A stretch of 64,000 nucleotides of DNA, taken from Candidatus Poribacteria bacterium. Its GTDB lineage: Bacteria > Poribacteria > WGA-4E > WGA-3G. A model generated the notes under the pieces. That model was not told where the DNA came from. It did no database searches and saw nothing but the letters and a program-made list of their open reading frames with translations. Shown here one piece after another: positions 1-64,000 of this stretch (the first letter of the stretch is position 1; every line of letters begins with the position of its first letter). Position numbers and translations under genes: made by a program. The DNA lies in the NCBI GenBank assembly GCA_965198235.1, contig OZ240248.1, positions 192,001 through 256,000 of the forward strand, read 5' to 3'.

Positions 1-1
1 A

Positions 2-175
2 CCCGCATGGAAGAATCTCACCGACGATGGCACCGAGCTTCCACCGACAACAGAACGCATTGGCGAATTGATTCTGAATGGGCAATTTCTCCTGCCATTT
101 GAAGTCGTCTCTGTGCTGTTGTTAGTCGCGTTAATCGGAGCCGCCCTGATTTCCCGAAAGGAGGTTAGGGACTAA
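2..175 (+). CDS. nuoJ: NADH-quinone oxidoreductase subunit J, 3' end (partial)
   Basis: Frame 2 reads ...IGELILNGQFLLPFEVVSVLLLVALIGAALISRKEVRD*, containing the NuoJ LPFE motif; lies directly upstream of nuoK. Confidence 0.9.
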   Translation, partial: PAWKNLTDDGTELPPTTERIGELILNGQFLLPFEVVSVLLLVALIGAALISRKEVRD

Positions 176-185
176 ATCTGGGGGA

Positions 186-210
186 GTCGCGATTCAGAGA
201 TCGCTCCTAC
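186..210 (-). repeat. GTAG-type REP-like palindrome
   Basis: Reverse complement GTAGGAGCGATCTCTGAATCGCGAC resembles copies at ~8568, 35718 and 47549. Confidence 0.6.
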
Positions 211-222
211 CAAAAGAGAAAA

Positions 223-531
223 ATGACTTTACAACACTACCTCGTCATCAGTGCGATTCTGTTCACGCTCGGCATTTTCGCCGTCTTGACCCGACGGAAC
301 GCCATTAGTATTTTGATGGGAATTGAGCTTATTCTCAATTCGTGTAATCTTAACTTTGCCGCATTCTCGCGTTTTATGACACCACCGGAGGACATCAGCG
401 GACAAATTATCGCTATTTTTGGGATTGTGCTCGCTGCAGCAGAAGCCGCTGTTTTTTTAGCGATTATCCTCGCGATCTACCGCGAATTCGGTAGCATACG
501 TCCTAACGAAGTGGATACCTTAAAAGGTTAA
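223..531 (+). CDS. nuoK: NADH-quinone oxidoreductase subunit K
   Basis: 102 aa, three TM segments, RRNAI..LMGIELILN and AAAEAA motifs. Confidence 0.95.
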   Translation: MTLQHYLVISAILFTLGIFAVLTRRNAISILMGIELILNSCNLNFAAFSRFMTPPEDISGQIIAIFGIVLAAAEAAVFLAIILAIYREFGSIRPNEVDTLKG

Positions 532-641
532 AAATTCATTTGGCACTAAAAACTTTGACGCTATCAGACATCGTTGATCGTATCAGAAATCCGCTTGCAA
601 CAACGGCAGCACGCAGATCAGGAGGCCCATAGCTAAAAAAT

Positions 642-2867
642 ATGGTTGTACCCTTAATAAGTCTCATTTTGCTTTGCCCGCTTGCCGCATTTGCGATCTT
701 CGGACTTTTGGGCTTGGGAAATCGGAGCTTCCCGCGACAGGACTATCTATCTATTGCAGCAATGCTTATTGCGCTCGTCTGTTCGTTCCTGCTTCTGCGA
801 GAGGTAGTCCCCGATCCAGCACCTCATACAGTTAAGTGGATTTCACTCGGTAGCATCACTTTCTCCATGGGTTTTTACTTGGACAGCGTCACAGCGATCA
901 TGCTGATTGTTGTCACGCTCGTCAGTAGCCTTGTCCATATTTTTTCGATGGGCTACATGCACGGCGATCCGAGATATCCACGGTTTTTTGCCTACCTTTC
1001 GCTCTTCTCCTTTTCAATGCTTTTCTTGGTCGTGTCGGATAACCTGCTCGGTATTTATATCGGTTGGGAACTCGTTGGACTCTGTTCCTATCTGCTCATC
1101 GGTTTCTGGTTTGAAAAGGATTCCGCCGCGAATGCCTGTAAAAAAGCATTCCTAACAACGCGGGTCGGTGATGTCGGTATGTTCATCGGCATGATGATGC
1201 TCTTCACTAAGTTTAAGACGCTCTCACTCTACGGAGAAGGCGGTATTTTTGCCCTCGTCGCCAGTTTGAATACCGGCGATATGGTATGGCTTTCTATCGC
1301 GGGTGTCCTCATCTTTTGTGGTGCCGTTGGTAAATCGGCGCAAGTTCCCCTGCATACATGGCTCCCTGATGCGATGGAAGGTCCTACACCCGTCAGCGCA
1401 TTGATTCATGCGGCGACGATGGTTGCCGCCGGAGTATATCTCACTGCTCGGATGTTCCCTATTTTGACAGAGACCTCGTCTTTAGTAATCGCCTATATCG
1501 GTGGCATTACTGCAATCATCGCTGCGACTATCGCCATCGTCCGTTTTGACATTAAACGGGTTTTGGCATACTCCACGGTTAGCCAACTTGGGTATATGAT
1601 GCTGGGGATTGGGGCTGGCAGTTATGTCGCAGGACTCTTTCACCTCACAACCCACGCCTTTTTCAAGGCATTGCTGTTTCTCGGTTCAGGGAGCGTCATC
1701 CACGCCTTCCACGCCATGCATGCACATGCACAGGGTGATAAACACGATCACACGCACGAGGACCATGATACGCACGAACATGAACACGGCGACCACGATT
1801 TAGTACATGCTCACGGTTCCGAGATTCCGCCCGATCAGGACATGCGGAACATGGGCGGGTTGCGCCACAAAATGCCAATTACTTTTGTCACAATGCTCAT
1901 CGCAACGTTGTCTATTTCTGGCGTACCCTTTGTCTTCTCCGGGTTCTGGAGCAAAGACGCGATCTTAGGCGGCGTGCTGGAGCGAGCAATGGAATGGAAC
2001 TCTGTCCACCACTATCTCCTATTCGGTATAGCACTCTTTGCTGCTGGAATTACGGCGTTCTATATGTTCCGACTGATCTTCATGACCTTCTTCGGCGAAC
2101 CCCGCAATCAGGAGATGCACGACATGGCACATGAGTCCCCGAAGTCGATGACCGTGCCGCTCCTTATTCTGGCGGCACTGAGCTTGCCTGTTGTGAATAC
2201 ACTCTGGTTTAACAAAGACTATGTTAAACCACCAGAACAACCGCATCTTCATGCACCGCAGCATGCGCACGTCTCACCTGACAGCAAAATGGGCGAGGCG
2301 GGGGTCACACTCTCACTTTTCGGCGTTTCTGAAGCAGTTGCAGCGGAAGAAGGTGGACACGATACAGACGGCGCACATGCAGATGAAGGTCATCATGGAC
2401 ACAGTCCCGCACATGCTATCGCGATGGTGCTATCTATCTGCGTCGCTGGATTAGGTATATTGTTCTCATGGTTGTTCTACCACAGGCGAACTTTATCTGC
2501 TGAATCTGTCGCAACGACTTTTCGACCGCTTTACAATCTCTTCTGGCACAAATACTACTTTGACGAATTTTACGACGGTGTGTTGGTTGCACTGACGGTG
2601 TGGAAGGCACGGCTCTTTGCTCAATTCGATGGAATTATCGTTGATGGTATCGTCAACGGTGTTGGGCGTTTAACGCGCGATTTTCTCGCTGTGTTCGTCG
2701 GCTCTTTTGATAACCGTGTCGTTGATGGCCTCGTCAATCGGGTCGCCCAAGTTACATGGGCAGTCGGCGGTAGAGTCCGTCGGATCCAGACCGGCGCGAT
2801 TCAGACATATCTCTTCGTTGTGCTGGCTGGAATTGTATTGTTAATCTTGATTTTCCGGGTTCTTTAA
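642..2867 (+). CDS. nuoL: NADH-quinone oxidoreductase subunit L, with His-rich insertions
   Basis: GKSAQVPLHTWLPDAMEGPTPVSALIHAATMV motif; operon position. Confidence 0.95.
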   Translation: MVVPLISLILLCPLAAFAIFGLLGLGNRSFPRQDYLSIAAMLIALVCSFLLLREVVPDPAPHTVKWISLGSITFSMGFYLDSVTAIMLIVVTLVSSLVHIFSMGYMHGDPRYPRFFAYLSLFSFSMLFLVVSDNLLGIYIGWELVGLCSYLLIGFWFEKDSAANACKKAFLTTRVGDVGMFIGMMMLFTKFKTLSLYGEGGIFALVASLNTGDMVWLSIAGVLIFCGAVGKSAQVPLHTWLPDAMEGPTPVSALIHAATMVAAGVYLTARMFPILTETSSLVIAYIGGITAIIAATIAIVRFDIKRVLAYSTVSQLGYMMLGIGAGSYVAGLFHLTTHAFFKALLFLGSGSVIHAFHAMHAHAQGDKHDHTHEDHDTHEHEHGDHDLVHAHGSEIPPDQDMRNMGGLRHKMPITFVTMLIATLSISGVPFVFSGFWSKDAILGGVLERAMEWNSVHHYLLFGIALFAAGITAFYMFRLIFMTFFGEPRNQEMHDMAHESPKSMTVPLLILAALSLPVVNTLWFNKDYVKPPEQPHLHAPQHAHVSPDSKMGEAGVTLSLFGVSEAVAAEEGGHDTDGAHADEGHHGHSPAHAIAMVLSICVAGLGILFSWLFYHRRTLSAESVATTFRPLYNLFWHKYYFDEFYDGVLVALTVWKARLFAQFDGIIVDGIVNGVGRLTRDFLAVFVGSFDNRVVDGLVNRVAQVTWAVGGRVRRIQTGAIQTYLFVVLAGIVLLILIFRVL

Positions 2868-3055
2868 GCTATTAAATCTGGTCACCGTTCCCTGTGCAAG
2901 CCTATAGAGGCTTGCAGGACAATGTTTCACGGTGGTTTTCGGTTAATGTCGACCGCCTCTGGATAATGAAAGGCTTTTTAACGATTGGAATACTGTGAGG
3001 ACAATAGACGCAGCAGCTGAGAAGCAATCGTTAGAAAAAGGAGGATTCCCACGAG

Positions 3056-4567
3056 ATGTTACTATCGCTAATGATTTTTGTCCCGTTGCTCGGGATGATC
3101 GTTGTTTTACTTCTGCCGCGTGAGTCGGAGGAACTGATTAAACGCGTTACGCTCTTTTTTACACTCGTTCCGCTCGCACTCGCAGTCGCTTTATTTATAT
3201 CCTACGACCGCTCGACTGCAGGAACACAGTACGTCTTTAACGTTCCTTGGATTCAGGCGTTTAATATCCAATATCACATCGGCATTGACGGACTCAGTGT
3301 AACGCTTTTACTCCTTACTGCACTCTTAGGTCCCATCTGTGTTATTGCCTCTTGGCGCAACATCGAAAAAGGTATCAAAGCGTACATGGCGTTGTTCCTA
3401 TTGCTTGAGACAGGAATGCTGGGTTTCTTCGTTGCGTTGGATCTGTTCCTCTTCTATGTTTTCTTTGAACTGACACTACTGCCGATGTATTTCCTTATCG
3501 GCGTGTGGGGCGGACCGCGCCGTGAATACGCTGCGATTAAGTTTTTCCTCTATACGCTCTTTGGTAGTGTGTTAATGTTGGTTGCGATGATAGCGGTCTA
3601 TCTCAACAGTGGGGCACCCGGTGCACGAACCTTTGACATTCCAACACTCATTACGTTAGCAGCTACAGAAGGACACGCCCTTAACAACCTCGACTTCCAG
3701 ATCTGGGTCTTCCTCGGCTTCTTTATTGGGTTTGCCGTTAAAGTGCCGATCTTCCCCTTCCATACATGGCTTCCCGATGCACACGTTGAAGCACCGACAG
3801 CGATTAGTGTTATCCTTGCAGGAATTCTCCTAAAGATGGGAACTTATGGGCTGGTCCGAGTTAACATGGCAATGTTTCCACGGGGTTTGGACTTCTTCTG
3901 TAACGGAATGGGTTTCTGGGGCAATAGTCTCGCACTTCTTGGGTTTATTAATATCGTCTACGGATCCTTCTGTGCACTGGCACAAACCGACTTTAAGAAG
4001 TTGGTCGCGTATTCCAGTATCGGACACATGGGCTTCGTCATCTTAGGGCTTTCCGCTCGAAATGACAGCGGTATCACTGGCGCGATTCTCCAGATGTTCA
4101 ACCACGGTGTCATCAGTGCGATGCTCTTCCTGCTCGTCGGTGTCCTCTACGACAGAGCACACCACCGTGAAATTAACGGATTCGGCGGTTTGGGAACCAA
4201 AATGCCCGTTTATACTGGCATTACGACGCTTGCGTTCATGGCTTCCTTGGGACTGCCCGGCTTGAGCGGATTTGTCGGCGAAGCACTCTCCTTACTGGGT
4301 GCCTACGATAAATTCAAACTGTTGACCATCTTGTCCACAATAGGTATTGTTGTCGGCGCGGCATATTTCCTCTGGACGCTTCAGCGTGTCTTCTTAGGGA
4401 CACTCAATCCTAAATATGAAGAACTTCCTGAAATCAATGGACGCGAAATTCTGACGCTGGTGCCGCTCGGAATCTTGACCATCGTGCTTGGGGTCTGGCC
4501 CAACTTCGCTATTGATATGTTCAGAGAGTCGGTTACTAACCTCATAGACATCCTGCAGGCGATATAG
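3056..4567 (+). CDS. nuoM: NADH-quinone oxidoreductase subunit M
   Basis: KVPIFPFHTWLPDAHVEAPT motif. Confidence 0.95.
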   Translation: MLLSLMIFVPLLGMIVVLLLPRESEELIKRVTLFFTLVPLALAVALFISYDRSTAGTQYVFNVPWIQAFNIQYHIGIDGLSVTLLLLTALLGPICVIASWRNIEKGIKAYMALFLLLETGMLGFFVALDLFLFYVFFELTLLPMYFLIGVWGGPRREYAAIKFFLYTLFGSVLMLVAMIAVYLNSGAPGARTFDIPTLITLAATEGHALNNLDFQIWVFLGFFIGFAVKVPIFPFHTWLPDAHVEAPTAISVILAGILLKMGTYGLVRVNMAMFPRGLDFFCNGMGFWGNSLALLGFINIVYGSFCALAQTDFKKLVAYSSIGHMGFVILGLSARNDSGITGAILQMFNHGVISAMLFLLVGVLYDRAHHREINGFGGLGTKMPVYTGITTLAFMASLGLPGLSGFVGEALSLLGAYDKFKLLTILSTIGIVVGAAYFLWTLQRVFLGTLNPKYEELPEINGREILTLVPLGILTIVLGVWPNFAIDMFRESVTNLIDILQAI

Positions 4568-4583
4568 GAGGTTTGAGGAAAGT

Positions 4584-6074
4584 ATGCAACCCTTAAGCAA
4601 CATCGAAAGCCTTCTCTACTTCAGTCCAGAAATCCTCCTTGTGATTTTTGCCGTCGCCGTTGTTCTCCTTGATCTCGTTATGAAGGACAGGGAAAGCTCC
4701 GCGGTTGCACATCTCTCCCTCGCAGGGTGTATTTGCGTATTCGCCGCTGTTCTTATCACACACTTTTCTTTCGGCGATAAAGGTCCTGTTTCCCTCTTTT
4801 TGGGAATGGTCCGACTTGATATGTTTTCCAGTTTTTTCAAGGTTCTGCTGCTGCTCGCAACTGCTGCAACGATTCTCTTTTCCCTTCGCTCTGAGGAACT
4901 TGACGCACGGTTGAAGGGTGAATACTATGCGCTCTTGTTAGCCATCACCCTTGGGATGTTCCTGATGGCATCGTCAACGAATTTGTTGATGATATTTATC
5001 TCGTTGGAAACGGTGAGTCTTACTTCCTATATTCTCGCTGGGTTCTTGACGCATAACCCTCGTTCCAGTGAAGCCGCGTTCAAATACATCACGTATGGCG
5101 CAGTCGCATCTGGCACTATGCTCTTTGGGTTGTCGCTTCTGTTTGGAATGGCTGGCAGCGGCGATCTCGGTCAAATTAGTGTGCGACTCACGGAACTCCT
5201 CGCATCTGGAGAGATTGCTCCGCTTGCCGTGCTGATTGCGATAACCTTCGTCCTTGCAGGTGTAGGTTATAAAATCGCCTCAGTCCCGTTTCACATGTGG
5301 TCCCCTGATGTTTACGAAGGCGCACCTATCCCTATAACCGCTTTTCTGTCAGTCGCCTCAAAATCCGCTGGGTTTGCCCTGTTCATTAGGTTTTTCTATT
5401 CCGGGTTTGGCAACCCTGAATTAATGCAGGCTGTTGATTGGACTTTCATGTTGGCGATAGTCTCCGCATTGACGATGACTGTCGGAAATCTCGCCGCTTT
5501 ACCACAGCAGAATGTGAAACGCTTATTAGCGTATTCCAGCATCGCACACAGTGGCTATCTCTTAATGGGCGGTGTCCTGCTCACCTCTGAAGGCATCGGT
5601 GCGATTCTCTTCTACCTCGTTGTTTATCTCTTTATGAACTTGGGTGCGTTTTATGTCGTTGTTCTGATTGCGAACGAAGAGGGAAGTGAAATGATTGAGG
5701 GCTACCGGGGTCTCGCCTCGCGTGCACCGTTTGTCGCTTGGGCAATGGCGATTTTCCTCTTTTCGCTAACTGGGATTCCACCGTTCGCGGGTTTCTTCGG
5801 AAAATGGCTACTCTTTGCCGCTGTCCTTGAGCAAGGATATTATTGGCTTGCGCTTGTCGGTCTGCTAAATAGCGTCGTCTCGCTTTACTATTATGCCCGC
5901 ATTGTGAAAGCGATGTTTCTCGAAGATTCCGACGAGGAAACAACACCGGTCTCCTTTTCTACCGGCACCTTTGCCCTCTTGAGCGTCTTTGTCATCCCAA
6001 CAATCCTCATCGGGTTCCTCAATATTTTTTATACCTTTTCCAATATCTCAGTTTCAGTGATACCGATGCAATAA
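4584..6074 (+). CDS. nuoN: NADH-quinone oxidoreductase subunit N
   Basis: KIASVPFHMWSPDVYEGAP and KRLLAYSSIAH motifs. Confidence 0.95.
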   Translation: MQPLSNIESLLYFSPEILLVIFAVAVVLLDLVMKDRESSAVAHLSLAGCICVFAAVLITHFSFGDKGPVSLFLGMVRLDMFSSFFKVLLLLATAATILFSLRSEELDARLKGEYYALLLAITLGMFLMASSTNLLMIFISLETVSLTSYILAGFLTHNPRSSEAAFKYITYGAVASGTMLFGLSLLFGMAGSGDLGQISVRLTELLASGEIAPLAVLIAITFVLAGVGYKIASVPFHMWSPDVYEGAPIPITAFLSVASKSAGFALFIRFFYSGFGNPELMQAVDWTFMLAIVSALTMTVGNLAALPQQNVKRLLAYSSIAHSGYLLMGGVLLTSEGIGAILFYLVVYLFMNLGAFYVVVLIANEEGSEMIEGYRGLASRAPFVAWAMAIFLFSLTGIPPFAGFFGKWLLFAAVLEQGYYWLALVGLLNSVVSLYYYARIVKAMFLEDSDEETTPVSFSTGTFALLSVFVIPTILIGFLNIFYTFSNISVSVIPMQ

Positions 6075-6087
6075 ATTCTTGAAAAAA

Positions 6088-6116
6088 TTGACAAACACGG
6101 TTAATTAAGGTATACT
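6088..6116 (+). promoter_or_regulatory. Sigma70 promoter of the tRNA pair
   Basis: TTGACA-N17-TATACT. Confidence 0.85.
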
Positions 6117-6149
6117 TAAAAACGCAACGGGTCTACAAAAGTGGATCAA

Positions 6150-6220
6150 TGCCCGGTCGTCTAATGGTAGGACGCGTGACTCTGGATTACGTAGTGAAGG
6201 TTCGAGTCCTTCCCGGGCAG
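6150..6220 (+). tRNA. tRNA-Gln(CTG); CCA not encoded
   Basis: Cloverleaf; anticodon arm CGTGA-CTCTGGA-TTACG; T-loop GGTTCGAGTCC. Confidence 0.92.
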
Positions 6221-6241
6221 TTCTCTCTATTATGTCAATAT

Positions 6242-6313
6242 GCCGCTATCGTCTAGGGGTTAGGACGGATGGTTCTCAGCCATCAAACCGGGGTTCGAAT
6301 CCCCGTAGCGGTA
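6242..6313 (+). tRNA. tRNA-Glu(CTC); CCA not encoded
   Basis: Anticodon arm GATGG-TTCTCAG-CCATC; T-loop GGTTCGAATCC. Confidence 0.92.
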
Positions 6314-6414
6314 TCTCTTCACCTGTAAGGGCGGGCTTCCACACTACCCGCCCGTTGTCTTGAGTGCCCAAATGCCTTCTGAGTTAGCGTCCCACACATT
6401 GGAGAAAAACACGC

Positions 6415-8478
6415 ATGCACGATACACCTCAACACACCAACCGCCTCGTCCATGAAACAAGTCCTTATCTGCTCCAGCATGCCCATAATCCCGTTGACTG
6501 GTATCCGTGGGGCGAAGACGCATTAGCGCACGCCAAACAGGAGCAGAAGCCTATCCTCCTCAGTATCGGCTACTCCGCTTGTCACTGGTGCCATGTCATG
6601 GAACGCGAATCCTTTGAAAATGAGGAAATCGCTGCGGTCATGAACGAACTTTTCATCAACATCAAGGTCGATAGAGAAGAACGTCCCGATTTAGATGAAA
6701 TCTACATGAACGCCGTCCAGATCATGACGCGTCAAGGCGGATGGCCCATGACCGTCTTCCTCACGCCTGACCTGAAACCCTTCTATGGTGGAACCTATTA
6801 CCCACCAACCGACAGATACGGTAGGCCCGGGTTCCCAAAAGTGATGCACGCCGTTGCCGAAGCATTCAGCGATCAGAATGTGCAGGTACTGGAGCAAGCA
6901 GAACAAATTACCACGCATCTCGCGCAGATAGGCAACGTCGTTGACCCACACCACCATGAACTCACAGAACAACTCATGACCCATGCTTTCCAACACTACC
7001 ACTCCCAATTCGATTCGCAGCACGGTGGGTTCGGCAATGCCCCTAAATTCCCACCCAGCATGGGATTGCCTTTCCTATTACGCTACTGGCATCATAGCGG
7101 CAACGCCAATGCCTTAGAGATGGTCGAGCTCACGCTGGAGAAGATGGCACGTGGTGGTATGTATGATCAACTTGGCGGCGGTTTCCACCGATATTCCACC
7201 GACGCACACTGGCTCGTCCCACACTTCGAGAAGATGCTGTATGATAACGCCCAACTCGTCGTCGCCTATTTTGAGGCATACCAAGCCACTCAGAAGTCGT
7301 TCTATCGCGATGTAGCAACTGAGACCCTCGACTACGTTCTCCGCGAGATGTACGACGCAGAAAACGGCGGTTTCTATTCCACCCAAGATGCCGATAGTGA
7401 AGGTGTAGAGGGTAAGTTCTTCGTCTGGGAACCGAACGATGTGGAAGACATCATCGGCGAGGCGAACGCCGAAATCTTCTGTGAGTATTACGACATCACG
7501 CCACAAGGCAATTTTGAGGGAGAAAACATCCTCCAGGTTCAAACACCACCTGACATCCTTGCCCGAAAACTCCGTATGGATGTCGGAGAACTGGAAACTC
7601 TCCTCGCAGACGGGAAACAGAAACTGTTTGATGAGAGGGAGAAGCGGATTAAACCGGGATTGGACGACAAAATCCTCACCAGTTGGAACGGAATCATGAT
7701 CCGCGGTATGGCGATGGGATACCAACTGACCGGGAAACCGGAATACCTTGAGGCATGTGAAAAATCCGCCGAATTCGTCTTGACGACCTTATCACAAGAG
7801 AACGGACTCCTCTTGCGCACCTACCGTGATGGCAAAAGCCACCTCAACGCTTACCTTGAGGACTACGCCTACTTCATTGCTGGGTTAATCGCACTCTACG
7901 AAGCCAGTTTTGAACCGCGATGGCTCACCGAAGCCGAACGTCTCGCACATCTCATGATCGATCAGTTCGGCGACGACGCAGGCGACGGGTTCTTCTTCAC
8001 TGGCAAAGCGCACGAGACGCTCATCGTCCAATCCAAATCCGCTTACGACGGGGCCACGCCTTCCGGGGCATCCATGGCGATTCACAGCCTCTTACGGCTT
8101 GCCAAACACCTCGACAACCCCGAATTCCACGACAAAGCCGTTGAGACCCTATTGCTTTACTTCCATCAGATGGAGGGAATGCCTTCAGGATCCGGGCAGC
8201 TGCTCTGTGAGTTAGCGTTCTTGTTATCAACCCCGAAAGAGATTGCCATCGTTGGTGAAAAGGGAGATGCAACAACGGACGCGATGTTAGAAGCGTTGCA
8301 TGGCATCTATCTGCCGAACAAAATCATCGCTTTGAGCGAATCCGCTGATGGACAGACGTTACCGCTCCTCGCGAACAAGCCACAGGTTGACAGCACCGCA
8401 ACCGCTTACGTCTGCGAGAATTACGTCTGCCAAGCCCCCACAACGAATGTTGAGGCATTCGTGGAACTACTTCAATAA
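6415..8478 (+). CDS. Thioredoxin domain-containing protein (YyaL/DUF255/SPATA20 family)
   Basis: [30 protein letters not shown] and [11 protein letters not shown] motifs. Confidence 0.9.
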
Positions 8479-8500
8479 TCCTTCTTTCCCCTATTCTTCT

Positions 8501-8526
8501 GCTGGCGAGGTTTCCCGACCTCGCCG
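8501..8526 (+). repeat. GCTGGCGAGG...CCTCGCC palindromic repeat family
   Basis: Similar copies at ~47484, 57474 and 57524. Confidence 0.65.
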
Positions 8527-8653
8527 CTTAAGCACTCCTTCTTGCAAGAGGGGCACTTAGTCTTCCCGCAGGAGAGATCTCCGAATCCCAACTTATACCC
8601 TGCAACTCACAAAAAACTAAAACTGAATTGACCCACCCTCCTGCAAATCTGGC

Positions 8654-8682
8654 TTGCAATTCCAGCCTATCTTTGATACAAT
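8654..8682 (+). promoter_or_regulatory. Putative sigma70 promoter
   Basis: TTGCAA-N17-TACAAT with an extended -10 TGn. Confidence 0.5.
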
Positions 8683-8770
8683 ATAACCACGAAAAATAAA
8701 ATCTACCTGATATGCATTAGAAGCAGAACTGACGAGCGTGGCTTACAATGACAATTATAGAGGTGTCAGT

Positions 8771-10153
8771 ATGAGTCTGACAGTCCGGTTAAAAAACATT
8801 GGAATCTTAAAGCAGGCAGAATTTTCGCTGGGTGATTTGACAATTATCTGTGGTGAGAATAATACCGGCAAAACTTATGCTGCTTGTGTATTGTTCGGCT
8901 TCTTAAAGTCTTGGCATCAATTTATCCGTTTCCCAATTAGCGATGCACAAATTCAGCGAGCACTTACAGAACAGGTTAAGATTGAATTGGTGCCAACAAC
9001 TGATAACATACTTACAGAAGCATGCAGGAAATACACCGAGCAACTGCATAAAATTTTCGCAGCACCTGAAGGTACGTTTCAGAATAGTGAATTTCGCCTC
9101 GTGACAGATGAGATTGACATACAAGATAAAAAATTCAACAGCATAATCACAAGCCTCCAAAATCCGGCTTTTATATTTGCAAAGGGCAAGGGGAGCGAAG
9201 AAGTGATACTTACTTCGCGGATAAGAAAAGAACAAGAAAGAGAAATTGATACCGATAGTGTAAAAAGTGCTATTGATAGTATTATTATCGACGATATTTT
9301 CTCTGGTTCTTTACCCAGACCTTTTATCTCTTCAACTGAGCGCACTGGCATCTCGACTTTTCGGAAAGAACTCAATTTTGCTCGGAGTCGACTGCTTAAA
9401 GAAATGGAGCGAGCGGATCAACAGATTGATCTGCGGGAATTGCTATCCCAGGCGTATCAAAGTTATCCGTCACCAATAGAAGCCGATGTCGACTTTATGG
9501 GTCAACTTGAAGATATTACCAAAAGCAAAAGTTTCATTGCCAAAGAGCATCCTGAAATCTTGGAAGACTTTACAGACATTATCAGCGGTGATTACGTCAT
9601 TACACAAAATGACCAACTCTACTATATCCCCAAAGGCACAAGGCTCAAATTGACGATGGTGGAAAGTTCAAGTGCTGTCCGTTCACTCTTAGATATAGGT
9701 TTTTATCTGCGATATATCGCTAAAAAAGGCGACCTGCTTATGGTAGACGAACCCGAATTAAGCCTGCATCCCGAAAACCAACGTCGTATCGCCAAACTTT
9801 TTGCAAGGCTCGCGAATATAGGTGTTAAGGTTTTCGTAACCACTCATAGTGATTACATCGTCAAGGAACTCAATACGCTTATCATGCTCAACCACGATAA
9901 GCCCCATTTGAAAAAAATCGCCGAAGAAAACGGTTATCAGGACAGCGAGTTGATTAATGTTGATCAGGTCAAAGTGTATATCGCGGAAAAGGCGTTACTG
10001 CCGTTAGAAGAAGGTCAGAAGAGACGGAAAAGGGGACAGACACTCGTTCCGGCTAAGATTCATCCAAGGTTTGGTATTGGAGTCAGCAGCTTTGACAAAA
10101 CCATTGATGACCTGAATAGGATTCAGGACGAAATTGTCTGGGGGGAAGAATAA
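8771..10153 (+). CDS. AAA_15/AAA_21-type ABC ATPase (defence-associated type)
   Basis: Walker A GENNTGKT, Walker B/D-loop LLMVDEPELSLHPENQ, H-loop TTHS; RBS GAGGTG before ATG 8771. Confidence 0.8.
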   Translation: MSLTVRLKNIGILKQAEFSLGDLTIICGENNTGKTYAACVLFGFLKSWHQFIRFPISDAQIQRALTEQVKIELVPTTDNILTEACRKYTEQLHKIFAAPEGTFQNSEFRLVTDEIDIQDKKFNSIITSLQNPAFIFAKGKGSEEVILTSRIRKEQEREIDTDSVKSAIDSIIIDDIFSGSLPRPFISSTERTGISTFRKELNFARSRLLKEMERADQQIDLRELLSQAYQSYPSPIEADVDFMGQLEDITKSKSFIAKEHPEILEDFTDIISGDYVITQNDQLYYIPKGTRLKLTMVESSSAVRSLLDIGFYLRYIAKKGDLLMVDEPELSLHPENQRRIAKLFARLANIGVKVFVTTHSDYIVKELNTLIMLNHDKPHLKKIAEENGYQDSELINVDQVKVYIAEKALLPLEEGQKRRKRGQTLVPAKIHPRFGIGVSSFDKTIDDLNRIQDEIVWGEE

Positions 10154-10158
10154 GTTTC

Positions 10159-10728
10159 GTGAATGACATACAGATATTGCAGGAAATGCTCAACCCTGAT
10201 GCTCAAGTTATGTTACAATCAGGGCAGGGGAGACCTTCTGTTCAATTAACTGACTTGCAATCTGGCATGACTGTAGAAATAAAGGGGCTTCCTTACAACT
10301 CTATCGTTATAAGAGCGGAAGATTTCGAGAATCCTCTCACCATCTTTAATGGGGAAAAAGGTGAACGTAAGAGAGCTGATTTTGTGATTGTATCCAACGA
10401 CGAGATCGGAAGAAAGTGGATTATCTGTATTGAGACGCAAGAAATGGACGCTAAACTGGCATCCCACGTTGTCCAACAGTTAAAAGGGGCATATTGCTTT
10501 ATTACTTACTGCAAATATATAGGAAAATCGTTCTGGGAGTCGGAAGAATTCCTTGATAACTATGACTACCGATTTGTAAGTATCGTAGACCTTAACTTCA
10601 ATAAGAGTAGGCGACAAACACAACCTTTTTATTCTACTGGGGAATTGCATAACCACCCTGACATTTTTCTCAAAATTTCACGGAGTCCTATTATCTATTT
10701 TCGCAAGTTAATTGATCCGGTGCCCTGA
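10159..10728 (+). CDS. Hypothetical protein with possible PD-(D/E)xK nuclease fold; partner of the ATPase
   Basis: Starts 5 bp after the ATPase; RADFVIV...CIETQ motif; AT-rich. Confidence 0.6.
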   Translation: MNDIQILQEMLNPDAQVMLQSGQGRPSVQLTDLQSGMTVEIKGLPYNSIVIRAEDFENPLTIFNGEKGERKRADFVIVSNDEIGRKWIICIETQEMDAKLASHVVQQLKGAYCFITYCKYIGKSFWESEEFLDNYDYRFVSIVDLNFNKSRRQTQPFYSTGELHNHPDIFLKISRSPIIYFRKLIDPVP

Positions 10729-10750
10729 TACAAAAACATAGGAGAAAGCA

Positions 10751-11626
10751 ATGGCACACACAAACAAAGCAGCAATTGATATGGACTGGTATCCGCTCTC
10801 TGATGAAGAGATACGCTATTTCGACGACACAGGCTATTTCATCGTCCGAAATGTGCTGGATTCGGATACTATTGAAGAACTCATTGAAGCGAGCGATCGA
10901 CTCATGGCGAGCGATCGACGTGAGAACCGCCAACACAGCTCCAACAACTTATACGACAGTTTCCGAAATTGTGTCTCTATTGACGATGCCTTCATTCCGC
11001 TACTCACGCAGAAGACCATCCTCCCTGTTGTCGTCCAGCTGCTTGGTGCCCATTTGCAACTCATGACCTCACACCTGATATACAAACACCCGGATCCACC
11101 GGGCACACCGGATACGGCTCGCGCTCCGGGTTGGCATCGCGACTACGGCATAGCAACGAAAACACACGGCAACAAGTTACCACGCATTCTGTTAAAATGT
11201 GCGTACTACTTCACCGATCTGAGTGAACCCAATTCCGGTGCAACACTTGTCGCTCCCGGTAGCAATCACCTCCTCAACCGGATTCCCATTCCAGAAGGAC
11301 AGGCAGATCCAGAAGGCGCACTCGAACCGAGTTTACAACCCGGGGATTGCCTGCTGTTTGAAAACCGCATTTTTCACGCGGGGGGTGCAAACTTAACCGA
11401 CCAGATCCGCAAGGGTGCGATGTTCGGCTACGGTTACCGTTGGGTGATGCCGATGGATTATCGGACACAGGAACAGACGTTGTTGGATAAACTAACGCCA
11501 CTCGAGCAGTATCTGGTTGGAGAACCCTTCAAGAAAACGAAGGAATATCATCCCGGCGGTGGTGAAAGTCCACTTGCCTCATGGTGTGAACAACACGGTG
11601 CCCCAGCGGTGAGACCGATCCATTAG
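10751..11626 (+). CDS. Phytanoyl-CoA dioxygenase (PhyH) family protein
   Basis: WHRD HxD motif, VAPGSN, distal FHAG. Confidence 0.85.
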   Translation: MAHTNKAAIDMDWYPLSDEEIRYFDDTGYFIVRNVLDSDTIEELIEASDRLMASDRRENRQHSSNNLYDSFRNCVSIDDAFIPLLTQKTILPVVVQLLGAHLQLMTSHLIYKHPDPPGTPDTARAPGWHRDYGIATKTHGNKLPRILLKCAYYFTDLSEPNSGATLVAPGSNHLLNRIPIPEGQADPEGALEPSLQPGDCLLFENRIFHAGGANLTDQIRKGAMFGYGYRWVMPMDYRTQEQTLLDKLTPLEQYLVGEPFKKTKEYHPGGGESPLASWCEQHGAPAVRPIH

Positions 11627-11683
11627 CCAAAACACAATAACCCGTTTGTGGGAGGGGTGTTTTTGCTTGGGTGTTTCCCCCGA

Positions 11684-12493
11684 TTATGTCAAGGTAACAA
11701 CGTCCTTTTTAACGATCTCTTTCGTGTCATAGTGACCCGCCTGGGAGATAAGTTCCAGCGTTTCCGGTGACAATCGTGTCCTAACCTCCTCCGGCACCCG
11801 ACTCTCACCACGGTGTTGCGGTCTGTAGCGTAAGGTCAGGACGCAACGATATCGGTCTTTCGGCTTCCAAGGCAGCGCACCGTGCGTCAAGAGTTCAGAG
11901 ATAATCACCATATCCCCTGCCTTTGGCGTGACGTTAACGACCCCTTGTGGAATATCATTGGCATCTTCAATCCTTCCGTTGTTATAGAGGTGTTCAGGAC
12001 GATCAAAAAGGGTTTTGTGTGTACCCGGAACAACCAACAACCCACCGTCTCCGGGATGCACATCGTACAGGTAGGGAAAAACGACAAAGTCATCACAAAA
12101 GATTCGACCGTTTCGGACCTCATAACGATTGGCGTGCCATCCGAAATCCTCTCGTGCGCAGTGCAAGCGTAGTCCTTCCGCCGACTCTGACACACCCGCC
12201 CGATCCGCAATCATAGTTCCACGCATCAACTGCGGTTTGTTATTCGTCAGTTCCTTAATAATGGGCCACGTTGATCGATGCAGTGTGAGGGCTTCTAAGG
12301 GTTTCGCAAAGGCAAAACCGTTTGGGAGGTTTTTTGCACTGGAGTCAAATCCGGGGGGGAGCTCTTCGGTAGGTGTGTTGATATATTCACTTGCTGCTTC
12401 TTGCGCTGCTTTCAACTCTTCGTCGCTCAGAACATTCTTCAGGTGAAGGTATCCGGTGACATCAAAAAGATAACGTTGTTCAGGGGTCATCAT
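11684..12493 (-). CDS. PhyH family dioxygenase
   Basis: MTPEQRYLFDVTGYL, GGLLVVPGTHK, LTHGALPW. Confidence 0.8.
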   Translation of the reverse strand: MMTPEQRYLFDVTGYLHLKNVLSDEELKAAQEAASEYINTPTEELPPGFDSSAKNLPNGFAFAKPLEALTLHRSTWPIIKELTNNKPQLMRGTMIADRAGVSESAEGLRLHCAREDFGWHANRYEVRNGRIFCDDFVVFPYLYDVHPGDGGLLVVPGTHKTLFDRPEHLYNNGRIEDANDIPQGVVNVTPKAGDMVIISELLTHGALPWKPKDRYRCVLTLRYRPQHRGESRVPEEVRTRLSPETLELISQAGHYDTKEIVKKDVVTLT

Positions 12494-12677
12494 AGTGCTT
12501 TACTCCTTTGGGATTTACGCAATTGAATGTAGGTGTTTTTGCTTGGGTGTTTCCCTCAGGTTGAACATCAAGTGAACCCATAGCCATCAATTTAGTGCCG
12601 TAGGTTGGGTTGAACGGATTAACCTCTCCTAAAATCGACAGCTATGGATTGAACCTCGAGTGAAACCCAACACAAAT

Positions 12678-13943
12678 CTAAGCTGATGCTACCCACACGG
12701 GCCAGTCGCCCTCCTGTAGCTGCTTGAAAATCTTGTCAAAGGCTTCACTACCATCATCTTCCCATTCATCCAAACGCACACCGGGAGCATAAGATTCGTC
12801 CACGCCCTGCTTCATGAGGCGTTCAGCCTGTTGTAGATTCCGGTAATAGTGCTTTACACCACCGGGTAAAGTGATAACAGAGATGTGCCGATTCCATGTC
12901 GGTTCAGGCGTTTGGGAATACCGTTTCACAGCATCTTCATCCAACACAACACCGAGACCCAGACCGTCAGGTACCTGCATAAATCCACGTTGGACTTTGT
13001 GGGGTGTAACAATTAGGTCGTTTTCATAAGCGTGGCTCGCAGTGACACCCGGTATGGTGGCTGTCGGTATCACGGCTCCGAGATGACACGCAAATGCCGC
13101 CGTAATTCCAGTACCGACATACTGAAGCAGGATCGGTGTATTCGCAGCAGCAAAAGCCCATCCCGATGCCAAAGCACTTTTGACATTCTCGTGGCTACAC
13201 AGCGCACCGTCAAAATCGCCTGCCCGAAGTCCAATCCACGGACCAGACGGGTTGTCGCGATGCACCCTCCCGGATAACCCGACACCGTGTAGATAGAACG
13301 GAATCCGAATCTCTTGATGTAACCGCCGCCAGCCCTCTACGTCGTAGGCGAAAATCGGTTCTTCGAGACCCTTGACGACGGGAATTTTCTCAAGTTCTCG
13401 TAGGATGGGTAGTGCTTTCTCGACATTAATTAACGAGCCGTTGAAGTCGAACTCCACGCGAAAGTCAGGAGGCGCGACTTCTTGAATCGCATTCGATTGC
13501 TCGACAACATCGTAGAAGGCGCGTGCCTTACACTTCAAGCCTCGGTATCCACGTTCAGCAGCGACTTGAACCTCAGCGGCGGTGTCTTCAGGAGACATAC
13601 ACGGCATCCACCACCCCATCGCAACCCACTGCCGAACCTGTTGTCCCATCAGTTTCCATGCTGGCAAACCGAGGTGCTTCCCCATCAGGTCGTAGCACGC
13701 CATGTCGAGATTAAAACGTCCTTCACCCATGACGTGGTCGAACGGATTCGTACCGAGATACGCATCCAGTACCTCCTGATCAAACGGCGGTCCTGGGTTC
13801 TCTGCGAGACCGACGAGACCGGTATCGGTATAAAATTTATAGACCGTGACCAACTCGGTCATCGCGAAGTGGTAGTATCTCTTGCGAATCCGTTCCTCGT
13901 AAGGCACATGCAATGGAATCGCTTCAATCTCGGTAATTTTCAT
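12678..13943 (-). CDS. Mandelate racemase/muconate lactonizing enzyme (enolase superfamily)
   Basis: MKITEIE N-terminus, KxK (KCKAR), DFN, EEP and PDGLGLGV motifs. Confidence 0.8.
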   Translation of the reverse strand: MKITEIEAIPLHVPYEERIRKRYYHFAMTELVTVYKFYTDTGLVGLAENPGPPFDQEVLDAYLGTNPFDHVMGEGRFNLDMACYDLMGKHLGLPAWKLMGQQVRQWVAMGWWMPCMSPEDTAAEVQVAAERGYRGLKCKARAFYDVVEQSNAIQEVAPPDFRVEFDFNGSLINVEKALPILRELEKIPVVKGLEEPIFAYDVEGWRRLHQEIRIPFYLHGVGLSGRVHRDNPSGPWIGLRAGDFDGALCSHENVKSALASGWAFAAANTPILLQYVGTGITAAFACHLGAVIPTATIPGVTASHAYENDLIVTPHKVQRGFMQVPDGLGLGVVLDEDAVKRYSQTPEPTWNRHISVITLPGGVKHYYRNLQQAERLMKQGVDESYAPGVRLDEWEDDGSEAFDKIFKQLQEGDWPVWVASA

Positions 13944-14249
13944 CGGAAAAATTAGGCAAGTCCCTAACTCTTTTAGCGTTGGTGGGATTGCCTACCTCCT
14001 TATCCCTCTTGGTGGCTGTCCGTTGCTTTGGACTCTCTTTGCTGTTGTTTTTTAGGCTTCCGACTTATTCTATCAAAACCCACGAAAAGAATCAAATCTA
14101 AAATACTGAAATTGGTTCACTCCTCTTCCCGTAACGGTGGAACTCTCTCCCTACACACGTTCTATCCGAAACAATGTGCCAGAAGTGTATTATCATACAT
14201 ACAACTTGCCGGATAAGCATTTTAACGCGTGCTTTCCAACCGGAAAAAT

Positions 14250-14278
14250 TTGATTTTTAAGTCCAAATGTAGTATAAT
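14250..14278 (+). promoter_or_regulatory. Putative sigma70 promoter upstream of the MITE and hicAB
   Basis: TTGATT-N17-TATAAT. Confidence 0.55.
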
Positions 14279-14288
14279 TAAAATTAAC

Positions 14289-14410
14289 CAGGACTTACGC
14301 ATTTCCTCTTAAAGTCCCCCTGATAAGGGGGATTTAGGGGGTTAAAAACACTGAAATTGCCACTTTTTGCGTGAGAATGCCCTATATTTGCTCAATTTGC
14401 GTAAGTCCTA
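14289..14410. mobile_element. MITE
   Basis: Perfect 12-bp TIR AGGACTTACGCA (14290) / TGCGTAAGTCCT (14409); TTAAC direct repeat on both flanks. Confidence 0.75.
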
Positions 14411-14565
14411 TTAACATTAAATGGCAACTGAAGTGCCACCGTTTATTCAGACCAAAAATTAGCAAAGTTAAGACAAGTTTTTTCGCTCAAATTTTGTATG
14501 AGCATCTATGGACATAATGTATTCACATATATCAACCTATTGTCAAAAGCTAAACGTCTCTACCC

Positions 14566-14754
14566 ATGAAGATTAGAGAATTGATTAAACTGGTTGAAAA
14601 AGATGGATGGTATCTCATTCGAACACGAGGGAGCCATAGGCAGTTCCACCATCTAACGAAACCTGGAACCGTAACCGTTGCCGGAAATTTAGGCGAAGAT
14701 GCAACCCCTGGAATGCACAACAGTGTTCTTAAGCAAGCAGGGCTTAAGAATTGA
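14566..14754 (+). CDS. hicA: HicA family toxin
   Basis: 62 aa; DGW..RTRGSHRQFHH..KPGTVTV. Confidence 0.88.
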   Translation: MKIRELIKLVEKDGWYLIRTRGSHRQFHHLTKPGTVTVAGNLGEDATPGMHNSVLKQAGLKN

Positions 14755-14767
14755 TAGAGGTAAACTT

Positions 14768-15025
14768 ATGCAGTACGTTGTTCTTTTTGAAAAAGGTGAA
14801 AATAGTTACGGTGCTTATGTACCGGACCTCCCCGGCTGTGTCGCAGCAGCAAAAACATTAGATGAAGTGCAAGTATTGATTGCGGAGGCAATTGAATTCC
14901 ATATTGAAGACCTGCGAGAACAAGGGGTAGTCATTCCCCCCCCATCACCGCTGTCAGATATTCAAGGAGCTCTGCTTGAATCATCCCAACATCTATTTCC
15001 AGCTTTAATCACTGCAACGGTCTGA
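14768..15025 (+). CDS. hicB: HicB family antitoxin
   Basis: YGAYVPDLPGCVAAAKTLDEV...EAIEFHIE; RBS GAGG before ATG 14768. Confidence 0.88.
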   Translation: MQYVVLFEKGENSYGAYVPDLPGCVAAAKTLDEVQVLIAEAIEFHIEDLREQGVVIPPPSPLSDIQGALLESSQHLFPALITATV

Positions 15026-15172
15026 TTGCATTTGCTGGCGAACTCACATTTTGATAACGTTTTTTCTCTCGAATTTAATTGAAAAATAACCTACAATTGG
15101 AGCGTGGATGCCAACGCGTCACACCGATAAACTATAAACTAAACTTCAAGGACTACCGTTGCGGAGCAGGCA

Positions 15173-15454
15173 TTGAAAAACTGGTCGGGATTGCTCCAAT
15201 TTCTATTGTACAGCATCGTGCTCAGCGGTTTCGTCAGGTGTGAGTCGCCTAACCCTCAGAAACAGCCTTATGAAACACTCGTTTTTAAGGTCGATGAAAC
15301 CCGACTTGAGCCTACAGTAACGGATACAACGCTCAGAATCAAAATAGCGGCACCAAAGGATTGGAAAAAAATTGACGATTCAATGCTCACGCAAGTCGTT
15401 TTAATGGATATCAGAAAGAAAAAGGCAGAACAGATTGGGCATCAGGATGCTTAA
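15173..15454 (+). pseudogene. 3'-truncated duplicate of the lipoprotein at 16285
   Basis: Near-identical to the 16285 ORF up to DDSML.QVV, then diverges; the upstream leader is also duplicated. Confidence 0.75.
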
Positions 15455-15494
15455 TCTTTTACCTCAGACGATAGAAAAGTGAGGAAAATCCCAA

Positions 15495-15539
15495 ATGCAA
15501 TCGTTCAAAATTATCGTTGAAAAGCACGAGGAAGGATGA
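15495..15539 (+). pseudogene. Remnant of a HicB-like gene
   Basis: MQSFKIIVEKHEEG* matches the start of the 17366 ORF (MRSFKIIVERHKEG). Confidence 0.65.
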
Positions 15540-15585
15540 TGTGCAGTTGCTGTCTGACGCTTCGCTTTCCATTGGAGGTACGATA

Positions 15586-16212
15586 ATGGCATTTAGCGAT
15601 TTCAAAAAAATCTCTGAAGTTCAAGAAAAATTCAGAATCAAATACACAGCAACTGACTTTTTCAAGGCTGAGGCAGCAAGTGCTCCAGCACACTTTTTGC
15701 AAGAATTCAAGTTTACCATGGAAAACATCAACGTTTTCTCGTCTGAGGCATCCCGCTGTGAATCGATTATCTTTCCCATTTTAAGGGAGACATACAAAGC
15801 ATACGCCGACACTTACGCGCTCTGGATAAGGGAACCGATCACCTACGATGAAACTCTGAGCGGCACGCCGGATTACCTCGTGGCTACAAGATCCGAATTA
15901 GGCATAACTGTTGTCGGAACCCCGTTAATAATATTGGTCGAGGCGAAGAAGAATGACTTTGAGGAAGGCTGGGGACAGTGCTTAGCGGAATTAGTCGCCG
16001 CCCAAAAAATAAACGATGATTTAGATTTCCCGGTGTATGGTATTGTCAGCGATGGAACATGGTGGCAATTTGGGAAACTTGTCGCCGATGCCTTCACCCA
16101 AAACAGAACGAGTTTTAGCATAGACAATTTGCCAGACCTCTTTGGGGCGATTAATGCTATCTTCAAAGCAGCAAGTGAGACAACTGTCACCGAAAAAATA
16201 GTGTATAACTAA
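15586..16212 (+). CDS. Restriction-endonuclease-fold (PD-(D/E)xK, HsdR-N-like) hypothetical protein
   Basis: SGTPDYLV...VEAKK...GWGQCLAELVAAQ; RBS GGAGG before ATG 15586. Confidence 0.65.
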   Translation: MAFSDFKKISEVQEKFRIKYTATDFFKAEAASAPAHFLQEFKFTMENINVFSSEASRCESIIFPILRETYKAYADTYALWIREPITYDETLSGTPDYLVATRSELGITVVGTPLIILVEAKKNDFEEGWGQCLAELVAAQKINDDLDFPVYGIVSDGTWWQFGKLVADAFTQNRTSFSIDNLPDLFGAINAIFKAASETTVTEKIVYN

Positions 16213-16284
16213 AGTGTGAATGCCAACGCGTCACACTGATAAACCACGAACTGAACCGAAAGGACCACCGGCGCGGAGCAAATA

Positions 16285-16911
16285 TTGAAAAATCGGTCAG
16301 GATTTCTCCAAGTTCTATTGTGCGGTATCATCATCAGCGGTTTCGCCGGGTGCGATTCGCCCAACGCTCGGAAGCAGCCTTATGAAACGCTCGTTTTTAA
16401 GGTTGATGAAACCCGACTTGAGCCTATAGTAACGGATACAACACTCAGAATCAAAATAGCGGCACCGAAGGATTGGAAAAAAATTGACGATTCAATGCTT
16501 GCGCAAGTCGTTAACAAAGTAGAGCCTCAACCCACCCCACAGGAACTACAGATAGTGCCACGATGGATTTTCTTGAACGAAAGTTCGCAATCAATGTGTA
16601 TTGTCTCAAGGTTAGATGGCGTGAATATCGCTCCAGATGAAACCTTATTAAATAACCTTAAAACTGCTTACGAAAACCAATTTCCAAATGCAACGGTCCA
16701 GCAGGCAATTTTTATGAAAGATGCCTTTCGCATCCATCAATTAATGGTTATTGCTGCCGATTTTGTACGCATCAAATTGATATGCGACGCACCTGAAACC
16801 CTCGTTTTTGAGGTCGATTACCGCGTCCCCAGAAACGTTTACGAAACTGAACTGCGAGCCATTGAATCATCAATTGGTTCTATTAACCCAATTAACCCAA
16901 TAACCGATTAA
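16285..16911 (+). CDS. Hypothetical lipoprotein
   Basis: Signal peptide ending in lipobox FAGC. Confidence 0.7.
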   Translation: MKNRSGFLQVLLCGIIISGFAGCDSPNARKQPYETLVFKVDETRLEPIVTDTTLRIKIAAPKDWKKIDDSMLAQVVNKVEPQPTPQELQIVPRWIFLNESSQSMCIVSRLDGVNIAPDETLLNNLKTAYENQFPNATVQQAIFMKDAFRIHQLMVIAADFVRIKLICDAPETLVFEVDYRVPRNVYETELRAIESSIGSINPINPITD

Positions 16912-16962
16912 CATGAAACGCTTATAAGTGCATCTTCCAAGCGCGTATCCCAAGGAGGATTT

Positions 16963-17256
16963 ATGTTCAAAAAACTTTCCGCTGTGCTTCTCATCATAGG
17001 AATGTTGTGTGTCATTGGCTGTGCAACGCATACACACAAAATCGGGAACGGAGCACAAGGCACCGATATGATCGAATCACGGCAATGGTATGTGCTGTGG
17101 GGCATGGTGCCGATCAATGATGTTGATACACAGGCCATGGCAGGTGAAGCAACCGATTATAATATCATCACCGAGGTTAACCTGCTTGATGGTGTTATCA
17201 ATGCCTTTGTCGGTAGTGCCTCAATCTATTGCCGCACAGTAACTGTCCTGAAGTAA
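16963..17256 (+). CDS. Bor/Iss-like small lipoprotein
   Basis: Lipobox VIGC, WYVLWGMVP, C-terminal RTVTV; RBS AAGGAGG. Confidence 0.7.
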   Translation: MFKKLSAVLLIIGMLCVIGCATHTHKIGNGAQGTDMIESRQWYVLWGMVPINDVDTQAMAGEATDYNIITEVNLLDGVINAFVGSASIYCRTVTVLK

Positions 17257-17281
17257 CCTATCGCTGGTTCAAACAATCCAC

Positions 17282-17326
17282 GGGCAAAGCCGATATCTCT
17301 TTCACTTTTTGACACTGGCTTTGCCC
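17282..17326 (+). terminator. Hairpin after the Bor-like gene
   Basis: GGGCAAAGCC...GGCTTTGCCC. Confidence 0.45.
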
Positions 17327-17365
17327 TCTCTTAATGAATTTTGACAATCAAAAAGGAAACCCCAA

Positions 17366-17539
17366 ATGCGATCATTCAAGATTATCGTTGAAAGGCACAA
17401 GGAGGGTTATGTCGCCTATCCATTAGGTCTGAAAGGCGTTATCGTGGGGGAAGGGAATACCTACGAGGATGCCGTTGCTAACACCACCTCTGCAATTGAG
17501 TTCCATATTGAAACATTTGGGACGGAAGTACTTGAGTAG
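17366..17539 (+). CDS. HicB-family protein, 57 aa, not in the ORF track; possibly truncated
   Basis: MRSFKIIVERHKEGYVAYPLGLKGVIVGEGNTYEDAVANTTSAIEFHIETFGTEVLE*; RBS AAGGA. Confidence 0.7.
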   Translation: MRSFKIIVERHKEGYVAYPLGLKGVIVGEGNTYEDAVANTTSAIEFHIETFGTEVLE

Positions 17540-17587
17540 GAAATCCTCAGAGCCGGTTTTCTGGAGGGTTATGAGCAAAGCTAAACC

Positions 17588-18661
17588 TTACGGCACTAAC
17601 TGCACTTTAATCGAATCCGCCCCTTTCTGAACCATCTCGAATCCTGTAAGATAGTCCGTCAACGGCAGTTGGTGTGTCACAATATGCTCGACATCGATTA
17701 AACCGCGATGGATATAATCGATCGCCAACGGATACGCATACGGTCCCAAATGCGAACCGTGGATGTTTAACTCTTTCGTGTCTCCAATGATCGTCCAGTC
17801 CACTGTTACCGGTTCCCGCATAACGCTAAATTCGACGAAAGTGCCTGCCTTCCGAATCATGTGCAGCCCCTGCTCAACCGCCTTCGGATGTCCCGTTGCC
17901 TCAATATAGACATCGCAGCCGTAGCCTTCTGTTAAATCCAACACCTCTTGGACAGCATCCGTTTCCGAGGGATTGAGTCCAATATCCGCTCCCAACTTTT
18001 TGGCAACCTCTAACCGTTTCGGCATCAAGTCAATGGCGATGAGTACACCGGGGTTTTTCAACTTCGCTGCACCGATCATACCGAGTCCGAGCGTCCCTGC
18101 TCCCGCAACCACAACGACATCTCCGAACTCAATGTTGCCCCGTTGCACAGCATGGATAGAACAGGCGAGCGGTTCAATCACCGCAGCACTCGCTGTCGGA
18201 ATATCAGAAGGCACCTTGTAAACAAGCGAACGTGCCGGAAACTTCATATAGTCCGCCATGCCACCGTTCACGACCGGTTGAAACCCGTAGATATTGTGGA
18301 CTTGGCAGAGCCAATACTTTCCTGTTCGACAATACCGACACTCCCAACACGGAACTATCTGCTCTGCGATAGCCGCATCACCGATTTCAAGTTTATACTT
18401 CTCACCTGCCCCCGGGCCGAGTTCCACGACTTCACCGATGAATTCGTGTCCTGCAATAACAGGTGCTTCCACATACGGTTTGCGGTGTTCATCGCCCCAG
18501 AAGAGTGGCGCGCCTGTATAACACTTAATGTCGCTCGCGCAAACTCCACACGCGTTTACCTTAATGACAACTTCACCGGGACCTGCCTTCGGCATTGGAA
18601 CCTCTTCGAGACGATAATCCCACGGTTCGCGACACATAATTGCTCGCATCGTTTTCGACAT
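17588..18661 (-). CDS. Zn-dependent polyol dehydrogenase (erythritol/threitol DH-like)
   Basis: GVCASD, GHEF, CWECRYC and GAGTLG motifs. Confidence 0.85.
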   Translation of the reverse strand: MSKTMRAIMCREPWDYRLEEVPMPKAGPGEVVIKVNACGVCASDIKCYTGAPLFWGDEHRKPYVEAPVIAGHEFIGEVVELGPGAGEKYKLEIGDAAIAEQIVPCWECRYCRTGKYWLCQVHNIYGFQPVVNGGMADYMKFPARSLVYKVPSDIPTASAAVIEPLACSIHAVQRGNIEFGDVVVVAGAGTLGLGMIGAAKLKNPGVLIAIDLMPKRLEVAKKLGADIGLNPSETDAVQEVLDLTEGYGCDVYIEATGHPKAVEQGLHMIRKAGTFVEFSVMREPVTVDWTIIGDTKELNIHGSHLGPYAYPLAIDYIHRGLIDVEHIVTHQLPLTDYLTGFEMVQKGADSIKVQLVP

Positions 18662-18925
18662 TTTTTTAACTATAGCCTCCCAGCCTGCTCTCTACTTCGT
18701 TACGAGCAGGTTTTCGATGAGTCTTGATATTCCTTCAGAACCTGTTCAGGCTAAACCTTTTCAGCCCAGCGGGGGTTTTTGCTTGGGGTTTTTGCTTGGG
18801 TATTTCTGCGTATTGATAGGGTGTTTCCCTGCGGATTTCCCTGCGGATTTCTTCAACATCTCTGTAGAGAAACGCACCTCTATACGGGGGTATGCGAAGG
18901 ATCCGCGAAAAAAAAAACAAAGCAC

Positions 18926-18951
18926 GTAGCCCGTAATGTAATGGAGGGCGG
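18926..18951 (+). repeat. GTAGCCCGTAATGTAATGGAGGGCGG REP-like repeat
   Basis: Inverted copy at 19588-19613. Confidence 0.65.
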
Positions 18952-19006
18952 ATTTAAGGAACCCATTTGATAGTCTTAACCCACGTGGTTCCTCCGCAAG
19001 GTATAA

Positions 19007-19519
19007 TTAAAAATGATGCAAGATGTGGTAGGCGGCAATACCGAGCGAGACATGAACGTTCAGGGATGCTCCCGCGCCATACATCGGAAGAAAAATTACC
19101 ATATCACAGGCAGCGAGCGTTCGTTTCGTTACCCCGTGATCCTCGTGTCCCACGACGAGACAGATTTTATCCGGATAGTCTGCCTCATCGTAACGGATTG
19201 ATTGCTTCGTAACTTCTAAAGCACAACTCGTGTAACCATCTGTTTTAAGCGATGCGATTGCGTCTGCTGCCTGCTCTGTGTATCGCCATTTTACCCGTCG
19301 GTGTTTCCCGCGCGCCACTTTGCGCACCAATGGGTGGGGCGGTTGTGCGCTGATACCCGTCAAAATCAGTTCTTTCACACGGCACGCGTCCGCTATCCGA
19401 AACGCGGAACCGACATTCACCGGGTCTTGTACGTCTTGTAGGATAAAAACCAGTTCTCTTTCCGGCGGTTGCACCTGCTTCAGAAAGTCTTTAAGCGGTT
19501 TGCCGCGTAGTTGTTTCAT
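19007..19519 (-). CDS. TrmH/SpoU family RNA methyltransferase
   Basis: QDPVNVGSAFR, VGHEDHGV and SLNVHVS motifs. Confidence 0.88.
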   Translation of the reverse strand: MKQLRGKPLKDFLKQVQPPERELVFILQDVQDPVNVGSAFRIADACRVKELILTGISAQPPHPLVRKVARGKHRRVKWRYTEQAADAIASLKTDGYTSCALEVTKQSIRYDEADYPDKICLVVGHEDHGVTKRTLAACDMVIFLPMYGAGASLNVHVSLGIAAYHILHHF

Positions 19520-19527
19520 CCAAATTT

Positions 19528-19672
19528 TCTAATTTACCTTGCGGTTCGGTGAGGTCGGTTTGGATGTTGACGTTCTTCTCCGTAGACCCGCCCTCCACTA
19601 CGTTACGGGCTACGCGCTTTTCTAAACGCACATCCGACTCTAATTTACCTTGCGGTTCGGTGAGGTCGGTTT
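19528..19672 (+). repeat. Two 34-bp direct repeats (TCTAATTTACCTTGCGGTTCGGTGAGGTCGGTTT) enclosing a REP
   Basis: Identical copies at 19528-19561 and 19639-19672; related inverted copy at 29254-29285. Confidence 0.8.
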
Positions 19673-19755
19673 TATGAAAAAACGTCCATCTTCGTATATT
19701 CAAGCCGGTGCGATGCTTGGAGTTACGATCTCTGTCTTGGAAACTCCATCCAGCT

Positions 19756-20532
19756 TTAAGCTGCCTTACGTTGTATTAAACGTCGTCTCGCGCTTGCACG
19801 TGCAAGCCTGACATCCAACGGGATGTGGTGATAATCACTAATACCGAGGTTAATCGCATGTGCCGTTTCAAGATTGAAGCCCCACTCAATCCATTCCGGC
19901 ATATCCGCTTCTGGAATATCACCGGCGACGATAACCTTCATGATACTGATGCCCTTTCCGAGCGAATAGGCACGTTCGATGTATTCCAGATGTCGGTCAA
20001 AGGGACCGCCTTCTAACATCTTACCCTCTTTATTCGCTGTCGTCAAAATGACTTCAAGTTCTGGATGGTCAATCACCGCATCCATCACAGGACCTGTATA
20101 GATATGCGTGGAACAGCCAATAACTCGAATTGTGCCAGCGGCTTTTGCTTCTCGGAATGCGTCAAGTGCCCCCTCTCGCGATACTAAATCTTCAGGCGAG
20201 GAGATACCGTGCAATAATAGAACATCTAAGTAATCCGTTTGCATTTCCTGAAGAGAACGTGTAATGCTTGCCTTAGCACCTTCATAATCTTTCGCACCGG
20301 TCTTGGTTTGGATGACAACTTCCTCTCGGGAAATTTGACGTACTGCCTCCCCGAGATGCGGTTGACTCCCATAACCTTCGGCGGTGTCCCAGAACGTAAT
20401 CCCTTCCTCAAGAGCCTTTAACATCAGTTTGCCGCCAGCTTCGTAGTTTCCGCAGGTGTTGTTGAGATGCCCTGCCCCAAAGCAGAGGCGTGAAATTTCT
20501 AAACCCGTTTTTCCGTATTCTAAATATTCCAT
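19756..20532 (-). CDS. Aldo/keto reductase
   Basis: GKTGLEISRLCFG, WDTAEGYG, SLQEMQTDYLDVLLLH. Confidence 0.85.
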   Translation of the reverse strand: MEYLEYGKTGLEISRLCFGAGHLNNTCGNYEAGGKLMLKALEEGITFWDTAEGYGSQPHLGEAVRQISREEVVIQTKTGAKDYEGAKASITRSLQEMQTDYLDVLLLHGISSPEDLVSREGALDAFREAKAAGTIRVIGCSTHIYTGPVMDAVIDHPELEVILTTANKEGKMLEGGPFDRHLEYIERAYSLGKGISIMKVIVAGDIPEADMPEWIEWGFNLETAHAINLGISDYHHIPLDVRLARASARRRLIQRKAA

Positions 20533-20791
20533 TTTATCCTCCACGTCCAGTCGCTATCCCCTTCAGCAGACCTTTCGGAGTCGTTCGTAGGTTCCCGAAA
20601 CTTGTGCTGAAGAAATCAGACTATAGTCCCGTAAACTGGTTCAGACGTTCTTGAATATACTTTAACCGACTTTCTCTAAAAAATGCAACCCTTTTTTCTT
20701 GTTAACAAATCGGTTTTCAGGTATCATAAAAATACAAATACAGTCCATCGACTATTTTTCAGAATAAATTTCTGCTGAGTTACACAAGCGT

Positions 20792-21937
20792 ATGAAGTTC
20801 AGTGGACGTACCCTTTTCAATAACACCCCTATCGAAATCGTCCTTACTGGCGGGCGCGTTCAAACAATTTGCGAAGTCCGCTCCGTCAACAGCAACACAT
20901 GGATCGCACCTGCATTGATAGATATTCAGGTGAACGGTTTCGCTGGATTCGACCTCAATGTCGCTACCGTTACGTCGGAAGATGTGTCTGCGATGATCCG
21001 CGCCCTCTGGCGGGTCGGCACCGGCTTCCTGTGTCCAACAGTCGTGACAGGTTCTTTCGAGGGAATTAGCAACTCCCTTCGTGCTGTTCTAAAAGCGTGT
21101 GAAGCGGATTCACTTGTCGTCCACTCGGTGCTTGGAATTCATCTTGAAGGACCCTATATCTCCTCTGAGGATGGACCGCGCGGGGCACATCCGTTAGAGC
21201 ATGTTAGAAAGCCAGATTGGGACGAATTTCAGCGGTGGCAGGACATTGCCGAAGGGCAAATCACCATCGTAACTTTGGCACCTGAGAAAAAGGGTGCCAT
21301 TCCGTTTATTGAAAAACTGGTTGCAAATGGGATTGTCGTCGCATTGGGACATACAGATGCTTCGGCGGACGATATTCAAGCGGCGATTGATGCTGGCGCG
21401 AGACTCTCCACACACCTCGGCAATGGTGCGCATGCCTTCATCCGGCGACATCCGAATTATATTTGGGAACAACTCGGTGCTGATGAACTCTGGGCAAGCC
21501 TTATTGTTGATGGACATCACCTACCGCCTACCGTCGCCAAGTCAATGATGCGTGCCAAGACGCTTGATCGGTGCCTCCTTGTCAGCGATGCTGTCGCTTT
21601 AGCTGGAATGAAACCCGGTGTCTATCAGTTTGCCGGAAAATCGGTGGAGTTGACCGCGGAGCGGTGTGTCCGATTGGTCGGGACAGAGTATCTCGCCGGT
21701 TCTGCCATTGAATTGGCACGTGGCATTGAGAATAGCATCCGGTTTGCGGGTATCTCCCTCGAGGAAGCGGTTTCACTCGCCACGCTGCAACCGATGCGTC
21801 TCCTTAACGCGAAAAAACGCGTAGAGGCAGAGACGAACCTGATTCTCTTTGAATGGGACGCAGCGCAATGCGAAATCAATCTGCTGGCGACAATTATTGG
21901 AAACGAATTGGTGTATCATGCGGAGGCAGAGCAGTGA
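20792..21937 (+). CDS. nagA: N-acetylglucosamine-6-phosphate deacetylase
   Basis: DIQVNG, GIHLEGPYIS..GAH, TLAPE, THLGNG, DGHH, LAGS. Confidence 0.85.
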   Translation: MKFSGRTLFNNTPIEIVLTGGRVQTICEVRSVNSNTWIAPALIDIQVNGFAGFDLNVATVTSEDVSAMIRALWRVGTGFLCPTVVTGSFEGISNSLRAVLKACEADSLVVHSVLGIHLEGPYISSEDGPRGAHPLEHVRKPDWDEFQRWQDIAEGQITIVTLAPEKKGAIPFIEKLVANGIVVALGHTDASADDIQAAIDAGARLSTHLGNGAHAFIRRHPNYIWEQLGADELWASLIVDGHHLPPTVAKSMMRAKTLDRCLLVSDAVALAGMKPGVYQFAGKSVELTAERCVRLVGTEYLAGSAIELARGIENSIRFAGISLEEAVSLATLQPMRLLNAKKRVEAETNLILFEWDAAQCEINLLATIIGNELVYHAEAEQ

Positions 21938-23520
21938 GGCAGATGTGGAATGATCCCAAAAGTGCTCTCGGAAGAAAAGGTTGGGTTGTACGGAGTCTTT
22001 TCGCTTTCTGCTTCACGGTGTCCGTTGCCGCACAGCAAACCGATCAAGGGGCTGAGTACTACGCACGCGGGATGCGCGCACTGCAGTTAGGGCTTTACGA
22101 TGAAGCCGTCGATGCCTTTCAACAGGTCTTGCAATTGAACCCGCAAAACGCCGAGGCGCATTGTGAACTCGGCGCGGTTTACAGGTTCAAGGAAAAAACT
22201 GATAATGCCTTGGATGCATATCTCCGCGCTTTGGAATTACCTGCCTCACCTCAAACACACGGTGTTGCCCATGTCTGTCTGGCGCGGCTTTACCATTCGC
22301 AAGGCAGGTTTGTAGACGCAGAAAAACATGGGCGACACGCTGTCGATCTACTCTCCAAAAATGCAGAGCCTTTTTTTCGGCTCGCCGATACATACGTGCA
22401 AAGAGGAAAGTTAGCGTTAGCGAAACGGGCGTATCAGCAGGCACTCACCCTGAATGCAAACCTTTCACCGGCCTATCAAGGATTGGGCAAGATCGCGTTC
22501 CTGCAGAACAGATTAGAGGAAGCCGTGCAATATTACCAGAAGGCACTTACGCTCGCACCATATCACGCCGAGACCCATTACAACCTTGCGATCGTTTATC
22601 GGCGTTTGGGACGGAGTTCGGAAGGTAATGTTGCAAAACAGAATCTGGTAGAAGCGAAAAATTTGATGACATCTTTCCAACAAGTGAAAACCTATAACGA
22701 ACAAACAAACCGGTATCGCAGACTCTTGCTGGAGCAACCGACTGCCTTGGAGCCACGCGTTAAGTTGGCAAAAGCACACATTGAGATTGGTAACCGTGCG
22801 GAAGCAATTCGCGCCTATAAAACTGCTATTGCGTTGCATCCCAAAGTCCTTCCGCTTTACCACAATTTGGGTGGACTCTACATGCAGGCAGGTCAGTTGA
22901 CAGAAGCAGTTGCAGCGTTTCAGCACGTCATTCAGCTTGATGATACCGACTCGGAAGCGTATCTTCACCTCGGTTGGCTGCACGCTCACCAACGCAAATT
23001 CACTGATGCTCAGGCTTACCTTCTAACGGCGATTCAACGAGATAAAAATTTAATCTCTGCATACTATGGGCTCGCAGAGGTCTACGCGCAACAGCGTCTG
23101 TTTGCCGACGCGATTGCTGTTTACCAACAACTAACGTCTATCCATCCGCATGAAGCACAGGCATGGGTGCGACAGGGGGTGCTGCATCTCAAACGGCAGC
23201 AGATCTCAGATGCTATTTTCGCTTTTACACAAGCAATTGCTGTAGATGAAAACTCCGCAGATGCACATAACAATCTCGCATGGCTCTATGCAACACAAGG
23301 CGAACAGTTGAAGCGTGCCGTTGAATTGGCGGAACGCGCTGTCGCGTTAGATGCGAATGCTTCGCGCTTGGATACGCTCGCCTATGCATACTATCGCTAC
23401 GGTGCGTATGCGAAAGCCGAAGGGGCTATCTCACGCGCAATCAACTTAGAACCAAACAATACCGCCTACAAAGACCGTTTGAACGAGATTCAGCAGGCGA
23501 TGGAGGCTTCGCAAAAGTGA
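21934..23520 (+). CDS. Secreted tetratricopeptide repeat protein
   Basis: Many TPR units; GTG start overlaps the nagA stop, RBS GGAGG. Confidence 0.85.
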   Translation: MRQMWNDPKSALGRKGWVVRSLFAFCFTVSVAAQQTDQGAEYYARGMRALQLGLYDEAVDAFQQVLQLNPQNAEAHCELGAVYRFKEKTDNALDAYLRALELPASPQTHGVAHVCLARLYHSQGRFVDAEKHGRHAVDLLSKNAEPFFRLADTYVQRGKLALAKRAYQQALTLNANLSPAYQGLGKIAFLQNRLEEAVQYYQKALTLAPYHAETHYNLAIVYRRLGRSSEGNVAKQNLVEAKNLMTSFQQVKTYNEQTNRYRRLLLEQPTALEPRVKLAKAHIEIGNRAEAIRAYKTAIALHPKVLPLYHNLGGLYMQAGQLTEAVAAFQHVIQLDDTDSEAYLHLGWLHAHQRKFTDAQAYLLTAIQRDKNLISAYYGLAEVYAQQRLFADAIAVYQQLTSIHPHEAQAWVRQGVLHLKRQQISDAIFAFTQAIAVDENSADAHNNLAWLYATQGEQLKRAVELAERAVALDANASRLDTLAYAYYRYGAYAKAEGAISRAINLEPNNTAYKDRLNEIQQAMEASQK

Positions 23521-25190
23521 TGATATGTAGTCTCCGTTTTTCTTTGCTGATATATGCGTTTTTCGTAGTGTCTGTAGCGTCTGCTGTCACTTTTGTTGAA
23601 GTAGCTGAAGAGTCTGGGATTCACTTCAAGCATACCGATGGTGAAAGTGGCAAACGTCTCTTCAACGAACAATACGGGTCGGGTGGCGGTTTCTTCGATT
23701 ACGATAACGACGGATACCTTGATATCTATCTTATCAATGCTCGTCCGCAAGGGGAACAGACGAACCTATCACTACCTACAAACATCCTCTATCACAACAA
23801 TAGCGATGGCTCTTTTACGGATGTCACCAGCATCGCAGGCATGGGCGATACCCGTTACGGTGTCGGGGCAACCACCGGCGATTACGATAACGATGGCGAC
23901 ACAGACCTCTATTTAACGAACTTCGGCGACAATGCGCTTTATCGTAATAACGGGGATGGCACCTTCACGGATGTTGCAGCGTCCGCACAGGTCGCAGATG
24001 CCGGATGGGGAACGAGTTGTGCTTTTGCCGATTTCGACAACGATGGATTTCTTGAACTCTATGTGAGCAATTATGCGAAATACACCCTTGATATAGATAA
24101 ACTGTGTTATCGACACGGCATTGCTGTTTACTGTGGTCCGAGTTCCTATCCGCCTCAGCAGGATCTGTTTTATCATAACAACGGGGATGGCACTTTTGTG
24201 AATCTAACCGAACAGAGCGGTTTGTTAAGCGTCCCCGCTGCGCATGGTCTTGGTGTTGCTATTGGGGACAGCGATAACGATGGTGATGCTGATATCTACG
24301 TCGCCAACGATCAGGATTTCAATTTCCTCTTTGAAAACCGGGGCAACGGCACCTTTGAAGAGGCTGGATTGCTCTCCGGTGTTAGCTGCAGCGATATGGG
24401 AAAAGCAGAAGCTGGGATGGGAGTCGCTTTTGCAGACTACGACAATGATGGTAAGCTGGATCTCACCGTCAGCAACTTTCAGAACGAGACGAATACCCTC
24501 TATCACAATGAAGGGGACAACTTTTTCATTGATGCCACGATTCCCGCTGGTGTTGCTGAACACACACACCGCTATCTCGGGTGGGGTATCGGTTTTTTCG
24601 ATTACGATAATGACGGTTACAAAGATATATTCGTCGCAAACGGACATACCATGGATAACATCGCGGAGGTTGATCGGTCCACGACCACGCCACAACAGAA
24701 CCTACTTTTTCGGAATTTGGGCAATGGGCGATTTGCGGATGTTACAGCACAGATGGGAGAAGGCTTCGCACTACGTAAAACAAGCCGTGCAGCCGCTTTC
24801 GGAGATTATGACAACGATGGTGATATTGATATCCTCGTTACGAACTGGAATCAGACCGTCGATCTCCTGAGAAATGATGGCGGGAATCGAAACAATTGGA
24901 TACAGGTGCAAGCGGTCGGGACCAAAAGCAACCGCTCCGGTATCGGCGCACGTATCAAAGTTGTCTTCCGGACATTCGGTGGGGACGAACTCACACAGTA
25001 TGCAGAGGTGAAGAGTAGTGGAAGTTATCTCGCATTCGGTGACTTGCGTGTTCACTTCGGACTGAAAGATGCTGAAAGCATCGACTTATTGGAAATTCGT
25101 TGGAACAGCGGAACCGTTGATACTGCAACCAATCTTTCGGTAAATCGACTATTTATCGCAATTGAAGATAAAGAAATTACTTCGGAATAA
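23517..25190 (+). CDS. CRTAC1 family protein (FG-GAP repeats + ASPIC/UnbV)
   Basis: Repeated DYDNDGxxD and N.GDGTF; C-terminal SNRSGIGARI..HFGL. Confidence 0.88.
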   Translation: MMICSLRFSLLIYAFFVVSVASAVTFVEVAEESGIHFKHTDGESGKRLFNEQYGSGGGFFDYDNDGYLDIYLINARPQGEQTNLSLPTNILYHNNSDGSFTDVTSIAGMGDTRYGVGATTGDYDNDGDTDLYLTNFGDNALYRNNGDGTFTDVAASAQVADAGWGTSCAFADFDNDGFLELYVSNYAKYTLDIDKLCYRHGIAVYCGPSSYPPQQDLFYHNNGDGTFVNLTEQSGLLSVPAAHGLGVAIGDSDNDGDADIYVANDQDFNFLFENRGNGTFEEAGLLSGVSCSDMGKAEAGMGVAFADYDNDGKLDLTVSNFQNETNTLYHNEGDNFFIDATIPAGVAEHTHRYLGWGIGFFDYDNDGYKDIFVANGHTMDNIAEVDRSTTTPQQNLLFRNLGNGRFADVTAQMGEGFALRKTSRAAAFGDYDNDGDIDILVTNWNQTVDLLRNDGGNRNNWIQVQAVGTKSNRSGIGARIKVVFRTFGGDELTQYAEVKSSGSYLAFGDLRVHFGLKDAESIDLLEIRWNSGTVDTATNLSVNRLFIAIEDKEITSE

Positions 25191-25328
25191 AAATTTTGTT
25201 TTTTTGTTGAAAAAATAGTGAAATTATGTATAATAAAGATATGGCGTACAGGAACTTACGCAAATGTTTCTTTGCGTAAATCGTTTGTGTCAATTCTAAT
25301 GTAAGTTTTAAATAGGAGGAAAATTGTA

Positions 25329-26159
25329 ATGAAACCGGTTCTTGTAATACTTGCCACCGCTGTGCTGGCAATTGGCATTTCGGTTTCTGCGTACGCAGAC
25401 ATAAATAAGGGGATCGTCGCTGCCTGGACATTTGACGATGGGAAGGTAACGGATGTCGTTGGGGATGCACACGGCGAACTCTTTAAGGCTGCCAAAATTG
25501 CCGATAAGGGCAAATATGGTAAGGCATTGGACGTGGATGGTAGTAAAGACACACGTGCGGACATTGAGTTCAATGCTGACCTTGAGAAAATTATTGAGGG
25601 ACCACATACCGTTGCTTATTGGCTCTACGTCCGAAACGGCGCAAATCACTCTGGTGTCTGGAAGGGCGAGAAGGTCGGATGGGGGGCGTTCTTCACCTTT
25701 CGTATGGTGACGACCAGTAGTACCGGTCTGACCTGGGGAACAACAAATGGCGGATCTGAAAACTGGTTCGCGACGGATGGTGCCATTGAAGCCGAGAAGT
25801 GGTTCCTTCTCTGCCAGACGGCGGATGGTGAAGAAGCCATAGGGTATGTGGCTCTGGACGGTAAGGTGCCAGAAATACCTGTCAGTGGTCAACAGAACCC
25901 GCATATCGCACCGGAACCTTACAACCTGTTTCCAGACCGACCTTTGGAACTCGGTGCGGGACGGCAAATTGGTGGTAATCAAGGAAACGATATGTTCCTT
26001 GATGGAATGATCGACGATGTCATCATCTGGGATCGCGCCTTATCGGAAGACGAGGTTGCTGATCTCGCGAAAGGCCAGCCCAGTCAGGGGCTCGCTGTCA
26101 AAGCGGAAGGCAAATTAGCCACTACCTGGGGGAAGGTCAAATCCTATCACCATCGTTAA
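25329..26159 (+). CDS. Secreted LamG-like jellyroll protein with TTWG tail
   Basis: Signal peptide, AWTFDDG, GMIDDVIIWDRALS, GKLATTWG. Confidence 0.85.
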   Translation: MKPVLVILATAVLAIGISVSAYADINKGIVAAWTFDDGKVTDVVGDAHGELFKAAKIADKGKYGKALDVDGSKDTRADIEFNADLEKIIEGPHTVAYWLYVRNGANHSGVWKGEKVGWGAFFTFRMVTTSSTGLTWGTTNGGSENWFATDGAIEAEKWFLLCQTADGEEAIGYVALDGKVPEIPVSGQQNPHIAPEPYNLFPDRPLELGAGRQIGGNQGNDMFLDGMIDDVIIWDRALSEDEVADLAKGQPSQGLAVKAEGKLATTWGKVKSYHHR

Positions 26160-26248
26160 GTACAATTAACGGTCTAAAGAACAGCGCGAGTTTGTGAGAT
26201 TCTATCGCAAACCCGCTCAGTTAGATTAAAACGATAAGGAGCTTTATT

Positions 26249-27094
26249 ATGAAGCAAATTTGTCTGTTTTTCATTTTAGCACTTATGGTATTCAGTGCCA
26301 ACAGTTACGCTGAACTTGAAGATGGTCTCGTCTCTGCTTGGAACTTTGACGATGGCTCGGCGAACGATTCCGTCGGAAGTAACGACGGCGAATTTGTGAA
26401 CGGTGCTAGCACCACAGGCGCGGAATTCGGCATGGCACTCACCCTTGAGAATCCCGAGAACCCGGCAACCGGTGAAGACACTGGACAGTACGTCGCAATC
26501 CCGTCATCACCAAGCCTTGAAAAAGAAAACGGTATCTTCTCTGTCTCCTTGTGGGTCTACGTCAATACTGGCGGCGGTAGGAACCACGCTGCGATGTTCT
26601 TCAAAGGCAACAAGGTCGGTTGGGGTGATCACTTCATGATACGGATGTGTACCACGAGTGACACCAACATGACCTGGGGCAGCTGTTGGGCAGGTAGCGA
26701 AGGTTGGTTCGCCACCAACGATGTTTACGAAGTAGAGGAATGGGTTCACGTCGCTTATGTTGTTGATGGTGAGGAAGCGACAGCGTATGTGACCTCCTCT
26801 GTTACCGGTGATACTGTCGTCCCCGCCAGTGGACAGTCCAATCCGAGAGCAATTACCACGCCGCTGCTGACGTTCCCAGAGCGTCCGGTTGAACTCGGTG
26901 TCGGACGACAAGTCGGTGGTACTGCCGGCAATGACTTCTGGATTGATGGTATGATTGACGAAGTCTACTTCTGGGAACGGGCTCTCAGTGAGGACGAAGT
27001 AAAGGAACTCGCTGATGGTGCACTTCTCGGTGCCGTCGCTGTGGAAGCACAAGGCAAACTCGCTACCACGTGGGCGCACATCAAGAAACGCTAA
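26249..27094 (+). CDS. Secreted LamG-like protein (tandem paralog) with TTWA tail
   Basis: AWNFDDG, GMIDEVYFWERALS, GKLATTWA. Confidence 0.85.
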   Translation: MKQICLFFILALMVFSANSYAELEDGLVSAWNFDDGSANDSVGSNDGEFVNGASTTGAEFGMALTLENPENPATGEDTGQYVAIPSSPSLEKENGIFSVSLWVYVNTGGGRNHAAMFFKGNKVGWGDHFMIRMCTTSDTNMTWGSCWAGSEGWFATNDVYEVEEWVHVAYVVDGEEATAYVTSSVTGDTVVPASGQSNPRAITTPLLTFPERPVELGVGRQVGGTAGNDFWIDGMIDEVYFWERALSEDEVKELADGALLGAVAVEAQGKLATTWAHIKKR

Positions 27095-27108
27095 GTATTA
27101 TTAACCCG

Positions 27109-27153
27109 AAACAGAAAGGCTCCGGATTTCACGAATCCAGAGCCTTTTTGTTT
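27109..27153 (+). terminator. Rho-independent terminator
   Basis: AAAGGCTC..GGATT-loop-AATCC..GAGCCTTTTTGTTT. Confidence 0.75.
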
Positions 27154-27185
27154 ATTAAATACCACAGTATCGGAGGAGATACGCG

Positions 27186-27572
27186 ATGGATGGGTATTAC
27201 GGCATTGGGGAAGTTTTCGTTAAAGTTGCAAACCTTGAGCGAGCAGCGGAGTTTTACCGAGATCTGCTCGGATTTGAAGTCGTGGAACGCAACAATCAGC
27301 AGCTTTATATCTATTTAGCAAGTGGACATCTTGTCCTCAAGGAAGCCGGAAGTCCCGGGCATGATGCAGGTGGACCCATGCACTTCGCTTTTGTGACAAG
27401 CACAGAACGGATTAACCAACTCGTCGAACAATTCGCAACTTTACCTTATCGCACTCGCGGTCCCTTTGATTTTGATGACCCGATCGGCAAATGTCGGGCT
27501 TTCTTCATCTTTGATCCGGACGGAAACGAAATTGAGTTTAATGATCTCTACTGTCCAGACAATTCGACTTAG
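27186..27572 (+). CDS. VOC/glyoxalase family protein
   Basis: LERAAEFYRDLLGF, HFAF, FDPDGNEIE. Confidence 0.85.
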   Translation: MDGYYGIGEVFVKVANLERAAEFYRDLLGFEVVERNNQQLYIYLASGHLVLKEAGSPGHDAGGPMHFAFVTSTERINQLVEQFATLPYRTRGPFDFDDPIGKCRAFFIFDPDGNEIEFNDLYCPDNST

Positions 27573-27604
27573 GAACTGTTACCGTATCATGAGGAAAACC
27601 TAAA

Positions 27605-28399
27605 ATGCTGACCCGTTCAGAAATCGATGCTTTTGTTGAAGATGGCTATATTGTTCGTAGGGACGCGCTTTCCGAAACAGACCTCCAATCCTATCGGCGT
27701 GCAATTGATCGCGTCCTCCATAAGTGCCGTGTTGAAGGGTTACACGCCGATCACCTACGCTATATAGACGGCGAACGCGATGACATCTGGGGTGTCAATA
27801 ACATTTTTCACCCAAGCGTTCGTGAGCAAGCACTTGTTGACGCGCTGTCACACCCGCAGATATTAGATGTCATTGAAGCACTTATTGGGCAAAGGTTAAG
27901 GTATCACCTCTGCACTCTTCTCGTCAGTTCTGAACGGAAACCGTATCACATCAACTGGCATCGGGATGCCGCATCCGATGGAGAAGTGCCGCTTGAGACC
28001 CTCCGCCGTCGTCTCAGAAGCCACGTTCAACTCAACGGTGCCCTTTATGACGATGAGACCCTTCACATTGTACCGGGTAGCCACCGACGCGAACTCACAG
28101 ATGCTGAACGCACTGTCATACGACAGACACCAAAGGCAGCGATGCCCAACGAACTCATAGTCAAACTGAAAACCGGGGACATCGTCTTTTACAATTCAAG
28201 TCTGCTTCACAAAGGATGCAACCTTACGGACTCAAAGCGGCAGACGCTTCACTACGCTGTTCTCACTGCACCGCCGGAGAACGAACCCCCGAATCCACAG
28301 AGTCCGACCAGTCAGGAATGGCTCAACGAACCCACTTTTTTAGGAAGCCTCCCCGAACGACTCAAACTGCTTTTTGACAATTGGTTAAAATATGGATAA
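27605..28399 (+). CDS. PhyH family dioxygenase
   Basis: WHRD, IVPGSH, LLHKG. Confidence 0.85.
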   Translation: MLTRSEIDAFVEDGYIVRRDALSETDLQSYRRAIDRVLHKCRVEGLHADHLRYIDGERDDIWGVNNIFHPSVREQALVDALSHPQILDVIEALIGQRLRYHLCTLLVSSERKPYHINWHRDAASDGEVPLETLRRRLRSHVQLNGALYDDETLHIVPGSHRRELTDAERTVIRQTPKAAMPNELIVKLKTGDIVFYNSSLLHKGCNLTDSKRQTLHYAVLTAPPENEPPNPQSPTSQEWLNEPTFLGSLPERLKLLFDNWLKYG

Positions 28400-28432
28400 C
28401 TATCTCAGAGGTTCTTCTGTTACGCTGTACCC

Positions 28433-29173
28433 TTAAGTTTTATGGCAAATCATCGCGGTGACCCAACAGAATCGTTTGAAGAATGGAAGGCATTTGAGGA
28501 GAGATGTATCAATCGCTTTGAGGATGCGGAGGCTCCACCGATAAAATAGTGGGATAGAAATGCATTTCTGCCAGAACAATGCACCCACTGCGGAGAGATG
28601 AAACTCACGATGCTCCAACTTATCAAATTCAGTACCGACCGTTTCGATGTCCCTTACTGCAAAATAACGCAGCTTGCCGGAATACTTCAGGAACATTTTC
28701 CGATACAACCACACCATCGGATGATAGCGCATATTTTCCATGAAAATCACCTTGCCCCCCGGCTTGAGAACGCGGTAGCACTCTTTTGCAGTTTGCCGAT
28801 GATCTGTGAAAACCAATACGGATTTAGAGATGATAAAATCGAAGGTATTTTCAGGAAAGGCGAGGTGCGTCGCGTCCACCAGTGCGAAATTAACTGCCTC
28901 AGCGACGTTGTGTTCCACTGCTCGCGCCTGCGCTTCAGCGAGTCGAAAAGGCAGTAAATCTATTCCGACGACAAAAGCACCCCGTTTCGCCAACAGCGTC
29001 GCAGTGCCTCCTGTACCGGTACCGAGTTCAAGAACCTTTTTCCCTTCCAACGTCCCCATTTTCGGAAGGACGTACTCGAAAACGGGGAGGTAGAAATCTT
29101 CCCACCAGAGCAAAAGGTCTGTCTCAACAGTATCGGAACGACCGGTAGGTCGCTGTCCTTTAAGTGTCAACAT
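28433..29173 (-). CDS. Class I SAM-dependent methyltransferase
   Basis: VLELGTGTG and RVLKPGG motifs; start uncertain. Confidence 0.8.
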   Translation of the reverse strand: MLTLKGQRPTGRSDTVETDLLLWWEDFYLPVFEYVLPKMGTLEGKKVLELGTGTGGTATLLAKRGAFVVGIDLLPFRLAEAQARAVEHNVAEAVNFALVDATHLAFPENTFDFIISKSVLVFTDHRQTAKECYRVLKPGGKVIFMENMRYHPMVWLYRKMFLKYSGKLRYFAVRDIETVGTEFDKLEHREFHLSAVGALFWQKCISIPLFYRWSLRILKAIDTSLLKCLPFFKRFCWVTAMICHKT

Positions 29174-29281
29174 ATTTTTGGATTTTAGCATAAAAAGCGC
29201 GTAGCTTGAAACGAAGTGGAAAGCGGGTCTACGGGAAGGCACTTTCAATCCGCAACCCGCCTCAACGAACCGCAAGGAAAA

Positions 29282-30043
29282 TTAAGAAATTTTCCCCATT
29301 TTTCGTAGATTTTCGATGCAGCGTTCAGCGCATTCAATAGGCGGGTAGGCGTAACTTTCCTGCTCAACAATGTACCATTCGGTGCCACCGACGGTTTCAC
29401 AGGCGTGGAACACAGCATCCCACGGAATTTCACCTTCACCGACGTTTGCCTTATCATTCGTGGCGGAATACTCTTTAAGGTGCACCAATTTCGATCTGCC
29501 CGGATAGCGTTCAATAAACGACACAGGATCAGCACCGGCGCGAAGGGCATGACCGATGTCAATTTGCATCACGACATCGTCGCCGGTGTTACCACCAAAC
29601 GTATCCCACGGGAGTTTACCTTCCATGGGTTCAAATTCACCGGTGTGGTTGTGGTAACCGGTAAACATCCCTTGGTCAGCGATTTTTTCGGCAATATCGT
29701 TGAGGAGTTTTGCTGTGTCGAGCCATGCCTGCTGTGAACTTCGGTACTCTTCAGGGAGTCCGGGGACAATCAGATACGGATTGCCGAGCCCCTTGTTGAA
29801 CTCAACCGTTTTGGCGAGTTCGTCACCGAGAAGTGTGTCTATCCCTGTATGCGTCCCGGCAACTTTCAATCCGAGGTCATCACACATCCCGCGTAATTCT
29901 TCGGCAGTCCGGTCATAGTAACCGGCAAACTCAACACCCTCATAACCCATCTGTGCAACCGCTTGGAGCGTTAAAGATAGGTCGCCTGCACAATCATCTC
30001 TAACGGAATACAGTTGTAACGCAATCGGAATTCTATTGCTCAT
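29282..30043 (-). CDS. Sugar phosphate isomerase/epimerase (TIM barrel)
   Basis: LQLYSVRD, YHNH..EF, QIDIGH, WYIVEQE. Confidence 0.85.
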   Translation of the reverse strand: MSNRIPIALQLYSVRDDCAGDLSLTLQAVAQMGYEGVEFAGYYDRTAEELRGMCDDLGLKVAGTHTGIDTLLGDELAKTVEFNKGLGNPYLIVPGLPEEYRSSQQAWLDTAKLLNDIAEKIADQGMFTGYHNHTGEFEPMEGKLPWDTFGGNTGDDVVMQIDIGHALRAGADPVSFIERYPGRSKLVHLKEYSATNDKANVGEGEIPWDAVFHACETVGGTEWYIVEQESYAYPPIECAERCIENLRKMGKIS

Positions 30044-30096
30044 AAAGCTCTCCTGACGTTCCTATGGGCGCGGTCTGAAACCGCACCCGTAACACT

Positions 30097-31116
30097 TTAC
30101 GACATCGGTAAGTTCACGACTTGTCCGCTATCTGCTGACACCAGCCCGGCTTCGAGGATTTCTTGGGCATCCCGACTCACTTTGGCACTACACAGTCCTT
30201 CGATCGGTTCGCCTGTCTCTAAGCAGTGAATGAAGTATTCCGCAGCGCTGCGTTTGCCTTCAGCGAGTGGTTCAGGCGTTATCACTTGGGCATCACCATC
30301 AGCCGGATGCAAATGAACTTCGTTACCGCTTACCATCAACGCCCCCTCAGTGCCATAAACCACTGGATTCGGTGTGATATAGCCAACCTTTTGGGTCCAA
30401 GATGCTTCCGTGAGTCCGAAGGCATTACCATATTTCATGAGAATGACGGCATTATCATCAGGAATCGGGTAGTCCTTGACGAAGGTGCCACGGAACGCTG
30501 TTACCTGCTGTGGCAGACCGAGGAGGTACGCACACATATCAGCACAATAACAGCAGTAATCCATCAACGCACCCGCACCATTTTTTTCTTCATCGTAGAG
30601 CCACTCATAGAAGTAGCGAGAGCATCCAATTTCCATCGGTCCGTTGTGCGCGGAACGCCACTTGAAATAGAAAATGTCGCCAATCTCGCCATCTTTGATG
30701 AGATTCATTGCGGTGTTGAGCACTGGACTCCATGCCGTGGGCCAGTTCACCATCAATAAGGTGCCAGCGTTCTCCGCGGCGGCAAGCATCCGATCTGCTT
30801 GCGAGAGTCGCGCCGCCATCGGCTTTTCGGATACGACGTGGATACCTTTCGCCGCTGCAGCCTCGACGATGTCAACTCCAGCGTTGTTCTCCGCTGACGC
30901 TTGGACAATATCTAATTCCTCTTTCTCCACCATTTCTTGCCAAGAGTTATAGACATTCTCGATACCGACTTCTGCGCTGAACTGGGCGCGCAATTCCGCA
31001 TTGACATCGCCTGCGGCGACAATTTCAACGTTTGGATGTGCTTTCCAGTCGCGAAGTTCACCCCATACATGGTCATGCACGAGAGACGCGAAGCCGATGC
31101 GATACGTTTTTGCCAT
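30097..31116 (-). CDS. Gfo/Idh/MocA oxidoreductase
   Basis: HVVSEKPMA and GAGALMD motifs. Confidence 0.85.
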   Translation of the reverse strand: MAKTYRIGFASLVHDHVWGELRDWKAHPNVEIVAAGDVNAELRAQFSAEVGIENVYNSWQEMVEKEELDIVQASAENNAGVDIVEAAAAKGIHVVSEKPMAARLSQADRMLAAAENAGTLLMVNWPTAWSPVLNTAMNLIKDGEIGDIFYFKWRSAHNGPMEIGCSRYFYEWLYDEEKNGAGALMDYCCYCADMCAYLLGLPQQVTAFRGTFVKDYPIPDDNAVILMKYGNAFGLTEASWTQKVGYITPNPVVYGTEGALMVSGNEVHLHPADGDAQVITPEPLAEGKRSAAEYFIHCLETGEPIEGLCSAKVSRDAQEILEAGLVSADSGQVVNLPMS

Positions 31117-31168
31117 TAATCATGCCTCCTGTGGACGCGCTTGGAACGCGCGATCTTCTTGAAATTGT

Positions 31169-32221
31169 TTATTCTTCAGCTCGAATCGCAATTTTAATCG
31201 CTGTTTCACCTTCAATACGGTAGCCACCGTCAAGTGCCTTAAATCCGTCCCCGACCTGTGAGAGTGGCAGCTGATGGCTAATCATGTCAGCGAACGGTAA
31301 ATCGCTCTGTTCAAGGAGTGGTAAGCCGCGGACAAAGTGCTCATAACTGCTTCCCCAAATAGCCTCGACGCGAAGGTTTTTGCGCATCAATAATTGGTTG
31401 ATGTTAAAATCAATTGAACCCATGTCAACGAAGTGACCGACTTCAACAAAAGTACCACTGCGTCGGGTGTACCCTAATCCTTCCGGCGTGGCAGGGAGAA
31501 AACCTGCACATTCAAAAACAACGTCCGCCCCCTCTTTGCGTGGTGTTTCGGCTTGCACGAGTTCCGTCCGTTCTTCGGCAGTGGTAACTTCCTCAATGTT
31601 AATTGTTACGTCGGCACCGAGCCGTTTCGCGAGTTCTAATCGTCCAGCGGGTCCGCCGACCATAATCACTTTTGCGGCACCGCTCAATTTCGCACAGGCA
31701 AGCGTCACGAGCCCGATAGCACCCGAACCCTGCACAACGACGGTGTCACCGAGTTTGATTTCACCCCGCATTGCGGCGTGAACGCCGATAGTAAACGGCT
31801 CTGTCAGCACAGCAACCTCAGGCGACGCATCGGTTTTGATAAAGCAAGTGTTTGGATAGTTGAGATACATATAATCCGCAAACCCGCCGCGAAAATGTGG
31901 TGCCTCATCTGGATTCCACTGAAAACCGTAAGCACCATAGTTTGTTCCGGGTGCGAAGATAACCCTGTCCCCCTCTTTAACCGGTTTACCCACATAATCG
32001 GTTTCCACATCTTCACCAATCGCTTCAATAATACCGACGTTTTCATGTCCGAGTAACACTTCTTGTTGGAAGCCGTTCTGCCAGTTGTGCAGGTCAGTTC
32101 CGCAGATCCCTGCTAACTCCTGACGGAGCAGCACTGTGTTAGGTTCAGGTTCAGGAACCGGGTATTCACGAATTTCAAAATCTTTGCCGCACGCGACCAC
32201 GGCTCTCCCTGTCCGACTCAT
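31169..32221 (-). CDS. Zn-binding alcohol dehydrogenase
   Basis: GICGTDLH, GHE, GSGAIG. Confidence 0.85.
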   Translation of the reverse strand: MSRTGRAVVACGKDFEIREYPVPEPEPNTVLLRQELAGICGTDLHNWQNGFQQEVLLGHENVGIIEAIGEDVETDYVGKPVKEGDRVIFAPGTNYGAYGFQWNPDEAPHFRGGFADYMYLNYPNTCFIKTDASPEVAVLTEPFTIGVHAAMRGEIKLGDTVVVQGSGAIGLVTLACAKLSGAAKVIMVGGPAGRLELAKRLGADVTINIEEVTTAEERTELVQAETPRKEGADVVFECAGFLPATPEGLGYTRRSGTFVEVGHFVDMGSIDFNINQLLMRKNLRVEAIWGSSYEHFVRGLPLLEQSDLPFADMISHQLPLSQVGDGFKALDGGYRIEGETAIKIAIRAEE

Positions 32222-32288
32222 ATTTAGTTCTCCTTAGGTTCATTTTTTGGATAACGCGCGTTCAAAGCGCGCTACCGTTTGACTCTGT

Positions 32289-32573
32289 TCATATATATCT
32301 CCGCTTCTTTCGAGAGATAAGCACAATAACAATAATCGCGACAATCGTAATTGGCAGCCAGAACGCTTCAAAAATTTCCCAGAAAAAGTTAAACCCGATC
32401 CAAAGTAGGACTTCAATCCCGACGATAAGGGCTGTTTTGTTCCATGGAAACTCGGCACCGTACTGTTTTTTCAACCGGCTGGCGTATATCCACGAGACCA
32501 CCAAAGTGCCAACAATAGCCACGAAAAATAGGAGATTGACAAGCCCTTGGATGCCGTTTAAGATGCTTAACAT
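32289..32573 (-). CDS. Small membrane protein
   Basis: Three hydrophobic segments, basic C-terminus, RBS AGGAG. Confidence 0.65.
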   Translation of the reverse strand: MLSILNGIQGLVNLLFFVAIVGTLVVSWIYASRLKKQYGAEFPWNKTALIVGIEVLLWIGFNFFWEIFEAFWLPITIVAIIVIVLISRKKRRYI

Positions 32574-32690
32574 AAGAATTTCGCTCCTTTGTAGGAGGGC
32601 TTTGTAAGCCCGAATTCCTTTTATCCCTATAGAAACACGGCATCTGAAAAAGATAGTAAAAGTTGTCCTGTTATCCTTTCCGTTTTCTCG

Positions 32691-33527
32691 CTATTCACGG
32701 TGAATGCGCTCTGGACAACTATAGACTGCCATACTCTGACCCCGCATGAAACCTACTAATGTGAGGTTACCCTCTTTGGCGAGATCTACGGCGAGTGTAG
32801 ATGCAGCGGAGACAGCGACGATAATCGGGATACGGGCAAAGAGTGCTTTCTGGACGATTTCAAAACTGGCGCGTCCGCTCACCATCAAGATATGCCGATC
32901 CAGCGGCACCAAGTCAGCGAGTAACGCGTGTCCGATGACTTTATCGACAGCGTTGTGTCTGCCTATGTCCTCTCTGATAATCAGAAGTTCACCCTTTTCA
33001 TTGAATAACCCGGCGGCGTGGAGTCCACCTGTTCTTTCAAAAACGGGTTGCGCTTTTCTTAACCGATCGTTGAGCTTATAGAATACCTCTTGATTCACAC
33101 CGAACCCCGAATTCAACGGCAGCACCTGCTGTCTCACAGATTCAATCGTCATTTTGCCACAGAGTCCACAGCTTGCATTCGCGTGAAAATTCCGCTGCCA
33201 ACCTGATTCGGCATCAAGGTCCAGTTCCTCCACAAGACGAACGTTGACGATATTCTGCAACGACGATAAACCGGAAGGCTGCGTTTCAGAGGGCTCTTCA
33301 TCACAGTAGGCAATGATTTCGATGTCATCGCCAGAGGTTATGAGGTTTTCCGTATAAAGAAAACCCGCGGCGAGTTCAAAATCGTGTCCGGGAGTCCGCA
33401 TCACAACGATCAAACTCTGTTGCCCCACCCGAATCTCAAGCGGTTCCTCAACAACCAACTCGTCTTCGACCTGGGTGGGTTCAGTAGCTATCCAGCGTGT
33501 AATAAGTTTTGTGGATGTCGGTTGCAT
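32691..33527 (-). CDS. fdhD: Formate dehydrogenase accessory sulfurtransferase
   Basis: EEPLEI, MRTPG.D.ELAAGFL, CGLCG, EDIGRHNAVDK. Confidence 0.92.
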   Translation of the reverse strand: MQPTSTKLITRWIATEPTQVEDELVVEEPLEIRVGQQSLIVVMRTPGHDFELAAGFLYTENLITSGDDIEIIAYCDEEPSETQPSGLSSLQNIVNVRLVEELDLDAESGWQRNFHANASCGLCGKMTIESVRQQVLPLNSGFGVNQEVFYKLNDRLRKAQPVFERTGGLHAAGLFNEKGELLIIREDIGRHNAVDKVIGHALLADLVPLDRHILMVSGRASFEIVQKALFARIPIIVAVSAASTLAVDLAKEGNLTLVGFMRGQSMAVYSCPERIHRE

Positions 33528-33562
33528 AGTTCTTTACGTTCGCGGACGCTCGCGAACAGATT

Positions 33563-35608
33563 TCATTGAGCGTTCATCGTTGCCAAACCGTTAGAAGTCG
33601 CTAACCATACTCTATTGTTTACTACGACGAGAGACTCTACTATTAATTCACCTGTGAGTATTTGAGGTGTCGTTGTGTACTGCCATACATCGGCAGAGCG
33701 TGTGTGATGTGTGTAAAGATCTTGATTCGTCGCTATCCACAAGACTAACGGAATTTGTGGCGTGGGAGGTGGTTCAGTTTCTAACTCTTCAGTTTCCGGC
33801 GAAAATTCGGATATTGTCGGATCCGATATTTCTTCTACCGGTTCTGCCTCAGGTTCTTCTATGACTATAGGTGAGGCATCCAGAGCACCTCTGATGTAAA
33901 TGTTCCTTAAGTCGTTTTCATTTTCTATGCCTGTGTCAAGTGTTGTCGATTTTCCGTTCCCACCGTCCATGTCTGCTCGAAAATAACCGTTGGATTTTTC
34001 ATCGGCATTGAACCACGTAAAGAGCAACTGCTCTTCTGCAATATCAAGTCCCACAATCTTCATGCCTTCTCGTATTGCTGTCGAGTGATAGGAATCCCAC
34101 TCCTCTTTTTCCCTGTCGAACATGACGACGTTTCCTTCTGCCGAGGCACCCCAAACCGTTTGAGGCGTTAGTAACAAGGTCTCGATGTCGTCTGCCGGTA
34201 GTAGACTGTTGTGGGTGTTGTAATGGAGAAAGGGCTCGATACCGCCGCGAATCCGTCGTATGATCCCGGTATCTGTGGCGAACCAAACCTCCGTGTCATC
34301 CATCTTAATGTCCTTAATCCAAGCAGGAAATCCATCAGTTGGGGAATAGTTTTGAATGTTGCCTGTTAGCTGGCTATAGTGAATCGCGCCTTGGGAACGC
34401 GTCCCGACCCACACTTCTTGCGAATTTGCTGCGATGGCTGTAACATCCGGCACACTTTCCAAGGCAGTGTTAATAAGTTGTGCGACGACTTCAAACGAAA
34501 TCCATTTGTCATACGCAGTCTGGAATAGCATTAACCCCTTTGGCGTTCCTATCCATAGCCATGTGCCATCAGTTGTCATGGTTTGGATCTGGTTGTCGGG
34601 GAGCCCGTCTGCCTCGGTGTAAACTGTCCATTTCGTTTGATCCAGAATCTCTTTTGCCTCTTCCTTTATCGCCTCATCATTGGTGATTTCTTCGACGAGA
34701 ATTGCTTCACTTGCGGCTTCTTCCAGTCTACCGAGTTTCAAGTTGGTAGCTGCACCAATGAGGTGTGCCTTATAGATCCACTCACTTTCCGGGTAACGCG
34801 TAACAAACCTGTCTAAGGTGTGAAGCGCATTTTCCAACTGGTCCATCTCTGATTGTAGTTTTCCAATCAGGAAAAGTGCTTTTTCGTGGGATGCCATGTC
34901 CGGATAATCTTTGATTGCAGATACGAGAAGAGATAATCCGGCACTGTGGCTCTCCAATTGTTCGATGAGTAGGAAGCCAGTAAGATATTTCAACACTGAT
35001 ACGTCGGGGTGATCTGGGTAATAGGTGAGAATTAGTTGGTAGTTATCCACTGCTACATCGTAAACTTCGTTCGCGAGGGCGATGTCCCCGAGTTCATGAA
35101 AGAGTGGCACAAGGTCGAAACTCGGGGCATCAAGAATGGCTACAAAACGAAATCGTTCCAACGCGTTCACATTGTCACCATTTGCTTTGTAAAGCAATCC
35201 GAGTTGGTAGTGTGCATCTGGGTATTTCGGGAATTCTTCAATAGCGGCTTCAAACCGCTGTCGTGCTTTTTCAGGGAGCCCTAACTCCAGCAATGTAAGC
35301 CCATTGTGAAAATACTTTGCAGCGGTTCGATCTGGAACATATGCCAAATCTGATGTAAAATTGAGAGTGTGTCCTGCCAAGGGGAGTCGTAAAATCTGCC
35401 CATTATATTCCATTTCAAAGTGAGTATCGGTGGCACTGCGCCAACTGCCGGTGAGTCTATCACCGTTTTCACTGTCCACAATGACGTATTGCTCACTATA
35501 GGCAAGGTGTTGATAGACAAGCAGGACGACTAACGCTATCAGTACAAATAGACGGTAAACTTTTTGTTTTTTTAACTGTGTCTCTTTTACGGGTTTCTGA
35601 TGCAACAT
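33563..35608 (-). CDS. TPR + beta-propeller (Reg_prop-like) membrane-anchored protein
   Basis: N-terminal TM segment, TPRs, GLPDNQI..WIGT..GL repeats. Confidence 0.7.
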   Translation of the reverse strand: MLHQKPVKETQLKKQKVYRLFVLIALVVLLVYQHLAYSEQYVIVDSENGDRLTGSWRSATDTHFEMEYNGQILRLPLAGHTLNFTSDLAYVPDRTAAKYFHNGLTLLELGLPEKARQRFEAAIEEFPKYPDAHYQLGLLYKANGDNVNALERFRFVAILDAPSFDLVPLFHELGDIALANEVYDVAVDNYQLILTYYPDHPDVSVLKYLTGFLLIEQLESHSAGLSLLVSAIKDYPDMASHEKALFLIGKLQSEMDQLENALHTLDRFVTRYPESEWIYKAHLIGAATNLKLGRLEEAASEAILVEEITNDEAIKEEAKEILDQTKWTVYTEADGLPDNQIQTMTTDGTWLWIGTPKGLMLFQTAYDKWISFEVVAQLINTALESVPDVTAIAANSQEVWVGTRSQGAIHYSQLTGNIQNYSPTDGFPAWIKDIKMDDTEVWFATDTGIIRRIRGGIEPFLHYNTHNSLLPADDIETLLLTPQTVWGASAEGNVVMFDREKEEWDSYHSTAIREGMKIVGLDIAEEQLLFTWFNADEKSNGYFRADMDGGNGKSTTLDTGIENENDLRNIYIRGALDASPIVIEEPEAEPVEEISDPTISEFSPETEELETEPPPTPQIPLVLWIATNQDLYTHHTRSADVWQYTTTPQILTGELIVESLVVVNNRVWLATSNGLATMNAQ

Positions 35609-35717
35609 AATTTATTTACCTTCAAAATGTCTGTTGATTGATATAGAGTTATAATATCAGAAAGACCCAGAAAAGTCAAGGACGTTTGAGGCGCGCTCAG
35701 CCCCTTCAGTTCTTCTG

Positions 35718-35790
35718 TAGGAGGGATCTCCGAATCCCGACGCTTTCTGACGGCTGACCGCCTTTGTAAGAGAGGTCTCCGAACCCGACA
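35718..35790 (+). repeat. REP pair with heptamer repeats
   Basis: GTAGGAGGGATCTCCGAATCCCGAC (identical at 47549) plus a degenerate copy. Confidence 0.7.
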
Positions 35791-35841
35791 CCTTGCTTCT
35801 ACAGAAGAGTTGGCCGATGATATAGGACGTAAATACCGTAC

Positions 35842-35870
35842 TTGATACCGAATCGGCTATCCGCTATAAT
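35842..35870 (+). promoter_or_regulatory. Sigma70 promoter of a probable leaderless helicase mRNA
   Basis: TTGATA-N17-TATAAT, 7 nt before ATG 35878. Confidence 0.6.
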
Positions 35871-35877
35871 ACTTATC

Positions 35878-38268
35878 ATGGACGAAATCGCACTTCCAAT
35901 TACAGAATTAAAGGAGATGTTTCAGGAGGCAATCGCAGCAGGTCCTGTGGTGATTGTAGCACCGACCGGTAGTGGAAAATCGACACAAATTCCGCCGTGG
36001 TGTGCTGCGCTATCGGATGATCCAGTACTTGTTGTCGAACCGAGACGTGTCGCATGCCGTTCACTCGCACGGTGGGTAGCAAAACAGCACGGCGAACCCT
36101 TAGGGCATTCTGTCGGTTATACTGTCCGCTTTGAAGATGTTGGTTCCAATGCTTTAACCCGCATCCGTTTTGTCACACCCGGTGTCGCTTTGCAGTATGC
36201 CGCGGGGTCAGAATTGGATCAATACGGGACCATCATCTTGGACGAATTCCACGAACGCGGTGTCGAGGCAGACCTCTTTCTCGCTATATGCCGAAAAAAA
36301 CGACGCGATGCGAGACTCGTTATCATGTCTGCCACGATAGCCGCGCAGCACCTCGCACAGTTTATAGGTGGACGGGTGCTACGGGCGGAGGGACGCGTCT
36401 ATCCTGTTACAGTGCAGTATCTTGGTGGGACAGTTGTCCCGACATCCCGTGATTTAGTGGAACGCGCTGAAAAAGGTGTTAATCATGCCCTCAAAGAGAC
36501 TGCCGGAAATGTCTTGGTTTTCCTACCGGGCAAGGGTGAGATTAATGAATGCCACGAGACACTTCGCAAGATGCGGCATATCGAACTCGTTCCACTACAC
36601 GGAGATCTGTCATCCGATGCACAGGATATAGCATTCGAGACACATTCCCAACGCCGCCGTGTTATTCTCGCAACCAACGTCGCTGAAACGTCAATTACAC
36701 TTCCCGGTATCACTGCCGTTGTAGATACAGGTTTAGTACGCCAGCGTATCCATCAAAACCGACGTATCGTTTTAGCGTTGCGTCCAATCTCCCAAGCTTC
36801 CGCTGAGCAACGTCGCGGACGAGCAGGTCGCCTCGGACCGGGAATTTGTTACAGACTTTGGGAGGAACACGGGCAACTTGAACAGGAAACACTTCCAGAG
36901 GTGCGGCGAGAGGATTTGACGCAATTCGTGCTGACGGTCGCTTCAACCGGCTTTCGTCCGCAGGATTTGACGTTTCTCGATGCTCCCCCTGACTTCGCAG
37001 TGGAACGTGCGCAAACTGCTTTGCAGAGTTGGGGAGTCCTCTCTGACGATGGCATGCTTACAGCGGAAGGGGCGAAGATCTGTGGGCTACCTGTCAATCC
37101 AGTGCATGCTCGATTGTTAGTGAAAGTTCCATCGCCTCTCCGACGCGATCTAATTGATTTGATTGCCACTTTGGAACGTCCTGCCCCCTTATGGCAGCGC
37201 ATGGTCCGTATGCCGATTGCGCAACAGGATGCTGTTCGGAAGGCTCGCCAGAAAGACCTATTTCGCGATGGATGTGATGCAACGACGGCGATCCGAACCT
37301 TACGCTCCGGCGATGAGAAGCACCATCACCTCCATAAGACTGCCCTCGCCGAGTGTCGCAGAATCGCGACGCAGCTCAGGACTTTCTTTCACTTGCCACC
37401 TGTGATGCAAGAAAACGCATCACCGCAACCTGACCGAGCCGCGCTTATTGCCTATCTTTTACATGAATGGGACGCTTGTGCTTACGTACGCAGACGAAAG
37501 GGGAAGGCATGGGGGAACGGGCAGGCGGAGGTTTTGCTTGATTCTGATTCGCTCCTTCCGGAAGGACAGAACGCCGCTTTGATCTTGGAAACCGTTGGTG
37601 TTGGTAAAGGCACACGCGTTCAATTGCTCGGACGCACCGCCATGCCTTGTGCTTTTGCCGACCTCGTCGATGCTGGGATTGGTACTTCACAACTTGCCGC
37701 CCCCAGATTGGACGGCGAGGACATTGTTGCAGAAGTGGTAACCGAATACGCGGGAAGGGAGATCGGACGCGAACGTCGCCCACTCCACGGGGCATTGCTA
37801 AGAGATGCCTTGGCATCTCTCATTCTCTCTGGATCTCTGTTCCGTGGAGTTGGGGAACAACTCACACAAGCGATCGATGCTTGGCAGTTGCATTGTGCCC
37901 TCAACCCCGATATGCCTGCCTCGGAAACCGTCGAAGTGACACCACACACATGGTTGGTCTCGCGACTCGCTCTGTTAGGTGTGGAAATTGCTGAGGAATA
38001 CCAACTCCTCTCCATAGACGATCTGATATTTACTGAGATAGACACGGACACCATCGCTGAAATTGAGGCGCAGTATCCGAGAGAATTTTCTGTCAACGGT
38101 GCTAAGTTCAGTGTGGAATATTCCCCAAACCAAAAGTTAGTCACGTTGCGATGGGAGCGCGGCATCCGTCAGCCAACGTTGAGTGCAGTACTGCTACCGC
38201 GCTGGAACAATTGGAAAGTCCAAGTTGACATCCGGGGGCAGCTGCGGACGGTGCGTCCCGCTTCCTAA
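35878..38268 (+). CDS. HrpB-like DEAH-box RNA helicase
   Basis: APTGSGKST, DEFHER, MSAT, ATNVAETSIT, QRRGRAGR. Confidence 0.85.
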   Translation: MDEIALPITELKEMFQEAIAAGPVVIVAPTGSGKSTQIPPWCAALSDDPVLVVEPRRVACRSLARWVAKQHGEPLGHSVGYTVRFEDVGSNALTRIRFVTPGVALQYAAGSELDQYGTIILDEFHERGVEADLFLAICRKKRRDARLVIMSATIAAQHLAQFIGGRVLRAEGRVYPVTVQYLGGTVVPTSRDLVERAEKGVNHALKETAGNVLVFLPGKGEINECHETLRKMRHIELVPLHGDLSSDAQDIAFETHSQRRRVILATNVAETSITLPGITAVVDTGLVRQRIHQNRRIVLALRPISQASAEQRRGRAGRLGPGICYRLWEEHGQLEQETLPEVRREDLTQFVLTVASTGFRPQDLTFLDAPPDFAVERAQTALQSWGVLSDDGMLTAEGAKICGLPVNPVHARLLVKVPSPLRRDLIDLIATLERPAPLWQRMVRMPIAQQDAVRKARQKDLFRDGCDATTAIRTLRSGDEKHHHLHKTALAECRRIATQLRTFFHLPPVMQENASPQPDRAALIAYLLHEWDACAYVRRRKGKAWGNGQAEVLLDSDSLLPEGQNAALILETVGVGKGTRVQLLGRTAMPCAFADLVDAGIGTSQLAAPRLDGEDIVAEVVTEYAGREIGRERRPLHGALLRDALASLILSGSLFRGVGEQLTQAIDAWQLHCALNPDMPASETVEVTPHTWLVSRLALLGVEIAEEYQLLSIDDLIFTEIDTDTIAEIEAQYPREFSVNGAKFSVEYSPNQKLVTLRWERGIRQPTLSAVLLPRWNNWKVQVDIRGQLRTVRPAS

Positions 38269-38855
38269 TTTGCTTTGATTTTTCCCCACACTGTGGTGAT
38301 CAACTGCGGTTGCGGCATAACAGACAACGTCGTAAATGCTGGATTGAACCAAGACGGTGTAACGCTTAAACCACGACGTGTCAGTTGTTTTTTCCGTCGA
38401 GTCTGCAAATCAATTGTGACAATTTGACGATCCCTTTCTACGGCTTCCTCCACATACACCAGCTTTTCACCATCCGGGGACCACGCCGGATGAAAGATAC
38501 CCAGCACAGGTTTACCAATTTGTTTCAATCCGCTGCCATCGCGATTTGCGACATAAATTGCGTCCCTATCTCCCAGACCCCATTTTAACCAAGAAAATGC
38601 AAGTTTTGTACCATCCGGGGACCACGCCGGACCATACATCCACGGCTGCTGATTCGGCAGAAACGCCCGTTCTCTCCGAGAACGGAGCTCCACAATGTAT
38701 ATACGACGACTTCCCTCGCCAGCAACGAAAGCGATCTCTTCTCCGTTGGGGGACCACGATGGATTACCACCCTGCACCTCCGCCAAAGCTACCTGAACGC
38801 CACCGATACCCTGTATCGTCCCGGTCTGGATGCTCCATTGCGGCATTTCTGCATG
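38265..38855 (-). pseudogene. 5'-truncated TolB-like PD40 propeller protein with TTVWG tail
   Basis: PSWSPNG/PAWSPDG repeats; frame begins at the IS right end; no signal peptide. Confidence 0.75.
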
Positions 38856-39000
38856 GTGATAGACCCAAGCCTAAAGACTTGGGCTTCTGCAATCATTAAG
38901 CAGAAGCATTTGTGGAATTCAGAATCGGATGGTTCGATTCAACGGAGGTGCCTACGATTTTGTTAAACAAAACAATAGGTCTTACAACTCCTAACCCAAA
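38856..39000 (-). ncRNA. Predicted omegaRNA scaffold of TnpB copy 1; guide = flank CATGCAGAAATGCCGC...
   Basis: Established TnpB biology; 3' region conserved between the two copies; 5' boundary approximate. Confidence 0.55.
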
Positions 39001-40107
39001 GGAAGCTACCCCTTCCTTAAGAATGTTCATAGCAGCGTTCTCGTCGCGGTCGAGGTGTGTCTCACACTTTGGACACGTCCAGTCTCTATCTGATAGCGTG
39101 AGGTTTTGATTTTTATGTCCACAAACAGAACAGCACTTTGTGGTCGGCGACCACCGATTGATTTTCAGCACAGAGCGGATACGCTTTTTGCTCTGGTGTT
39201 TCAGCTTCTGCAGAAACTCACCGAAGGCGAGGTCAGATACCTGTTGACCCCAAAGTTTTTTCATACCGCGAAGGTTGAGGTCTTCAAAGAACAGGATATC
39301 AAACTGCCGACACAACTTTATAGCAAGTTTATAGTGGTGGTCTGTCCTTTGATTCGCCGTTTTCTTATGGATACGGGCAACGTTCTTACGTTCTCGTTCG
39401 AGATTCTGAGAACCTTTGACTTTATGGGAATATACCTTTTGTGCTTCCGCCAACTTTTCAGCGTTGAGTTTGTAGAACATTGGAGACGTATATCTATGAC
39501 CATCACTGCCAGTCAGGAAGTCTTTGATACCAAAATCAAACCCTTCAGCTTGACCCGTCTTGGGTTCAATTTTAATTTCGGTATAGTCTTCTGTCAGCGT
39601 AATATACATATCTCCGAGTGCGTCCCTCTTAACATGAAACTGTTTGATAGCACCTTGTATTTCACGGTGCAACGCGAAACGATACCAACGTCCATTCAGT
39701 CTTATCTTATAGGTCGGGTGGTTTCTTTCGTTCTTCTGCGCGTCAAGCACTTTCTCCAACGCAACTTGTTCACCAGAGAACGTCATCCCTTTGTGTTTCT
39801 TGCACTTCTTGAACTTCGGGTGACCTCTGCCAAGTGTTTTCATTTCTTTGAAACTCTGTGCCAAGCGTTTGAGCATATTCTGAAGACTCCACGCGTAAGG
39901 GATATTCCAATGTTGGTATTTCTCAAGCTTTTTCAGCCGCGTCAAATGTTTCGACATCTTGGAATACGACAAGTCCTTACCATACCGACGGTAATATCGC
40001 CGAGACAACGCATTGAAATGATTCCGAACAACGCCACAGATATTCAGGTCATCCTGGAGATGCTTCAAAGAGGTATCACGAAAAAGTTTATGTGTGGTGT
40101 TTCGCAT
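38896..40107 (-). CDS. tnpB: RNA-guided endonuclease TnpB
   Basis: RuvC GFDFG / FEDL / DRDENAA intact; Zn ribbon CSVC..CPKC. Confidence 0.92.
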   Translation of the reverse strand: MRNTTHKLFRDTSLKHLQDDLNICGVVRNHFNALSRRYYRRYGKDLSYSKMSKHLTRLKKLEKYQHWNIPYAWSLQNMLKRLAQSFKEMKTLGRGHPKFKKCKKHKGMTFSGEQVALEKVLDAQKNERNHPTYKIRLNGRWYRFALHREIQGAIKQFHVKRDALGDMYITLTEDYTEIKIEPKTGQAEGFDFGIKDFLTGSDGHRYTSPMFYKLNAEKLAEAQKVYSHKVKGSQNLERERKNVARIHKKTANQRTDHHYKLAIKLCRQFDILFFEDLNLRGMKKLWGQQVSDLAFGEFLQKLKHQSKKRIRSVLKINRWSPTTKCCSVCGHKNQNLTLSDRDWTCPKCETHLDRDENAAMNILKEGVASFGLGVVRPIVLFNKIVGTSVESNHPILNSTNASA

Positions 40108-40120
40108 GGTATCTCAAGTC

Positions 40121-40197
40121 TCAAGTTCTTAACCCCTGAACAGTGGGTAGGCAGACACGTAACCTTGCGATTACGCTGTTCATGTCTGCCAGCTTGA
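40121..40197 (-). ncRNA. Structured tnpB 5' leader (copy 1)
   Basis: P1 GGCAGACA/TGTCTGCC; P2 CGTAATC-GCAA-GGTTACG; bulge TGAACAG complementary to downstream CTGTTCA. Confidence 0.6.
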
Positions 40198-40204
40198 TAC
40201 TCTA

Positions 40205-40233
40205 ATTATACCACATTTTTCACCGAAAGTCAA
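40205..40233 (-). promoter_or_regulatory. tnpB promoter, copy 1
   Basis: TTGACT-N17-TATAAT on the minus strand. Confidence 0.75.
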
Positions 40234-40321
40234 GTCTTTTTTTAACAGAGACCCTCTGGTCTAATTCACAACGGCGAGACTGTATCCCAAACCTAAAGGA
40301 TTGGGTTTTAGTCTCGGAAGG

Positions 40322-40720
40322 TTAGATAAAAGGGAAGGGTTCGTCGCCGTACCGAACAGTGATGACGGTAAATTGACCCAACACATCCGTGTCACCGTTT
40401 TTGCCACGGTAGTTGTACATACCTTTTTCCTCGAAGAATTCAAGCGTGAGATTCTTCAGGTCAAGGGCATAAAGTGCAGCTTTGGTTTCCGCAATTTCTT
40501 CGCTGACATTACTTTCCTCAATCTCAAGGTTCAGGAACTTCCACTTCCCGAGGAGTGTATCGGTTATATTGGTTTTGAGTTTGAGTTCATTATGTTCCTC
40601 GCGGAGGTCCTCGTAATTCTTGAGCAGCTGATCTCGTTCTGCTTGCATCTTTTGATACTCGGTACTTGTACAGCCAGCGAACATCAGAACGCAGATACCA
40701 AAAATAATCCAAGTTTTCAT
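40322..40720 (-). pseudogene. Lipoprotein truncated at its 3' end by the IS
   Basis: Lipobox FAGC, coiled coil; stop codon lies inside the IS left end. Confidence 0.7.
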
Positions 40721-40830
40721 CGATGTTTCTCCTTGTTACAGGCATGGGCATGCTACAGCAGCATTATACCAGAGCAACCTGTAAACGGCAAATCCCAGAT
40801 CCAAATTGTGCATCGCTTCACCCCTTGCTG

Positions 40831-43245
40831 TCAAAATTCAAGCGTCAATCCGAAATAAACTATCCGAGGCAGTTGCGGTGCGTCAAAGACTTCACGTTCA
40901 ATGCCGACTTCCTGACCTTGAACGTCAAGGGTTGCCTCTTCAAAAATGAACCTTATCTTGTTTTTCCGGTTGTATACATTCAGAATATCAAGGAATCCAC
41001 CTGCCTTCAGTCCCCAAATGTTCCATTTATAACTCACCCGAAAGTCTAACTTATGATACGGTGCCAGTTCGGTGCTTAATTGTTCGTCAGCACTCGCCAA
41101 AAGCGGGTTCAATCCACGCGTTACGGGGTCTTGGATGAGAACGATCGAACTGATAGGGACTTCGGAGGTGCCGCTGAGATACTGCCACTTCGCGCCGATC
41201 TCAAAATTCGGTGTGAAGTTATAGTTAGCGACAATACTAACAATGTGCGTGTTATCGAAGAGGTAAGGTTGATAGGATCTTTTCGGGTTCTCGCGTCGTT
41301 CTGCGTGTGTATAAGCATAGGAAATCCAACCGAAGAACTTATCTGGAATCCGATGCCGTAAGAATACCTCCGCACCCCCGACGTACGCTGTCCCTTGATT
41401 GAGATAGTTCGAGACTTCATCGGGTGTTACCAACTTCTGTGCGTCCTTGTAATAGGTGGCAAGTTTGAGTTCGGTCCGCGATGAGAGTTCGTGTTCTAAT
41501 TCCATGATATAGTGCCGTGTGAGACTCGATTCCAATGCCCGGTTGCCGTTTTCCGACAGCAGATGAGACGGTTGTGGGCTCTGTTCATAATGTCCATACG
41601 CGAAGCGAAGATTGGAACCGTTCGGCAGTATGAAACTCACACTCCCGCGTGGCTGAATAGAGACCTGCTCCGTCACATTCAGATAGTCCAATCGAACGCC
41701 GAGTGCCACAGACAAGAACGAAAGCGGATCATATCGTCCTTGCACGTATCCTTCAGTCCGATAAAAATCGTGTCCGAATTCATCATGTATCTCCTCGAAA
41801 GAGGACTCTTCGACGACTTCACCGTCAGGTGTCTCTACCGTCCAATCTAAGTCGGGCTCTGCCTCAAAATTCTCCTCAATCCAGCCGTTTTCTGAGCTTT
41901 TCGCGGGATTGAAAGCGTAGAGAAAACCTGACTCCAATTGAAGCGTCGGATTTAACCTGTAGGAGACATCTTCGCGCAGCGTGTAGACTGGCGCATTAAT
42001 CTTTATTTCATAGTGGAAGTAGTTCGCTGCATAGCTTGACGGTTCCACCCTGCCCTCAACGATAGTGTATCTCTCGCCGGTGACAGCTTGGAGATCGATA
42101 TTGAGAAAATTATGAGAACGGGTCAAAGAGAGATGAGAGGTAAGATTTTCGGTGAAATTTGAGCGGAGATGAAGCCCTTGTCCATCGAACCCGTTTTTGA
42201 ACTGGACACTTGAGCGCGCAGCATCTTCATAGGGAATTTCTTCTATATCTTGTATTTCTTCGCCCTCTTCTACCAAGGTTGCCTCTTCCTCAATCTTAAA
42301 ATGGTCAGTTGCGGCGAAGGCGTTCACCGTGAGGTGATGTTTTTCAGTCAGCGCGTAGGTAGATTTTAGTTGATAGTCTGAAAAATAGGGTAACTGCTGT
42401 GCCGTTCCCGTTTGCTCCGCAATGATAGGTCCAGCGATGAGATCTAAGTAACTGCGCCGTCCAGAGGCGGAGATGTATCCCTTATCACCGATTTTGGTTT
42501 CGAGGAGTCCTTCAGAATAGAGGAGATTTAAATTGAATTTTCCGCTCCACGACTTTTCAATGTTGTCGCGTGCATATATGTCAAGCACGGCTTGCGAGTC
42601 CAGTCCGAATTCAGCACCATATCCACCCGCATAGATGTCAATTTTTTCAAGTGTTTCAGAACTGATTGTTGAAAGTAAACCGCCCCAATGGAAAGGGTAG
42701 CCGAGAGGCGTTCGATCGAGATAATAAAGGTTTGATCCGGGTTCACTCCCACGGATATAGAGAGCCCCGAAGTAGTCGTTTGGAATACCGATACTTGGAA
42801 GGGTCATGAGTCCTTTGAGTGTATCGTTGAAGGTGCCGGGGATGCGGAGGAGTTCACTGCCGAGAATTTCCGTGCGACTCACCGTCGGTGGGAGGCGTTT
42901 CCCTTCTACCACTACTGTTTCGAGCTTAAAAACCACCCCGAGGTGTATTTTGACTTCGGTGGTATCGCCGCTACTGATGTCCATCGACACTTTTGTGGGT
43001 GCCGTTTCCACAGGATGGGTTACGACGATGGTATATGTGCCTTCGGGTAGTTCTGTGAACTGAAAGCCCCCGTTTTCATCGGTCTTTTGGTGCTGGTCAG
43101 TTTCGAGGATACGAACATCAGCACCTACGAGGGATTTCCCTGTACTTCGCTGATAGACGGTTCCTTGAATATCACCGGTTTGGGCTATAACAGAGAGTGG
43201 CATGGTGATAAACACAAATAGAACTATAACGATTTGTGGCTTCAT
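40831..43245 (-). CDS. TonB-dependent receptor with CarboxypepD_reg-like N-domain
   Basis: Plug IRGS...GGYGAEFG; C-terminal NVYNRKN..PRIVYFGLTLEF. Confidence 0.88.
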   Translation of the reverse strand: MKPQIVIVLFVFITMPLSVIAQTGDIQGTVYQRSTGKSLVGADVRILETDQHQKTDENGGFQFTELPEGTYTIVVTHPVETAPTKVSMDISSGDTTEVKIHLGVVFKLETVVVEGKRLPPTVSRTEILGSELLRIPGTFNDTLKGLMTLPSIGIPNDYFGALYIRGSEPGSNLYYLDRTPLGYPFHWGGLLSTISSETLEKIDIYAGGYGAEFGLDSQAVLDIYARDNIEKSWSGKFNLNLLYSEGLLETKIGDKGYISASGRRSYLDLIAGPIIAEQTGTAQQLPYFSDYQLKSTYALTEKHHLTVNAFAATDHFKIEEEATLVEEGEEIQDIEEIPYEDAARSSVQFKNGFDGQGLHLRSNFTENLTSHLSLTRSHNFLNIDLQAVTGERYTIVEGRVEPSSYAANYFHYEIKINAPVYTLREDVSYRLNPTLQLESGFLYAFNPAKSSENGWIEENFEAEPDLDWTVETPDGEVVEESSFEEIHDEFGHDFYRTEGYVQGRYDPLSFLSVALGVRLDYLNVTEQVSIQPRGSVSFILPNGSNLRFAYGHYEQSPQPSHLLSENGNRALESSLTRHYIMELEHELSSRTELKLATYYKDAQKLVTPDEVSNYLNQGTAYVGGAEVFLRHRIPDKFFGWISYAYTHAERRENPKRSYQPYLFDNTHIVSIVANYNFTPNFEIGAKWQYLSGTSEVPISSIVLIQDPVTRGLNPLLASADEQLSTELAPYHKLDFRVSYKWNIWGLKAGGFLDILNVYNRKNKIRFIFEEATLDVQGQEVGIEREVFDAPQLPRIVYFGLTLEF

Positions 43246-43372
43246 TCAGTCGTTTTGACCTCCGATTCGGGCATTGACGTGACAATTCAACGTTCAATTA
43301 AGATTTTGGGTTTACTTAACATTAACGTGAGTTCGATGGAAGAAACGTAGTTTTGACATCAGCAAGGAAACA

Positions 43373-43419
43373 CCTTCTATTTATTAGATACAATCTAAAG
43401 AAAAAAAGGTTGCATAATT
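43373..43419 (-). promoter_or_regulatory. Copy of the shared ECF-type promoter motif, upstream of the TonB receptor
   Basis: Minus strand AATTATGCAACC...GATTGTATCTAATAAATAGAAGG. Confidence 0.55.
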
Positions 43420-43543
43420 TTTCAGAGAGTCGTCTGAATGTTGGCTGTCAGCCGTCAGCGGTCAGGAGAATAGCGGTATTGCGAGTAGGTGGGGTTACAA
43501 ACCCCGCCAGCGGAGAGGTAGACAAATCCAGTACAGTACGCAG

Positions 43544-43582
43544 AAAAACCAAGCGCATGGCAAACACACGCTTGGCTTTTTT
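43544..43582. terminator. Bidirectional terminator
   Basis: AAAAACCAAGCG...CGCTTGGCTTTTTT. Confidence 0.55.
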
Positions 43583-43633
43583 AAATAAACTGTAGTTTTG
43601 TTTCGCTGATAGGGTTCTAACCTTGCCCAGGTC

Positions 43634-44647
43634 CTATTCCTGATGCAACGTGACCGACCGACGCGGTGGGCTAAATTCCTGTTCTGTCAACGGCACTACC
43701 ATATTCCGATACACCTGAACCCGATAGGACCCAAAGTCTGGCACGAACATCAATCCCTCATCACTGACTGCGACAGATTTCGGTGAACGCAGGTATTTCT
43801 GCGGCTCCAGGTCCGCCATATCGCGCATCCGATTTGGGCTGGCGTTTGTCATCATGTAAGCCAGGGACACCTTTGACAAGGTGGCATCGCCGAGGAATTT
43901 CTGCACATATTGCCCTTCGGCGTTGAAGAGTTGAATGCGGTCATTGCCTCGGTCGGCGACATAGATATCGCCGTGCAGGTCAACATCAATCCCGGCGGGA
44001 CGGTTGAGCTCACCATTGCCACTACCGGATTTGCCGAATGCAAAGAGGAATTCTCCAGCGGCGTTGAATTTCTGTACCCTATCGTTTCGCCAATCGGAAA
44101 CATAGACATCGCCGAGTTCGTCTACAGCGACTCCCCAGGGCATGTTAAATTCACCTTCACCGTCGCCATAACCTCCCCATTGCATGAGGAACTTACCATC
44201 TTTCGTGAACTTCTGCACGCGATGCCCCAAGCTGTCAGCGACGTAGAGATTCCCCTCCGGATCGAAGGCGATACCCGCGGGTCCGTTGAGTTGCCCCGGA
44301 TCGGTGCCGTGTTCACCCCACGTACCGATATGTTCACCTTCACTGTTAAAGGCGACGATCCGATGCAGATATTCATCGGATACATAAAGATTTTCTTCGC
44401 TGTCAGGGGTAATCGTCACGGGCCACGTGAATTGACCGTCACCCTGTCCGTAACCACCCAGCGTGCCGAGGTCTTCGTCCTCAACGGTATATTTCCGAAT
44501 CATCGCCGTGCCGTCACTACGGCACATGATATACAAACGTCCCTCTTTTCCGATTGCGATGTCAACCGGAAAGTTGGTCGTTCGCCGCATGCTCAGGGTC
44601 TTGTGAAATGGAAACCCGGCACGCAGCAAGCCGTAAGGTCTACCCAT
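43634..44647 (-). CDS. NHL repeat (6-bladed propeller) protein
   Basis: Repeated GQL/FNxPxGIAxD..G.xYVxD..N.RVQ. Confidence 0.88.
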   Translation of the reverse strand: MGRPYGLLRAGFPFHKTLSMRRTTNFPVDIAIGKEGRLYIMCRSDGTAMIRKYTVEDEDLGTLGGYGQGDGQFTWPVTITPDSEENLYVSDEYLHRIVAFNSEGEHIGTWGEHGTDPGQLNGPAGIAFDPEGNLYVADSLGHRVQKFTKDGKFLMQWGGYGDGEGEFNMPWGVAVDELGDVYVSDWRNDRVQKFNAAGEFLFAFGKSGSGNGELNRPAGIDVDLHGDIYVADRGNDRIQLFNAEGQYVQKFLGDATLSKVSLAYMMTNASPNRMRDMADLEPQKYLRSPKSVAVSDEGLMFVPDFGSYRVQVYRNMVVPLTEQEFSPPRRSVTLHQE

Positions 44648-44702
44648 GATAGCCTCCTACCGTTATTCTTAAGTCATTTAATAGCAAGTTTCAGTTTGCA
44701 AA

Positions 44703-45845
44703 CTACACTGAAAAGGGGTGAAGCTGTTCAAAATTCCCACCGACAATGTGGGTCGGATCTACACCCATCCACTGCTCTAAAAGCGTTCCGTATATGCCCC
44801 GGAAGTCGATGGTATGCTCAAGGTCTTCGCCGTGTACCCAACGGGACGGATCGAGAGACGGATATTCGGCGTAGAGTCCGCCTTTCACATGGTCACCGAT
44901 GATGAACGCACCGCCGCCGGTACCATGGTCAGTGCCGCTGGCGTTATCTCGGATACGTCTGCCGAATTCTGTGAAGACGTACATGACGATCTCTTCCGAG
45001 GCGTTCTGCGACCGTAGATCGGCGAAGAATGCTTGGATAGCTTCCGTGAGTTCTGTCAGAAGTCGTGGGTGTGTCGGGACCTCGTTGGCATGGTTATCGT
45101 AACCGCCGTGCTGCGTGTAAAAAACGCGTGTGCCGAGATCGGCGAGGTGGACCCGTGCGACATCCCGTAGGCTCTTTGCGATCGAGTTTTGTGGGTATTC
45201 CACTTCAGACGTATACATCGCCGGTGCCTTTTTGAGTTCATCAGCACCTTTGATCACGTCTAACCCGGTTTGGCTGAGGTAGTCCATCACGATACCGGTG
45301 CCAACCGTGCCACCGTACATCCCTTTGAATATCTCAAGTGCTTTTGTCCGTTGCCCCTCATCACCAATGCTGGTCATCAATCCGTAGTTATCCAAATCGC
45401 CAACAGAAGTGACGGGAATGCCGGAGAGTGCACAGGCGCGCGGGAGACCCTGTCCGAAACTGACACCTGTTAAGACGTTGCGGCTCTGTGGATCGAGTTC
45501 TCGGACGAGCCTGCCGACCCAACCTTCATCACCGATTTTCAGGGGTTCACAGGTATGCCAGATGTCCATTGCCCGGAAATGTGAGCGGTTTGAGTCCGGG
45601 TATCCGATTCCCTGCACAACAGCGACATCACCGGCGTCAAACATCTCTTTTAAGGGAGCAGCTTGCGGGTGCCAGCCCAAATGGTCGTCTACCTCTGCCG
45701 GTAGCACGTCTTCCGCTTTGATGCCGACAACCGGACGGGAATCGTGATAAATCCCGCTTGTGTACGGAATGAGTGTATTCATGAAGTCGTTGCCGCCGCT
45801 GAGTTGTACAACGACGAGGACCGGGGCTTTCTTAGTCGTACTCAT
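44703..45845 (-). CDS. DUF1501 domain protein
   Basis: LVVVQLSGGND, NRSHFR, TEFGRR..NASGTDHG. Confidence 0.88.
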   Translation of the reverse strand: MSTTKKAPVLVVVQLSGGNDFMNTLIPYTSGIYHDSRPVVGIKAEDVLPAEVDDHLGWHPQAAPLKEMFDAGDVAVVQGIGYPDSNRSHFRAMDIWHTCEPLKIGDEGWVGRLVRELDPQSRNVLTGVSFGQGLPRACALSGIPVTSVGDLDNYGLMTSIGDEGQRTKALEIFKGMYGGTVGTGIVMDYLSQTGLDVIKGADELKKAPAMYTSEVEYPQNSIAKSLRDVARVHLADLGTRVFYTQHGGYDNHANEVPTHPRLLTELTEAIQAFFADLRSQNASEEIVMYVFTEFGRRIRDNASGTDHGTGGGAFIIGDHVKGGLYAEYPSLDPSRWVHGEDLEHTIDFRGIYGTLLEQWMGVDPTHIVGGNFEQLHPFSV

Positions 45846-45897
45846 GTCGATGTCTCCTATATTTGAAGCCGCGATCACGGGACCGGGCTACAAAAGG

Positions 45898-47283
45898 TTA
45901 GCCAAGTTGATACTCTCTTGAAGCCACGATTAATTGGAGCATACTGACGACTCGCTCTTGGTTTTCCTCCGCAGCGTCATCATCTCCAAGGTTGAGTTCA
46001 CCGTTCGCTTCCGCAAATTGGGTGAGATACTCACGAGTGGTGTCGCCTATTGTCAGCGGTCCGGTGAGTTCAAGACATCTCTCCACAAACGCTTCCGGCG
46101 AGAGTGAACCCCCGTTATTTTTCAAACGTGTGATGAGATCCTGAATTCCGGGTTTCGATGCGTCGCTGACTTCACTAACGGCGAAGTTGACGCGAGCGGT
46201 AAGCAAACCCCCATCGATCCACTCTTTACCGGTGTGCCACCCTTCTACGGTAGGTGGATCCATGAGCTTCTGTCCCATCAATTGCGTAGCACCTGCATAT
46301 TGCCCCATTCCGGGTTGCGGACCTTGGAAGGTGCCTACCAGTTTCAGAATCCCCATGACGAGTTCCGTCGGACTCTTGACCTTCTTGAATTGGGCTTCCT
46401 TGAAGAAGTCGGAATTGAAAAGGACGTTGAGGACGTGGGATATATTCCCGTTAGACGCCATGAATGCGCCCGCGAGGGTCTCAACCGCTTCCGGATCCTG
46501 AGGTGGCGTCACGTTCCACGACGGGACCTGTGGCTCATCTGCGACAAAGAAGTTATAGAGGTGTCTGGAGATAAATCTGGCACAAGCGGGTTGTTCGACG
46601 ATGATGTCGATGATGTCATCACCATTGAGATTTCCGGTGTGCCCCAAGAAAGTTTTCTCCCCGTGGTCGTGTTCCTCTTCAACGAACAGGAAGGGGGCCG
46701 AGTAGTAACCGTGGGGATACAACGGAATCGGCTGCCCGAATGTCCAGCCTGTGAAGGCGCGAGCGCAACTCTTGATGTCATCTTCACTGTAGTTGCCCAC
46801 TCCCAATGAGAAAAGCTCAAGGAGTTCTCTCCCGTAGTTCTCGTTGGGTTCGCCTTTGCGATTTTCATTATTGTCGAGCCAGAAGATCATCGCCGGATCT
46901 TTGGAGAGTTCGAGTAGAGTGTCTCGTATCTGTCCCATACCGAGGCATCGAAGCATATCAATCTGGTTCGAGGATGCAAGGATATGCTGATTCTTACCTA
47001 ACCCCGTTGCAAAGACATGATGCCAGAAGAGTGCCATCTTCTCTTGAAGTGGACATCTGCTGTTCAACATCCGATAGATCCAAATACTGACATAAGCACC
47101 TTCACCGCCGAAGTAGCGTTCTAAAATGTCTTCATCAATGGGGGTCCCGCGTTCAGGATGGACGAGATCCTCAACGACATTCTCGTAGCCCTTTTCGACG
47201 TAGGCTTCCAGCTCGGTGCGGGTTGTTCCAAACCCTGCGCGGCGCATGAGGTGCGCCATTAACGCAACATCGTTCTGTGACAT
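45898..47283 (-). CDS. DUF1800 domain protein
   Basis: HLMRRAGFG, EKMALFWH, NENYGRELLELFSLG. Confidence 0.88.
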   Translation of the reverse strand: MSQNDVALMAHLMRRAGFGTTRTELEAYVEKGYENVVEDLVHPERGTPIDEDILERYFGGEGAYVSIWIYRMLNSRCPLQEKMALFWHHVFATGLGKNQHILASSNQIDMLRCLGMGQIRDTLLELSKDPAMIFWLDNNENRKGEPNENYGRELLELFSLGVGNYSEDDIKSCARAFTGWTFGQPIPLYPHGYYSAPFLFVEEEHDHGEKTFLGHTGNLNGDDIIDIIVEQPACARFISRHLYNFFVADEPQVPSWNVTPPQDPEAVETLAGAFMASNGNISHVLNVLFNSDFFKEAQFKKVKSPTELVMGILKLVGTFQGPQPGMGQYAGATQLMGQKLMDPPTVEGWHTGKEWIDGGLLTARVNFAVSEVSDASKPGIQDLITRLKNNGGSLSPEAFVERCLELTGPLTIGDTTREYLTQFAEANGELNLGDDDAAEENQERVVSMLQLIVASREYQLG

Positions 47284-47635
47284 GTTCACCTCCGATACGT
47301 TTACCGTGAGGGGATCCCTCACGTGAGTAACTTTCGATGGAATACCGTTCTGAACTTTCGGTTTCATCAAATTGGGAGAAACCGCTATAAGATTGCCTAT
47401 ATCTTATAATTAAAGTCAAAAAAATGTCAAGTTTTTTGTTTTTTGTCCAATCGCACTGGAATATCCAAACCGCCTCACCCACCGCTGGCGAGGTTTCCCA
47501 ACCTCGCCTCTTCTTTCTCACCCAATGGTCCGCGCACCACCCTCTTCTGTAGGAGGGATCTCCGAATCCCGACGCTTGCTAACCGCCGATCGCTACCCTC
47601 ATTGGATTAAAAATCACATTTTTTACATTTTTTTC

Positions 47636-47684
47636 AAATTATGCACAGTTTTTCTCCGAAAATTGTGTCTTTAATTATAGAAGG
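47636..47684 (+). promoter_or_regulatory. Shared ECF-type promoter motif
   Basis: AATTATGCACAG...AATTGTGTCTTTAATTATAGAAGG. Confidence 0.6.
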
Positions 47685-47785
47685 TGTGACGTACACGATA
47701 GAATTTAAGACACTTGCAATCCTGCGATGCTCGGACGGAATGGAGGTGATAGACCCAAGCCTAAAGACTTGGGCTTCTGCAAATA

Positions 47786-48997
47786 TTAAACAGAAGCATT
47801 TGTGGAATTGAGAAGCGGACTACACGCTTCAACGGAGGTGCCGACAATCCTGTTGAACAAAACAATCGGTCTTACGACTCCTAACCCAAAGGAAGCTACC
47901 CCTTCCTTAAGAATGTTCATAGCAGCGTTCTGGTCGCGGTCAAGGTGTGTTCCACAACTTGGGCATGTCCAGTGACGATCTGATAGCGTTAAGTCTTTAT
48001 TATGAGAGTTACAAACAGAACACGCTTTTGTAGTGGGCGACCACCGATGAATCTTCAGCACAGAACGGATACGCTTTTTGCTCTGGTGTTTGAGTTTCTG
48101 CATGAATTCACCAAAAGCAAGGTCAGAAACTTGTTTACCCCACAAGCGTTTCATACCCGAAAGGTTCAGGTCTTCAAAGAACAGGATGTCAAACTTCCGA
48201 CAGAGTTTTATCGCAAGTTTCCAGTGGTGGTCTGTTCGCTGGTTTGCTGTTTTCTTGTGGATACGGGCAACGTTCTTACGCGCTCGTTCCTGATTGTTAG
48301 AACCTTTGACTTTACGGGAATATACCTTTTGTGCTTCCGCCAACTTTTCAGCGTTGTGTTTGTAGAACATCGGAGATATTTCTCGGTGTCCGTCACTGGT
48401 AGTCAGGAAGTCTCTAATACCAAAATCAAACCCTTCAGCTTGACCCGTCTTGGGTTCATATTTGACTTCGCTATAGTCTTCAGTGAGCGTGATGTAAACA
48501 TCTCCGAGTGCGTCTCGTGTAACCTGAACTTCAATGATTTCGCCTTCTATCGGACGGTGCAGGGCGAAACGATACCAACGCCCATTCAATCGGATTTTAT
48601 ACGTCGGGTGATTTCTCTCGTGCTTCTGTTTCTCACAGACCTTTTCAATCTTCACCTGTTCACCGCGAAACGTCATCCCTTTGTGTTTCTGACAGGACTT
48701 GAATTTCGGGTGACCTCTACCTAATGTTTTTATTTCGCGAAAACTTTGTGCCAGACGCTTGAGAACATTTTGCAACGCCCATGAGTAGGGAATATTCCAA
48801 TGCTGGTATTTTTCAAGACGCTTAAGTTTCGTCAAATGCTTACACATTTTCGCAAAAGAAAGTCCCTTACCATACCTACGATAATATCGCATGCAGAGCG
48901 CAAGGAAGTGATTTTTGATAACGCCACAGATATTGCAGTCGTCCTGCAGGTGACGCAACGTCTTATCCTTGAAAAGTTTGTGTTTTGTGTTTCGCAT
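47786..48997 (-). CDS. tnpB: RNA-guided endonuclease TnpB
   Basis: Close paralog of copy 1; catalytic D/E/D intact. Confidence 0.92.
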   Translation of the reverse strand: MRNTKHKLFKDKTLRHLQDDCNICGVIKNHFLALCMRYYRRYGKGLSFAKMCKHLTKLKRLEKYQHWNIPYSWALQNVLKRLAQSFREIKTLGRGHPKFKSCQKHKGMTFRGEQVKIEKVCEKQKHERNHPTYKIRLNGRWYRFALHRPIEGEIIEVQVTRDALGDVYITLTEDYSEVKYEPKTGQAEGFDFGIRDFLTTSDGHREISPMFYKHNAEKLAEAQKVYSRKVKGSNNQERARKNVARIHKKTANQRTDHHWKLAIKLCRKFDILFFEDLNLSGMKRLWGKQVSDLAFGEFMQKLKHQSKKRIRSVLKIHRWSPTTKACSVCNSHNKDLTLSDRHWTCPSCGTHLDRDQNAAMNILKEGVASFGLGVVRPIVLFNRIVGTSVEACSPLLNSTNASV

Positions 48998-49007
48998 TGT
49001 TTTTCCT

Positions 49008-49086
49008 TAGCATCGTTCCCAATGTTACTTGGTTCGGTAGAGACCGCGCCTTGCGGCGCGGGTAACATTCTCTACCAACAATGCTA
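49008..49086 (-). ncRNA. Structured tnpB 5' leader (copy 2)
   Basis: P0 TAGCATTGTT/AACGATGCTA; P1 GGTAGAGA/TCTCTACC; P2 CCGCGCC-GCAA-GGCGCGG; bulge ATGTTAC complementary to GTAACAT. Confidence 0.6.
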
Positions 49087-49091
49087 CTTTA

Positions 49092-49121
49092 AGTATAATA
49101 CTTTTTTTAGACAGATGTCAA
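49092..49121 (-). promoter_or_regulatory. tnpB promoter, copy 2
   Basis: TTGACA-N18-TATACT on the minus strand. Confidence 0.7.
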
Positions 49122-49218
49122 GTCTTTTTTCAATATAGACCTATGGTCTAATTCACAAGGGCGGGCATTCATCCCAACGCTAAAGCATTGGGCTTTCTGC
49201 CCGTAAACGTGGTAAACC

Positions 49219-49445
49219 GTGAAAAGACGTTGGACGTTAGACATCTTGATTATCTGTGTCCCGTTAGTTATGACGCAAAGACGGCTGCGTTATGGCATTT
49301 TGATGAACCGAGTGGAACACGGAAATTCTCAGACGCATCGGGTCATGCGCATCATCTGGTGGGCGAAGGTGGGGCGAGGACCGGCATCCCACTCACAGTC
49401 GAACCCCACGGAAAACTCACGACAACCTGGGGACGACTGAAGTAA
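49219..49445 (+). pseudogene. Internally deleted LamG/TTWG gene
   Basis: Signal peptide start MKRRWTLDILIICVPLVM joined out of frame to ALWHFDE...GKLTTTWGRLK*. Confidence 0.7.
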
Positions 49446-49565
49446 TGAAATCTCTTGTAGAAGGGAATTCTAATTCCTGGGGAAACACCCTATCAAAAAC
49501 ACTCTTAACTGAGAACCGAAAACTGAAAACTAATTCTTCACTTTTCCCAAATTATGCACAGTTTC

Positions 49566-49630
49566 TATCCTAAAGGAGGCGGCGTTTCCTTCCCCGAATA
49601 AATTCGAGGGTTTTCACGCCGAAAAATTTG
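49566..49630 (-). mobile_element. Isolated IS605-type left-end remnant
   Basis: GGCG...CCCCGAATAAATTCGAGGG...CGCCG hairpin organised like the left ends of the two IS; TTCAT at the equivalent position. Confidence 0.5.
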
Positions 49631-51664
49631 ATGAAAAGCGCAATTGTTAATCGAAAAATCTTGGTAGTGATTTTAGGTGTTGTGTTGATAGGCATCGGCA
49701 CGCAGGGCATTAGTTATGGTCAAACTGCGGACGAGTATCCGCCAGCAGTAACTATCGAACTACTCAAGGACGGAATTAAAATAGGCTTTGGAACACACGG
49801 AAGATTTTCCGTTTTTAACGTAACGAACCGCAGTACTGCTTCTACTGATTCAGTTCGCGACTCCAAATGGCAGAGGCGGGATGATTCAACGAGCCCCTGG
49901 GTTGATGTTCCTGATTCAGAAAAAGCTACCGGATTATACGGCTATGTGGTAACGCTTCCCGGTGAATACAGATGGGTTGGCGAGGTTAACCACAATAGTG
50001 TATGGGGAAAATACGCCAGCGGGAATATTCTTCAGCTCACGCCAGACGGAACAGTGACGAGCAGTCTAGCAGAAGTAGAGGGTGTCCCGAGCGACCCACA
50101 CAAACTGGCACTTGAGGGGCATACGGATGGTGTCCTTTCCGTAGCGTTCTCCCCTGATGGTCGCACGTTAGCGAGTGGGGGTCGGGACAGGACGATTCGG
50201 TTGTGGGATACTGAAACCGGACAACACAAACTGACGCTTGAGGGGCATACAAATGGTGTCACTTGCTTAGCGTTTTCTCCCGATGGTCGCACGTTAGCGA
50301 GTGGGAGTTGGGACGATACGGTTCGGTTGTGGGACGCGAAAACAGGGCAACACCTGCAGACACTTGAGGAGCACACGGATGGTGTCCGTTCTGTAGTGTT
50401 TTCTCCCGATGGTCGCACGTTAGCGAGTGGGGGTTATGACAATAAGCTTCGGTTGTGGGATACTGAAACCGGACAACACAAGCCGGCACTTGAAGGGCAT
50501 ACGGATTATATCCGTTCTGTAGTGTTCTCTCCCGACGGTAGCACGTTAGCGAGTGGGAGTTATGACAGGACGCTTCGGTTGTGGGATGCTGAAACCGGCG
50601 AACACAAGCTGACGCTTGAGGGGCATACGGATGGTGTCCTTTCCGTAGGATTCTCTCCTGATGGGCGCACGTTAGCGAGTGGGAGTTATGACAGGACGCT
50701 TCGGTTGTGGGATGCTGACACTGGAGAACACAAACTGACGCTTGAGGCGGATATGGATTATGTCAATTCCGTAGCGTTTTCTCCCGATGGTCGCACGTTA
50801 GTGAGTGGGGGTTATGTCAATACAATTCTGTTTTATGACGATACACTTCGGTTGTGGGATGCGAAAACCGGGCAACACCTGCAGACGCTTAGAGGGCACA
50901 GGCGTGGTGTCACTTCCGTGGCCTTCTCCCGGGATGGTAGCATGCTGGCGAGTGGGAGTTATGACAATACGATTCAGGTGTGGGAACTGACACCCGCTAC
51001 GCCCACTGTCGAACCATCTCAACCCGCTACGCCTGCCGGCGAACCAGTCCAACTCGCAGGCGATCTCAACACCGACGGTGTCGTCAATATCCAAGATCTC
51101 GTCCTCGTTGCGTCGCAGTTCGGACAAACCGGGCAGACTGCGGCGGACATCAATGAAGATGGTGTGGTCAACATTCAAGACTTGGTCTTGGTGGCAGGGG
51201 CGTTCGATACGACTGCGTCGGCACCCACTGCGCATCCACAAGTCGTTGAGATGCCCACCGCAGGAGAGGTCCAGGGGTGGTTGCGCGATGCAAAGCAATT
51301 TGAACATAAAGATCCAACGACGGCAAGAGGGATCGAGATGCTTAAAGACCTCTTGGCACTTCTGATGCCAGCAGAAACCGCTTTGTTGCACAACTACCCG
51401 AACCCGTTCAATCCAGAGACGTGGATCCCCTACCAGTTAAAAACACCCGCAGCGGTTCGCATCGCGATTTACAACCCGCGTGGCGTTCTGGTGCGTGAAC
51501 TGTCGCTCGGGTATCAGGTAGCGGGGCGGTATACCTCGCGCGCGCGGGCAGCGTATTGGGACGGCCGGAATACAGTCGGCGAACCGGTCGCCAGTGGCCT
51601 GTATTTTTACACGCTTACCGCCGGGGATTTCTCAGCGACGCGGCGGATGGTGATTTTGAAGTAG
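49631..51664 (+). CDS. Secreted WD40 repeat protein with dockerin-like and FlgD-Ig/T9SS-like C-terminal domains
   Basis: Seven GH..SVAFSPDG..LASG..D..RLWD repeats; two D.N.DGVVNIQDLVLVA; NYPNPFNPETWIPY tail. Confidence 0.88.
   Translation: MKSAIVNRKILVVILGVVLIGIGTQGISYGQTADEYPPAVTIELLKDGIKIGFGTHGRFSVFNVTNRSTASTDSVRDSKWQRRDDSTSPWVDVPDSEKATGLYGYVVTLPGEYRWVGEVNHNSVWGKYASGNILQLTPDGTVTSSLAEVEGVPSDPHKLALEGHTDGVLSVAFSPDGRTLASGGRDRTIRLWDTETGQHKLTLEGHTNGVTCLAFSPDGRTLASGSWDDTVRLWDAKTGQHLQTLEEHTDGVRSVVFSPDGRTLASGGYDNKLRLWDTETGQHKPALEGHTDYIRSVVFSPDGSTLASGSYDRTLRLWDAETGEHKLTLEGHTDGVLSVGFSPDGRTLASGSYDRTLRLWDADTGEHKLTLEADMDYVNSVAFSPDGRTLVSGGYVNTILFYDDTLRLWDAKTGQHLQTLRGHRRGVTSVAFSRDGSMLASGSYDNTIQVWELTPATPTVEPSQPATPAGEPVQLAGDLNTDGVVNIQDLVLVASQFGQTGQTAADINEDGVVNIQDLVLVAGAFDTTASAPTAHPQVVEMPTAGEVQGWLRDAKQFEHKDPTTARGIEMLKDLLALLMPAETALLHNYPNPFNPETWIPYQLKTPAAVRIAIYNPRGVLVRELSLGYQVAGRYTSRARAAYWDGRNTVGEPVASGLYFYTLTAGDFSATRRMVILK
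50100..50990 (+). repeat. ~126-bp tandem DNA repeats encoding the WD40 blades
   Basis: Recurrent CGCACGTTAGCGAGTGGG...CGGTTGTGGGA. Confidence 0.8.
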
Positions 51665-51687
51665 CGGCGTTATGGGTGCGCGTATGA

Positions 51688-52440
51688 GGAGAGTTTGGGG
51701 GCTACGACCGAAAAGGACCTCGGGGTGCGTTCAGATATAAAAAGAACGTCGAGATGTATGACACAGGAACCGACACATGGGTCAAAAAACGGGATATGCC
51801 AACGCTGCGTGACCACTTCACCATCGCGATCGTTGATGGAAAGATATACATCATCGGTGGGCGTGTTCACGATAAAAGACTTGATGAGCCTGTGGTAACA
51901 GGTCTCGTTGAGGTCTACGATCCGTTAACCAATAAATGGGAGAAGCGCGCAGACATGCCGACAGAACGAGAGGTGACCGATGCTGCCGTTGTAGACGGTA
52001 AAATTTATGTTCTTGGCGGTTATGATAGGCGGAGGGCACCCCGCCTTGCCGAACGTTTTGTTAGAAGTATTGAAGAATATAATCCGAAAACCGACGAATG
52101 GTATCAGCTCCCTGATATGCCAATGTTCAGAGGTTGGTTTGCATCCGTTGCCGTCGATAATGAGATTTATACAATAGGTGGTATTAATCGGGAAATTAAT
52201 CGCATCGGTGATGTTGATGTTTATAATCCAAGCGTTAACAAATGGCGTAAAATAGAGCCAATGACGATCCCAAAAACGACAAGAGCAGTTGTTGTTAAGG
52301 GTACCATCTATGCCTTAGGTGGTCTTGAAAATGGTGGTAAATTGTCGCCAATCGTTGAGGCGTTTGACACCGGTTTTCTGGCAGTTGACCCAAAAGACAA
52401 ACTACTGACACGCTGGGGTGAACTGAAAAAATCCCAGTAA
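51688..52440 (+). pseudogene. 5'-truncated Kelch-repeat protein with LTRWG tail
   Basis: Kelch frame continues upstream of ATG 51754 (FGGYDRKG..VEMYD) to an in-frame stop; no signal peptide. Confidence 0.7.
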
Positions 52441-52446
52441 ACTATA

Positions 52447-52630
52447 TAACCCGAGTTGCCACCTATAGGATTTTAGGTAGGCAGACATTGTGTTTCATGA
52501 AAGAGGTCTGCGCAAGCCTATAGGAAACCTGCGGGACAATATCCGTAGAGGTCTTGTAGCGTAAACTTTCAGTTTGCGCACGGATATGCACAATCTAAAA
52601 GATTATGCTACAAAATGGCAACTTAGGTTA
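52447..52630. mobile_element. MITE-like element
   Basis: TIR TAACCCGAGTTGCCA / TGGCAACTTAGGTTA; contains an inverted GTAGC REP pair. Confidence 0.6.
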
Positions 52631-52838
52631 TTAGAGTCTGTGCGAGCAGCTTTCGTACCTATCCAGTTTATCAAAAAAATAGAAATGTGATATACTGTTT
52701 CATGTCAAGGAAAACATTATGCAGTAAATTATTTAATTTTCTCGCCTACCTAAGCGTGTCGATTAAATTGCTCGTGAGATAACTTATGATGGGAATGTGG
52801 GGACAACCAAATCTGTTCGCGCACCGTGGAGGATCCTG

Positions 52839-53762
52839 ATGGTAGAAAACGATGTTCAACTGATCCATAGAATTTTGTCAGACGATGACGAGGCATTTAG
52901 CATCTTGGTCCAAAAGTACCAAAAGAGTGTTCATGCCCTTGCGTGGCGGAAAGTTAACGATTTTCACTATGCTGAGGAAATTACGCAAGATACCTTCCTC
53001 CAAGCATATAAAAAACTCTCGACCCTCAAAAACCCTAACCAATTTGCGGGGTGGCTCTATGTCATTGCAAATCGACTCTGTATTAATTGGCTCAACAGAC
53101 ACAAACCCGCGATGCAATCGCTGGAGGACACGCCTATGGAAGAAATAGAGGAATCCGCTTATAACCATCATGCCGCAGAACAGCGCGAAGCGGAAGGCAC
53201 CACGTATCGCTATGAAATCGCCCAAAAACTTCTCTCCAAACTGCCGGAGAGTGAACGCACAGTCATGACGCTCTACTATCTTGGTGAAATGACAGCGAAG
53301 GAGATTAGCAAATTCTTAGGCGTCTCCGTAAACACGATTACAAGTCGACTGCGGCGGGCGCGAGAACGTTTACGTCAGGACCAAGAACGCTTGGTTCAGG
53401 AAGTGCTCGGCGGCGTGCAGTTATCCACCAACCTCACCGAGAACATCATGCGGCAGGTCGCCGACGTGAAACCGATACCGCCTCCGGTAGCGAAACCGTT
53501 GCTCCCGTGGGGTGCTTTTGGTATCGCGAGCCTTCTGATTGCCTTGCTGTTAGGCGTGGCCGGCGAATACCTCGTCCGCTTTCAGAGACCGTACAGTTTT
53601 GAGGTAGTCTCCGAACCCACCGTTGAAATTGTTGACACTTTTATCGTTCTCGATGTCGATTCAAAACCCGATGTTCGGTTAAAATTCATAATTCATCCAT
53701 TTTTTTCATATTATGCACCCTTTCCGTCCGTAAAGTGTGTCTTTAATAATGGGGGAATATGA
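52839..53762 (+). pseudogene. ECF sigma-70 factor + TM, extracellular domain deleted
   Basis: Sigma2/sigma4 regions and TM present; homology to the 54327 paralog stops at DSKPDVR. Confidence 0.75.
53708..53756 (+). promoter_or_regulatory. Shared ECF-type promoter motif
   Basis: ATTATGCACCC...AAGTGTGTCTTTAATAAT. Confidence 0.6.
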
Positions 53763-53797
53763 TTACAACGACCTTTAAGATAAAGGAACATATTCGG

Positions 53798-54337
53798 ATG
53801 AGCCTTGCCAACAAAACGTTAGTGTTAGTCGGGGGCTTAGCGTTTGGTTTTCTGTTGTCCTATGCCCAAGGGCTTGTCCCGCAGGACACGCGAACCGAGG
53901 AAAACGCTGTATCACTGAACCCTAATCGACGAACTGCACAAACCGGAAAAGCCGCCACAGTGATCTTAATTGTTAACGCTGCCGACGGGATAATTGGCAA
54001 CGGTAGTGGTTTCTTCGTTCGACGGGATCTGGTTGTTACCAGCGTTCACGTCCTTGCTGGCATTTATGGAGAGTCCCATAATTGGGAGGTAAAGTCGGTT
54101 AACCAACCGATACGGCACACTATCAAAGGTGTCGTGGCGAGCGATCCGGAGCACGATCTGGTTATCTTAAAGGTGGAAGGTAAAGAAGCAGGGGTTCTCC
54201 AACTCGGGGATAGTGATACAATGAAACTTGGCGAAAAGGTTATCGCCGTGGGCACCCACGGGAGTACCCACAAGAATGCGCTGGGTGAGCGCGATCATAT
54301 CTGTTCGCGCATCATGGAGGATCCTGATGGCAGATAA
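53798..54337 (+). pseudogene. 3'-truncated trypsin-like (S1C) serine protease
   Basis: GSGFFV, VTSVHV and HDLVIL present; catalytic GxSGG absent. Confidence 0.7.
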
Positions 54338-57300
54338 CGATGTCCAACTGATCCGAAGAATTTTATCAGGCGACGATGAAGCATTTGGTGTCTTGATCCA
54401 TAAATACCGAAAGGGTGTTCATGCCCTTATATGGCGGAAGATTGGCGATTTTCACTACGCTGAAGAAATTACGCAAGACGTTTTTCTTCAGGTATACAAG
54501 AAGCTTTCAACGCTCAAGAATCCCAATCAATTTGCCGGGTGGCTCTATGTCATTGTGGATCGGCTCTGTATTAATTGGCTCCAAAGACACAAACCTGCGG
54601 TACAATCGCTGGAGGCAACAAGTGCAAAAGAGATAGAGGAATTCTCTTATACCTGTTATGTATCCGAGCAACGCGAAACAGAATCGCTTGATCGTCGGCA
54701 TGCAGTCGTCAAGAAGTTGCTGAAGAAGCTACCGGAGAGTGAACGCACAGTGGTGACACTCTACTATCTCGGCGATATGACAACAAAGGAGATTGGCAAA
54801 TTCCTCGGTGTATCCGTGAACACGATTAAGAGTCGGCTCCGCCGGGCGCGGAAACGTTTATTGGATGACCAAGAACTCTTAGTTCAAAAGGTTCTCGGCG
54901 GTGTACAGTTATCGGAAAATCTAACAAGCCATATCATGCGACAGATCGCCGACATAAAACCAATACCACCTCCGGCTGCGAAACCGCTGTTCCCATGGGT
55001 TGCTTTCGGTACCGCTACCCTTCTAATCACTTTGCTGTTAGGCGCGAGCCAACCCTACCTCACCCGTTTTCAACAACCCTATAGTTTCGAGGCAGAATCC
55101 GAGCCGACCATCGAAATTATTGATGTGCCTTTTACGCTTAATATTGATTCAAAACCGAGTGTCCGGAATCAGGCCGGAAGTGCTGTATCCCCGGGTAAAA
55201 ACAACAGTGCCGGTTTACAGTCTTCTGAAGCGCATTTGACGACCGCTACGGAAACGGATGTGCCCGCTAAATTCTCTACAGCGCAGTGGACACAGGCAAG
55301 TGGCCCCCAAGGGACCCCAATCTTTGATACCTTTGCTGCGTCTGATGGCACACTCTACATTGACACACAAACAGGTATCTACAGATTGACAGCGGATACA
55401 CCTGCATGGACACGCATCAACGCGAATATCCCAACCCCTGGGGGCTATATGTCTATGGCAGAGCATAGCGGCACCCTCTATATCGTTTCTGATGATGAAA
55501 TCTTCACTTCGAGTGATGATGGCGAGACATGGGACGTCTTTTGTCCTCGACCAGAGGGAGATCATCATGTTGGGCTGATCGTAACCGATGCGCCGCAAAT
55601 CACTCCTTCACGAACAGGCATTGCAATGTATCTTGCGTTTCGAGATGAAGGTATTTTCCGATCTACGGATGCTGGCACACGATGGAACTCGTTTAACGAA
55701 GGGTTGTCAGGTAAACGCATTCGCGCAGTGGCAGAAATTGGAAGCGTGGTATTTGCTGGCACAAACAGGGGACTCTACCGTCTCGGCGCAGATCGTTGGG
55801 AGCAGGTGCCAGTGGAAACCTTCAAAACTCCCCGATCCTTTGAAACTGAGGCGTTTGCTGACGTAGACAGCGGATTCTATCGTCTCAACGCAGAACGATG
55901 GGAGCAAGTGCCGGTGCAATTCTCCAATGCTATCCATTTCCTGAAGGTCTTTGAAAACAATCTCTATGTTGGCGTCGGTTCGGATCTGTCTATGTGGCAC
56001 TCGCCTGAAACGAAAAGAGGGATAATAGTAAATCCAAAAGCACTCAGAGGGGCGATTTTCCACTCAGTTGACTTCGGTAAATCGTGGACGGAGATAACGC
56101 CTAAAAATGAGCCTCTCTTTTTTACGGCAAGCACGGAGATAGAGTTCTGGGTTGCTGGCGAGACGCTCATCTTACACGGTTCTGAGCAATTTCGGTCAAC
56201 GGATGCGGGGAAAACTTGGACAAAACTTGATGTTAACACACGTTCCTTAACAGGTCTTAATTCGCGACATATAGGCGTAAACGGTAGGACTTTTTATGCG
56301 GTTGGAACGAACGGGATTTATCAAACCATTGACACCGGTGAATCGTGGCACCCATTTATGGATGGAATCATAGGAACGAAGATAGGAAGTTTGGTGGCAT
56401 TCAACAACCGACTCTATGCGTATACCTACAGTGATATTGCCCAATCAACCGATGCAGGTGAATCGTGGAAAAGCGTTCTGGTGGATTCCAAATCCACACA
56501 GGAAGAGCGGTCTCCCGTTGATTTCTCTTCTAATTCAAACTTGGTGGTCGTAGAGGGTGAGCTTTATGCGATTGCGTCTGAAAAAGAGAATCTGCGTATT
56601 TACCGCTTGTCTACGGATGCCAATGTCTTCGCGCCAGTTCAAGGAATACCCGCTTTTCATACAGAAATACTGTCCACCGAATTATGGAAATCTATTACGG
56701 AAGCCAAATATTTCTCTTTCTTTGATGACGTAGAAATGGATTCTCGGTTGATGAAGGCATTGCGTAGTGCTGCGACCCGTGCGACAACCGGTGGATTTGC
56801 GATCAGTGATGGGACGTTCTACGTGGAATACCAGCGAGTGCTTTTCAAATTGAAAACCGGCGATTCGGAATGGACGAATACGGGATTAATAGACCTCACC
56901 GAACGGTCATCAAGGGGTACACCTTGGAGACAAGGATTCCGGTTGGCTGCTTCAGGGGAGACCGTCTATGTCGGAAAACGAGATGGCACACTGTTTCAAT
57001 CACTTGATGAGGGAGACAGTTGGAGAGATATTACACCGAATCTTCCACTCCACTTTACCCACTTCAAAGAGATCGTCTTTATCGGGTCAACGGTTTACGT
57101 CGCAACGGACGCAGGTGTCTTGGCTTCACAGAACGGCGAACACTGGCGCGTGCTCACCGATGAAATGGGGACCCGTCCCGTCATAGATAGATTCACTGTC
57201 GATCATACCAACGTTTATGGTGCTGGTAATGCAGGGGTCTATCGCTTGGATGACTATAGCAAGTGGGAACAGATTTCTCCAAGTATTCGGGGTACAATTG

Positions 57301-57386
57301 ACGCGCTTGTCGTCGGTAATAATAAACTTTACATTGATCTTGAGCAAGGTGGGATGTCTCATATCCCGCTTGAAGAATTACAATAG
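54327..57386 (+). CDS. ECF sigma-70 factor fused to a TM helix and extracellular BNR/Asp-box propeller
   Basis: AEEITQDVFL, LPESERTVVTLYY..KSRLRRAR, TM helix, repeated S.D.G..W; RBS GGAGG. Confidence 0.85.
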   Translation: MADNDVQLIRRILSGDDEAFGVLIHKYRKGVHALIWRKIGDFHYAEEITQDVFLQVYKKLSTLKNPNQFAGWLYVIVDRLCINWLQRHKPAVQSLEATSAKEIEEFSYTCYVSEQRETESLDRRHAVVKKLLKKLPESERTVVTLYYLGDMTTKEIGKFLGVSVNTIKSRLRRARKRLLDDQELLVQKVLGGVQLSENLTSHIMRQIADIKPIPPPAAKPLFPWVAFGTATLLITLLLGASQPYLTRFQQPYSFEAESEPTIEIIDVPFTLNIDSKPSVRNQAGSAVSPGKNNSAGLQSSEAHLTTATETDVPAKFSTAQWTQASGPQGTPIFDTFAASDGTLYIDTQTGIYRLTADTPAWTRINANIPTPGGYMSMAEHSGTLYIVSDDEIFTSSDDGETWDVFCPRPEGDHHVGLIVTDAPQITPSRTGIAMYLAFRDEGIFRSTDAGTRWNSFNEGLSGKRIRAVAEIGSVVFAGTNRGLYRLGADRWEQVPVETFKTPRSFETEAFADVDSGFYRLNAERWEQVPVQFSNAIHFLKVFENNLYVGVGSDLSMWHSPETKRGIIVNPKALRGAIFHSVDFGKSWTEITPKNEPLFFTASTEIEFWVAGETLILHGSEQFRSTDAGKTWTKLDVNTRSLTGLNSRHIGVNGRTFYAVGTNGIYQTIDTGESWHPFMDGIIGTKIGSLVAFNNRLYAYTYSDIAQSTDAGESWKSVLVDSKSTQEERSPVDFSSNSNLVVVEGELYAIASEKENLRIYRLSTDANVFAPVQGIPAFHTEILSTELWKSITEAKYFSFFDDVEMDSRLMKALRSAATRATTGGFAISDGTFYVEYQRVLFKLKTGDSEWTNTGLIDLTERSSRGTPWRQGFRLAASGETVYVGKRDGTLFQSLDEGDSWRDITPNLPLHFTHFKEIVFIGSTVYVATDAGVLASQNGEHWRVLTDEMGTRPVIDRFTVDHTNVYGAGNAGVYRLDDYSKWEQISPSIRGTIDALVVGNNKLYIDLEQGGMSHIPLEELQ

Positions 57387-57409
57387 ATGCAGTTTCCGAA
57401 TTTCCACCT

Positions 57410-57920
57410 GCCGCCCTGATAAGGGGAATTTAGGGGATTGAGAATTCCCGCTGCCAATTGACCACCGCTTCCCGCTGGCGAGGTTTCCTAACCTCAATTC
57501 TTCCGTCCAAACCCCACACCGGTCGCTGGCGAGGGTTCTTGGGGAAAAAGAAACGCCCAAGCAAAAACCCCTATCAAAAACACCTCGACTCTTCTGTTGC
57601 GATCTCCCGATCGCGCCCCTTGAAGCTTCTTGTGGGAGGGGTTTGTAACCCCGACCTCTTTCATCATCCGATGCATCTGCGATTCAGACGAACATCGCTG
57701 GGGTTCTCATTTCCCACCGACCACTGACAACCCTCCTCTGTAGGAGCGAGTGTTTTTGCTTGGGTATTTTCCCATGCTCGCGATATCTTTCCTATATTTA
57801 CAGAGATGTCACCCCTATGGGGTTCAAGATAATCACCGAGACGTATTTCTACACAGATGGGGTTCTCCTCTGGGGCTGACGGCTGATGGCTGATGGCTGA
57901 CTCCTGACCGCCGACTCCTG
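57410..57920. repeat. Dense cluster of REP-like palindromes and GCTGA(C/T)G heptamers
   Basis: At least five repeat families also seen elsewhere in the window. Confidence 0.7.
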
Positions 57921-57930
57921 ATTTTTTACA

Positions 57931-57978
57931 TTTTATGCAAGTTTTCCCTCCAAAATTGTGTCTTTAGTAATTGAAAGG
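57931..57978 (+). promoter_or_regulatory. Shared ECF-type promoter motif
   Basis: TTTATGCAAG...AATTGTGTCTTTAGTAATTGAAAGG. Confidence 0.6.
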
Positions 57979-58237
57979 TATCGTGTACCACGTTCAGGTG
58001 GGTTTACGCTTTGAATTCTATGTGCTACAACTTGAGGTGAGGCGCGTAAACAACGCCTCCCTGCAGACCTTTGCGATAATGTGCTGAGTGTGGCGGACAC
58101 CAACAGCATTTTCATGGAATAGGATGAATGTCTGCTATGTCCGCTTAGGAACCTTTCAAAAACGGCGGTGTGTTATTGGATAGAGAATCGGACAGAAATT
58201 GTCACCCTATACCAATCAATTTAATGGAGAGACTTTA

Positions 58238-59683
58238 ATGTTAATAACCTTGATTCAGAAAGAGATGATGCATCATATCCTGAGTGCTCGGTTTGTTGCG
58301 CTACTGCTGATGTGTGTCCTGCTGATCCCGCTCAACTTCCATATCAACTACCGTCGTTATCTCCAACGCCAAGTCGACTATCAAGAAGCCATCGAAAAGG
58401 AAAACAATAAGGACCTGGCGGAGCAACCTTGGAAACAGAGGAAGACGACAGACCCGAATCTTGAAGTTTCCAAGCTGATTCTTAAACCTACGCCTTTAAG
58501 TGTGTTCGCGACCGGTTTAGAATCTGCCCTTCCGAGTTATCTCGGTATGACACGCAACGGAATAACGCGGGGAGAAGCGGCACTGTCTACCGCGCCGATC
58601 GCCTTTCTTTTGGGGCATCTCGACTTTGTGTTCGTTGTCAGTACCGTCTTTAGTCTACTCGCGCTACTATTCACCTTTGATGCAGTCGCAGGCGAAAGAG
58701 AAGCAGGAACACTTCGGATAACCCTCGCCAACGCGCTACCACGCGATATCTTTTTGTGGAGCAAACTCATCGGTGGATACCTCGTATTCATCCTTCCGTT
58801 CTTAATCTCGTTAATCATCGGCTTGCTCGTGTTGGTCTGGCAGGGGTTCCCGTTGGCTGAACCGGAAATTTTTCCGCACGTCCTCTGCCTTGTCCTCGTC
58901 TCGCTGCTCTACATTGCTGTCTTTTTTGCAATGGGAGCGGTAATTTCAATTTATTTTGACAGTTCCAAGACAGCACTCATCGTCGCCTTTACCATTTGGG
59001 TGTTCGCTGTCCTCATTTTACCTCGGGTTGGCTTTCTCGCGGCGCAAATCGTCACGCCGACTTCAACAACAGCAGAAAGCGTCTACAGGGAAAAGGCAGC
59101 GAGGCGCGCAGAAATGCGTCTCTCCCTCGAAGCGAAAAGAGGCGAAATCATGGGTAAAATGATACAGGAATCTAATGCTAATGCCCTGCAGGGAGGGAAA
59201 ACGACAGGCTTCTTTAGGTTAGATGAAGAATTTGTCGACAAAATGAATGAGGAGATGGCACCTCTTGAAGAGGAATTTCGGTTGAAATACCAAGATCTCG
59301 CGACGCAACTCGACAGGCGTTATCAGCAAGAAAGAAAACACCAAGATGCAATCGGCATAAACTTTTCGCGAATCACGCCTACGGCTTCCTTCATTTTTCT
59401 GGCGACGGACACCACGCAAACCGGTCAAGTGAAAAGGAATACCTACTTCAAAACAGGGACTCGCTACTATGAGACACTCGATATGGAAATGTTCAGCAAA
59501 ATGTCAGAGGCGGCTCTTATCCAGGCAGAAGGAATCCCGGACCCGATGCTACCCCCGCTGCTCTCAGAGTTAAGCTTAGAGGAGACGCTGCAGCACGCCG
59601 CCCTGGATTTGCTATTGCTCTGCTTTTTCGCAGGTGGGTTTGCAACCGTGGCGTTCCTGAAATTCTTCCGTATGGATATTTGA
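58238..59683 (+). CDS. ABC transporter permease subunit (ABC2_membrane-like)
   Basis: LIQKEM, FDAVAGEREAGTLRITLAN..R...LWSKL, C-terminal FFRMDI. Confidence 0.8.
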   Translation: MLITLIQKEMMHHILSARFVALLLMCVLLIPLNFHINYRRYLQRQVDYQEAIEKENNKDLAEQPWKQRKTTDPNLEVSKLILKPTPLSVFATGLESALPSYLGMTRNGITRGEAALSTAPIAFLLGHLDFVFVVSTVFSLLALLFTFDAVAGEREAGTLRITLANALPRDIFLWSKLIGGYLVFILPFLISLIIGLLVLVWQGFPLAEPEIFPHVLCLVLVSLLYIAVFFAMGAVISIYFDSSKTALIVAFTIWVFAVLILPRVGFLAAQIVTPTSTTAESVYREKAARRAEMRLSLEAKRGEIMGKMIQESNANALQGGKTTGFFRLDEEFVDKMNEEMAPLEEEFRLKYQDLATQLDRRYQQERKHQDAIGINFSRITPTASFIFLATDTTQTGQVKRNTYFKTGTRYYETLDMEMFSKMSEAALIQAEGIPDPMLPPLLSELSLEETLQHAALDLLLLCFFAGGFATVAFLKFFRMDI

Positions 59684-59948
59684 ACGGAGAACGTCAGAGT
59701 TTGGAATTATGAGGGAATTTAACGTCTTGGCATTCCACTTCCTCCACAATGACTTCGGTGGTAAGGAACTTTGGGAAAATAATAACGTAACCAAATCGAT
59801 GCTCCGCGGTCCCCTTGCAACCGGCGGAGAAACCGAGTTTGGCGAGAAATTTGAAGGCAGGTGGGAAGAGCTTATAAACGGTGTGCTTGCCTCTAATAAA
59901 TTGGTTTATTGAGGCTTCTTGTTTGGCCAATCCAATGGGAGGACAAAA

Positions 59949-60773
59949 ATGAGACATGTATTTCTCCAACTTTTATTATTCGTTCTGATACTTATCACAG
60001 CAGGATACACTACAGCGGATCTCACTAAAGGGCTTGTTGTTTACTTCACGTTCGACAACGTCAAAGGCGAACGGATTCTCGATGAGTCCGGCAATGGGCT
60101 TGATGCCGAAGTTGTCAAAAACACCAAATTTGTCAAGGGCAAATACGGAAATGCTATCTCTATCACTACCGAGACCGAAGATTGTGTGAATATCCCATCC
60201 GCAGATGCTCTGGAAATCAGTGAGGAGATCACGATGATGGCATGGGTATATCACGAGGATTGGACGGGAAGTTCTTCCCAGTGGCTTGATAAAGGGACTC
60301 GTGGCAAAGCCCCCCATAGTGTATACGGTATGGCAGTCTTTGATGAGAAGGATCTTGGTGGTGCTGGAGGGCTCAAGGATGGCTCCGGTATTGAAATTGT
60401 ATTAGGGACAGGTGAAGTCCAGCAAATCCAGATAGTTGAGAATACAATGAAAAATAAAAAGTGGCATCACATTGTGGGTGTCTGTGAGCGTAGAGGTGTG
60501 AAAATCTATCTTGACGGAGAAATTATACTCCAACCTATAGACAGATTTAACATTAATTTCAAGGGCGTAAATGAAGAGGATTTGCGGATTGGCTGCGTGA
60601 AAAATAAGCCACAGTACGCGTTTGAAGATGGCTCCATCGATGAAGTCGCGATATGGTCTCGTGCCCTCAGTGAAGATGAAATCAGAAGGACAATGCGAGG
60701 CCCCTTGCTCTCGGTTTCTCCGAAGGATAAGGTCGCTACGACGTGGGGCAATATTAAGCGGAAGGCGTTTTAG
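59949..60773 (+). CDS. Secreted LamG-like protein with TTWG tail
   Basis: YFTFD, GSIDEVAIWSRALS, KDKVATTWG; RBS GGAGG. Confidence 0.85.
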   Translation: MRHVFLQLLLFVLILITAGYTTADLTKGLVVYFTFDNVKGERILDESGNGLDAEVVKNTKFVKGKYGNAISITTETEDCVNIPSADALEISEEITMMAWVYHEDWTGSSSQWLDKGTRGKAPHSVYGMAVFDEKDLGGAGGLKDGSGIEIVLGTGEVQQIQIVENTMKNKKWHHIVGVCERRGVKIYLDGEIILQPIDRFNINFKGVNEEDLRIGCVKNKPQYAFEDGSIDEVAIWSRALSEDEIRRTMRGPLLSVSPKDKVATTWGNIKRKAF

Positions 60774-60822
60774 TTGTCTGAATCGCGGATTGACACGGAT
60801 TTCGTAGATTTCGCGGATTAAA

Positions 60823-60964
60823 TGACTTCGCTATAGTCTTCAGTGAGAGTGATATAAATGTCTCCAAGTGCGTCTCTGGTAACGTGAACTTGATTCATAG
60901 CACCTTGTATCTCACGGTGCAAGGCAAAACGATACCAATGTCCATTCAAACGGATTTTATACGT
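60823..60964 (-). pseudogene. Internal tnpB fragment (~140 bp)
   Basis: TYKIRLNGHWYRFALHREIQG...RDALGDIYITLTEDYSEV matches both TnpB copies. Confidence 0.85.
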
Positions 60965-61217
60965 TTGGACGTTTCCACAGCGTTGTTCAATTAATTTCCT
61001 CACCCGGGGTCCCCACCCGTTACTCGGAAGGAGGACGGGGTGATATTGCTTCGCAGTGAGAATAGAGACGGTGTATTCAAGCAACTGCCAGCCGAAGAAA
61101 ATGCTATGTCTATAAATAGGTGGCAACTTGCGTAATAATAATAGAAGTAGAGTTTCACCATGTTACGAGGAATGTTCAAGACGACTCAACCTATTCATTA
61201 AATCATGGAGAATCCTG

Positions 61218-64000
61218 ATGGAAAAAGATGATGTTCAACTGATTCACAGCACTTTGTCGGGCGACGACGCGGCGTTCAGCACCTTGGTTCAGAAATACCA
61301 AAAAAGCGTTCATGCTTTGGTGTGGCGGAAGATTGGCGATTTCCACCACGCTGAAGAAATTACGCAAGACACCTTCCTCCGAGCATACAAGAAACTCTCA
61401 ACACTCAAGGATCCAAACCAGTTTGCCGGGTGGCTCTATGTCATCGCAAATCGGCTTTGCATTAACTGGATGCGAAAGAAAAAACCTGTAGTGCAATCAT
61501 TAGAGGGCACATCCGCGGGAGAAATAGAAAAATACTCCTATATCCATTACGTGTCGGAGCATCGCGAGACAGAAGCCGCAGAACGTCGCCGTGAAATCGT
61601 CAAAGAACTTCTCGCCAGGCTGCCAGAGAGCGAACGCACGGTCGTCACGCTCTACTACCTCGGCGAAATGAACGCGAAGGAAATTGGTAAATTCCTGGGT
61701 GTGTCCGTGAAGACGATTCACAGTCGACTGCACCGGGCACGAAAACGTTTACAAGAGAAAGAAGAACTCTTGGTTCAAGAGGTACTTGGGGGTGTCCAAT
61801 TACCCACGCACTTAATCGAGAACGTCATGCAGCAAGTCGCTGACCTGAAACCAATACCACCTCCTGTTGGGAAACCGCTGCTCCCGTGGGCGGCTTTTGG
61901 CGCGGCTACCGTCTTGGTTATACTGCTGCTGGGCATGAGCAATCAATATCTTGCCCGTTTTCAGAAGCCGTACAGTTTAGAGGCACAATCTGAGCCCACG
62001 ATTGAGATCATTGACGCGCCTGTTATGTTCAATGTTGATTCAAAGCCTGCTGTACGGAGTCAGGTCGGGCGTGCCGTTATTCCGGGCGAAAGCAGGGGTA
62101 TCAGTCAACAAATTACCCAGACGGTTTTAGCATCCAATACACTGAAAGATTCCACTAAGTTCGATAATTCGCGGTGGGCACGAACGAACGGCCCCGACGG
62201 TGGTAATGTGTTCGATATCTTTGTTGCAGCTGGAAGAACGCTCTACGCTGCTGCGCCGACGGGTATCTATAGACTGGCACCGGACGCAACCACATGGATG
62301 CGCATCAATATGAGTATACCAAGCGGACGGTTCCGGATGCCGATGGCAGAACATGCCGATACCCTCTATATTGTTTCCACCGATGAAATATTCGCTTCAA
62401 CGAATAACGGTGAAACGTGGAAGGTCTTTTGCTCCCGACCAGAGGGACATGCCGTTGGGCTTATCGTCATAAATGAAACAGATGAGCATAACTCACAACC
62501 ACGTCCTGTAATGTATCTCGCCCTTCAAACGAAAGGCGTTTTCCGATCCACAGATGCTGACGGACAGTGGAATCTCTTGGAGAATGGACTCGCAGACGAC
62601 AATGTTTATGCAGCAACTGCGGTTAAAAACACGATATTTGCTGGCACAAACAAGGGGCTTTACCGCCTCAATTCAGATGTGTGGGAGCGATTGCCGGTTC
62701 ATCCGTCCCAACAAGCCATCCTGTCTCTAACCGTTTTTGAAAATAATCTCTATGTTGTAACGGGACCTGAGCCATCAAGATGGAAGTTTAAGTCTCTCGA
62801 ATTAAGCGAAAATATTGCAGTACAGATACACATCACGGACAGTCCAAGTTTAGAGAGGGTTTTCCACTCGATTGACTTGGGAGCATCGTGGACTGAAATA
62901 ACGCACGGAAAAGAGTCTCCTCTTAGGAGTACAGCACTTGGTGCGGTAGTTCTGACGAACACTGGCGAAACGTTTTTACCACAAGGGGTTGTAACGGCAG
63001 ACAAGAATACTTTTTACACGGGCGGTTCATTTGGTATTCATCGCACAACTGATGGAGGCAAATTATGGCACCCATTTATGAATGGAATCATGGAAACGAC
63101 AATACAGGATCTTGTCGCAATTAACGATAGACTTTATGCACGGACCGATAGGGGACTCGTTCAGTCAGTTGACGGGGGTGAGGTGTGGGAAACCGTTGGA
63201 ATTGATTCCGATAAGCACATACTTGAAGGGATGGAAGAAGAGTTTTCGCCGCTTCATTTTTCTCTCGCTTCACAGTTAGAAACTACTGGAGACGTTCTTT
63301 ATGGAATTGCCCCCGGAAAAGACAGTCTACGCCTTTTTCAATTATCTGTAGGTGACAACACACTTGTCCCGGTTCAAAGGGGACCCACTTTTGAACGGGA
63401 ATTCTCGTCTATGGAGTTGGAGGCATGGACAGAAGAGATCAAACAGGGGCGTTTGTCAGATAATAGTGAAGAAAACGAGAACTTTCCAGCAGTAGTAGCG
63501 TCCTTAGTTACCGACTATAGCGGAATTGGCGGGTTCGCAGTCAGTGGACAGACGTTCTACGCCGAATGGAAACACCGGCTCTTCAGGTGGAAACCCGGCG
63601 ACTCGGAATGGATAGACACGGGATTCGTAGACACCGATAGCACGCTTGATTATGAAATTGGTACCAGTTTTGAATTAGCCGCCTCGGAGGAAACCGTCTA
63701 TGTAGGTAAACGGGACGGTAAGTTGTTCCAATCACTTGATGAGGGCAACAGTTGGAAAGATGTCACACCGATCCTTCCGCTTCGCTTTACCCGTTTCAAG
63801 GAAATAATTTTTGCGGGGTCAACGGTTTATGTCGCAACTGATGAAGGTGTCTTGGCTTCACAAAACGGCGAACACTGGCGTGTGCTCACCGATGAAATGG
63901 GTGAGCGTCCCGTCATAGATAGATTCGCTGTCCATCACACCAACGTTTATGGTGCCGGTGATGCGGGGGTCTATCGTTTAGATGACCGTGGAAGATGGCA
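61218..64000 (+). CDS. ECF sigma-TM-propeller paralog, runs off the window end (not in the ORF track)
   Basis: MEKDDVQLIHSTLSGDDAAF...; collinear with the 54327 protein up to the window edge. Confidence 0.85.
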   Translation, partial: MEKDDVQLIHSTLSGDDAAFSTLVQKYQKSVHALVWRKIGDFHHAEEITQDTFLRAYKKLSTLKDPNQFAGWLYVIANRLCINWMRKKKPVVQSLEGTSAGEIEKYSYIHYVSEHRETEAAERRREIVKELLARLPESERTVVTLYYLGEMNAKEIGKFLGVSVKTIHSRLHRARKRLQEKEELLVQEVLGGVQLPTHLIENVMQQVADLKPIPPPVGKPLLPWAAFGAATVLVILLLGMSNQYLARFQKPYSLEAQSEPTIEIIDAPVMFNVDSKPAVRSQVGRAVIPGESRGISQQITQTVLASNTLKDSTKFDNSRWARTNGPDGGNVFDIFVAAGRTLYAAAPTGIYRLAPDATTWMRINMSIPSGRFRMPMAEHADTLYIVSTDEIFASTNNGETWKVFCSRPEGHAVGLIVINETDEHNSQPRPVMYLALQTKGVFRSTDADGQWNLLENGLADDNVYAATAVKNTIFAGTNKGLYRLNSDVWERLPVHPSQQAILSLTVFENNLYVVTGPEPSRWKFKSLELSENIAVQIHITDSPSLERVFHSIDLGASWTEITHGKESPLRSTALGAVVLTNTGETFLPQGVVTADKNTFYTGGSFGIHRTTDGGKLWHPFMNGIMETTIQDLVAINDRLYARTDRGLVQSVDGGEVWETVGIDSDKHILEGMEEEFSPLHFSLASQLETTGDVLYGIAPGKDSLRLFQLSVGDNTLVPVQRGPTFEREFSSMELEAWTEEIKQGRLSDNSEENENFPAVVASLVTDYSGIGGFAVSGQTFYAEWKHRLFRWKPGDSEWIDTGFVDTDSTLDYEIGTSFELAASEETVYVGKRDGKLFQSLDEGNSWKDVTPILPLRFTRFKEIIFAGSTVYVATDEGVLASQNGEHWRVLTDEMGERPVIDRFAVHHTNVYGAGDAGVYRLDDRGRW

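Follow-up and report, generated by a model that had tools for sequence, protein, structure and literature searches.

Six intergenic loci in a 64,000-nt stretch of DNA from a Candidatus Poribacteria bacterium (the window) carry one short sequence set into repeats of different types, which raises the question of what this sequence is and how it comes to lie in unrelated hosts. The original prediction placed the motif at these six loci, where all copies were indeed found, and took it for a patch written at hairpin breaks by a reverse transcriptase (RT) or primase-polymerase copying a short template. The explanation preferred here, and judged somewhat probable, is that the sequence belongs to a family of tiny, non-coding, non-autonomous insertion modules that are restricted to one genus and move at the DNA level.

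The source genome (G000) is a Poribacteria MAG in two contigs, 96% complete. Matches to TGTTTTTGNNNGGG with at most one mismatch number 10 in the window against 1.68 expected, and 0 of 100 shuffles reach 10. By look, two of the 10 (31507 and 55190) are probably chance. Throughout G000, core matches to [GT]GTTTTTGNNNGGG total 393 (248 CTT, 111 ATA, 12 CTG, and 22 other), and module loci number about 253-265. Module words are 15-60 times commoner there than reversed controls, as with TTTTTGCTTGG (265 vs 7).

Structure of the unit and its loci in the window

The unit consists of a head and a tail, is non-coding, and measures 21-26 nt in total. Its 13-nt head reads [T/G]GTTTTTG(CTT/ATA/CTG)GG, and its tail reads G[T/C][G/A]TTTC (typically GTGTTTC), usually followed by 3-5 further letters (CCCA, TTCA, TTC). 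On the G/T-rich strand, the 5' start is constant and abuts a host G, and the 3' end is more variable. That end had been called ragged; some variation is present, but it is less ragged than claimed, with TTTC mostly followed by CCCA, TTCA, TTC, or a C run. The endings TTCA (13) and CCCA (7) occur repeatedly across unrelated hosts.

Terminal inverted repeats (TIRs) are absent, as the ends TGTTTTTG... and ...TTTC(CCCA/TTCA) are not mutual inverted copies. Target-site duplications (TSDs) are likewise absent, and targets lose 0-8 nt instead. The module has no hairpin of its own, save an occasional 6-bp CTTGGG/CCCAAG pairing that involves its ending. The lack of TIRs and TSDs and the occasional loss of host bases had been proposed earlier, and comparison with empty paralogues confirms them. 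A MITE was rejected as a candidate on the absence of TIRs and TSDs.

A single module (head TGTTTTTGCTTGG, tail GTGTTTC) occupies 11658-11677 on the plus strand, where it takes the place of the 7-nt loop TTTGTAA in a REP hairpin (GTGGGAGGGG at 11648-11657, CCCCGA at 11678-11683). An empty REP of the same family, GTGGGAGGGGTTTGTAACCCCGA, lies at 57632-57654 (+). The 11658 site is filled only in G000 and in 0 of 29 congeners, of which 12 have one to three empty REPs, 14 have a 5-6 nt spacer lacking a REP, one has an 18-nt non-REP spacer, and two are unresolved. The single module at 12534-12558 (+) ends in CCCTCA and follows GTAGG (12529-12533) in a host that reads GTAGG, TTG, and GGTTGAAC in succession; about 2-3 host bases are lost. 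Its uninterrupted paralogue GTAGGTTGGGTTGAAC is at 12600-12615 (+). Among 29 congeners, 13 orthologues contain the empty host and five are filled, and L020 is empty at this site whereas the near-identical L016 and L023 are filled. An RNA-library contig from another study also spans it.

An array of three heads and four tails, ending in TTCA, extends over 18774-18855 (+) within a RAYT-type REP, between CCCAGCGGG (18765-18773) and ACATCTCTGTAGAG. In three sequencing runs of two studies, contigs pass from 18755 to 18856 through TTTTCAGCCCCAGCGGGACG, the empty REP. At 49481-49501, on the minus strand, a single ATA-type module of 21 nt is a clean insertion with 0 host bases lost, flanked by a heptamer repeat run (...GTTAAGAG on the module strand) and a REP foot. 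The orthologue in G018 (L067) is empty, with ...TCTGG directly followed by CTCTTAAC....

Two nested units at 57535-57582 (-) fill the loop of a REP that runs from GCTGGCGAGG (57525-57534) to CCTCG (57583-57587). The outer ATA unit holds a complete GG...CTT unit at its head/tail junction. The orthologous REP is empty in G006 (GGCGAGGTTTCTAACCTCGCC), holds one ATA unit in G024, and holds two units in G000; what G000 has beyond G024 is a complete unit of 22 nt, placed at the head/tail junction. Empty REPs of the GCTGGCGAGG family lie at 47484-47508 (+), with loop TTTCCCAA, and at 57473-57495 (+), with loop TTTCCTAA and a shortened 3' arm. The uninterrupted relatives of the hosts reported earlier, at 57632, 12600, and 47484, are thus all present. 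The last locus is a single module with the variant tail GTATTTTCCCA at 57751-57774 (+), in a REP bounded by GTAGGAGCGAG (57740-57750) and TGCTCGCGA (57775-57783); this REP family has 44 empty and 12 longer copies in G000. The whole REP is missing at this place in five relatives that keep both flanking genes.

The comparison of filled and empty orthologous sites suggested with the original prediction was carried out, and at least four of the six window loci have an empty counterpart in an orthologous site or in another strain. The module is therefore polymorphic in its insertion; since the compared species differ by about 15-20% in DNA, these comparisons do not separate insertion in situ from the exchange of an entire REP for a filled one.

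Target site and host repeats

Empty paralogues were paired with filled loci by the analyst's heuristic, which gave 80 loci with a credible empty paralogue. The two bases before the module are GG in 46 and AG in 33 of these, or 79 of 80. The 46 distinct empty contexts define the target consensus GRRG^NY, with G at -1 in 45, R at -2 in 46, R at -3 in 40, and Y at +2 in 44. The rule held up in a second sample, 79 non-nested copies taken from 80 contigs of public metagenomes and spanning 56 distinct left flanks, with G at -1 in 72 and R at -2 in 74. Host loss is 2-3 nt in 53 of the 80 loci, and replacement usually involves 0-3 bases and rarely up to 8. The rule is not absolute, since at least five opposite-orientation insertions at a head/tail junction have the left flank ...A[CT]AC instead of GRRG.

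In 61 of 78 cases, the base that opens the module is identical to the first host base lost, which can be read as junction microhomology and favors a copying mechanism. A rather unlikely explanation of this kind is copy-choice or short-patch conversion that needs no enzyme of its own and takes place while hairpin-forming repeats are replicated or repaired. A nascent strand ending in ...RG(T/G) would switch at 3-nt microhomology to a module copy elsewhere in the genome, copy it, and switch back, and the module would spread because hairpin repeats stall forks. The small host loss, the absence of TSDs, and the variable letters after TTTC fit such a process. However, GRRG^NY is more specific than 3-nt microhomology requires, the 49481 insertion is clean and lossless over 21 nt, and TTCA and CCCA endings in unrelated hosts are not donor-specific flanks.

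The copies had been assigned to palindromic repeats, which holds for part of them: an exact inverted repeat of at least 6 bp directly flanks 58 of 265 loci, against 5% of controls, but the remaining loci are hosted by other dispersed repeats. Palindromic hosts carry the module in both orientations, as first described. One REP family in G000 has about 84 empty and 35 filled copies. The existence of at least 46 host contexts, together with empty paralogues and orthologues, identifies the module as a secondary insertion and not as part of one longer repeat consensus.

Multiplication of the hosts might by itself account for the spread of the motif, if it entered each host family once or a few times long ago and was then copied only through multiplication or conversion of the host repeats, namely REPs, leader-like elements, and long hairpins. 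The conservation of such a passenger would reflect a function, for example as a protein-binding site. In keeping with this, at 227 of 265 loci a 12-mer on one or both flanks is present at least three times in G000, the insertion register is constant within each host family, relatives at 18774 and 57751 lack the whole REP and not just the module, and at one filled orthologous site shared by six species the module is better conserved than its flanks (identity 0.91 vs 0.76 and 0.63). This origin is nonetheless improbable. The 46 contexts include 6-7 loop subtypes of one REP family, each with its own loop remnant, and resident REPs that are empty in congeners are filled in G000. The orthologous REP at 57535 holds zero, one, or two units, and a strain-level empty allele exists at 18774. 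Module orientation relative to genes is unbiased in G000 (75 vs 59) and the distribution over intergenic classes equals background, which argues against a function at the transcript level and thus against the passenger origin.

Nesting and array growth

Just under half of the loci (127 of 265) consist of a single head-plus-tail unit; 170 have one head and 95 have two to nine. Arrays were parsed into head (H) and tail (T) tokens by the analyst's heuristic, and by this parsing the head and tail counts per array correlate with r = 0.83. Among the 95 arrays with at least two heads, tails equal heads in 37 and are off by one in 42, so that the balance fails in 58. All 32 arrays of 2+2 or 3+3 parse as balanced brackets (HHTT 14, HTHT 6, HHTHTT 6, HHHTTT 4, HHTTHT 2), which fits the insertion of whole units within units. 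A second module nests in the first, and at 10 of 12 loci it occupies the head of the first one; CTT and ATA units intermix in any order. Nesting of units within units is taken as shown. No long element bounded by a head and a tail was found.

Slippage does occur, as the unbalanced arrays (HHTTT 9, HHT 6, HHHTT 6) and tandem tail units of 10-12 nt indicate. These same features would be expected of a purely local minisatellite, in which slippage in T-rich hairpin loops creates the units and expands them on the spot. As a sole cause, this is barely credible and was rejected: the same 21-nt sequence occurs in 46 unrelated contexts and in 40+ species, and the empty sites contain no precursor.

The arrays also bear on the two copying explanations. 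A polymerase, whether an RT or a primase-polymerase, that copied a dedicated short template onto the 3' end at a hairpin nick could build arrays by stuttering; the constant 5' start at a host G, the more variable 3' end, and the recurrent tandem heads of 13 or 15 nt are in line with this. Against it, heads and tails balance as nested units and not as runs of one unit, CTT and ATA units follow in any order, and a non-exhaustive search found no source locus. For copy-choice, an identical 43-nt array in at least eight copies of the TTAAAGCACGAG hairpin is a favorable example of arrays shared within one host family, but array growth proceeds by whole units. The recurrent 3' endings, the GRRG^NY target, and the matched heads and tails are evidence for a discrete two-ended element and not an open-ended patch.

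Distribution, candidate enzymes, and mechanism

The module is restricted to one genus of sponge-associated Poribacteria. It is present in more than 40 further genome assemblies of this genus, and at least 120 contigs of public metagenomes carry it, as do contigs from the sequencing runs of several studies. This excludes the adapter or assembly artefact considered earlier. Six of seven sampled congeners contain 28-186 copies, and the closed genome G052 contains 0. Other genera of the order have 0-3 copies, equal to the control level (73 genomes). The CTG variant dominates G003 (25 of 44) but is rare in G000 (12 of 393). G016 has only nine modules despite 70 and 18 empty REPs of two host families; this scarcity amid suitable hairpin repeats, like the absence from G052, counts against copy-choice.

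RVT_1 gave 0 matches in G000 and in the module-rich closed genomes G004, G006, G014, G018, and G024, in a search that did detect the family in 3 of 14 reference genomes run as controls, and two matches in G016 with its few modules. RT-templated insertion of the retron, group II intron, DGR, or telomerase-like type was rejected on the RVT_1 results in G000 and the five module-rich genomes. Prim-Pol (PF09250), Ku (PF02735), and AEP primase (PF01896) each gave 0 matches in G000, and an NHEJ or primase-polymerase patch was rejected on these three models. An RT or primase-polymerase patch, the mechanism originally put forward, is therefore not supported and is highly improbable.

The HUH/Y1 family is the only candidate enzyme family found in G000, which has six Y1/HUH genes, three of them RAYT-like. 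The three RAYT-like genes are flanked by module-free REPs of the same type that hosts the 18774 array. Y1 transposase (Y1_Tnp) genes were present in every one of the 41 genomes searched, the low-copy G016 and the module-free G052 among them, so that RAYT presence does not track the module; the module-rich G024 has only one weak Y1 match, interrupted by a stop codon. A link between RAYT/HUH nicking and the module is possible. That no enzyme co-varies with the module is in keeping with copy-choice, and the lack of an enzyme tied to it also counts against the preferred explanation.

Among known systems, the best reading is that the module works like the small dispersed repeats (SDRs) of heterocystous cyanobacteria, without being placed among the SDR1-8 families; the likeness is drawn from descriptions in citing papers. 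SDRs reportedly nest in one another. Papers that cite Elhai et al. 2008 (Genome Res 18:1484) describe SDRs as repeats of about 20-21 nt, dispersed and possibly mobile, of unknown function and mechanism, and PMC2884548 describes them as tandemly repeated with variable copy number. The 21-nt SDR5 is described as splitting the HIP1 palindrome precisely between its bases 3 and 4, and a citing paper reports SDR-like repeats only in Nostocaceae among HIP1-enriched cyanobacterial genomes. The module is similarly short (21-26 nt), non-coding, and lineage-restricted, occupies about 250 loci singly and in arrays of variable copy number, and inserts precisely at a fixed position in palindromic repeats. 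Unlike SDRs, it belongs to Poribacteria and not Nostocaceae, is hosted by REP hairpins and other dispersed repeats and not HIP1, and has the target GRRG^NY with 0-3 nt lost.

BIMEs combine palindromic units with other short conserved motifs in a mosaic. REPs with a 5' GTAG tag are described in PMC3733652; the hosts here are REP-like, several with this tag, and G000 has its three REP-flanked RAYT-like genes. In contrast to a REP or REPIN, the module has no palindromic form, and the repeat beside these genes is a different one. The module lies within the hairpins at a set point of their sequence, facing either way, and copies of it nest in one another. Mobilization as a REP or REPIN by RAYT was rejected on two grounds, the lack of a hairpin palindrome in the module and the lack of modules in the RAYT-flanking REPs. 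The insertion sequences IS1397 and ISKpn1 are reportedly site-specific for REP hairpins, and the IS110-family elements ISPpu9/10 and IS621 also target REPs. The module shares this site-specific insertion, but those elements are 1-1.5 kb long and encode their own transposase.

IS200/IS605 elements have no TIRs or TSDs, insert in one set orientation just 3' of a specific short sequence, and act on single-stranded hairpin DNA. They and their miniature derivatives, the PATEs, are at least 100 nt long and need subterminal hairpins at both ends. The module likewise lacks TIRs and TSDs, follows GG or AG at nearly every paired locus, and keeps a fixed orientation save for the junction cases. It differs in its size, which leaves no room for subterminal hairpins, in showing none, and in the few target bases lost; the lack of such hairpins counts against HUH. 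A regional strand bias, as a lagging-strand HUH mechanism would predict, was not seen in G000: loci split 139 vs 114 with no switch along the chromosome, in a genome where GC skew defines replichores poorly. In G018, the strand split is 135 vs 51.

Under the preferred explanation, a non-autonomous module moved as DNA, whole units would insert directly after purine-rich GRRG, with their orientation set by the target strand, replacing 0-3 host bases and rarely up to 8. Nearly all targets would lie within dispersed repeats, REP-type hairpins among them. A unit already in place would offer its own head/tail junction as a further target, so that units would nest within units and arrays would build, and slippage would later modify them. 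The movement would depend on a trans-acting activity that the module does not encode. As a tentative best guess, rated a little below even, this may be a cut-and-join reaction of the HUH/Y1 kind (RAYT or IS200-type) on single-stranded DNA exposed in hairpin repeats, with the host repeat supplying the structure that so small an element cannot carry.

An unlikely reading is a transposition-like mechanism not yet described, in which a trans enzyme places one constant oligonucleotide, about 24 nt long, at GRRG^NY sites of extruded hairpins. If this is true, structural recognition comes wholly from the host repeat and none from the element, which would let the element be much smaller than the end pair of any known transposon. 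It could also insert into its own copies and hold further modules between head and tail. Either an HUH-type single-strand transesterase in a new use or a member of an unrecognized family could serve as the enzyme, and the cyanobacterial SDRs could be products of the same kind of process.

Copy number and lineage distribution of the module

The motif finding is real and extends further than the original prediction saw. The module is a 21-26 nt unit composed of a head, [T/G]GTTTTTG(CTT/ATA/CTG)GG, and a tail, GTGTTTC, usually followed by three to five further letters; the complement of the module strand reads GGAAACACCCAAGCAAAAACA. When at most one mismatch is allowed, the pattern TGTTTTTGNNNGGG matches the window 10 times, where 1.68 matches are expected, and 0 of 100 dinucleotide-preserving shuffles reach 10. 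Eight of these matches fall in the six loci first described, every one of which is confirmed by sequence inspection, and the other two, at 31507 and 55190, look like chance. All of the quoted uninterrupted relatives of the host repeats are also present: GTGGGAGGGGTTTGTAACCCCGA at 57632-57654, GTAGGTTGGGTTGAAC at 12600-12615, and GCTGGCGAGGTTTCCCAACCTCGCC at 47484-47508.

The Candidatus Poribacteria genome under study, G000 (5.12 Mb plus a 44-kb contig; 48% G+C), in which the window spans C1:192001-256000, contains 393 occurrences of [GT]GTTTTTGNNNGGG (CTT 248, ATA 111, CTG 12, other 22), which group into about 253-265 loci. Its module words are 15-60 times commoner than their own backward-read versions. 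Array parsing and target statistics rest on regular expressions, and the gene map is a crude ORF map. By the tokeniser, the commonest form is a single head with a single tail, G[T/C][G/A]TTTC (127 of 265 loci); other loci are arrays, which also carry 10-12 nt tail-like units (GATTTCTGCG, GATTTCCCTGCG) and partial heads (TATTGCTTGG, TATTGATAGG). A tail goes undetected in 26 loci (25 one-head and 1 two-head), which are tail variants, chance matches, or carriers of a second module.

By the crude gene map, intergenic DNA makes up 13.5% of G000 and holds 189 of 262 loci. Their distribution among convergent, divergent, and tandem spacers resembles the background, and they show no preferred orientation with respect to genes (75 versus 59); both results argue against a transcript-level function. 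No orientation switch occurs along the G000 chromosome (139 versus 114 loci). Contigs from the RNA-library run X4 end at or cross modules and are silent on transcription, strand, or small RNA. In the closed congener G018, module matches number 135 forward and 51 reverse (136 and 114 in G000), an asymmetry that could reflect replication direction or recent bursts.

The module is confined to one genus. A 678-aa protein encoded in the window has its best named relatives, 71-87% identical, in Candidatus Poribacteria MAGs. Counted with the pattern TTTTTGNNNGGGNNTTTC, copies number 250 in G000, 28-186 in six of seven sampled congeners, and 0 in the closed genome G052; there are 0-2 in 26 genomes from other genera of the same family and 0-3 in 47 genomes from other families of the order. 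The reversed control gives 0-2. Low-copy congeners hold 9-44 copies. The 14-mer GGTTTTTGCTTGGG undercounts because it misses single units starting with TG; by TTTTTGNNNGGGNNTTTC, congener G016 has 9. The dominant variant is CTG in congener G003 (25 of 44) and CTT in G000, and at the filled site at 12534, shared by six species, the module is 0.91 identical compared with 0.76 and 0.63 for its 45-nt flanks. Counts and variants that are lineage-specific, alongside a sequence that is conserved, are what an element held uniform by its copying machinery usually shows, and the same pattern could also arise from ongoing conversion.

Only one contig in the viral collection searched carries the exact 19-mer, a 78.7-kb IMG/VR contig (L153:13317-13335). 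Its copy follows GTAGGGG beside heptamer repeats, a Poribacteria-like context; a prophage and a bacterial contig filed in the wrong collection are both possible origins.

Host repeats and target site

The flanks of module loci belong to many dispersed repeat families. The palindromic REP GGCGAGG-loop-CCTCGCC is empty at about 84 loci, with a 7-8-nt loop, and about 35 copies are longer and contain a module; GGAGCGAG-CTGTG-CTCGCGA is empty in 44 copies and longer with a module in 12. The host GT[AG]GGAGGGG-TTTGTAA-CCCCGA has 58 empty and 23 filled copies, 8 in one orientation and 15 in the other, in agreement with the claim that both orientations occur. RAYT-type REPs (CCCCAGCGGGGCGACATGTGTATAG), a hairpin with a 15-bp stem (TTAACCATCAACTCG...CGAGTTGATGGTTAA) that takes the module in its 3' arm, and a leader-like element of about 100 nt are each present both empty and filled. 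The REPs of G000 include GCTGGCGAGG and GTGGGAGGGG types.

In the original prediction, each of the window copies interrupts or abuts a palindromic repeat. Genome-wide, an exact inverted repeat of at least 6 bp directly flanks only 58 of 265 loci, compared with 5% in two controls; hairpins are therefore enriched at module sites without being obligatory. The constant features of module sites are a purine-rich left flank and a repeated host. Little weight attaches to a test of how often flanking 12-mers recur, since at least three occurrences are also seen for 253 of 1000 random 12-mers.

Filled and empty copies were paired by a heuristic that requires an exact left 9-mer and an exact right 8-mer within 12 nt; 148 of 236 parsed loci have some partner, and 80 are left after removal of nested cases and loose pairings. 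The module lies immediately 3' of GG (46) or AG (33) in 79 of these 80. Two or three host bases are missing in 53 (TT 21, GCG 11, TTG 6, TTT 5), and no host base is missing in 2. The letters after TTTC are mostly TTCA (13), TTC (10), CCCA (7), or a C-run; read by eye, they do not covary with the head (CTT versus ATA), as a fold-back copy would, or with the left flank, as its complement would. Over 46 distinct contexts, the empty-site consensus is GRRG^NY, where ^ is the insertion point, with G at -1 in 45, R at -2 in 46, R at -3 in 40, G at -4 in 30, and Y at +2 in 44. The left-flank rule replicates beyond G000: a set of 80 public metagenome contigs yields 79 copies that are not nested, and G stands at -1 in 72 of these copies and R at -2 in 74. 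Their left flanks include 56 distinct 10-mers.

We lean toward insertion, at GRRG^NY, of a discrete two-ended micro-element that is mobilised in trans. Here, a trans-acting activity would insert the micro-element as one piece with both its ends, and the substrate would be repeat DNA that is single-stranded or extruded at the target. The main rival, enzyme-free template switching from existing module copies, is rather unlikely. In its favour, 61 of 78 cases begin the module with the very base that the host lost first; against it, the TTCA and CCCA endings recur across unrelated hosts, the target is specific, and modules are missing or scarce in genomes full of suitable hairpins. G016, for example, has 70 and 18 empty REPs in two host families yet only 9 modules; hosts thus exist without need of the module.

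Other repeats also occur in the window. A copy of the leader-like element occupies window 18921-19012 (GTAGCCCGTAATGAAATGGAGGGCGGATCTACGG ... CCGAACCGCAAGGAAAATTAAAAA), and the element abuts start codons of unrelated genes; a strict regular expression finds 42 copies in G000 (for example, C1:476574 and C1:1196493). When it acts as a host, the insert is located after GGAGG. Rfam reports only two tRNAs in the window and no match at this element. Runs of 7-nt tandem repeats adjoin REPs and modules at 49503-49535 (AACTGAG/AACCGAA/AACTGAA) and about 57870-57940 (GGCTGAC/GGCTGAT/TCCTGAC), and similar heptamer runs occur in orthologous spacers of relatives. At window 14290-14410, an element lies between the inverted repeats AGGACTTACGCA and GCGTAAGTCCT. 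Contig depth, summed over the bin 14124-14407, is extreme in all four runs, at 1,271 to 90,521 compared with tens to hundreds elsewhere, which points to a highly repeated, MITE-like element.

Filled and empty sites and nested arrays

Orthologous regions were compared in 29-40 congeners at about 80-86% DNA identity. None of 29 relatives is filled at 11658: REPs, one to three of them and all empty, occur in 12, a 5-6-nt spacer and no REP in 14, and a non-REP spacer of 18 nt in 1; the other 2 are unanchored. At 12534, the host is empty in 13 relatives, filled in 5, replaced by another spacer or absent in 10, and unresolved in 1; the flanks of the empty relative L020 and the filled relatives L016 and L023 are almost identical. 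The junction at 49481 is uninterrupted in G018, and G000 carries a clean 21-nt insertion there. At 57550, congener G006 has an empty REP with the loop TTTCTAA, congener G024 has one ATA unit, and G000 has that ATA unit plus a complete GG...CTT unit at its head/tail junction. The whole REP is missing from relatives at 18774, and contigs from three runs in two studies join 18755 to 18856 through TTTTCAGCCCCAGCGGGACG, an empty REP, in a variant from which two short stretches close by are deleted as well. At 57751, the REP itself is missing from relatives that retain both flanking genes. An empty counterpart is therefore in place at four of the six window loci, across species or strains.

At the 15-20% divergence of these species, the comparisons do not separate insertion into a resident REP from replacement of a REP by a filled copy; the series of 0, 1, and 2 units at 57550 and the strain-level allele at 18774 argue for change in place. 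That modules are passengers spread along with their host repeats is improbable. In the spacer orthologous to window 12494-12677, L027 (genome G041, a different species) has a long array of the module in another host, GCAGATCGCATTTGGG, and this host is empty in the related L018.

The arrays fit insertion of whole units inside units. With H for head and T for tail, counts per locus correlate at r = 0.83, and among 95 arrays with at least two heads, the H and T counts are the same in 37, one apart in 42, and further apart in 16. A balanced-bracket reading holds for 20 of 20 arrays of 2+2 and 12 of 12 of 3+3 (HHTT 14, HTHT 6, HHTHTT 6, HHHTTT 4, HHTTHT 2). These are exactly the patterns expected if whole units enter resident ones at the head/tail junction, and a single such step is seen in the G024/G000 pair. 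At least five loci contain a unit of opposite orientation at this junction. Many arrays are unbalanced (among them HHTTT 9, HHT 6, HHHTT 6), so slippage or deletion acts too; slippage alone is scarcely credible as the source of the modules.

A second, unrelated module combines AATGTAATACAAGGAATGGA, present once or twice, with the hairpin TTTAGTCTATTCCCAGACTAAATCC after it, likewise present once or twice. In 10 of 12 loci the head of the first module encloses it, between TTTTTGC and GGTGTTTC, as at G000 C1 2070050, 3727188, and 4368104 (minus-strand coordinates, outside the window). The layers are therefore REP, then the first module, then the second.

Candidate machinery and relation to known systems

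The original prediction proposed a patch written by a reverse transcriptase or primase-polymerase, which is now very unlikely: the reverse transcriptase profile RVT_1 has 0 matches in G000 and in the module-rich G004, G006, G014, G018, and G024, and Prim-Pol, Ku, and the AEP small-subunit family have 0 matches in G000. RVT_1 has two matches in G016. By these profile searches, the proposed enzymes are absent from the genome. A non-systematic look found no master or source locus. The module was also considered as the fused ends of a longer IS and this was rejected, as no long element bounded by head and tail is seen.

For the insertion of a micro-element by a trans-acting activity, an HUH-type cut-and-join reaction is a possible but tentative chemistry. 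G000 has six Y1/HUH genes: three IS200/IS605-like, with a tnpB-like neighbour, and three RAYT-like, at C1:3853757-3854101, 606918-607262, and 1898775-1899119. The RAYT-like genes have REPs of type GCACTCCAGCGGAGTGCTATGTCTATAGAAA on both sides, the type that hosts the array at 18774. Y1 genes occur in 41 of 41 genomes searched, G052 included and G024 with only one weak, interrupted match; Y1/RAYT was accordingly rejected as a discriminating marker of the module.

The closest analogue in the available accounts is the small dispersed repeats (SDRs) of heterocystous cyanobacteria (Elhai et al. 2008), described as tandemly repeated, possibly mobile sequences of about 20-21 nt, of which SDR5 is precisely inserted inside the HIP1 palindrome with unknown function; these accounts report Nostocaceae as the sole carriers (PMC5861425, PMC4390886, PMC13756078, PMC2884548). 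By these descriptions, rather than by sequence, the module acts as SDRs do and falls outside their membership, with a different phylum and different hosts. Being non-palindromic and not a repeat that flanks RAYT genes, it does not qualify as a REP or REPIN. Nor is it a MITE, since it has neither TIRs nor TSDs, as originally claimed and borne out here, or an IS200/IS605 derivative, since it lacks subterminal hairpins. IS elements that target REPs are known, IS110 elements among them, and these are full-size, unlike the module. The literature searched contains no paper on DNA repeats of Poribacteria, and one may exist beyond it.

Reports of sequences near 20 nt long with the behaviour of mobile DNA go back to 2008, those available being from heterocystous cyanobacteria only and with no mechanism found; the Poribacteria case comes from an unrelated phylum. 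It is a clear case, with a defined target, whole-unit nesting, and filled and empty alleles at the same sites, seen in comparisons of species and also of co-occurring strains. A single genus offers dozens of closed genomes, with copies from 0 to about 250. Together, these features make the insertion question testable by comparative genomics and strain-resolved reads. Modules also enlarge intergenic repeats and break short-read assemblies, with RNA and DNA contigs ending at modules, and they alter the loops and stems of REP hairpins beside genes.

Follow-up and report, generated by a model that had tools for sequence, protein, structure and literature searches.

A covarying 5′ leader of tnpB in IS200/IS605-type elements of Poribacteria, with a predicted kissing pseudoknot and a tandem repeat that pairs with the 5′ end

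Introduction

Cas12 descends from TnpB, which is itself a compact genome editor, and nearly all work on the biology of TnpB has been by way of its 3′ omegaRNA. In IS10 fold-back inhibition, the hok mRNA and the MS2 maturation-gene leader, the region where translation starts is paired with a 5′ segment, and competing pairings decide ribosome loading. The purine riboswitch, natural hammerheads and the pistol pseudoknot hold arms side by side via a distal Watson-Crick contact, and the loops of the IS110 bridge RNA match target and donor DNA. The omegaRNA is located at the tnpB 3′ end plus the right end of the element, with a guide from the flank. Passages on IS200 describe a secondary structure formed within the 5′UTR of tnpA that represses tnpA expression (PMC4513863), and regulatory RNAs processed from this 5′UTR (PMC5435999).

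The window, i.e. the whole stretch of 64,000 nt of Poribacteria DNA analyzed, contains two IS elements in which a structured leader precedes tnpB. The leader resembles the IS200 tnpA 5′UTR in that both are structured 5′ leaders of an element-encoded gene in the same IS superfamily, the IS200 leader repressing its own gene and able to live on as a small RNA. The Poribacteria leader however precedes tnpB, has no sequence or Rfam relation to the IS200 leader, and is distinguished by its three-way junction, by the kissing pseudoknot and by the duplication of its 3′ partner, with no antisense promoter predicted opposite it. Like the omegaRNA (or reRNA), it is an element-encoded structured RNA and belongs to the same transcript, but its place is 1.2 kb upstream, and the variable 7-mers have matches in one another alone.

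The Two Elements

Copy 1 is a tnpB-only element of the IS200/IS605 type at positions 38856–40324 on the minus strand, as are all features given below for both copies. Its left end follows TTATC (40325–40329) and its right end reads ...GGGTCTATCAC. These ends are common to 14 copies in the genome, and an RNA-library contig that joins 38854 to 40326 resembles an empty site of copy 1. The tnpB gene (38896–40107) encodes 403 aa with the Pfam OrfB_IS605 and Cas12f1-like TNB domains, and the product matches ISDra2 TnpB structures (E = 2.4e-43). A subterminal hairpin at the left end (CGAGACT..CCCAA/TTGGG..AGTCTCG, 40275–40316) is presumed to be a Y1 transposase binding site and is apart from the leader; the right end holds a hairpin of like type (CCCAA../..TTGGG, 38864–38883). 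The likely omegaRNA-coding region, i.e. the tnpB 3′ end plus the right end, extends over approximately 38856–39090 and is the most conserved part of the element. Its placement presumably follows the position in known TnpB systems. Copy 2 occupies 47746–49211, with its left end after TTTAC (49212–49216) and a tnpB gene of 403 aa at 47786–48997.

The copy 1 promoter, TTGACT-17-TATAAT (40205–40233), has 11 of 12 consensus matches and a TG upstream of the −10 box; with this extended −10 it ends 5 nt before the leader's closing stem. The copy 2 promoter, TTGACA-18-TATACT (49092–49121), read from the sequence, aligns with it, and the promoter is kept across element copies. The copy 1 transcript is predicted to start at about 40198–40200. 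The leader, about 95–100 nt in length, is placed exactly in the interval from this near-consensus promoter to the start codon of tnpB. Its start is behind the promoter, some 125 nt in from the left end, and 1.2 kb upstream of the omegaRNA region. It is thus a separate element from the 3′ omegaRNA, as an earlier note on this DNA had proposed.

Metatranscriptome contigs show a depth of tens to hundreds over the element and 0–9 in the flanks, the depth being inflated in a multi-copy family. The contigs display neither transcript ends nor strand, and gaps in the flanks or breaks inside the leader carry no meaning. Three other arrangements were considered and rejected. There is no promoter-like site for an antisense RNA opposite the leader in a simple consensus scan, no terminator-like site for an attenuator after the leader structure, and no conserved upstream small open reading frame by reading of the leaders.

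Predicted Fold of the Leader

The predicted fold is a three-way junction with a closing stem P0, an arm consisting of P1, a bulge and P2, and a second arm, P3. P0 takes in the predicted transcript 5′ end. In copy 1, the P0 5′ strand (GTATCAAGCT) is at 40191–40200 and covaries with both of two 3′ partners, R1 and R2. It is followed by the P1 5′ strand GGCAGACA (40183–40190), the 7-nt bulge TGAACAG (40176–40182), which is the 5′ half of the kissing pseudoknot, the P2 hairpin of 7 bp with a GCAA loop (40158–40175) and the P1 3′ strand TGTCTGCC (40150–40157). The second 7-mer is carried by the loop of the short hairpin P3 (40132–40149), which has an ACCC/GGGU stem and a 9-nt loop with CTGTTCA (40137–40143), the 3′ half of the pseudoknot, preceded by the linker TACCCA. 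R1 (AACTTGAGA) is at 40119–40127 and R2 (CTTGAGATAC) at 40109–40118. R2 ends 1 nt before the ATG and thus covers the would-be Shine-Dalgarno stretch.

The copy 2 leader (48994–49087) has its P0 5′ strand at 49077–49086. P1 pairs GGTAGAGA (49069–49076) with TCTCTACC (49036–49043), the bulge is ATGTTAC (49062–49068) and P2 is CCGCGCC-GCAA-GGCGCGG (49044–49061). The linker GAACCAA leads to the 3′ 7-mer GTAACAT (49022–49028). R1 (AACGATGC) is at 49010–49017, a Shine-Dalgarno sequence AAGGA at 49004–49008, and R2 (AACAATGC) at 48994–49001, where it lies across the AUG.

The earlier note had listed P1, bulge, P2, linkers and 7-mers for both copies; all are present on the minus strand, and in each copy bulge and downstream 7-mer are exact reverse complements. 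Its outer stem, between the predicted transcript start and the nucleotides before the ATG, is also seen in both; the 3′ partner in this stem is, as a correction to the note, tandemly duplicated. Folding of the sense strand beats that of shuffled sequences, with z = −3.25 for copy 1 and −6.59 for copy 2. The junction linkers are short (J0/1 0 nt, J1/3 1 nt, J3/0 about 5 nt), with almost no conserved unpaired nucleotides.

Distribution and Covariation

A covariance model of homologous leaders gives 26 matches in the genome, every one upstream of tnpB or a tnpB remnant, and more than 1,000 copies in related Poribacteria. The copy 2 leader is the lowest-scoring true match (65 bits). The lone tnpA-tnpB unit of the genome has no leader match. 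The leader thus occurs on many mobile elements of Poribacteria that are associated with sponges.

The pseudoknot-type structure on the mRNA-sense strand, which the earlier note described as covarying on the basis of two copies, does covary among homologs. In 13 same-genome copies 96.8% of cells pair, versus 83.8% after shuffling and 26%–42% with slid partners, and both sides are changed in 14 pairs; 0 of 500 shuffles attain this. For 54 distinct leaders the values are 95.6%, 84.5% and 30%–44%, and both sides are changed in 23 pairs (again 0 of 500 shuffles). P1 pairs in 100% of cells, with both sides changed in 4 of 8 pairs, and P2 shows covariation as well. P3 is 97% paired and its strands change together, i.e. 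UACCCA pairs up with GGGGUU and UCCCA with GGGGAU. P0 is 88% paired with R1 (both sides changed in 8 of 11 pairs) and 85% paired with R2 (7 of 8).

Of 116 distinct matches, three are left out of the counts on 113 leaders given below for the kissing pair, the P2 loop, P1 and G-U pairs: L086 from Chloroflexales (25 bits), L114:5341 (34 bits) and L090:1721 (44 bits, 3′ half missing). The count of R1/R2 sites (110 leaders) omits these three, L160 and L126, which are cut off, and L151, which has a single repeat and would score as one site. The count of fold choice (108 leaders) omits the first three together with L160, L126, L095, L115:6172 and L061:2850, these five being cut off or without a clear start codon. 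For the comparison of divergence rates a further 10 leaders with less than 400 nt of downstream sequence are left out.

No Rfam family matches the leader. The Rfam 15 library (4227 models) at the gathering threshold finds two tRNAs only in the whole window; at E-values up to 10 nothing overlaps the leaders in the two elements, and at E-values up to 1 a search of 16 further leader loci shows only tRNAs and one weak match that overlaps a tRNA. Motifs named “Poribacteria-1” and “IS605-orfB” are said to appear in the supplements of a motif survey and in Rfam; since no Rfam model matches the leader, these families, if in the library, are different elements. A full-text search for “Poribacteria-1” gave no paper, and no paper with both Poribacteria and TnpB terms is among the matches listed. 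The terms Poribacteria, IS605 and orfB have 0 occurrences in the main text of PMC5737381, whose supplements could bear on novelty.

Kissing Contact

Of 113 distinct leaders, 105 have all seven positions of bulge and P3 loop in Watson-Crick pairs, and 47 different 7-mers are represented. When the bulge of one leader is matched with the loop of another, a full fit occurs in 0.07% of cases. Among the 54 leaders this helix is 97% paired, with both sides changed in 6 of 7 pairs. The 26 copies in the genome all have the 7-mer at the bulge, and 22 of them have the exact reverse complement at the loop. The 7-mers consist of five free positions plus a fixed AG/CU. The number of G/C residues is 1–2 in 43 of 44 kissing codes, and the pairing energy falls within a narrow range (−6.2 ± 1.0, versus −8.0 ± 2.3 for random 7-mers).

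The P1 and 7-mer helices cross and both covary, as is characteristic of an H-type or kissing pseudoknot. The covariation fits equally a 7-mer pairing that exists beside P1 as a pseudoknot and one that forms as an alternative fold. Seven paired bulge nucleotides with P1 and P2 flush may be strained, thus the pairing could be an alternative fold instead of a lock.

Tandem 3′ Partners and Start Region

The tandem-repeat 3′ partner of the 5′ end, with both copies covarying, is a new feature. At least two separate partner sites of at least 6 bp for the 5′ end are found in 89 of 110 leaders, versus 25% with 5′ strands swapped from leader to leader. Of these 89 two-site leaders, 80 have an R2 that stops 2–6 nt short of the start codon. 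Leaders of the main family lack a Shine-Dalgarno sequence although the 16S anti-Shine-Dalgarno is canonical. By its position and covariation R2 is a leader segment that pairs with the region of the start codon, the feature that marks start-sequestering leaders of transposon genes such as those of IS200 and IS10. Minimum-free-energy folds choose R1 in 73 of 108 leaders and R2 in 32, which points to two states close in energy.

The constant GTATC in P0 might have been linked to the target site or right end (TTATC/TATCAC). This link is rejected, as leaders before elements that end in TTGAC or TATGAC keep GTATC.

Possible Role of the Leader

The earlier note suggested a translational control element, and this is plausible from the position of R2 at or over the start codon. 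The reading with a somewhat better than even chance of being correct is that of a cis-acting leader which buries the mRNA 5′ end and gates the start of translation by alternative pairing with R1 or R2, with the kissing contact as a lock. The leader would be the 5′ part of the tnpB transcript, which is presumably also the omegaRNA precursor. Transcription would start at the near-consensus promoter within the left end of the element, and the first approximately 10 nt would pair with a downstream repeat and close the P0 three-way junction, while the P3 loop would kiss the bulge through seven Watson-Crick pairs. This compact fold may bury the 5′ end and protect it from 5′-end-dependent decay. With the 5′ end paired to R1 the start region would be free; with R2, the last approximately 10 nt before the AUG would be covered, and in copy 2 the AUG itself. 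The choice between R1 and R2 would then set TnpB translation from an abundant transcript, and the kissing contact would stabilize the compact R1-paired junction. The leader would in this way affect both translation and stability, presumably with RNA and not single-stranded DNA as the active form, and it probably limits the amount of TnpB nuclease made.

Other points count against the leader as a switch. A static fold would have no need of R2. In addition, P1 is near-invariant, i.e. GGCAGACA/UGUCUGCC in 102 of 113 leaders, even before TnpBs of 30%–44% identity, which points to a sequence-specific partner that is absent from the switch model.

It is rather unlikely that the leader is cut off, or accumulates, as a stable trans-acting small RNA whose 7-mers serve as a lineage tag or for dimers or copy-number sensing. 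The complementarity of bulge and loop allows reciprocal pairing of two molecules in principle, but intramolecular pairing should outcompete it. Divergence at the variable sites outpaces that at third codon positions (approximately 0.49 vs 0.17 per site in 11 close pairs, which are not independent), as may be expected of a tag; copies in a genome, however, show no avoidance of shared codes, since 9 same-code pairs are observed and random draws predict 11.4. A third site, or guide role, for the 7-mers is also rejected: the 26 copies in the genome, each taken with its flanks, show no third copy or complement at a fixed place, and only scattered single matches occur, in 7 of them. No terminator follows the leader structure. 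Contig depth is higher in the leader bin than in adjacent coding bins in runs X2–X4, a weak sign as other copies can map there. The precedent is the processing of the IS200 tnpA 5′UTR into regulatory RNAs, as passages of PMC5435999 describe.

The sequence of P1, P3 and the junction is kept, beyond what pairing requires, across TnpB lineages that are 30%–44% identical. This would be accounted for if the leader were a platform that presents P1 and the junction to a sequence-specific factor, i.e. a host protein, or TnpB itself in autoregulation. These TnpBs are too different to make one shared RNA site likely, which favors a host factor. No candidate protein has been identified, and as the main role such a platform is unlikely; it is compatible with the cis-acting leader rather than exclusive of it.

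The strand of the fold bears on whether it acts instead in the top strand, as single-stranded DNA, when the element moves by peel-and-paste transposition, in the service of Y1 transposase or of replication. P2 has 86 G-U cells and 2 A-C cells (791 cells, 113 leaders). The G-U pairs on the sense strand uphold the earlier argument for the mRNA strand, whereas its other half, the GCAA loop of P2, is found in only 59 of 113 leaders, the others having GCUU, UCUC and more. In IS200/IS605 elements the sense strand is at the same time the top strand that transposes, so that the P2 bias is also compatible with folding of single-stranded DNA which tolerates G-T. The G-T pair is weak in DNA, however, and its equivalent is frequent in P2. 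In favor of DNA, only 3 of 791 cells in the kissing pair are G-U, nearly all the rest being Watson-Crick, and the genome has six matches to Y1 transposase genes. The hairpins of transposase type nevertheless are separate from the leader and near the ends (40275–40316 and 38864–38883), one leader type serves elements with the unlike ends TATCAC, TTGAC and TATGAC, the structure spans the predicted transcript start to the start codon, and R2 tracks that codon, which is meaningless for DNA. Although IS200/IS605 elements move as single-stranded DNA (passages of PMC6006769) and comparative methods cannot separate single-stranded DNA motifs from RNA motifs (passages of PMC5737381), a DNA role is quite improbable.

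Very improbable is a use of the strictly Watson-Crick, stability-tuned and fast-changing 5-nt bulge/loop code as an identity tag, by which transcripts of the same code, or a transcript and the single-stranded DNA of a copy with that code, would kiss reciprocally in trans. If true, each element lineage would monitor its copy number, or its TnpB output, and keep this in check; a transposon family would then possess an RNA-based means of self-recognition. The ribozyme also raised in the earlier note, here a new class of small self-cleaving ribozyme that trims the tnpB transcript, has the lowest probability of all and finds no support: small ribozymes use loop-bulge or pseudoknot-locked junctions and are often near mobile elements, and the variable covarying pseudoknot recalls a pistol-type architecture, but the Rfam searches above match no ribozyme (hammerhead, HDV-like, twister or pistol), their core motifs are absent by reading (e.g. 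that of the hammerhead), there is no conserved unpaired core at the junction, and the internal loop is a one-sided bulge with no room opposite for a scissile site.

The leader adds a second, well-supported RNA structure to the tnpB transcript, and is present in hundreds to thousands of copies. Its link to tnpB across lineages of 30%–44% identity suggests dedicated control of the amount of a nuclease, on a transcript that must also supply the guide RNA. Handles for mutation and compensating mutation are provided by the tandem repeat as an alternative partner and by the kissing contact with its free sequence; these could also find use as an expression module that can be tuned. To RNA biology the leader offers a clean example of a pseudoknot between bulge and loop, of which nature supplies 47 sequence variants.

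Comparison with Known Systems

The leader does not belong with the omegaRNAs, as it is not at the 3′ end and its 7-mers have no fixed-place match in the flanks, nor with the Y1 subterminal hairpins, which sit elsewhere in the element. Like the IS110 bridge RNA, it is a non-coding RNA that comes from the IS 5′ end and whose internal loops differ in sequence from element to element. The two variable segments of the leader, however, match each other and have no fixed third site. As in the purine riboswitch, hammerheads and pistol, two arms are held by a distal contact; the leader differs in the lack of a ligand pocket, catalytic core and Rfam match, and in a contact of free sequence that runs from bulge to loop. 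The likeness to IS10, hok and MS2 is that a 5′ segment pairs with the start region and has competing pairings. In the Poribacteria leader, unlike these, the partners are a tandem repeat that covaries with the very 5′ end, and a separate kissing contact is added.

Elements and leaders in the window

Copy 1 (window about 38856–40324) and copy 2 (about 47746–49211) are tnpB-only IS200/IS605-type elements on the minus strand, each with a subterminal hairpin at its left and right ends, tnpB and a strongly conserved 3′ part. Each TnpB is 403 aa long and displays the Pfam OrfB_IS605 and Cas12f1-like TNB domains; the copy 1 protein matches the ISDra2 TnpB structures 8bf8/8ex9/8h1j with an E-value of 2.4e-43. 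In both copies a promoter and then the leader, a folded sequence of ~95–100 nt, lie between the left-end hairpin and the tnpB ATG. The copy 1 promoter is near-consensus (TTGACT-17-TATAAT, extended −10, 11/12 consensus matches). A tnpB remnant (L030, 60806–60976, minus strand) with one internal TAA has 72% identity to residues 128–184 of copy 1 TnpB.

The leader features described in the earlier note were all found in place in both copies, which differ at 2 P1 positions, 5/7 P2 positions and 7/7 positions of the 7-mer pair with pairing intact throughout. As had been proposed, the mRNA strand is preferred: the sense-strand fold beats the antisense fold, and against shuffles its stability gives z-scores of −3.25 and −6.59 for the two leaders.

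Within the presumed omegaRNA region, the right ends (about 38905–38935 and 47795–47825) carry a hairpin that covaries between the copies, with strands GAATCG..CGATTC in one and GAAGCG..CGCTTC in the other. Its 7-nt loops differ, and by reading of the two-copy alignment have no complementarity to the leader 7-mers.

Anatomy of the leader

Among 113 distinct leaders, the first 10–11 nt form the 5′ strand of the closing stem P0 and read GUAUC, 3–5 variable nt and UU. One arm consists of P1, a 7-nt bulge (NNNNNAG) and the 7-bp P2. P1 is GGCAGACA/UGUCUGCC in 102/113 leaders and the remainder carry compensating changes. The GCAA loop of P2 is present in both window copies as noted earlier, although in the family the tetraloop is variable (GCAA in 59/113). 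P2 has 86 G-U cells vs 2 A-C cells, and the structure is therefore assigned to the sense strand. The other arm, P3, is a 4-bp stem of (A/U)CCC with GGG(U/A), UACCCA being accompanied by GGGGUU and UCCCA by GGGGAU, and its 9-nt loop contains CUNNNNN.

The bulge pairs with this loop by 7/7 Watson-Crick pairs in 105 of the 113 leaders, deviates by G-U only in 3 and is mismatched in 5; the tnpB behind one mismatched leader has a stop codon. There are 47 distinct 7-mers (codes), and a bulge fits the loop of a different leader fully in 0.07% of cross pairs. The five free positions contain 1–2 G/C in 43/44 perfect codes, and the kissing duplexes are less stable than those of random 7-mers and vary less in energy (−6.2 ± 1.0 vs −8.0 ± 2.3 kcal/mol). 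Such tuning fits a tertiary contact that needs intermediate stability, neither extreme.

A feature new relative to the earlier note is that the 3′ partner of the P0 5′ strand is a tandem repeat, e.g. CUUGAUA-CUUGAUA. Both repeats, R1 and R2 (the latter nearer the start codon), change in step with the variable core of the 5′ strand across 10 or more variants (CAAG, CACG, CAGG, CACAG, CACAC, CGUG, CCAG, CUCG, CCG and CUUG). Across 54 distinct leaders, pairing reaches 88% for P0-R1 and 85% for P0-R2, and the pairs changed on both sides number 8/11 and 7/8, respectively. At least two separate partner sites are found in 89/110 leaders, vs 25% with swapped 5′ strands; in 80 of the 89, the end of R2 lies 2–6 nt upstream of the start codon. 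The repeats of window copy 2 are separated by 8 nt that include a Shine-Dalgarno sequence, and R2 lies across the AUG. Predicted minimum-energy folds use R1 in 73/108 leaders and R2 in 32/108.

Copies in the genome

The genome has 42 TnpB matches. The leader precedes 13 of the 14 near tnpB copies (78–100% identity); the exception, L012 (G000:C1:4993640-4994845, 78% identity), is full-length, has neither promoter nor leader, and has its left-end hairpin ~60 nt upstream of the ATG. In the 13 leaders 96.8% of cells are paired and 14 pairs are changed on both sides; 0/500 shuffles match this and slid partners pair at 26–42%. Of 1,319 seven-nt windows along the element alignment, that of the bulge is the fifth most variable (3.63/7 differences vs a median of 1.31), exceeded by the promoter spacer only. 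Between close copies (6–10% coding divergence; n = 11 non-independent pairs) the variable 7-mer sites show ~0.49 differences per site vs ~0.17 at third codon positions. Identical codes also recur upstream of unrelated TnpBs. Either leader segments are swapped between copies or change is unusually fast. Selection for mutually exclusive codes is disfavoured because shared codes are as common within the genome as by chance (9 same-code pairs vs 11.4 expected).

A covariance model built without the pseudoknot finds 26 leaders in the genome, all upstream of tnpB or a tnpB remnant. Several precede TnpBs just 30–44% identical to that of copy 1 (e.g. G000:C1:644444, 2164662, 2881774, 79485 and 4726495; L042, L043, L048, L050 and L051), in elements ending in TATCAC (the copy 1 type), TTGAC or TATGAC and differing in omegaRNA-region sequence. 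The promoter-plus-leader module is thus common to several element lineages, which implies either that the module has passed from one element family to another or that it is very strongly constrained. The single clear tnpA-tnpB unit (G000:C1:118729-120191) gave no leader match in this search; five further Y1 transposase matches, at other places in the genome, could mobilise tnpB-only copies in trans.

Several copies other than those of the window have the −35 region of their tnpB promoter interrupted by a 45–75 nt palindromic insert ended by CGGAAAG...CTTTCCG (G000:C1 near 2106800, L005/L039; 2575400, L014/L035; 5121050, L007/L046; 79620, L050). Its inner end restores a TGACTT −35 box. The insert resembles a small palindromic mobile element with this promoter as its target.

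Range across Poribacteria

Leader matches occur in 68/101 related genomes (same genus 60/60; one other genus of the order 7/17; two other families 0/11 and 0/7) and in 93/151 genomes of an even phylum-wide draw (own family 86/99; one other 6/26; seven further families 0/25). Each survey counted more than 1,000 matches beyond those listed, per-genome copy numbers being lower bounds for many genomes. Scanning a single genome of each species for the leader pattern gave at least 113 stretches. Among the 80 listed, the model confirms 68 matches; all of these are Candidatus Poribacteria records save one labelled merely "uncultured bacterium" and a Chloroflexales match of 25 bits, regarded as false.

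Expression context

The 16S anti-Shine-Dalgarno sequence is canonical and genome-wide Shine-Dalgarno use is moderate; main-family leaders have none. In metatranscriptome contigs (four runs, one study), where ends and strand are invisible, element depth is tens to hundreds and flank depth 0–9, the family being multi-copy. A contig of depth 5 from one RNA-library run (X2) joins window 38854 to 40326, skipping 1471 nt, and looks like an empty copy 1 site in some strain; the letters at its joint are not given, so exact element ends are not readable from it. These contigs weakly support leader transcription and element mobility.

Interpretation and comparison with known systems

These results demonstrate that the tnpB start is tied to a nucleic-acid structure that is conserved and strand-specific and that combines a pseudoknot-type contact with two alternative closing helices. 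The most economical reading of these sequences is a cis-acting mRNA leader of tnpB. The fold would bury the mRNA 5′ end, the kissing contact would stabilise a compact junction, and competition of R1 and R2 for the 5′ end may gate ribosome access to the start. Such a leader would fit a strong promoter that may also have to supply omegaRNA while nuclease synthesis stays low. Since P1 and the junction are near-invariant across very different TnpBs, an additional sequence-specific partner is suggested, most likely a host factor.

Three alternatives are less likely: that the leader is processed into a trans-acting RNA, that the structure acts in single-stranded DNA, or that it is a ribozyme. Identification as a bridge-RNA-like guide, a transposase-binding end hairpin or an omegaRNA was rejected; the leader's position between promoter and ATG sets it apart from the omegaRNA, as the earlier note had held.

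Supplements of an earlier motif study reportedly name Poribacteria and IS605-orfB motifs. The main text of PMC5737381 mentions neither. A literature search for "Poribacteria-1" found no paper, and an Rfam search of the leaders gave zero family matches; at the gathering threshold, two adjoining tRNA genes (6150–6313, plus strand) are all that Rfam matches in the window. The leader is real and abundant and, as far as the literature and Rfam were checked, apparently undescribed.

The closest functional relative is the IS200 tnpA 5′UTR, which represses tnpA expression through its RNA secondary structure (PMC4513863) and gives rise to small RNAs (PMC5435999); it has neither sequence nor architecture in common with the leader. 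Transposon genes with structured 5′ leaders are a known kind; two features are unusual here, the free-sequence bulge-loop kissing pair and, at the start codon, a tandem alternative partner that covaries.
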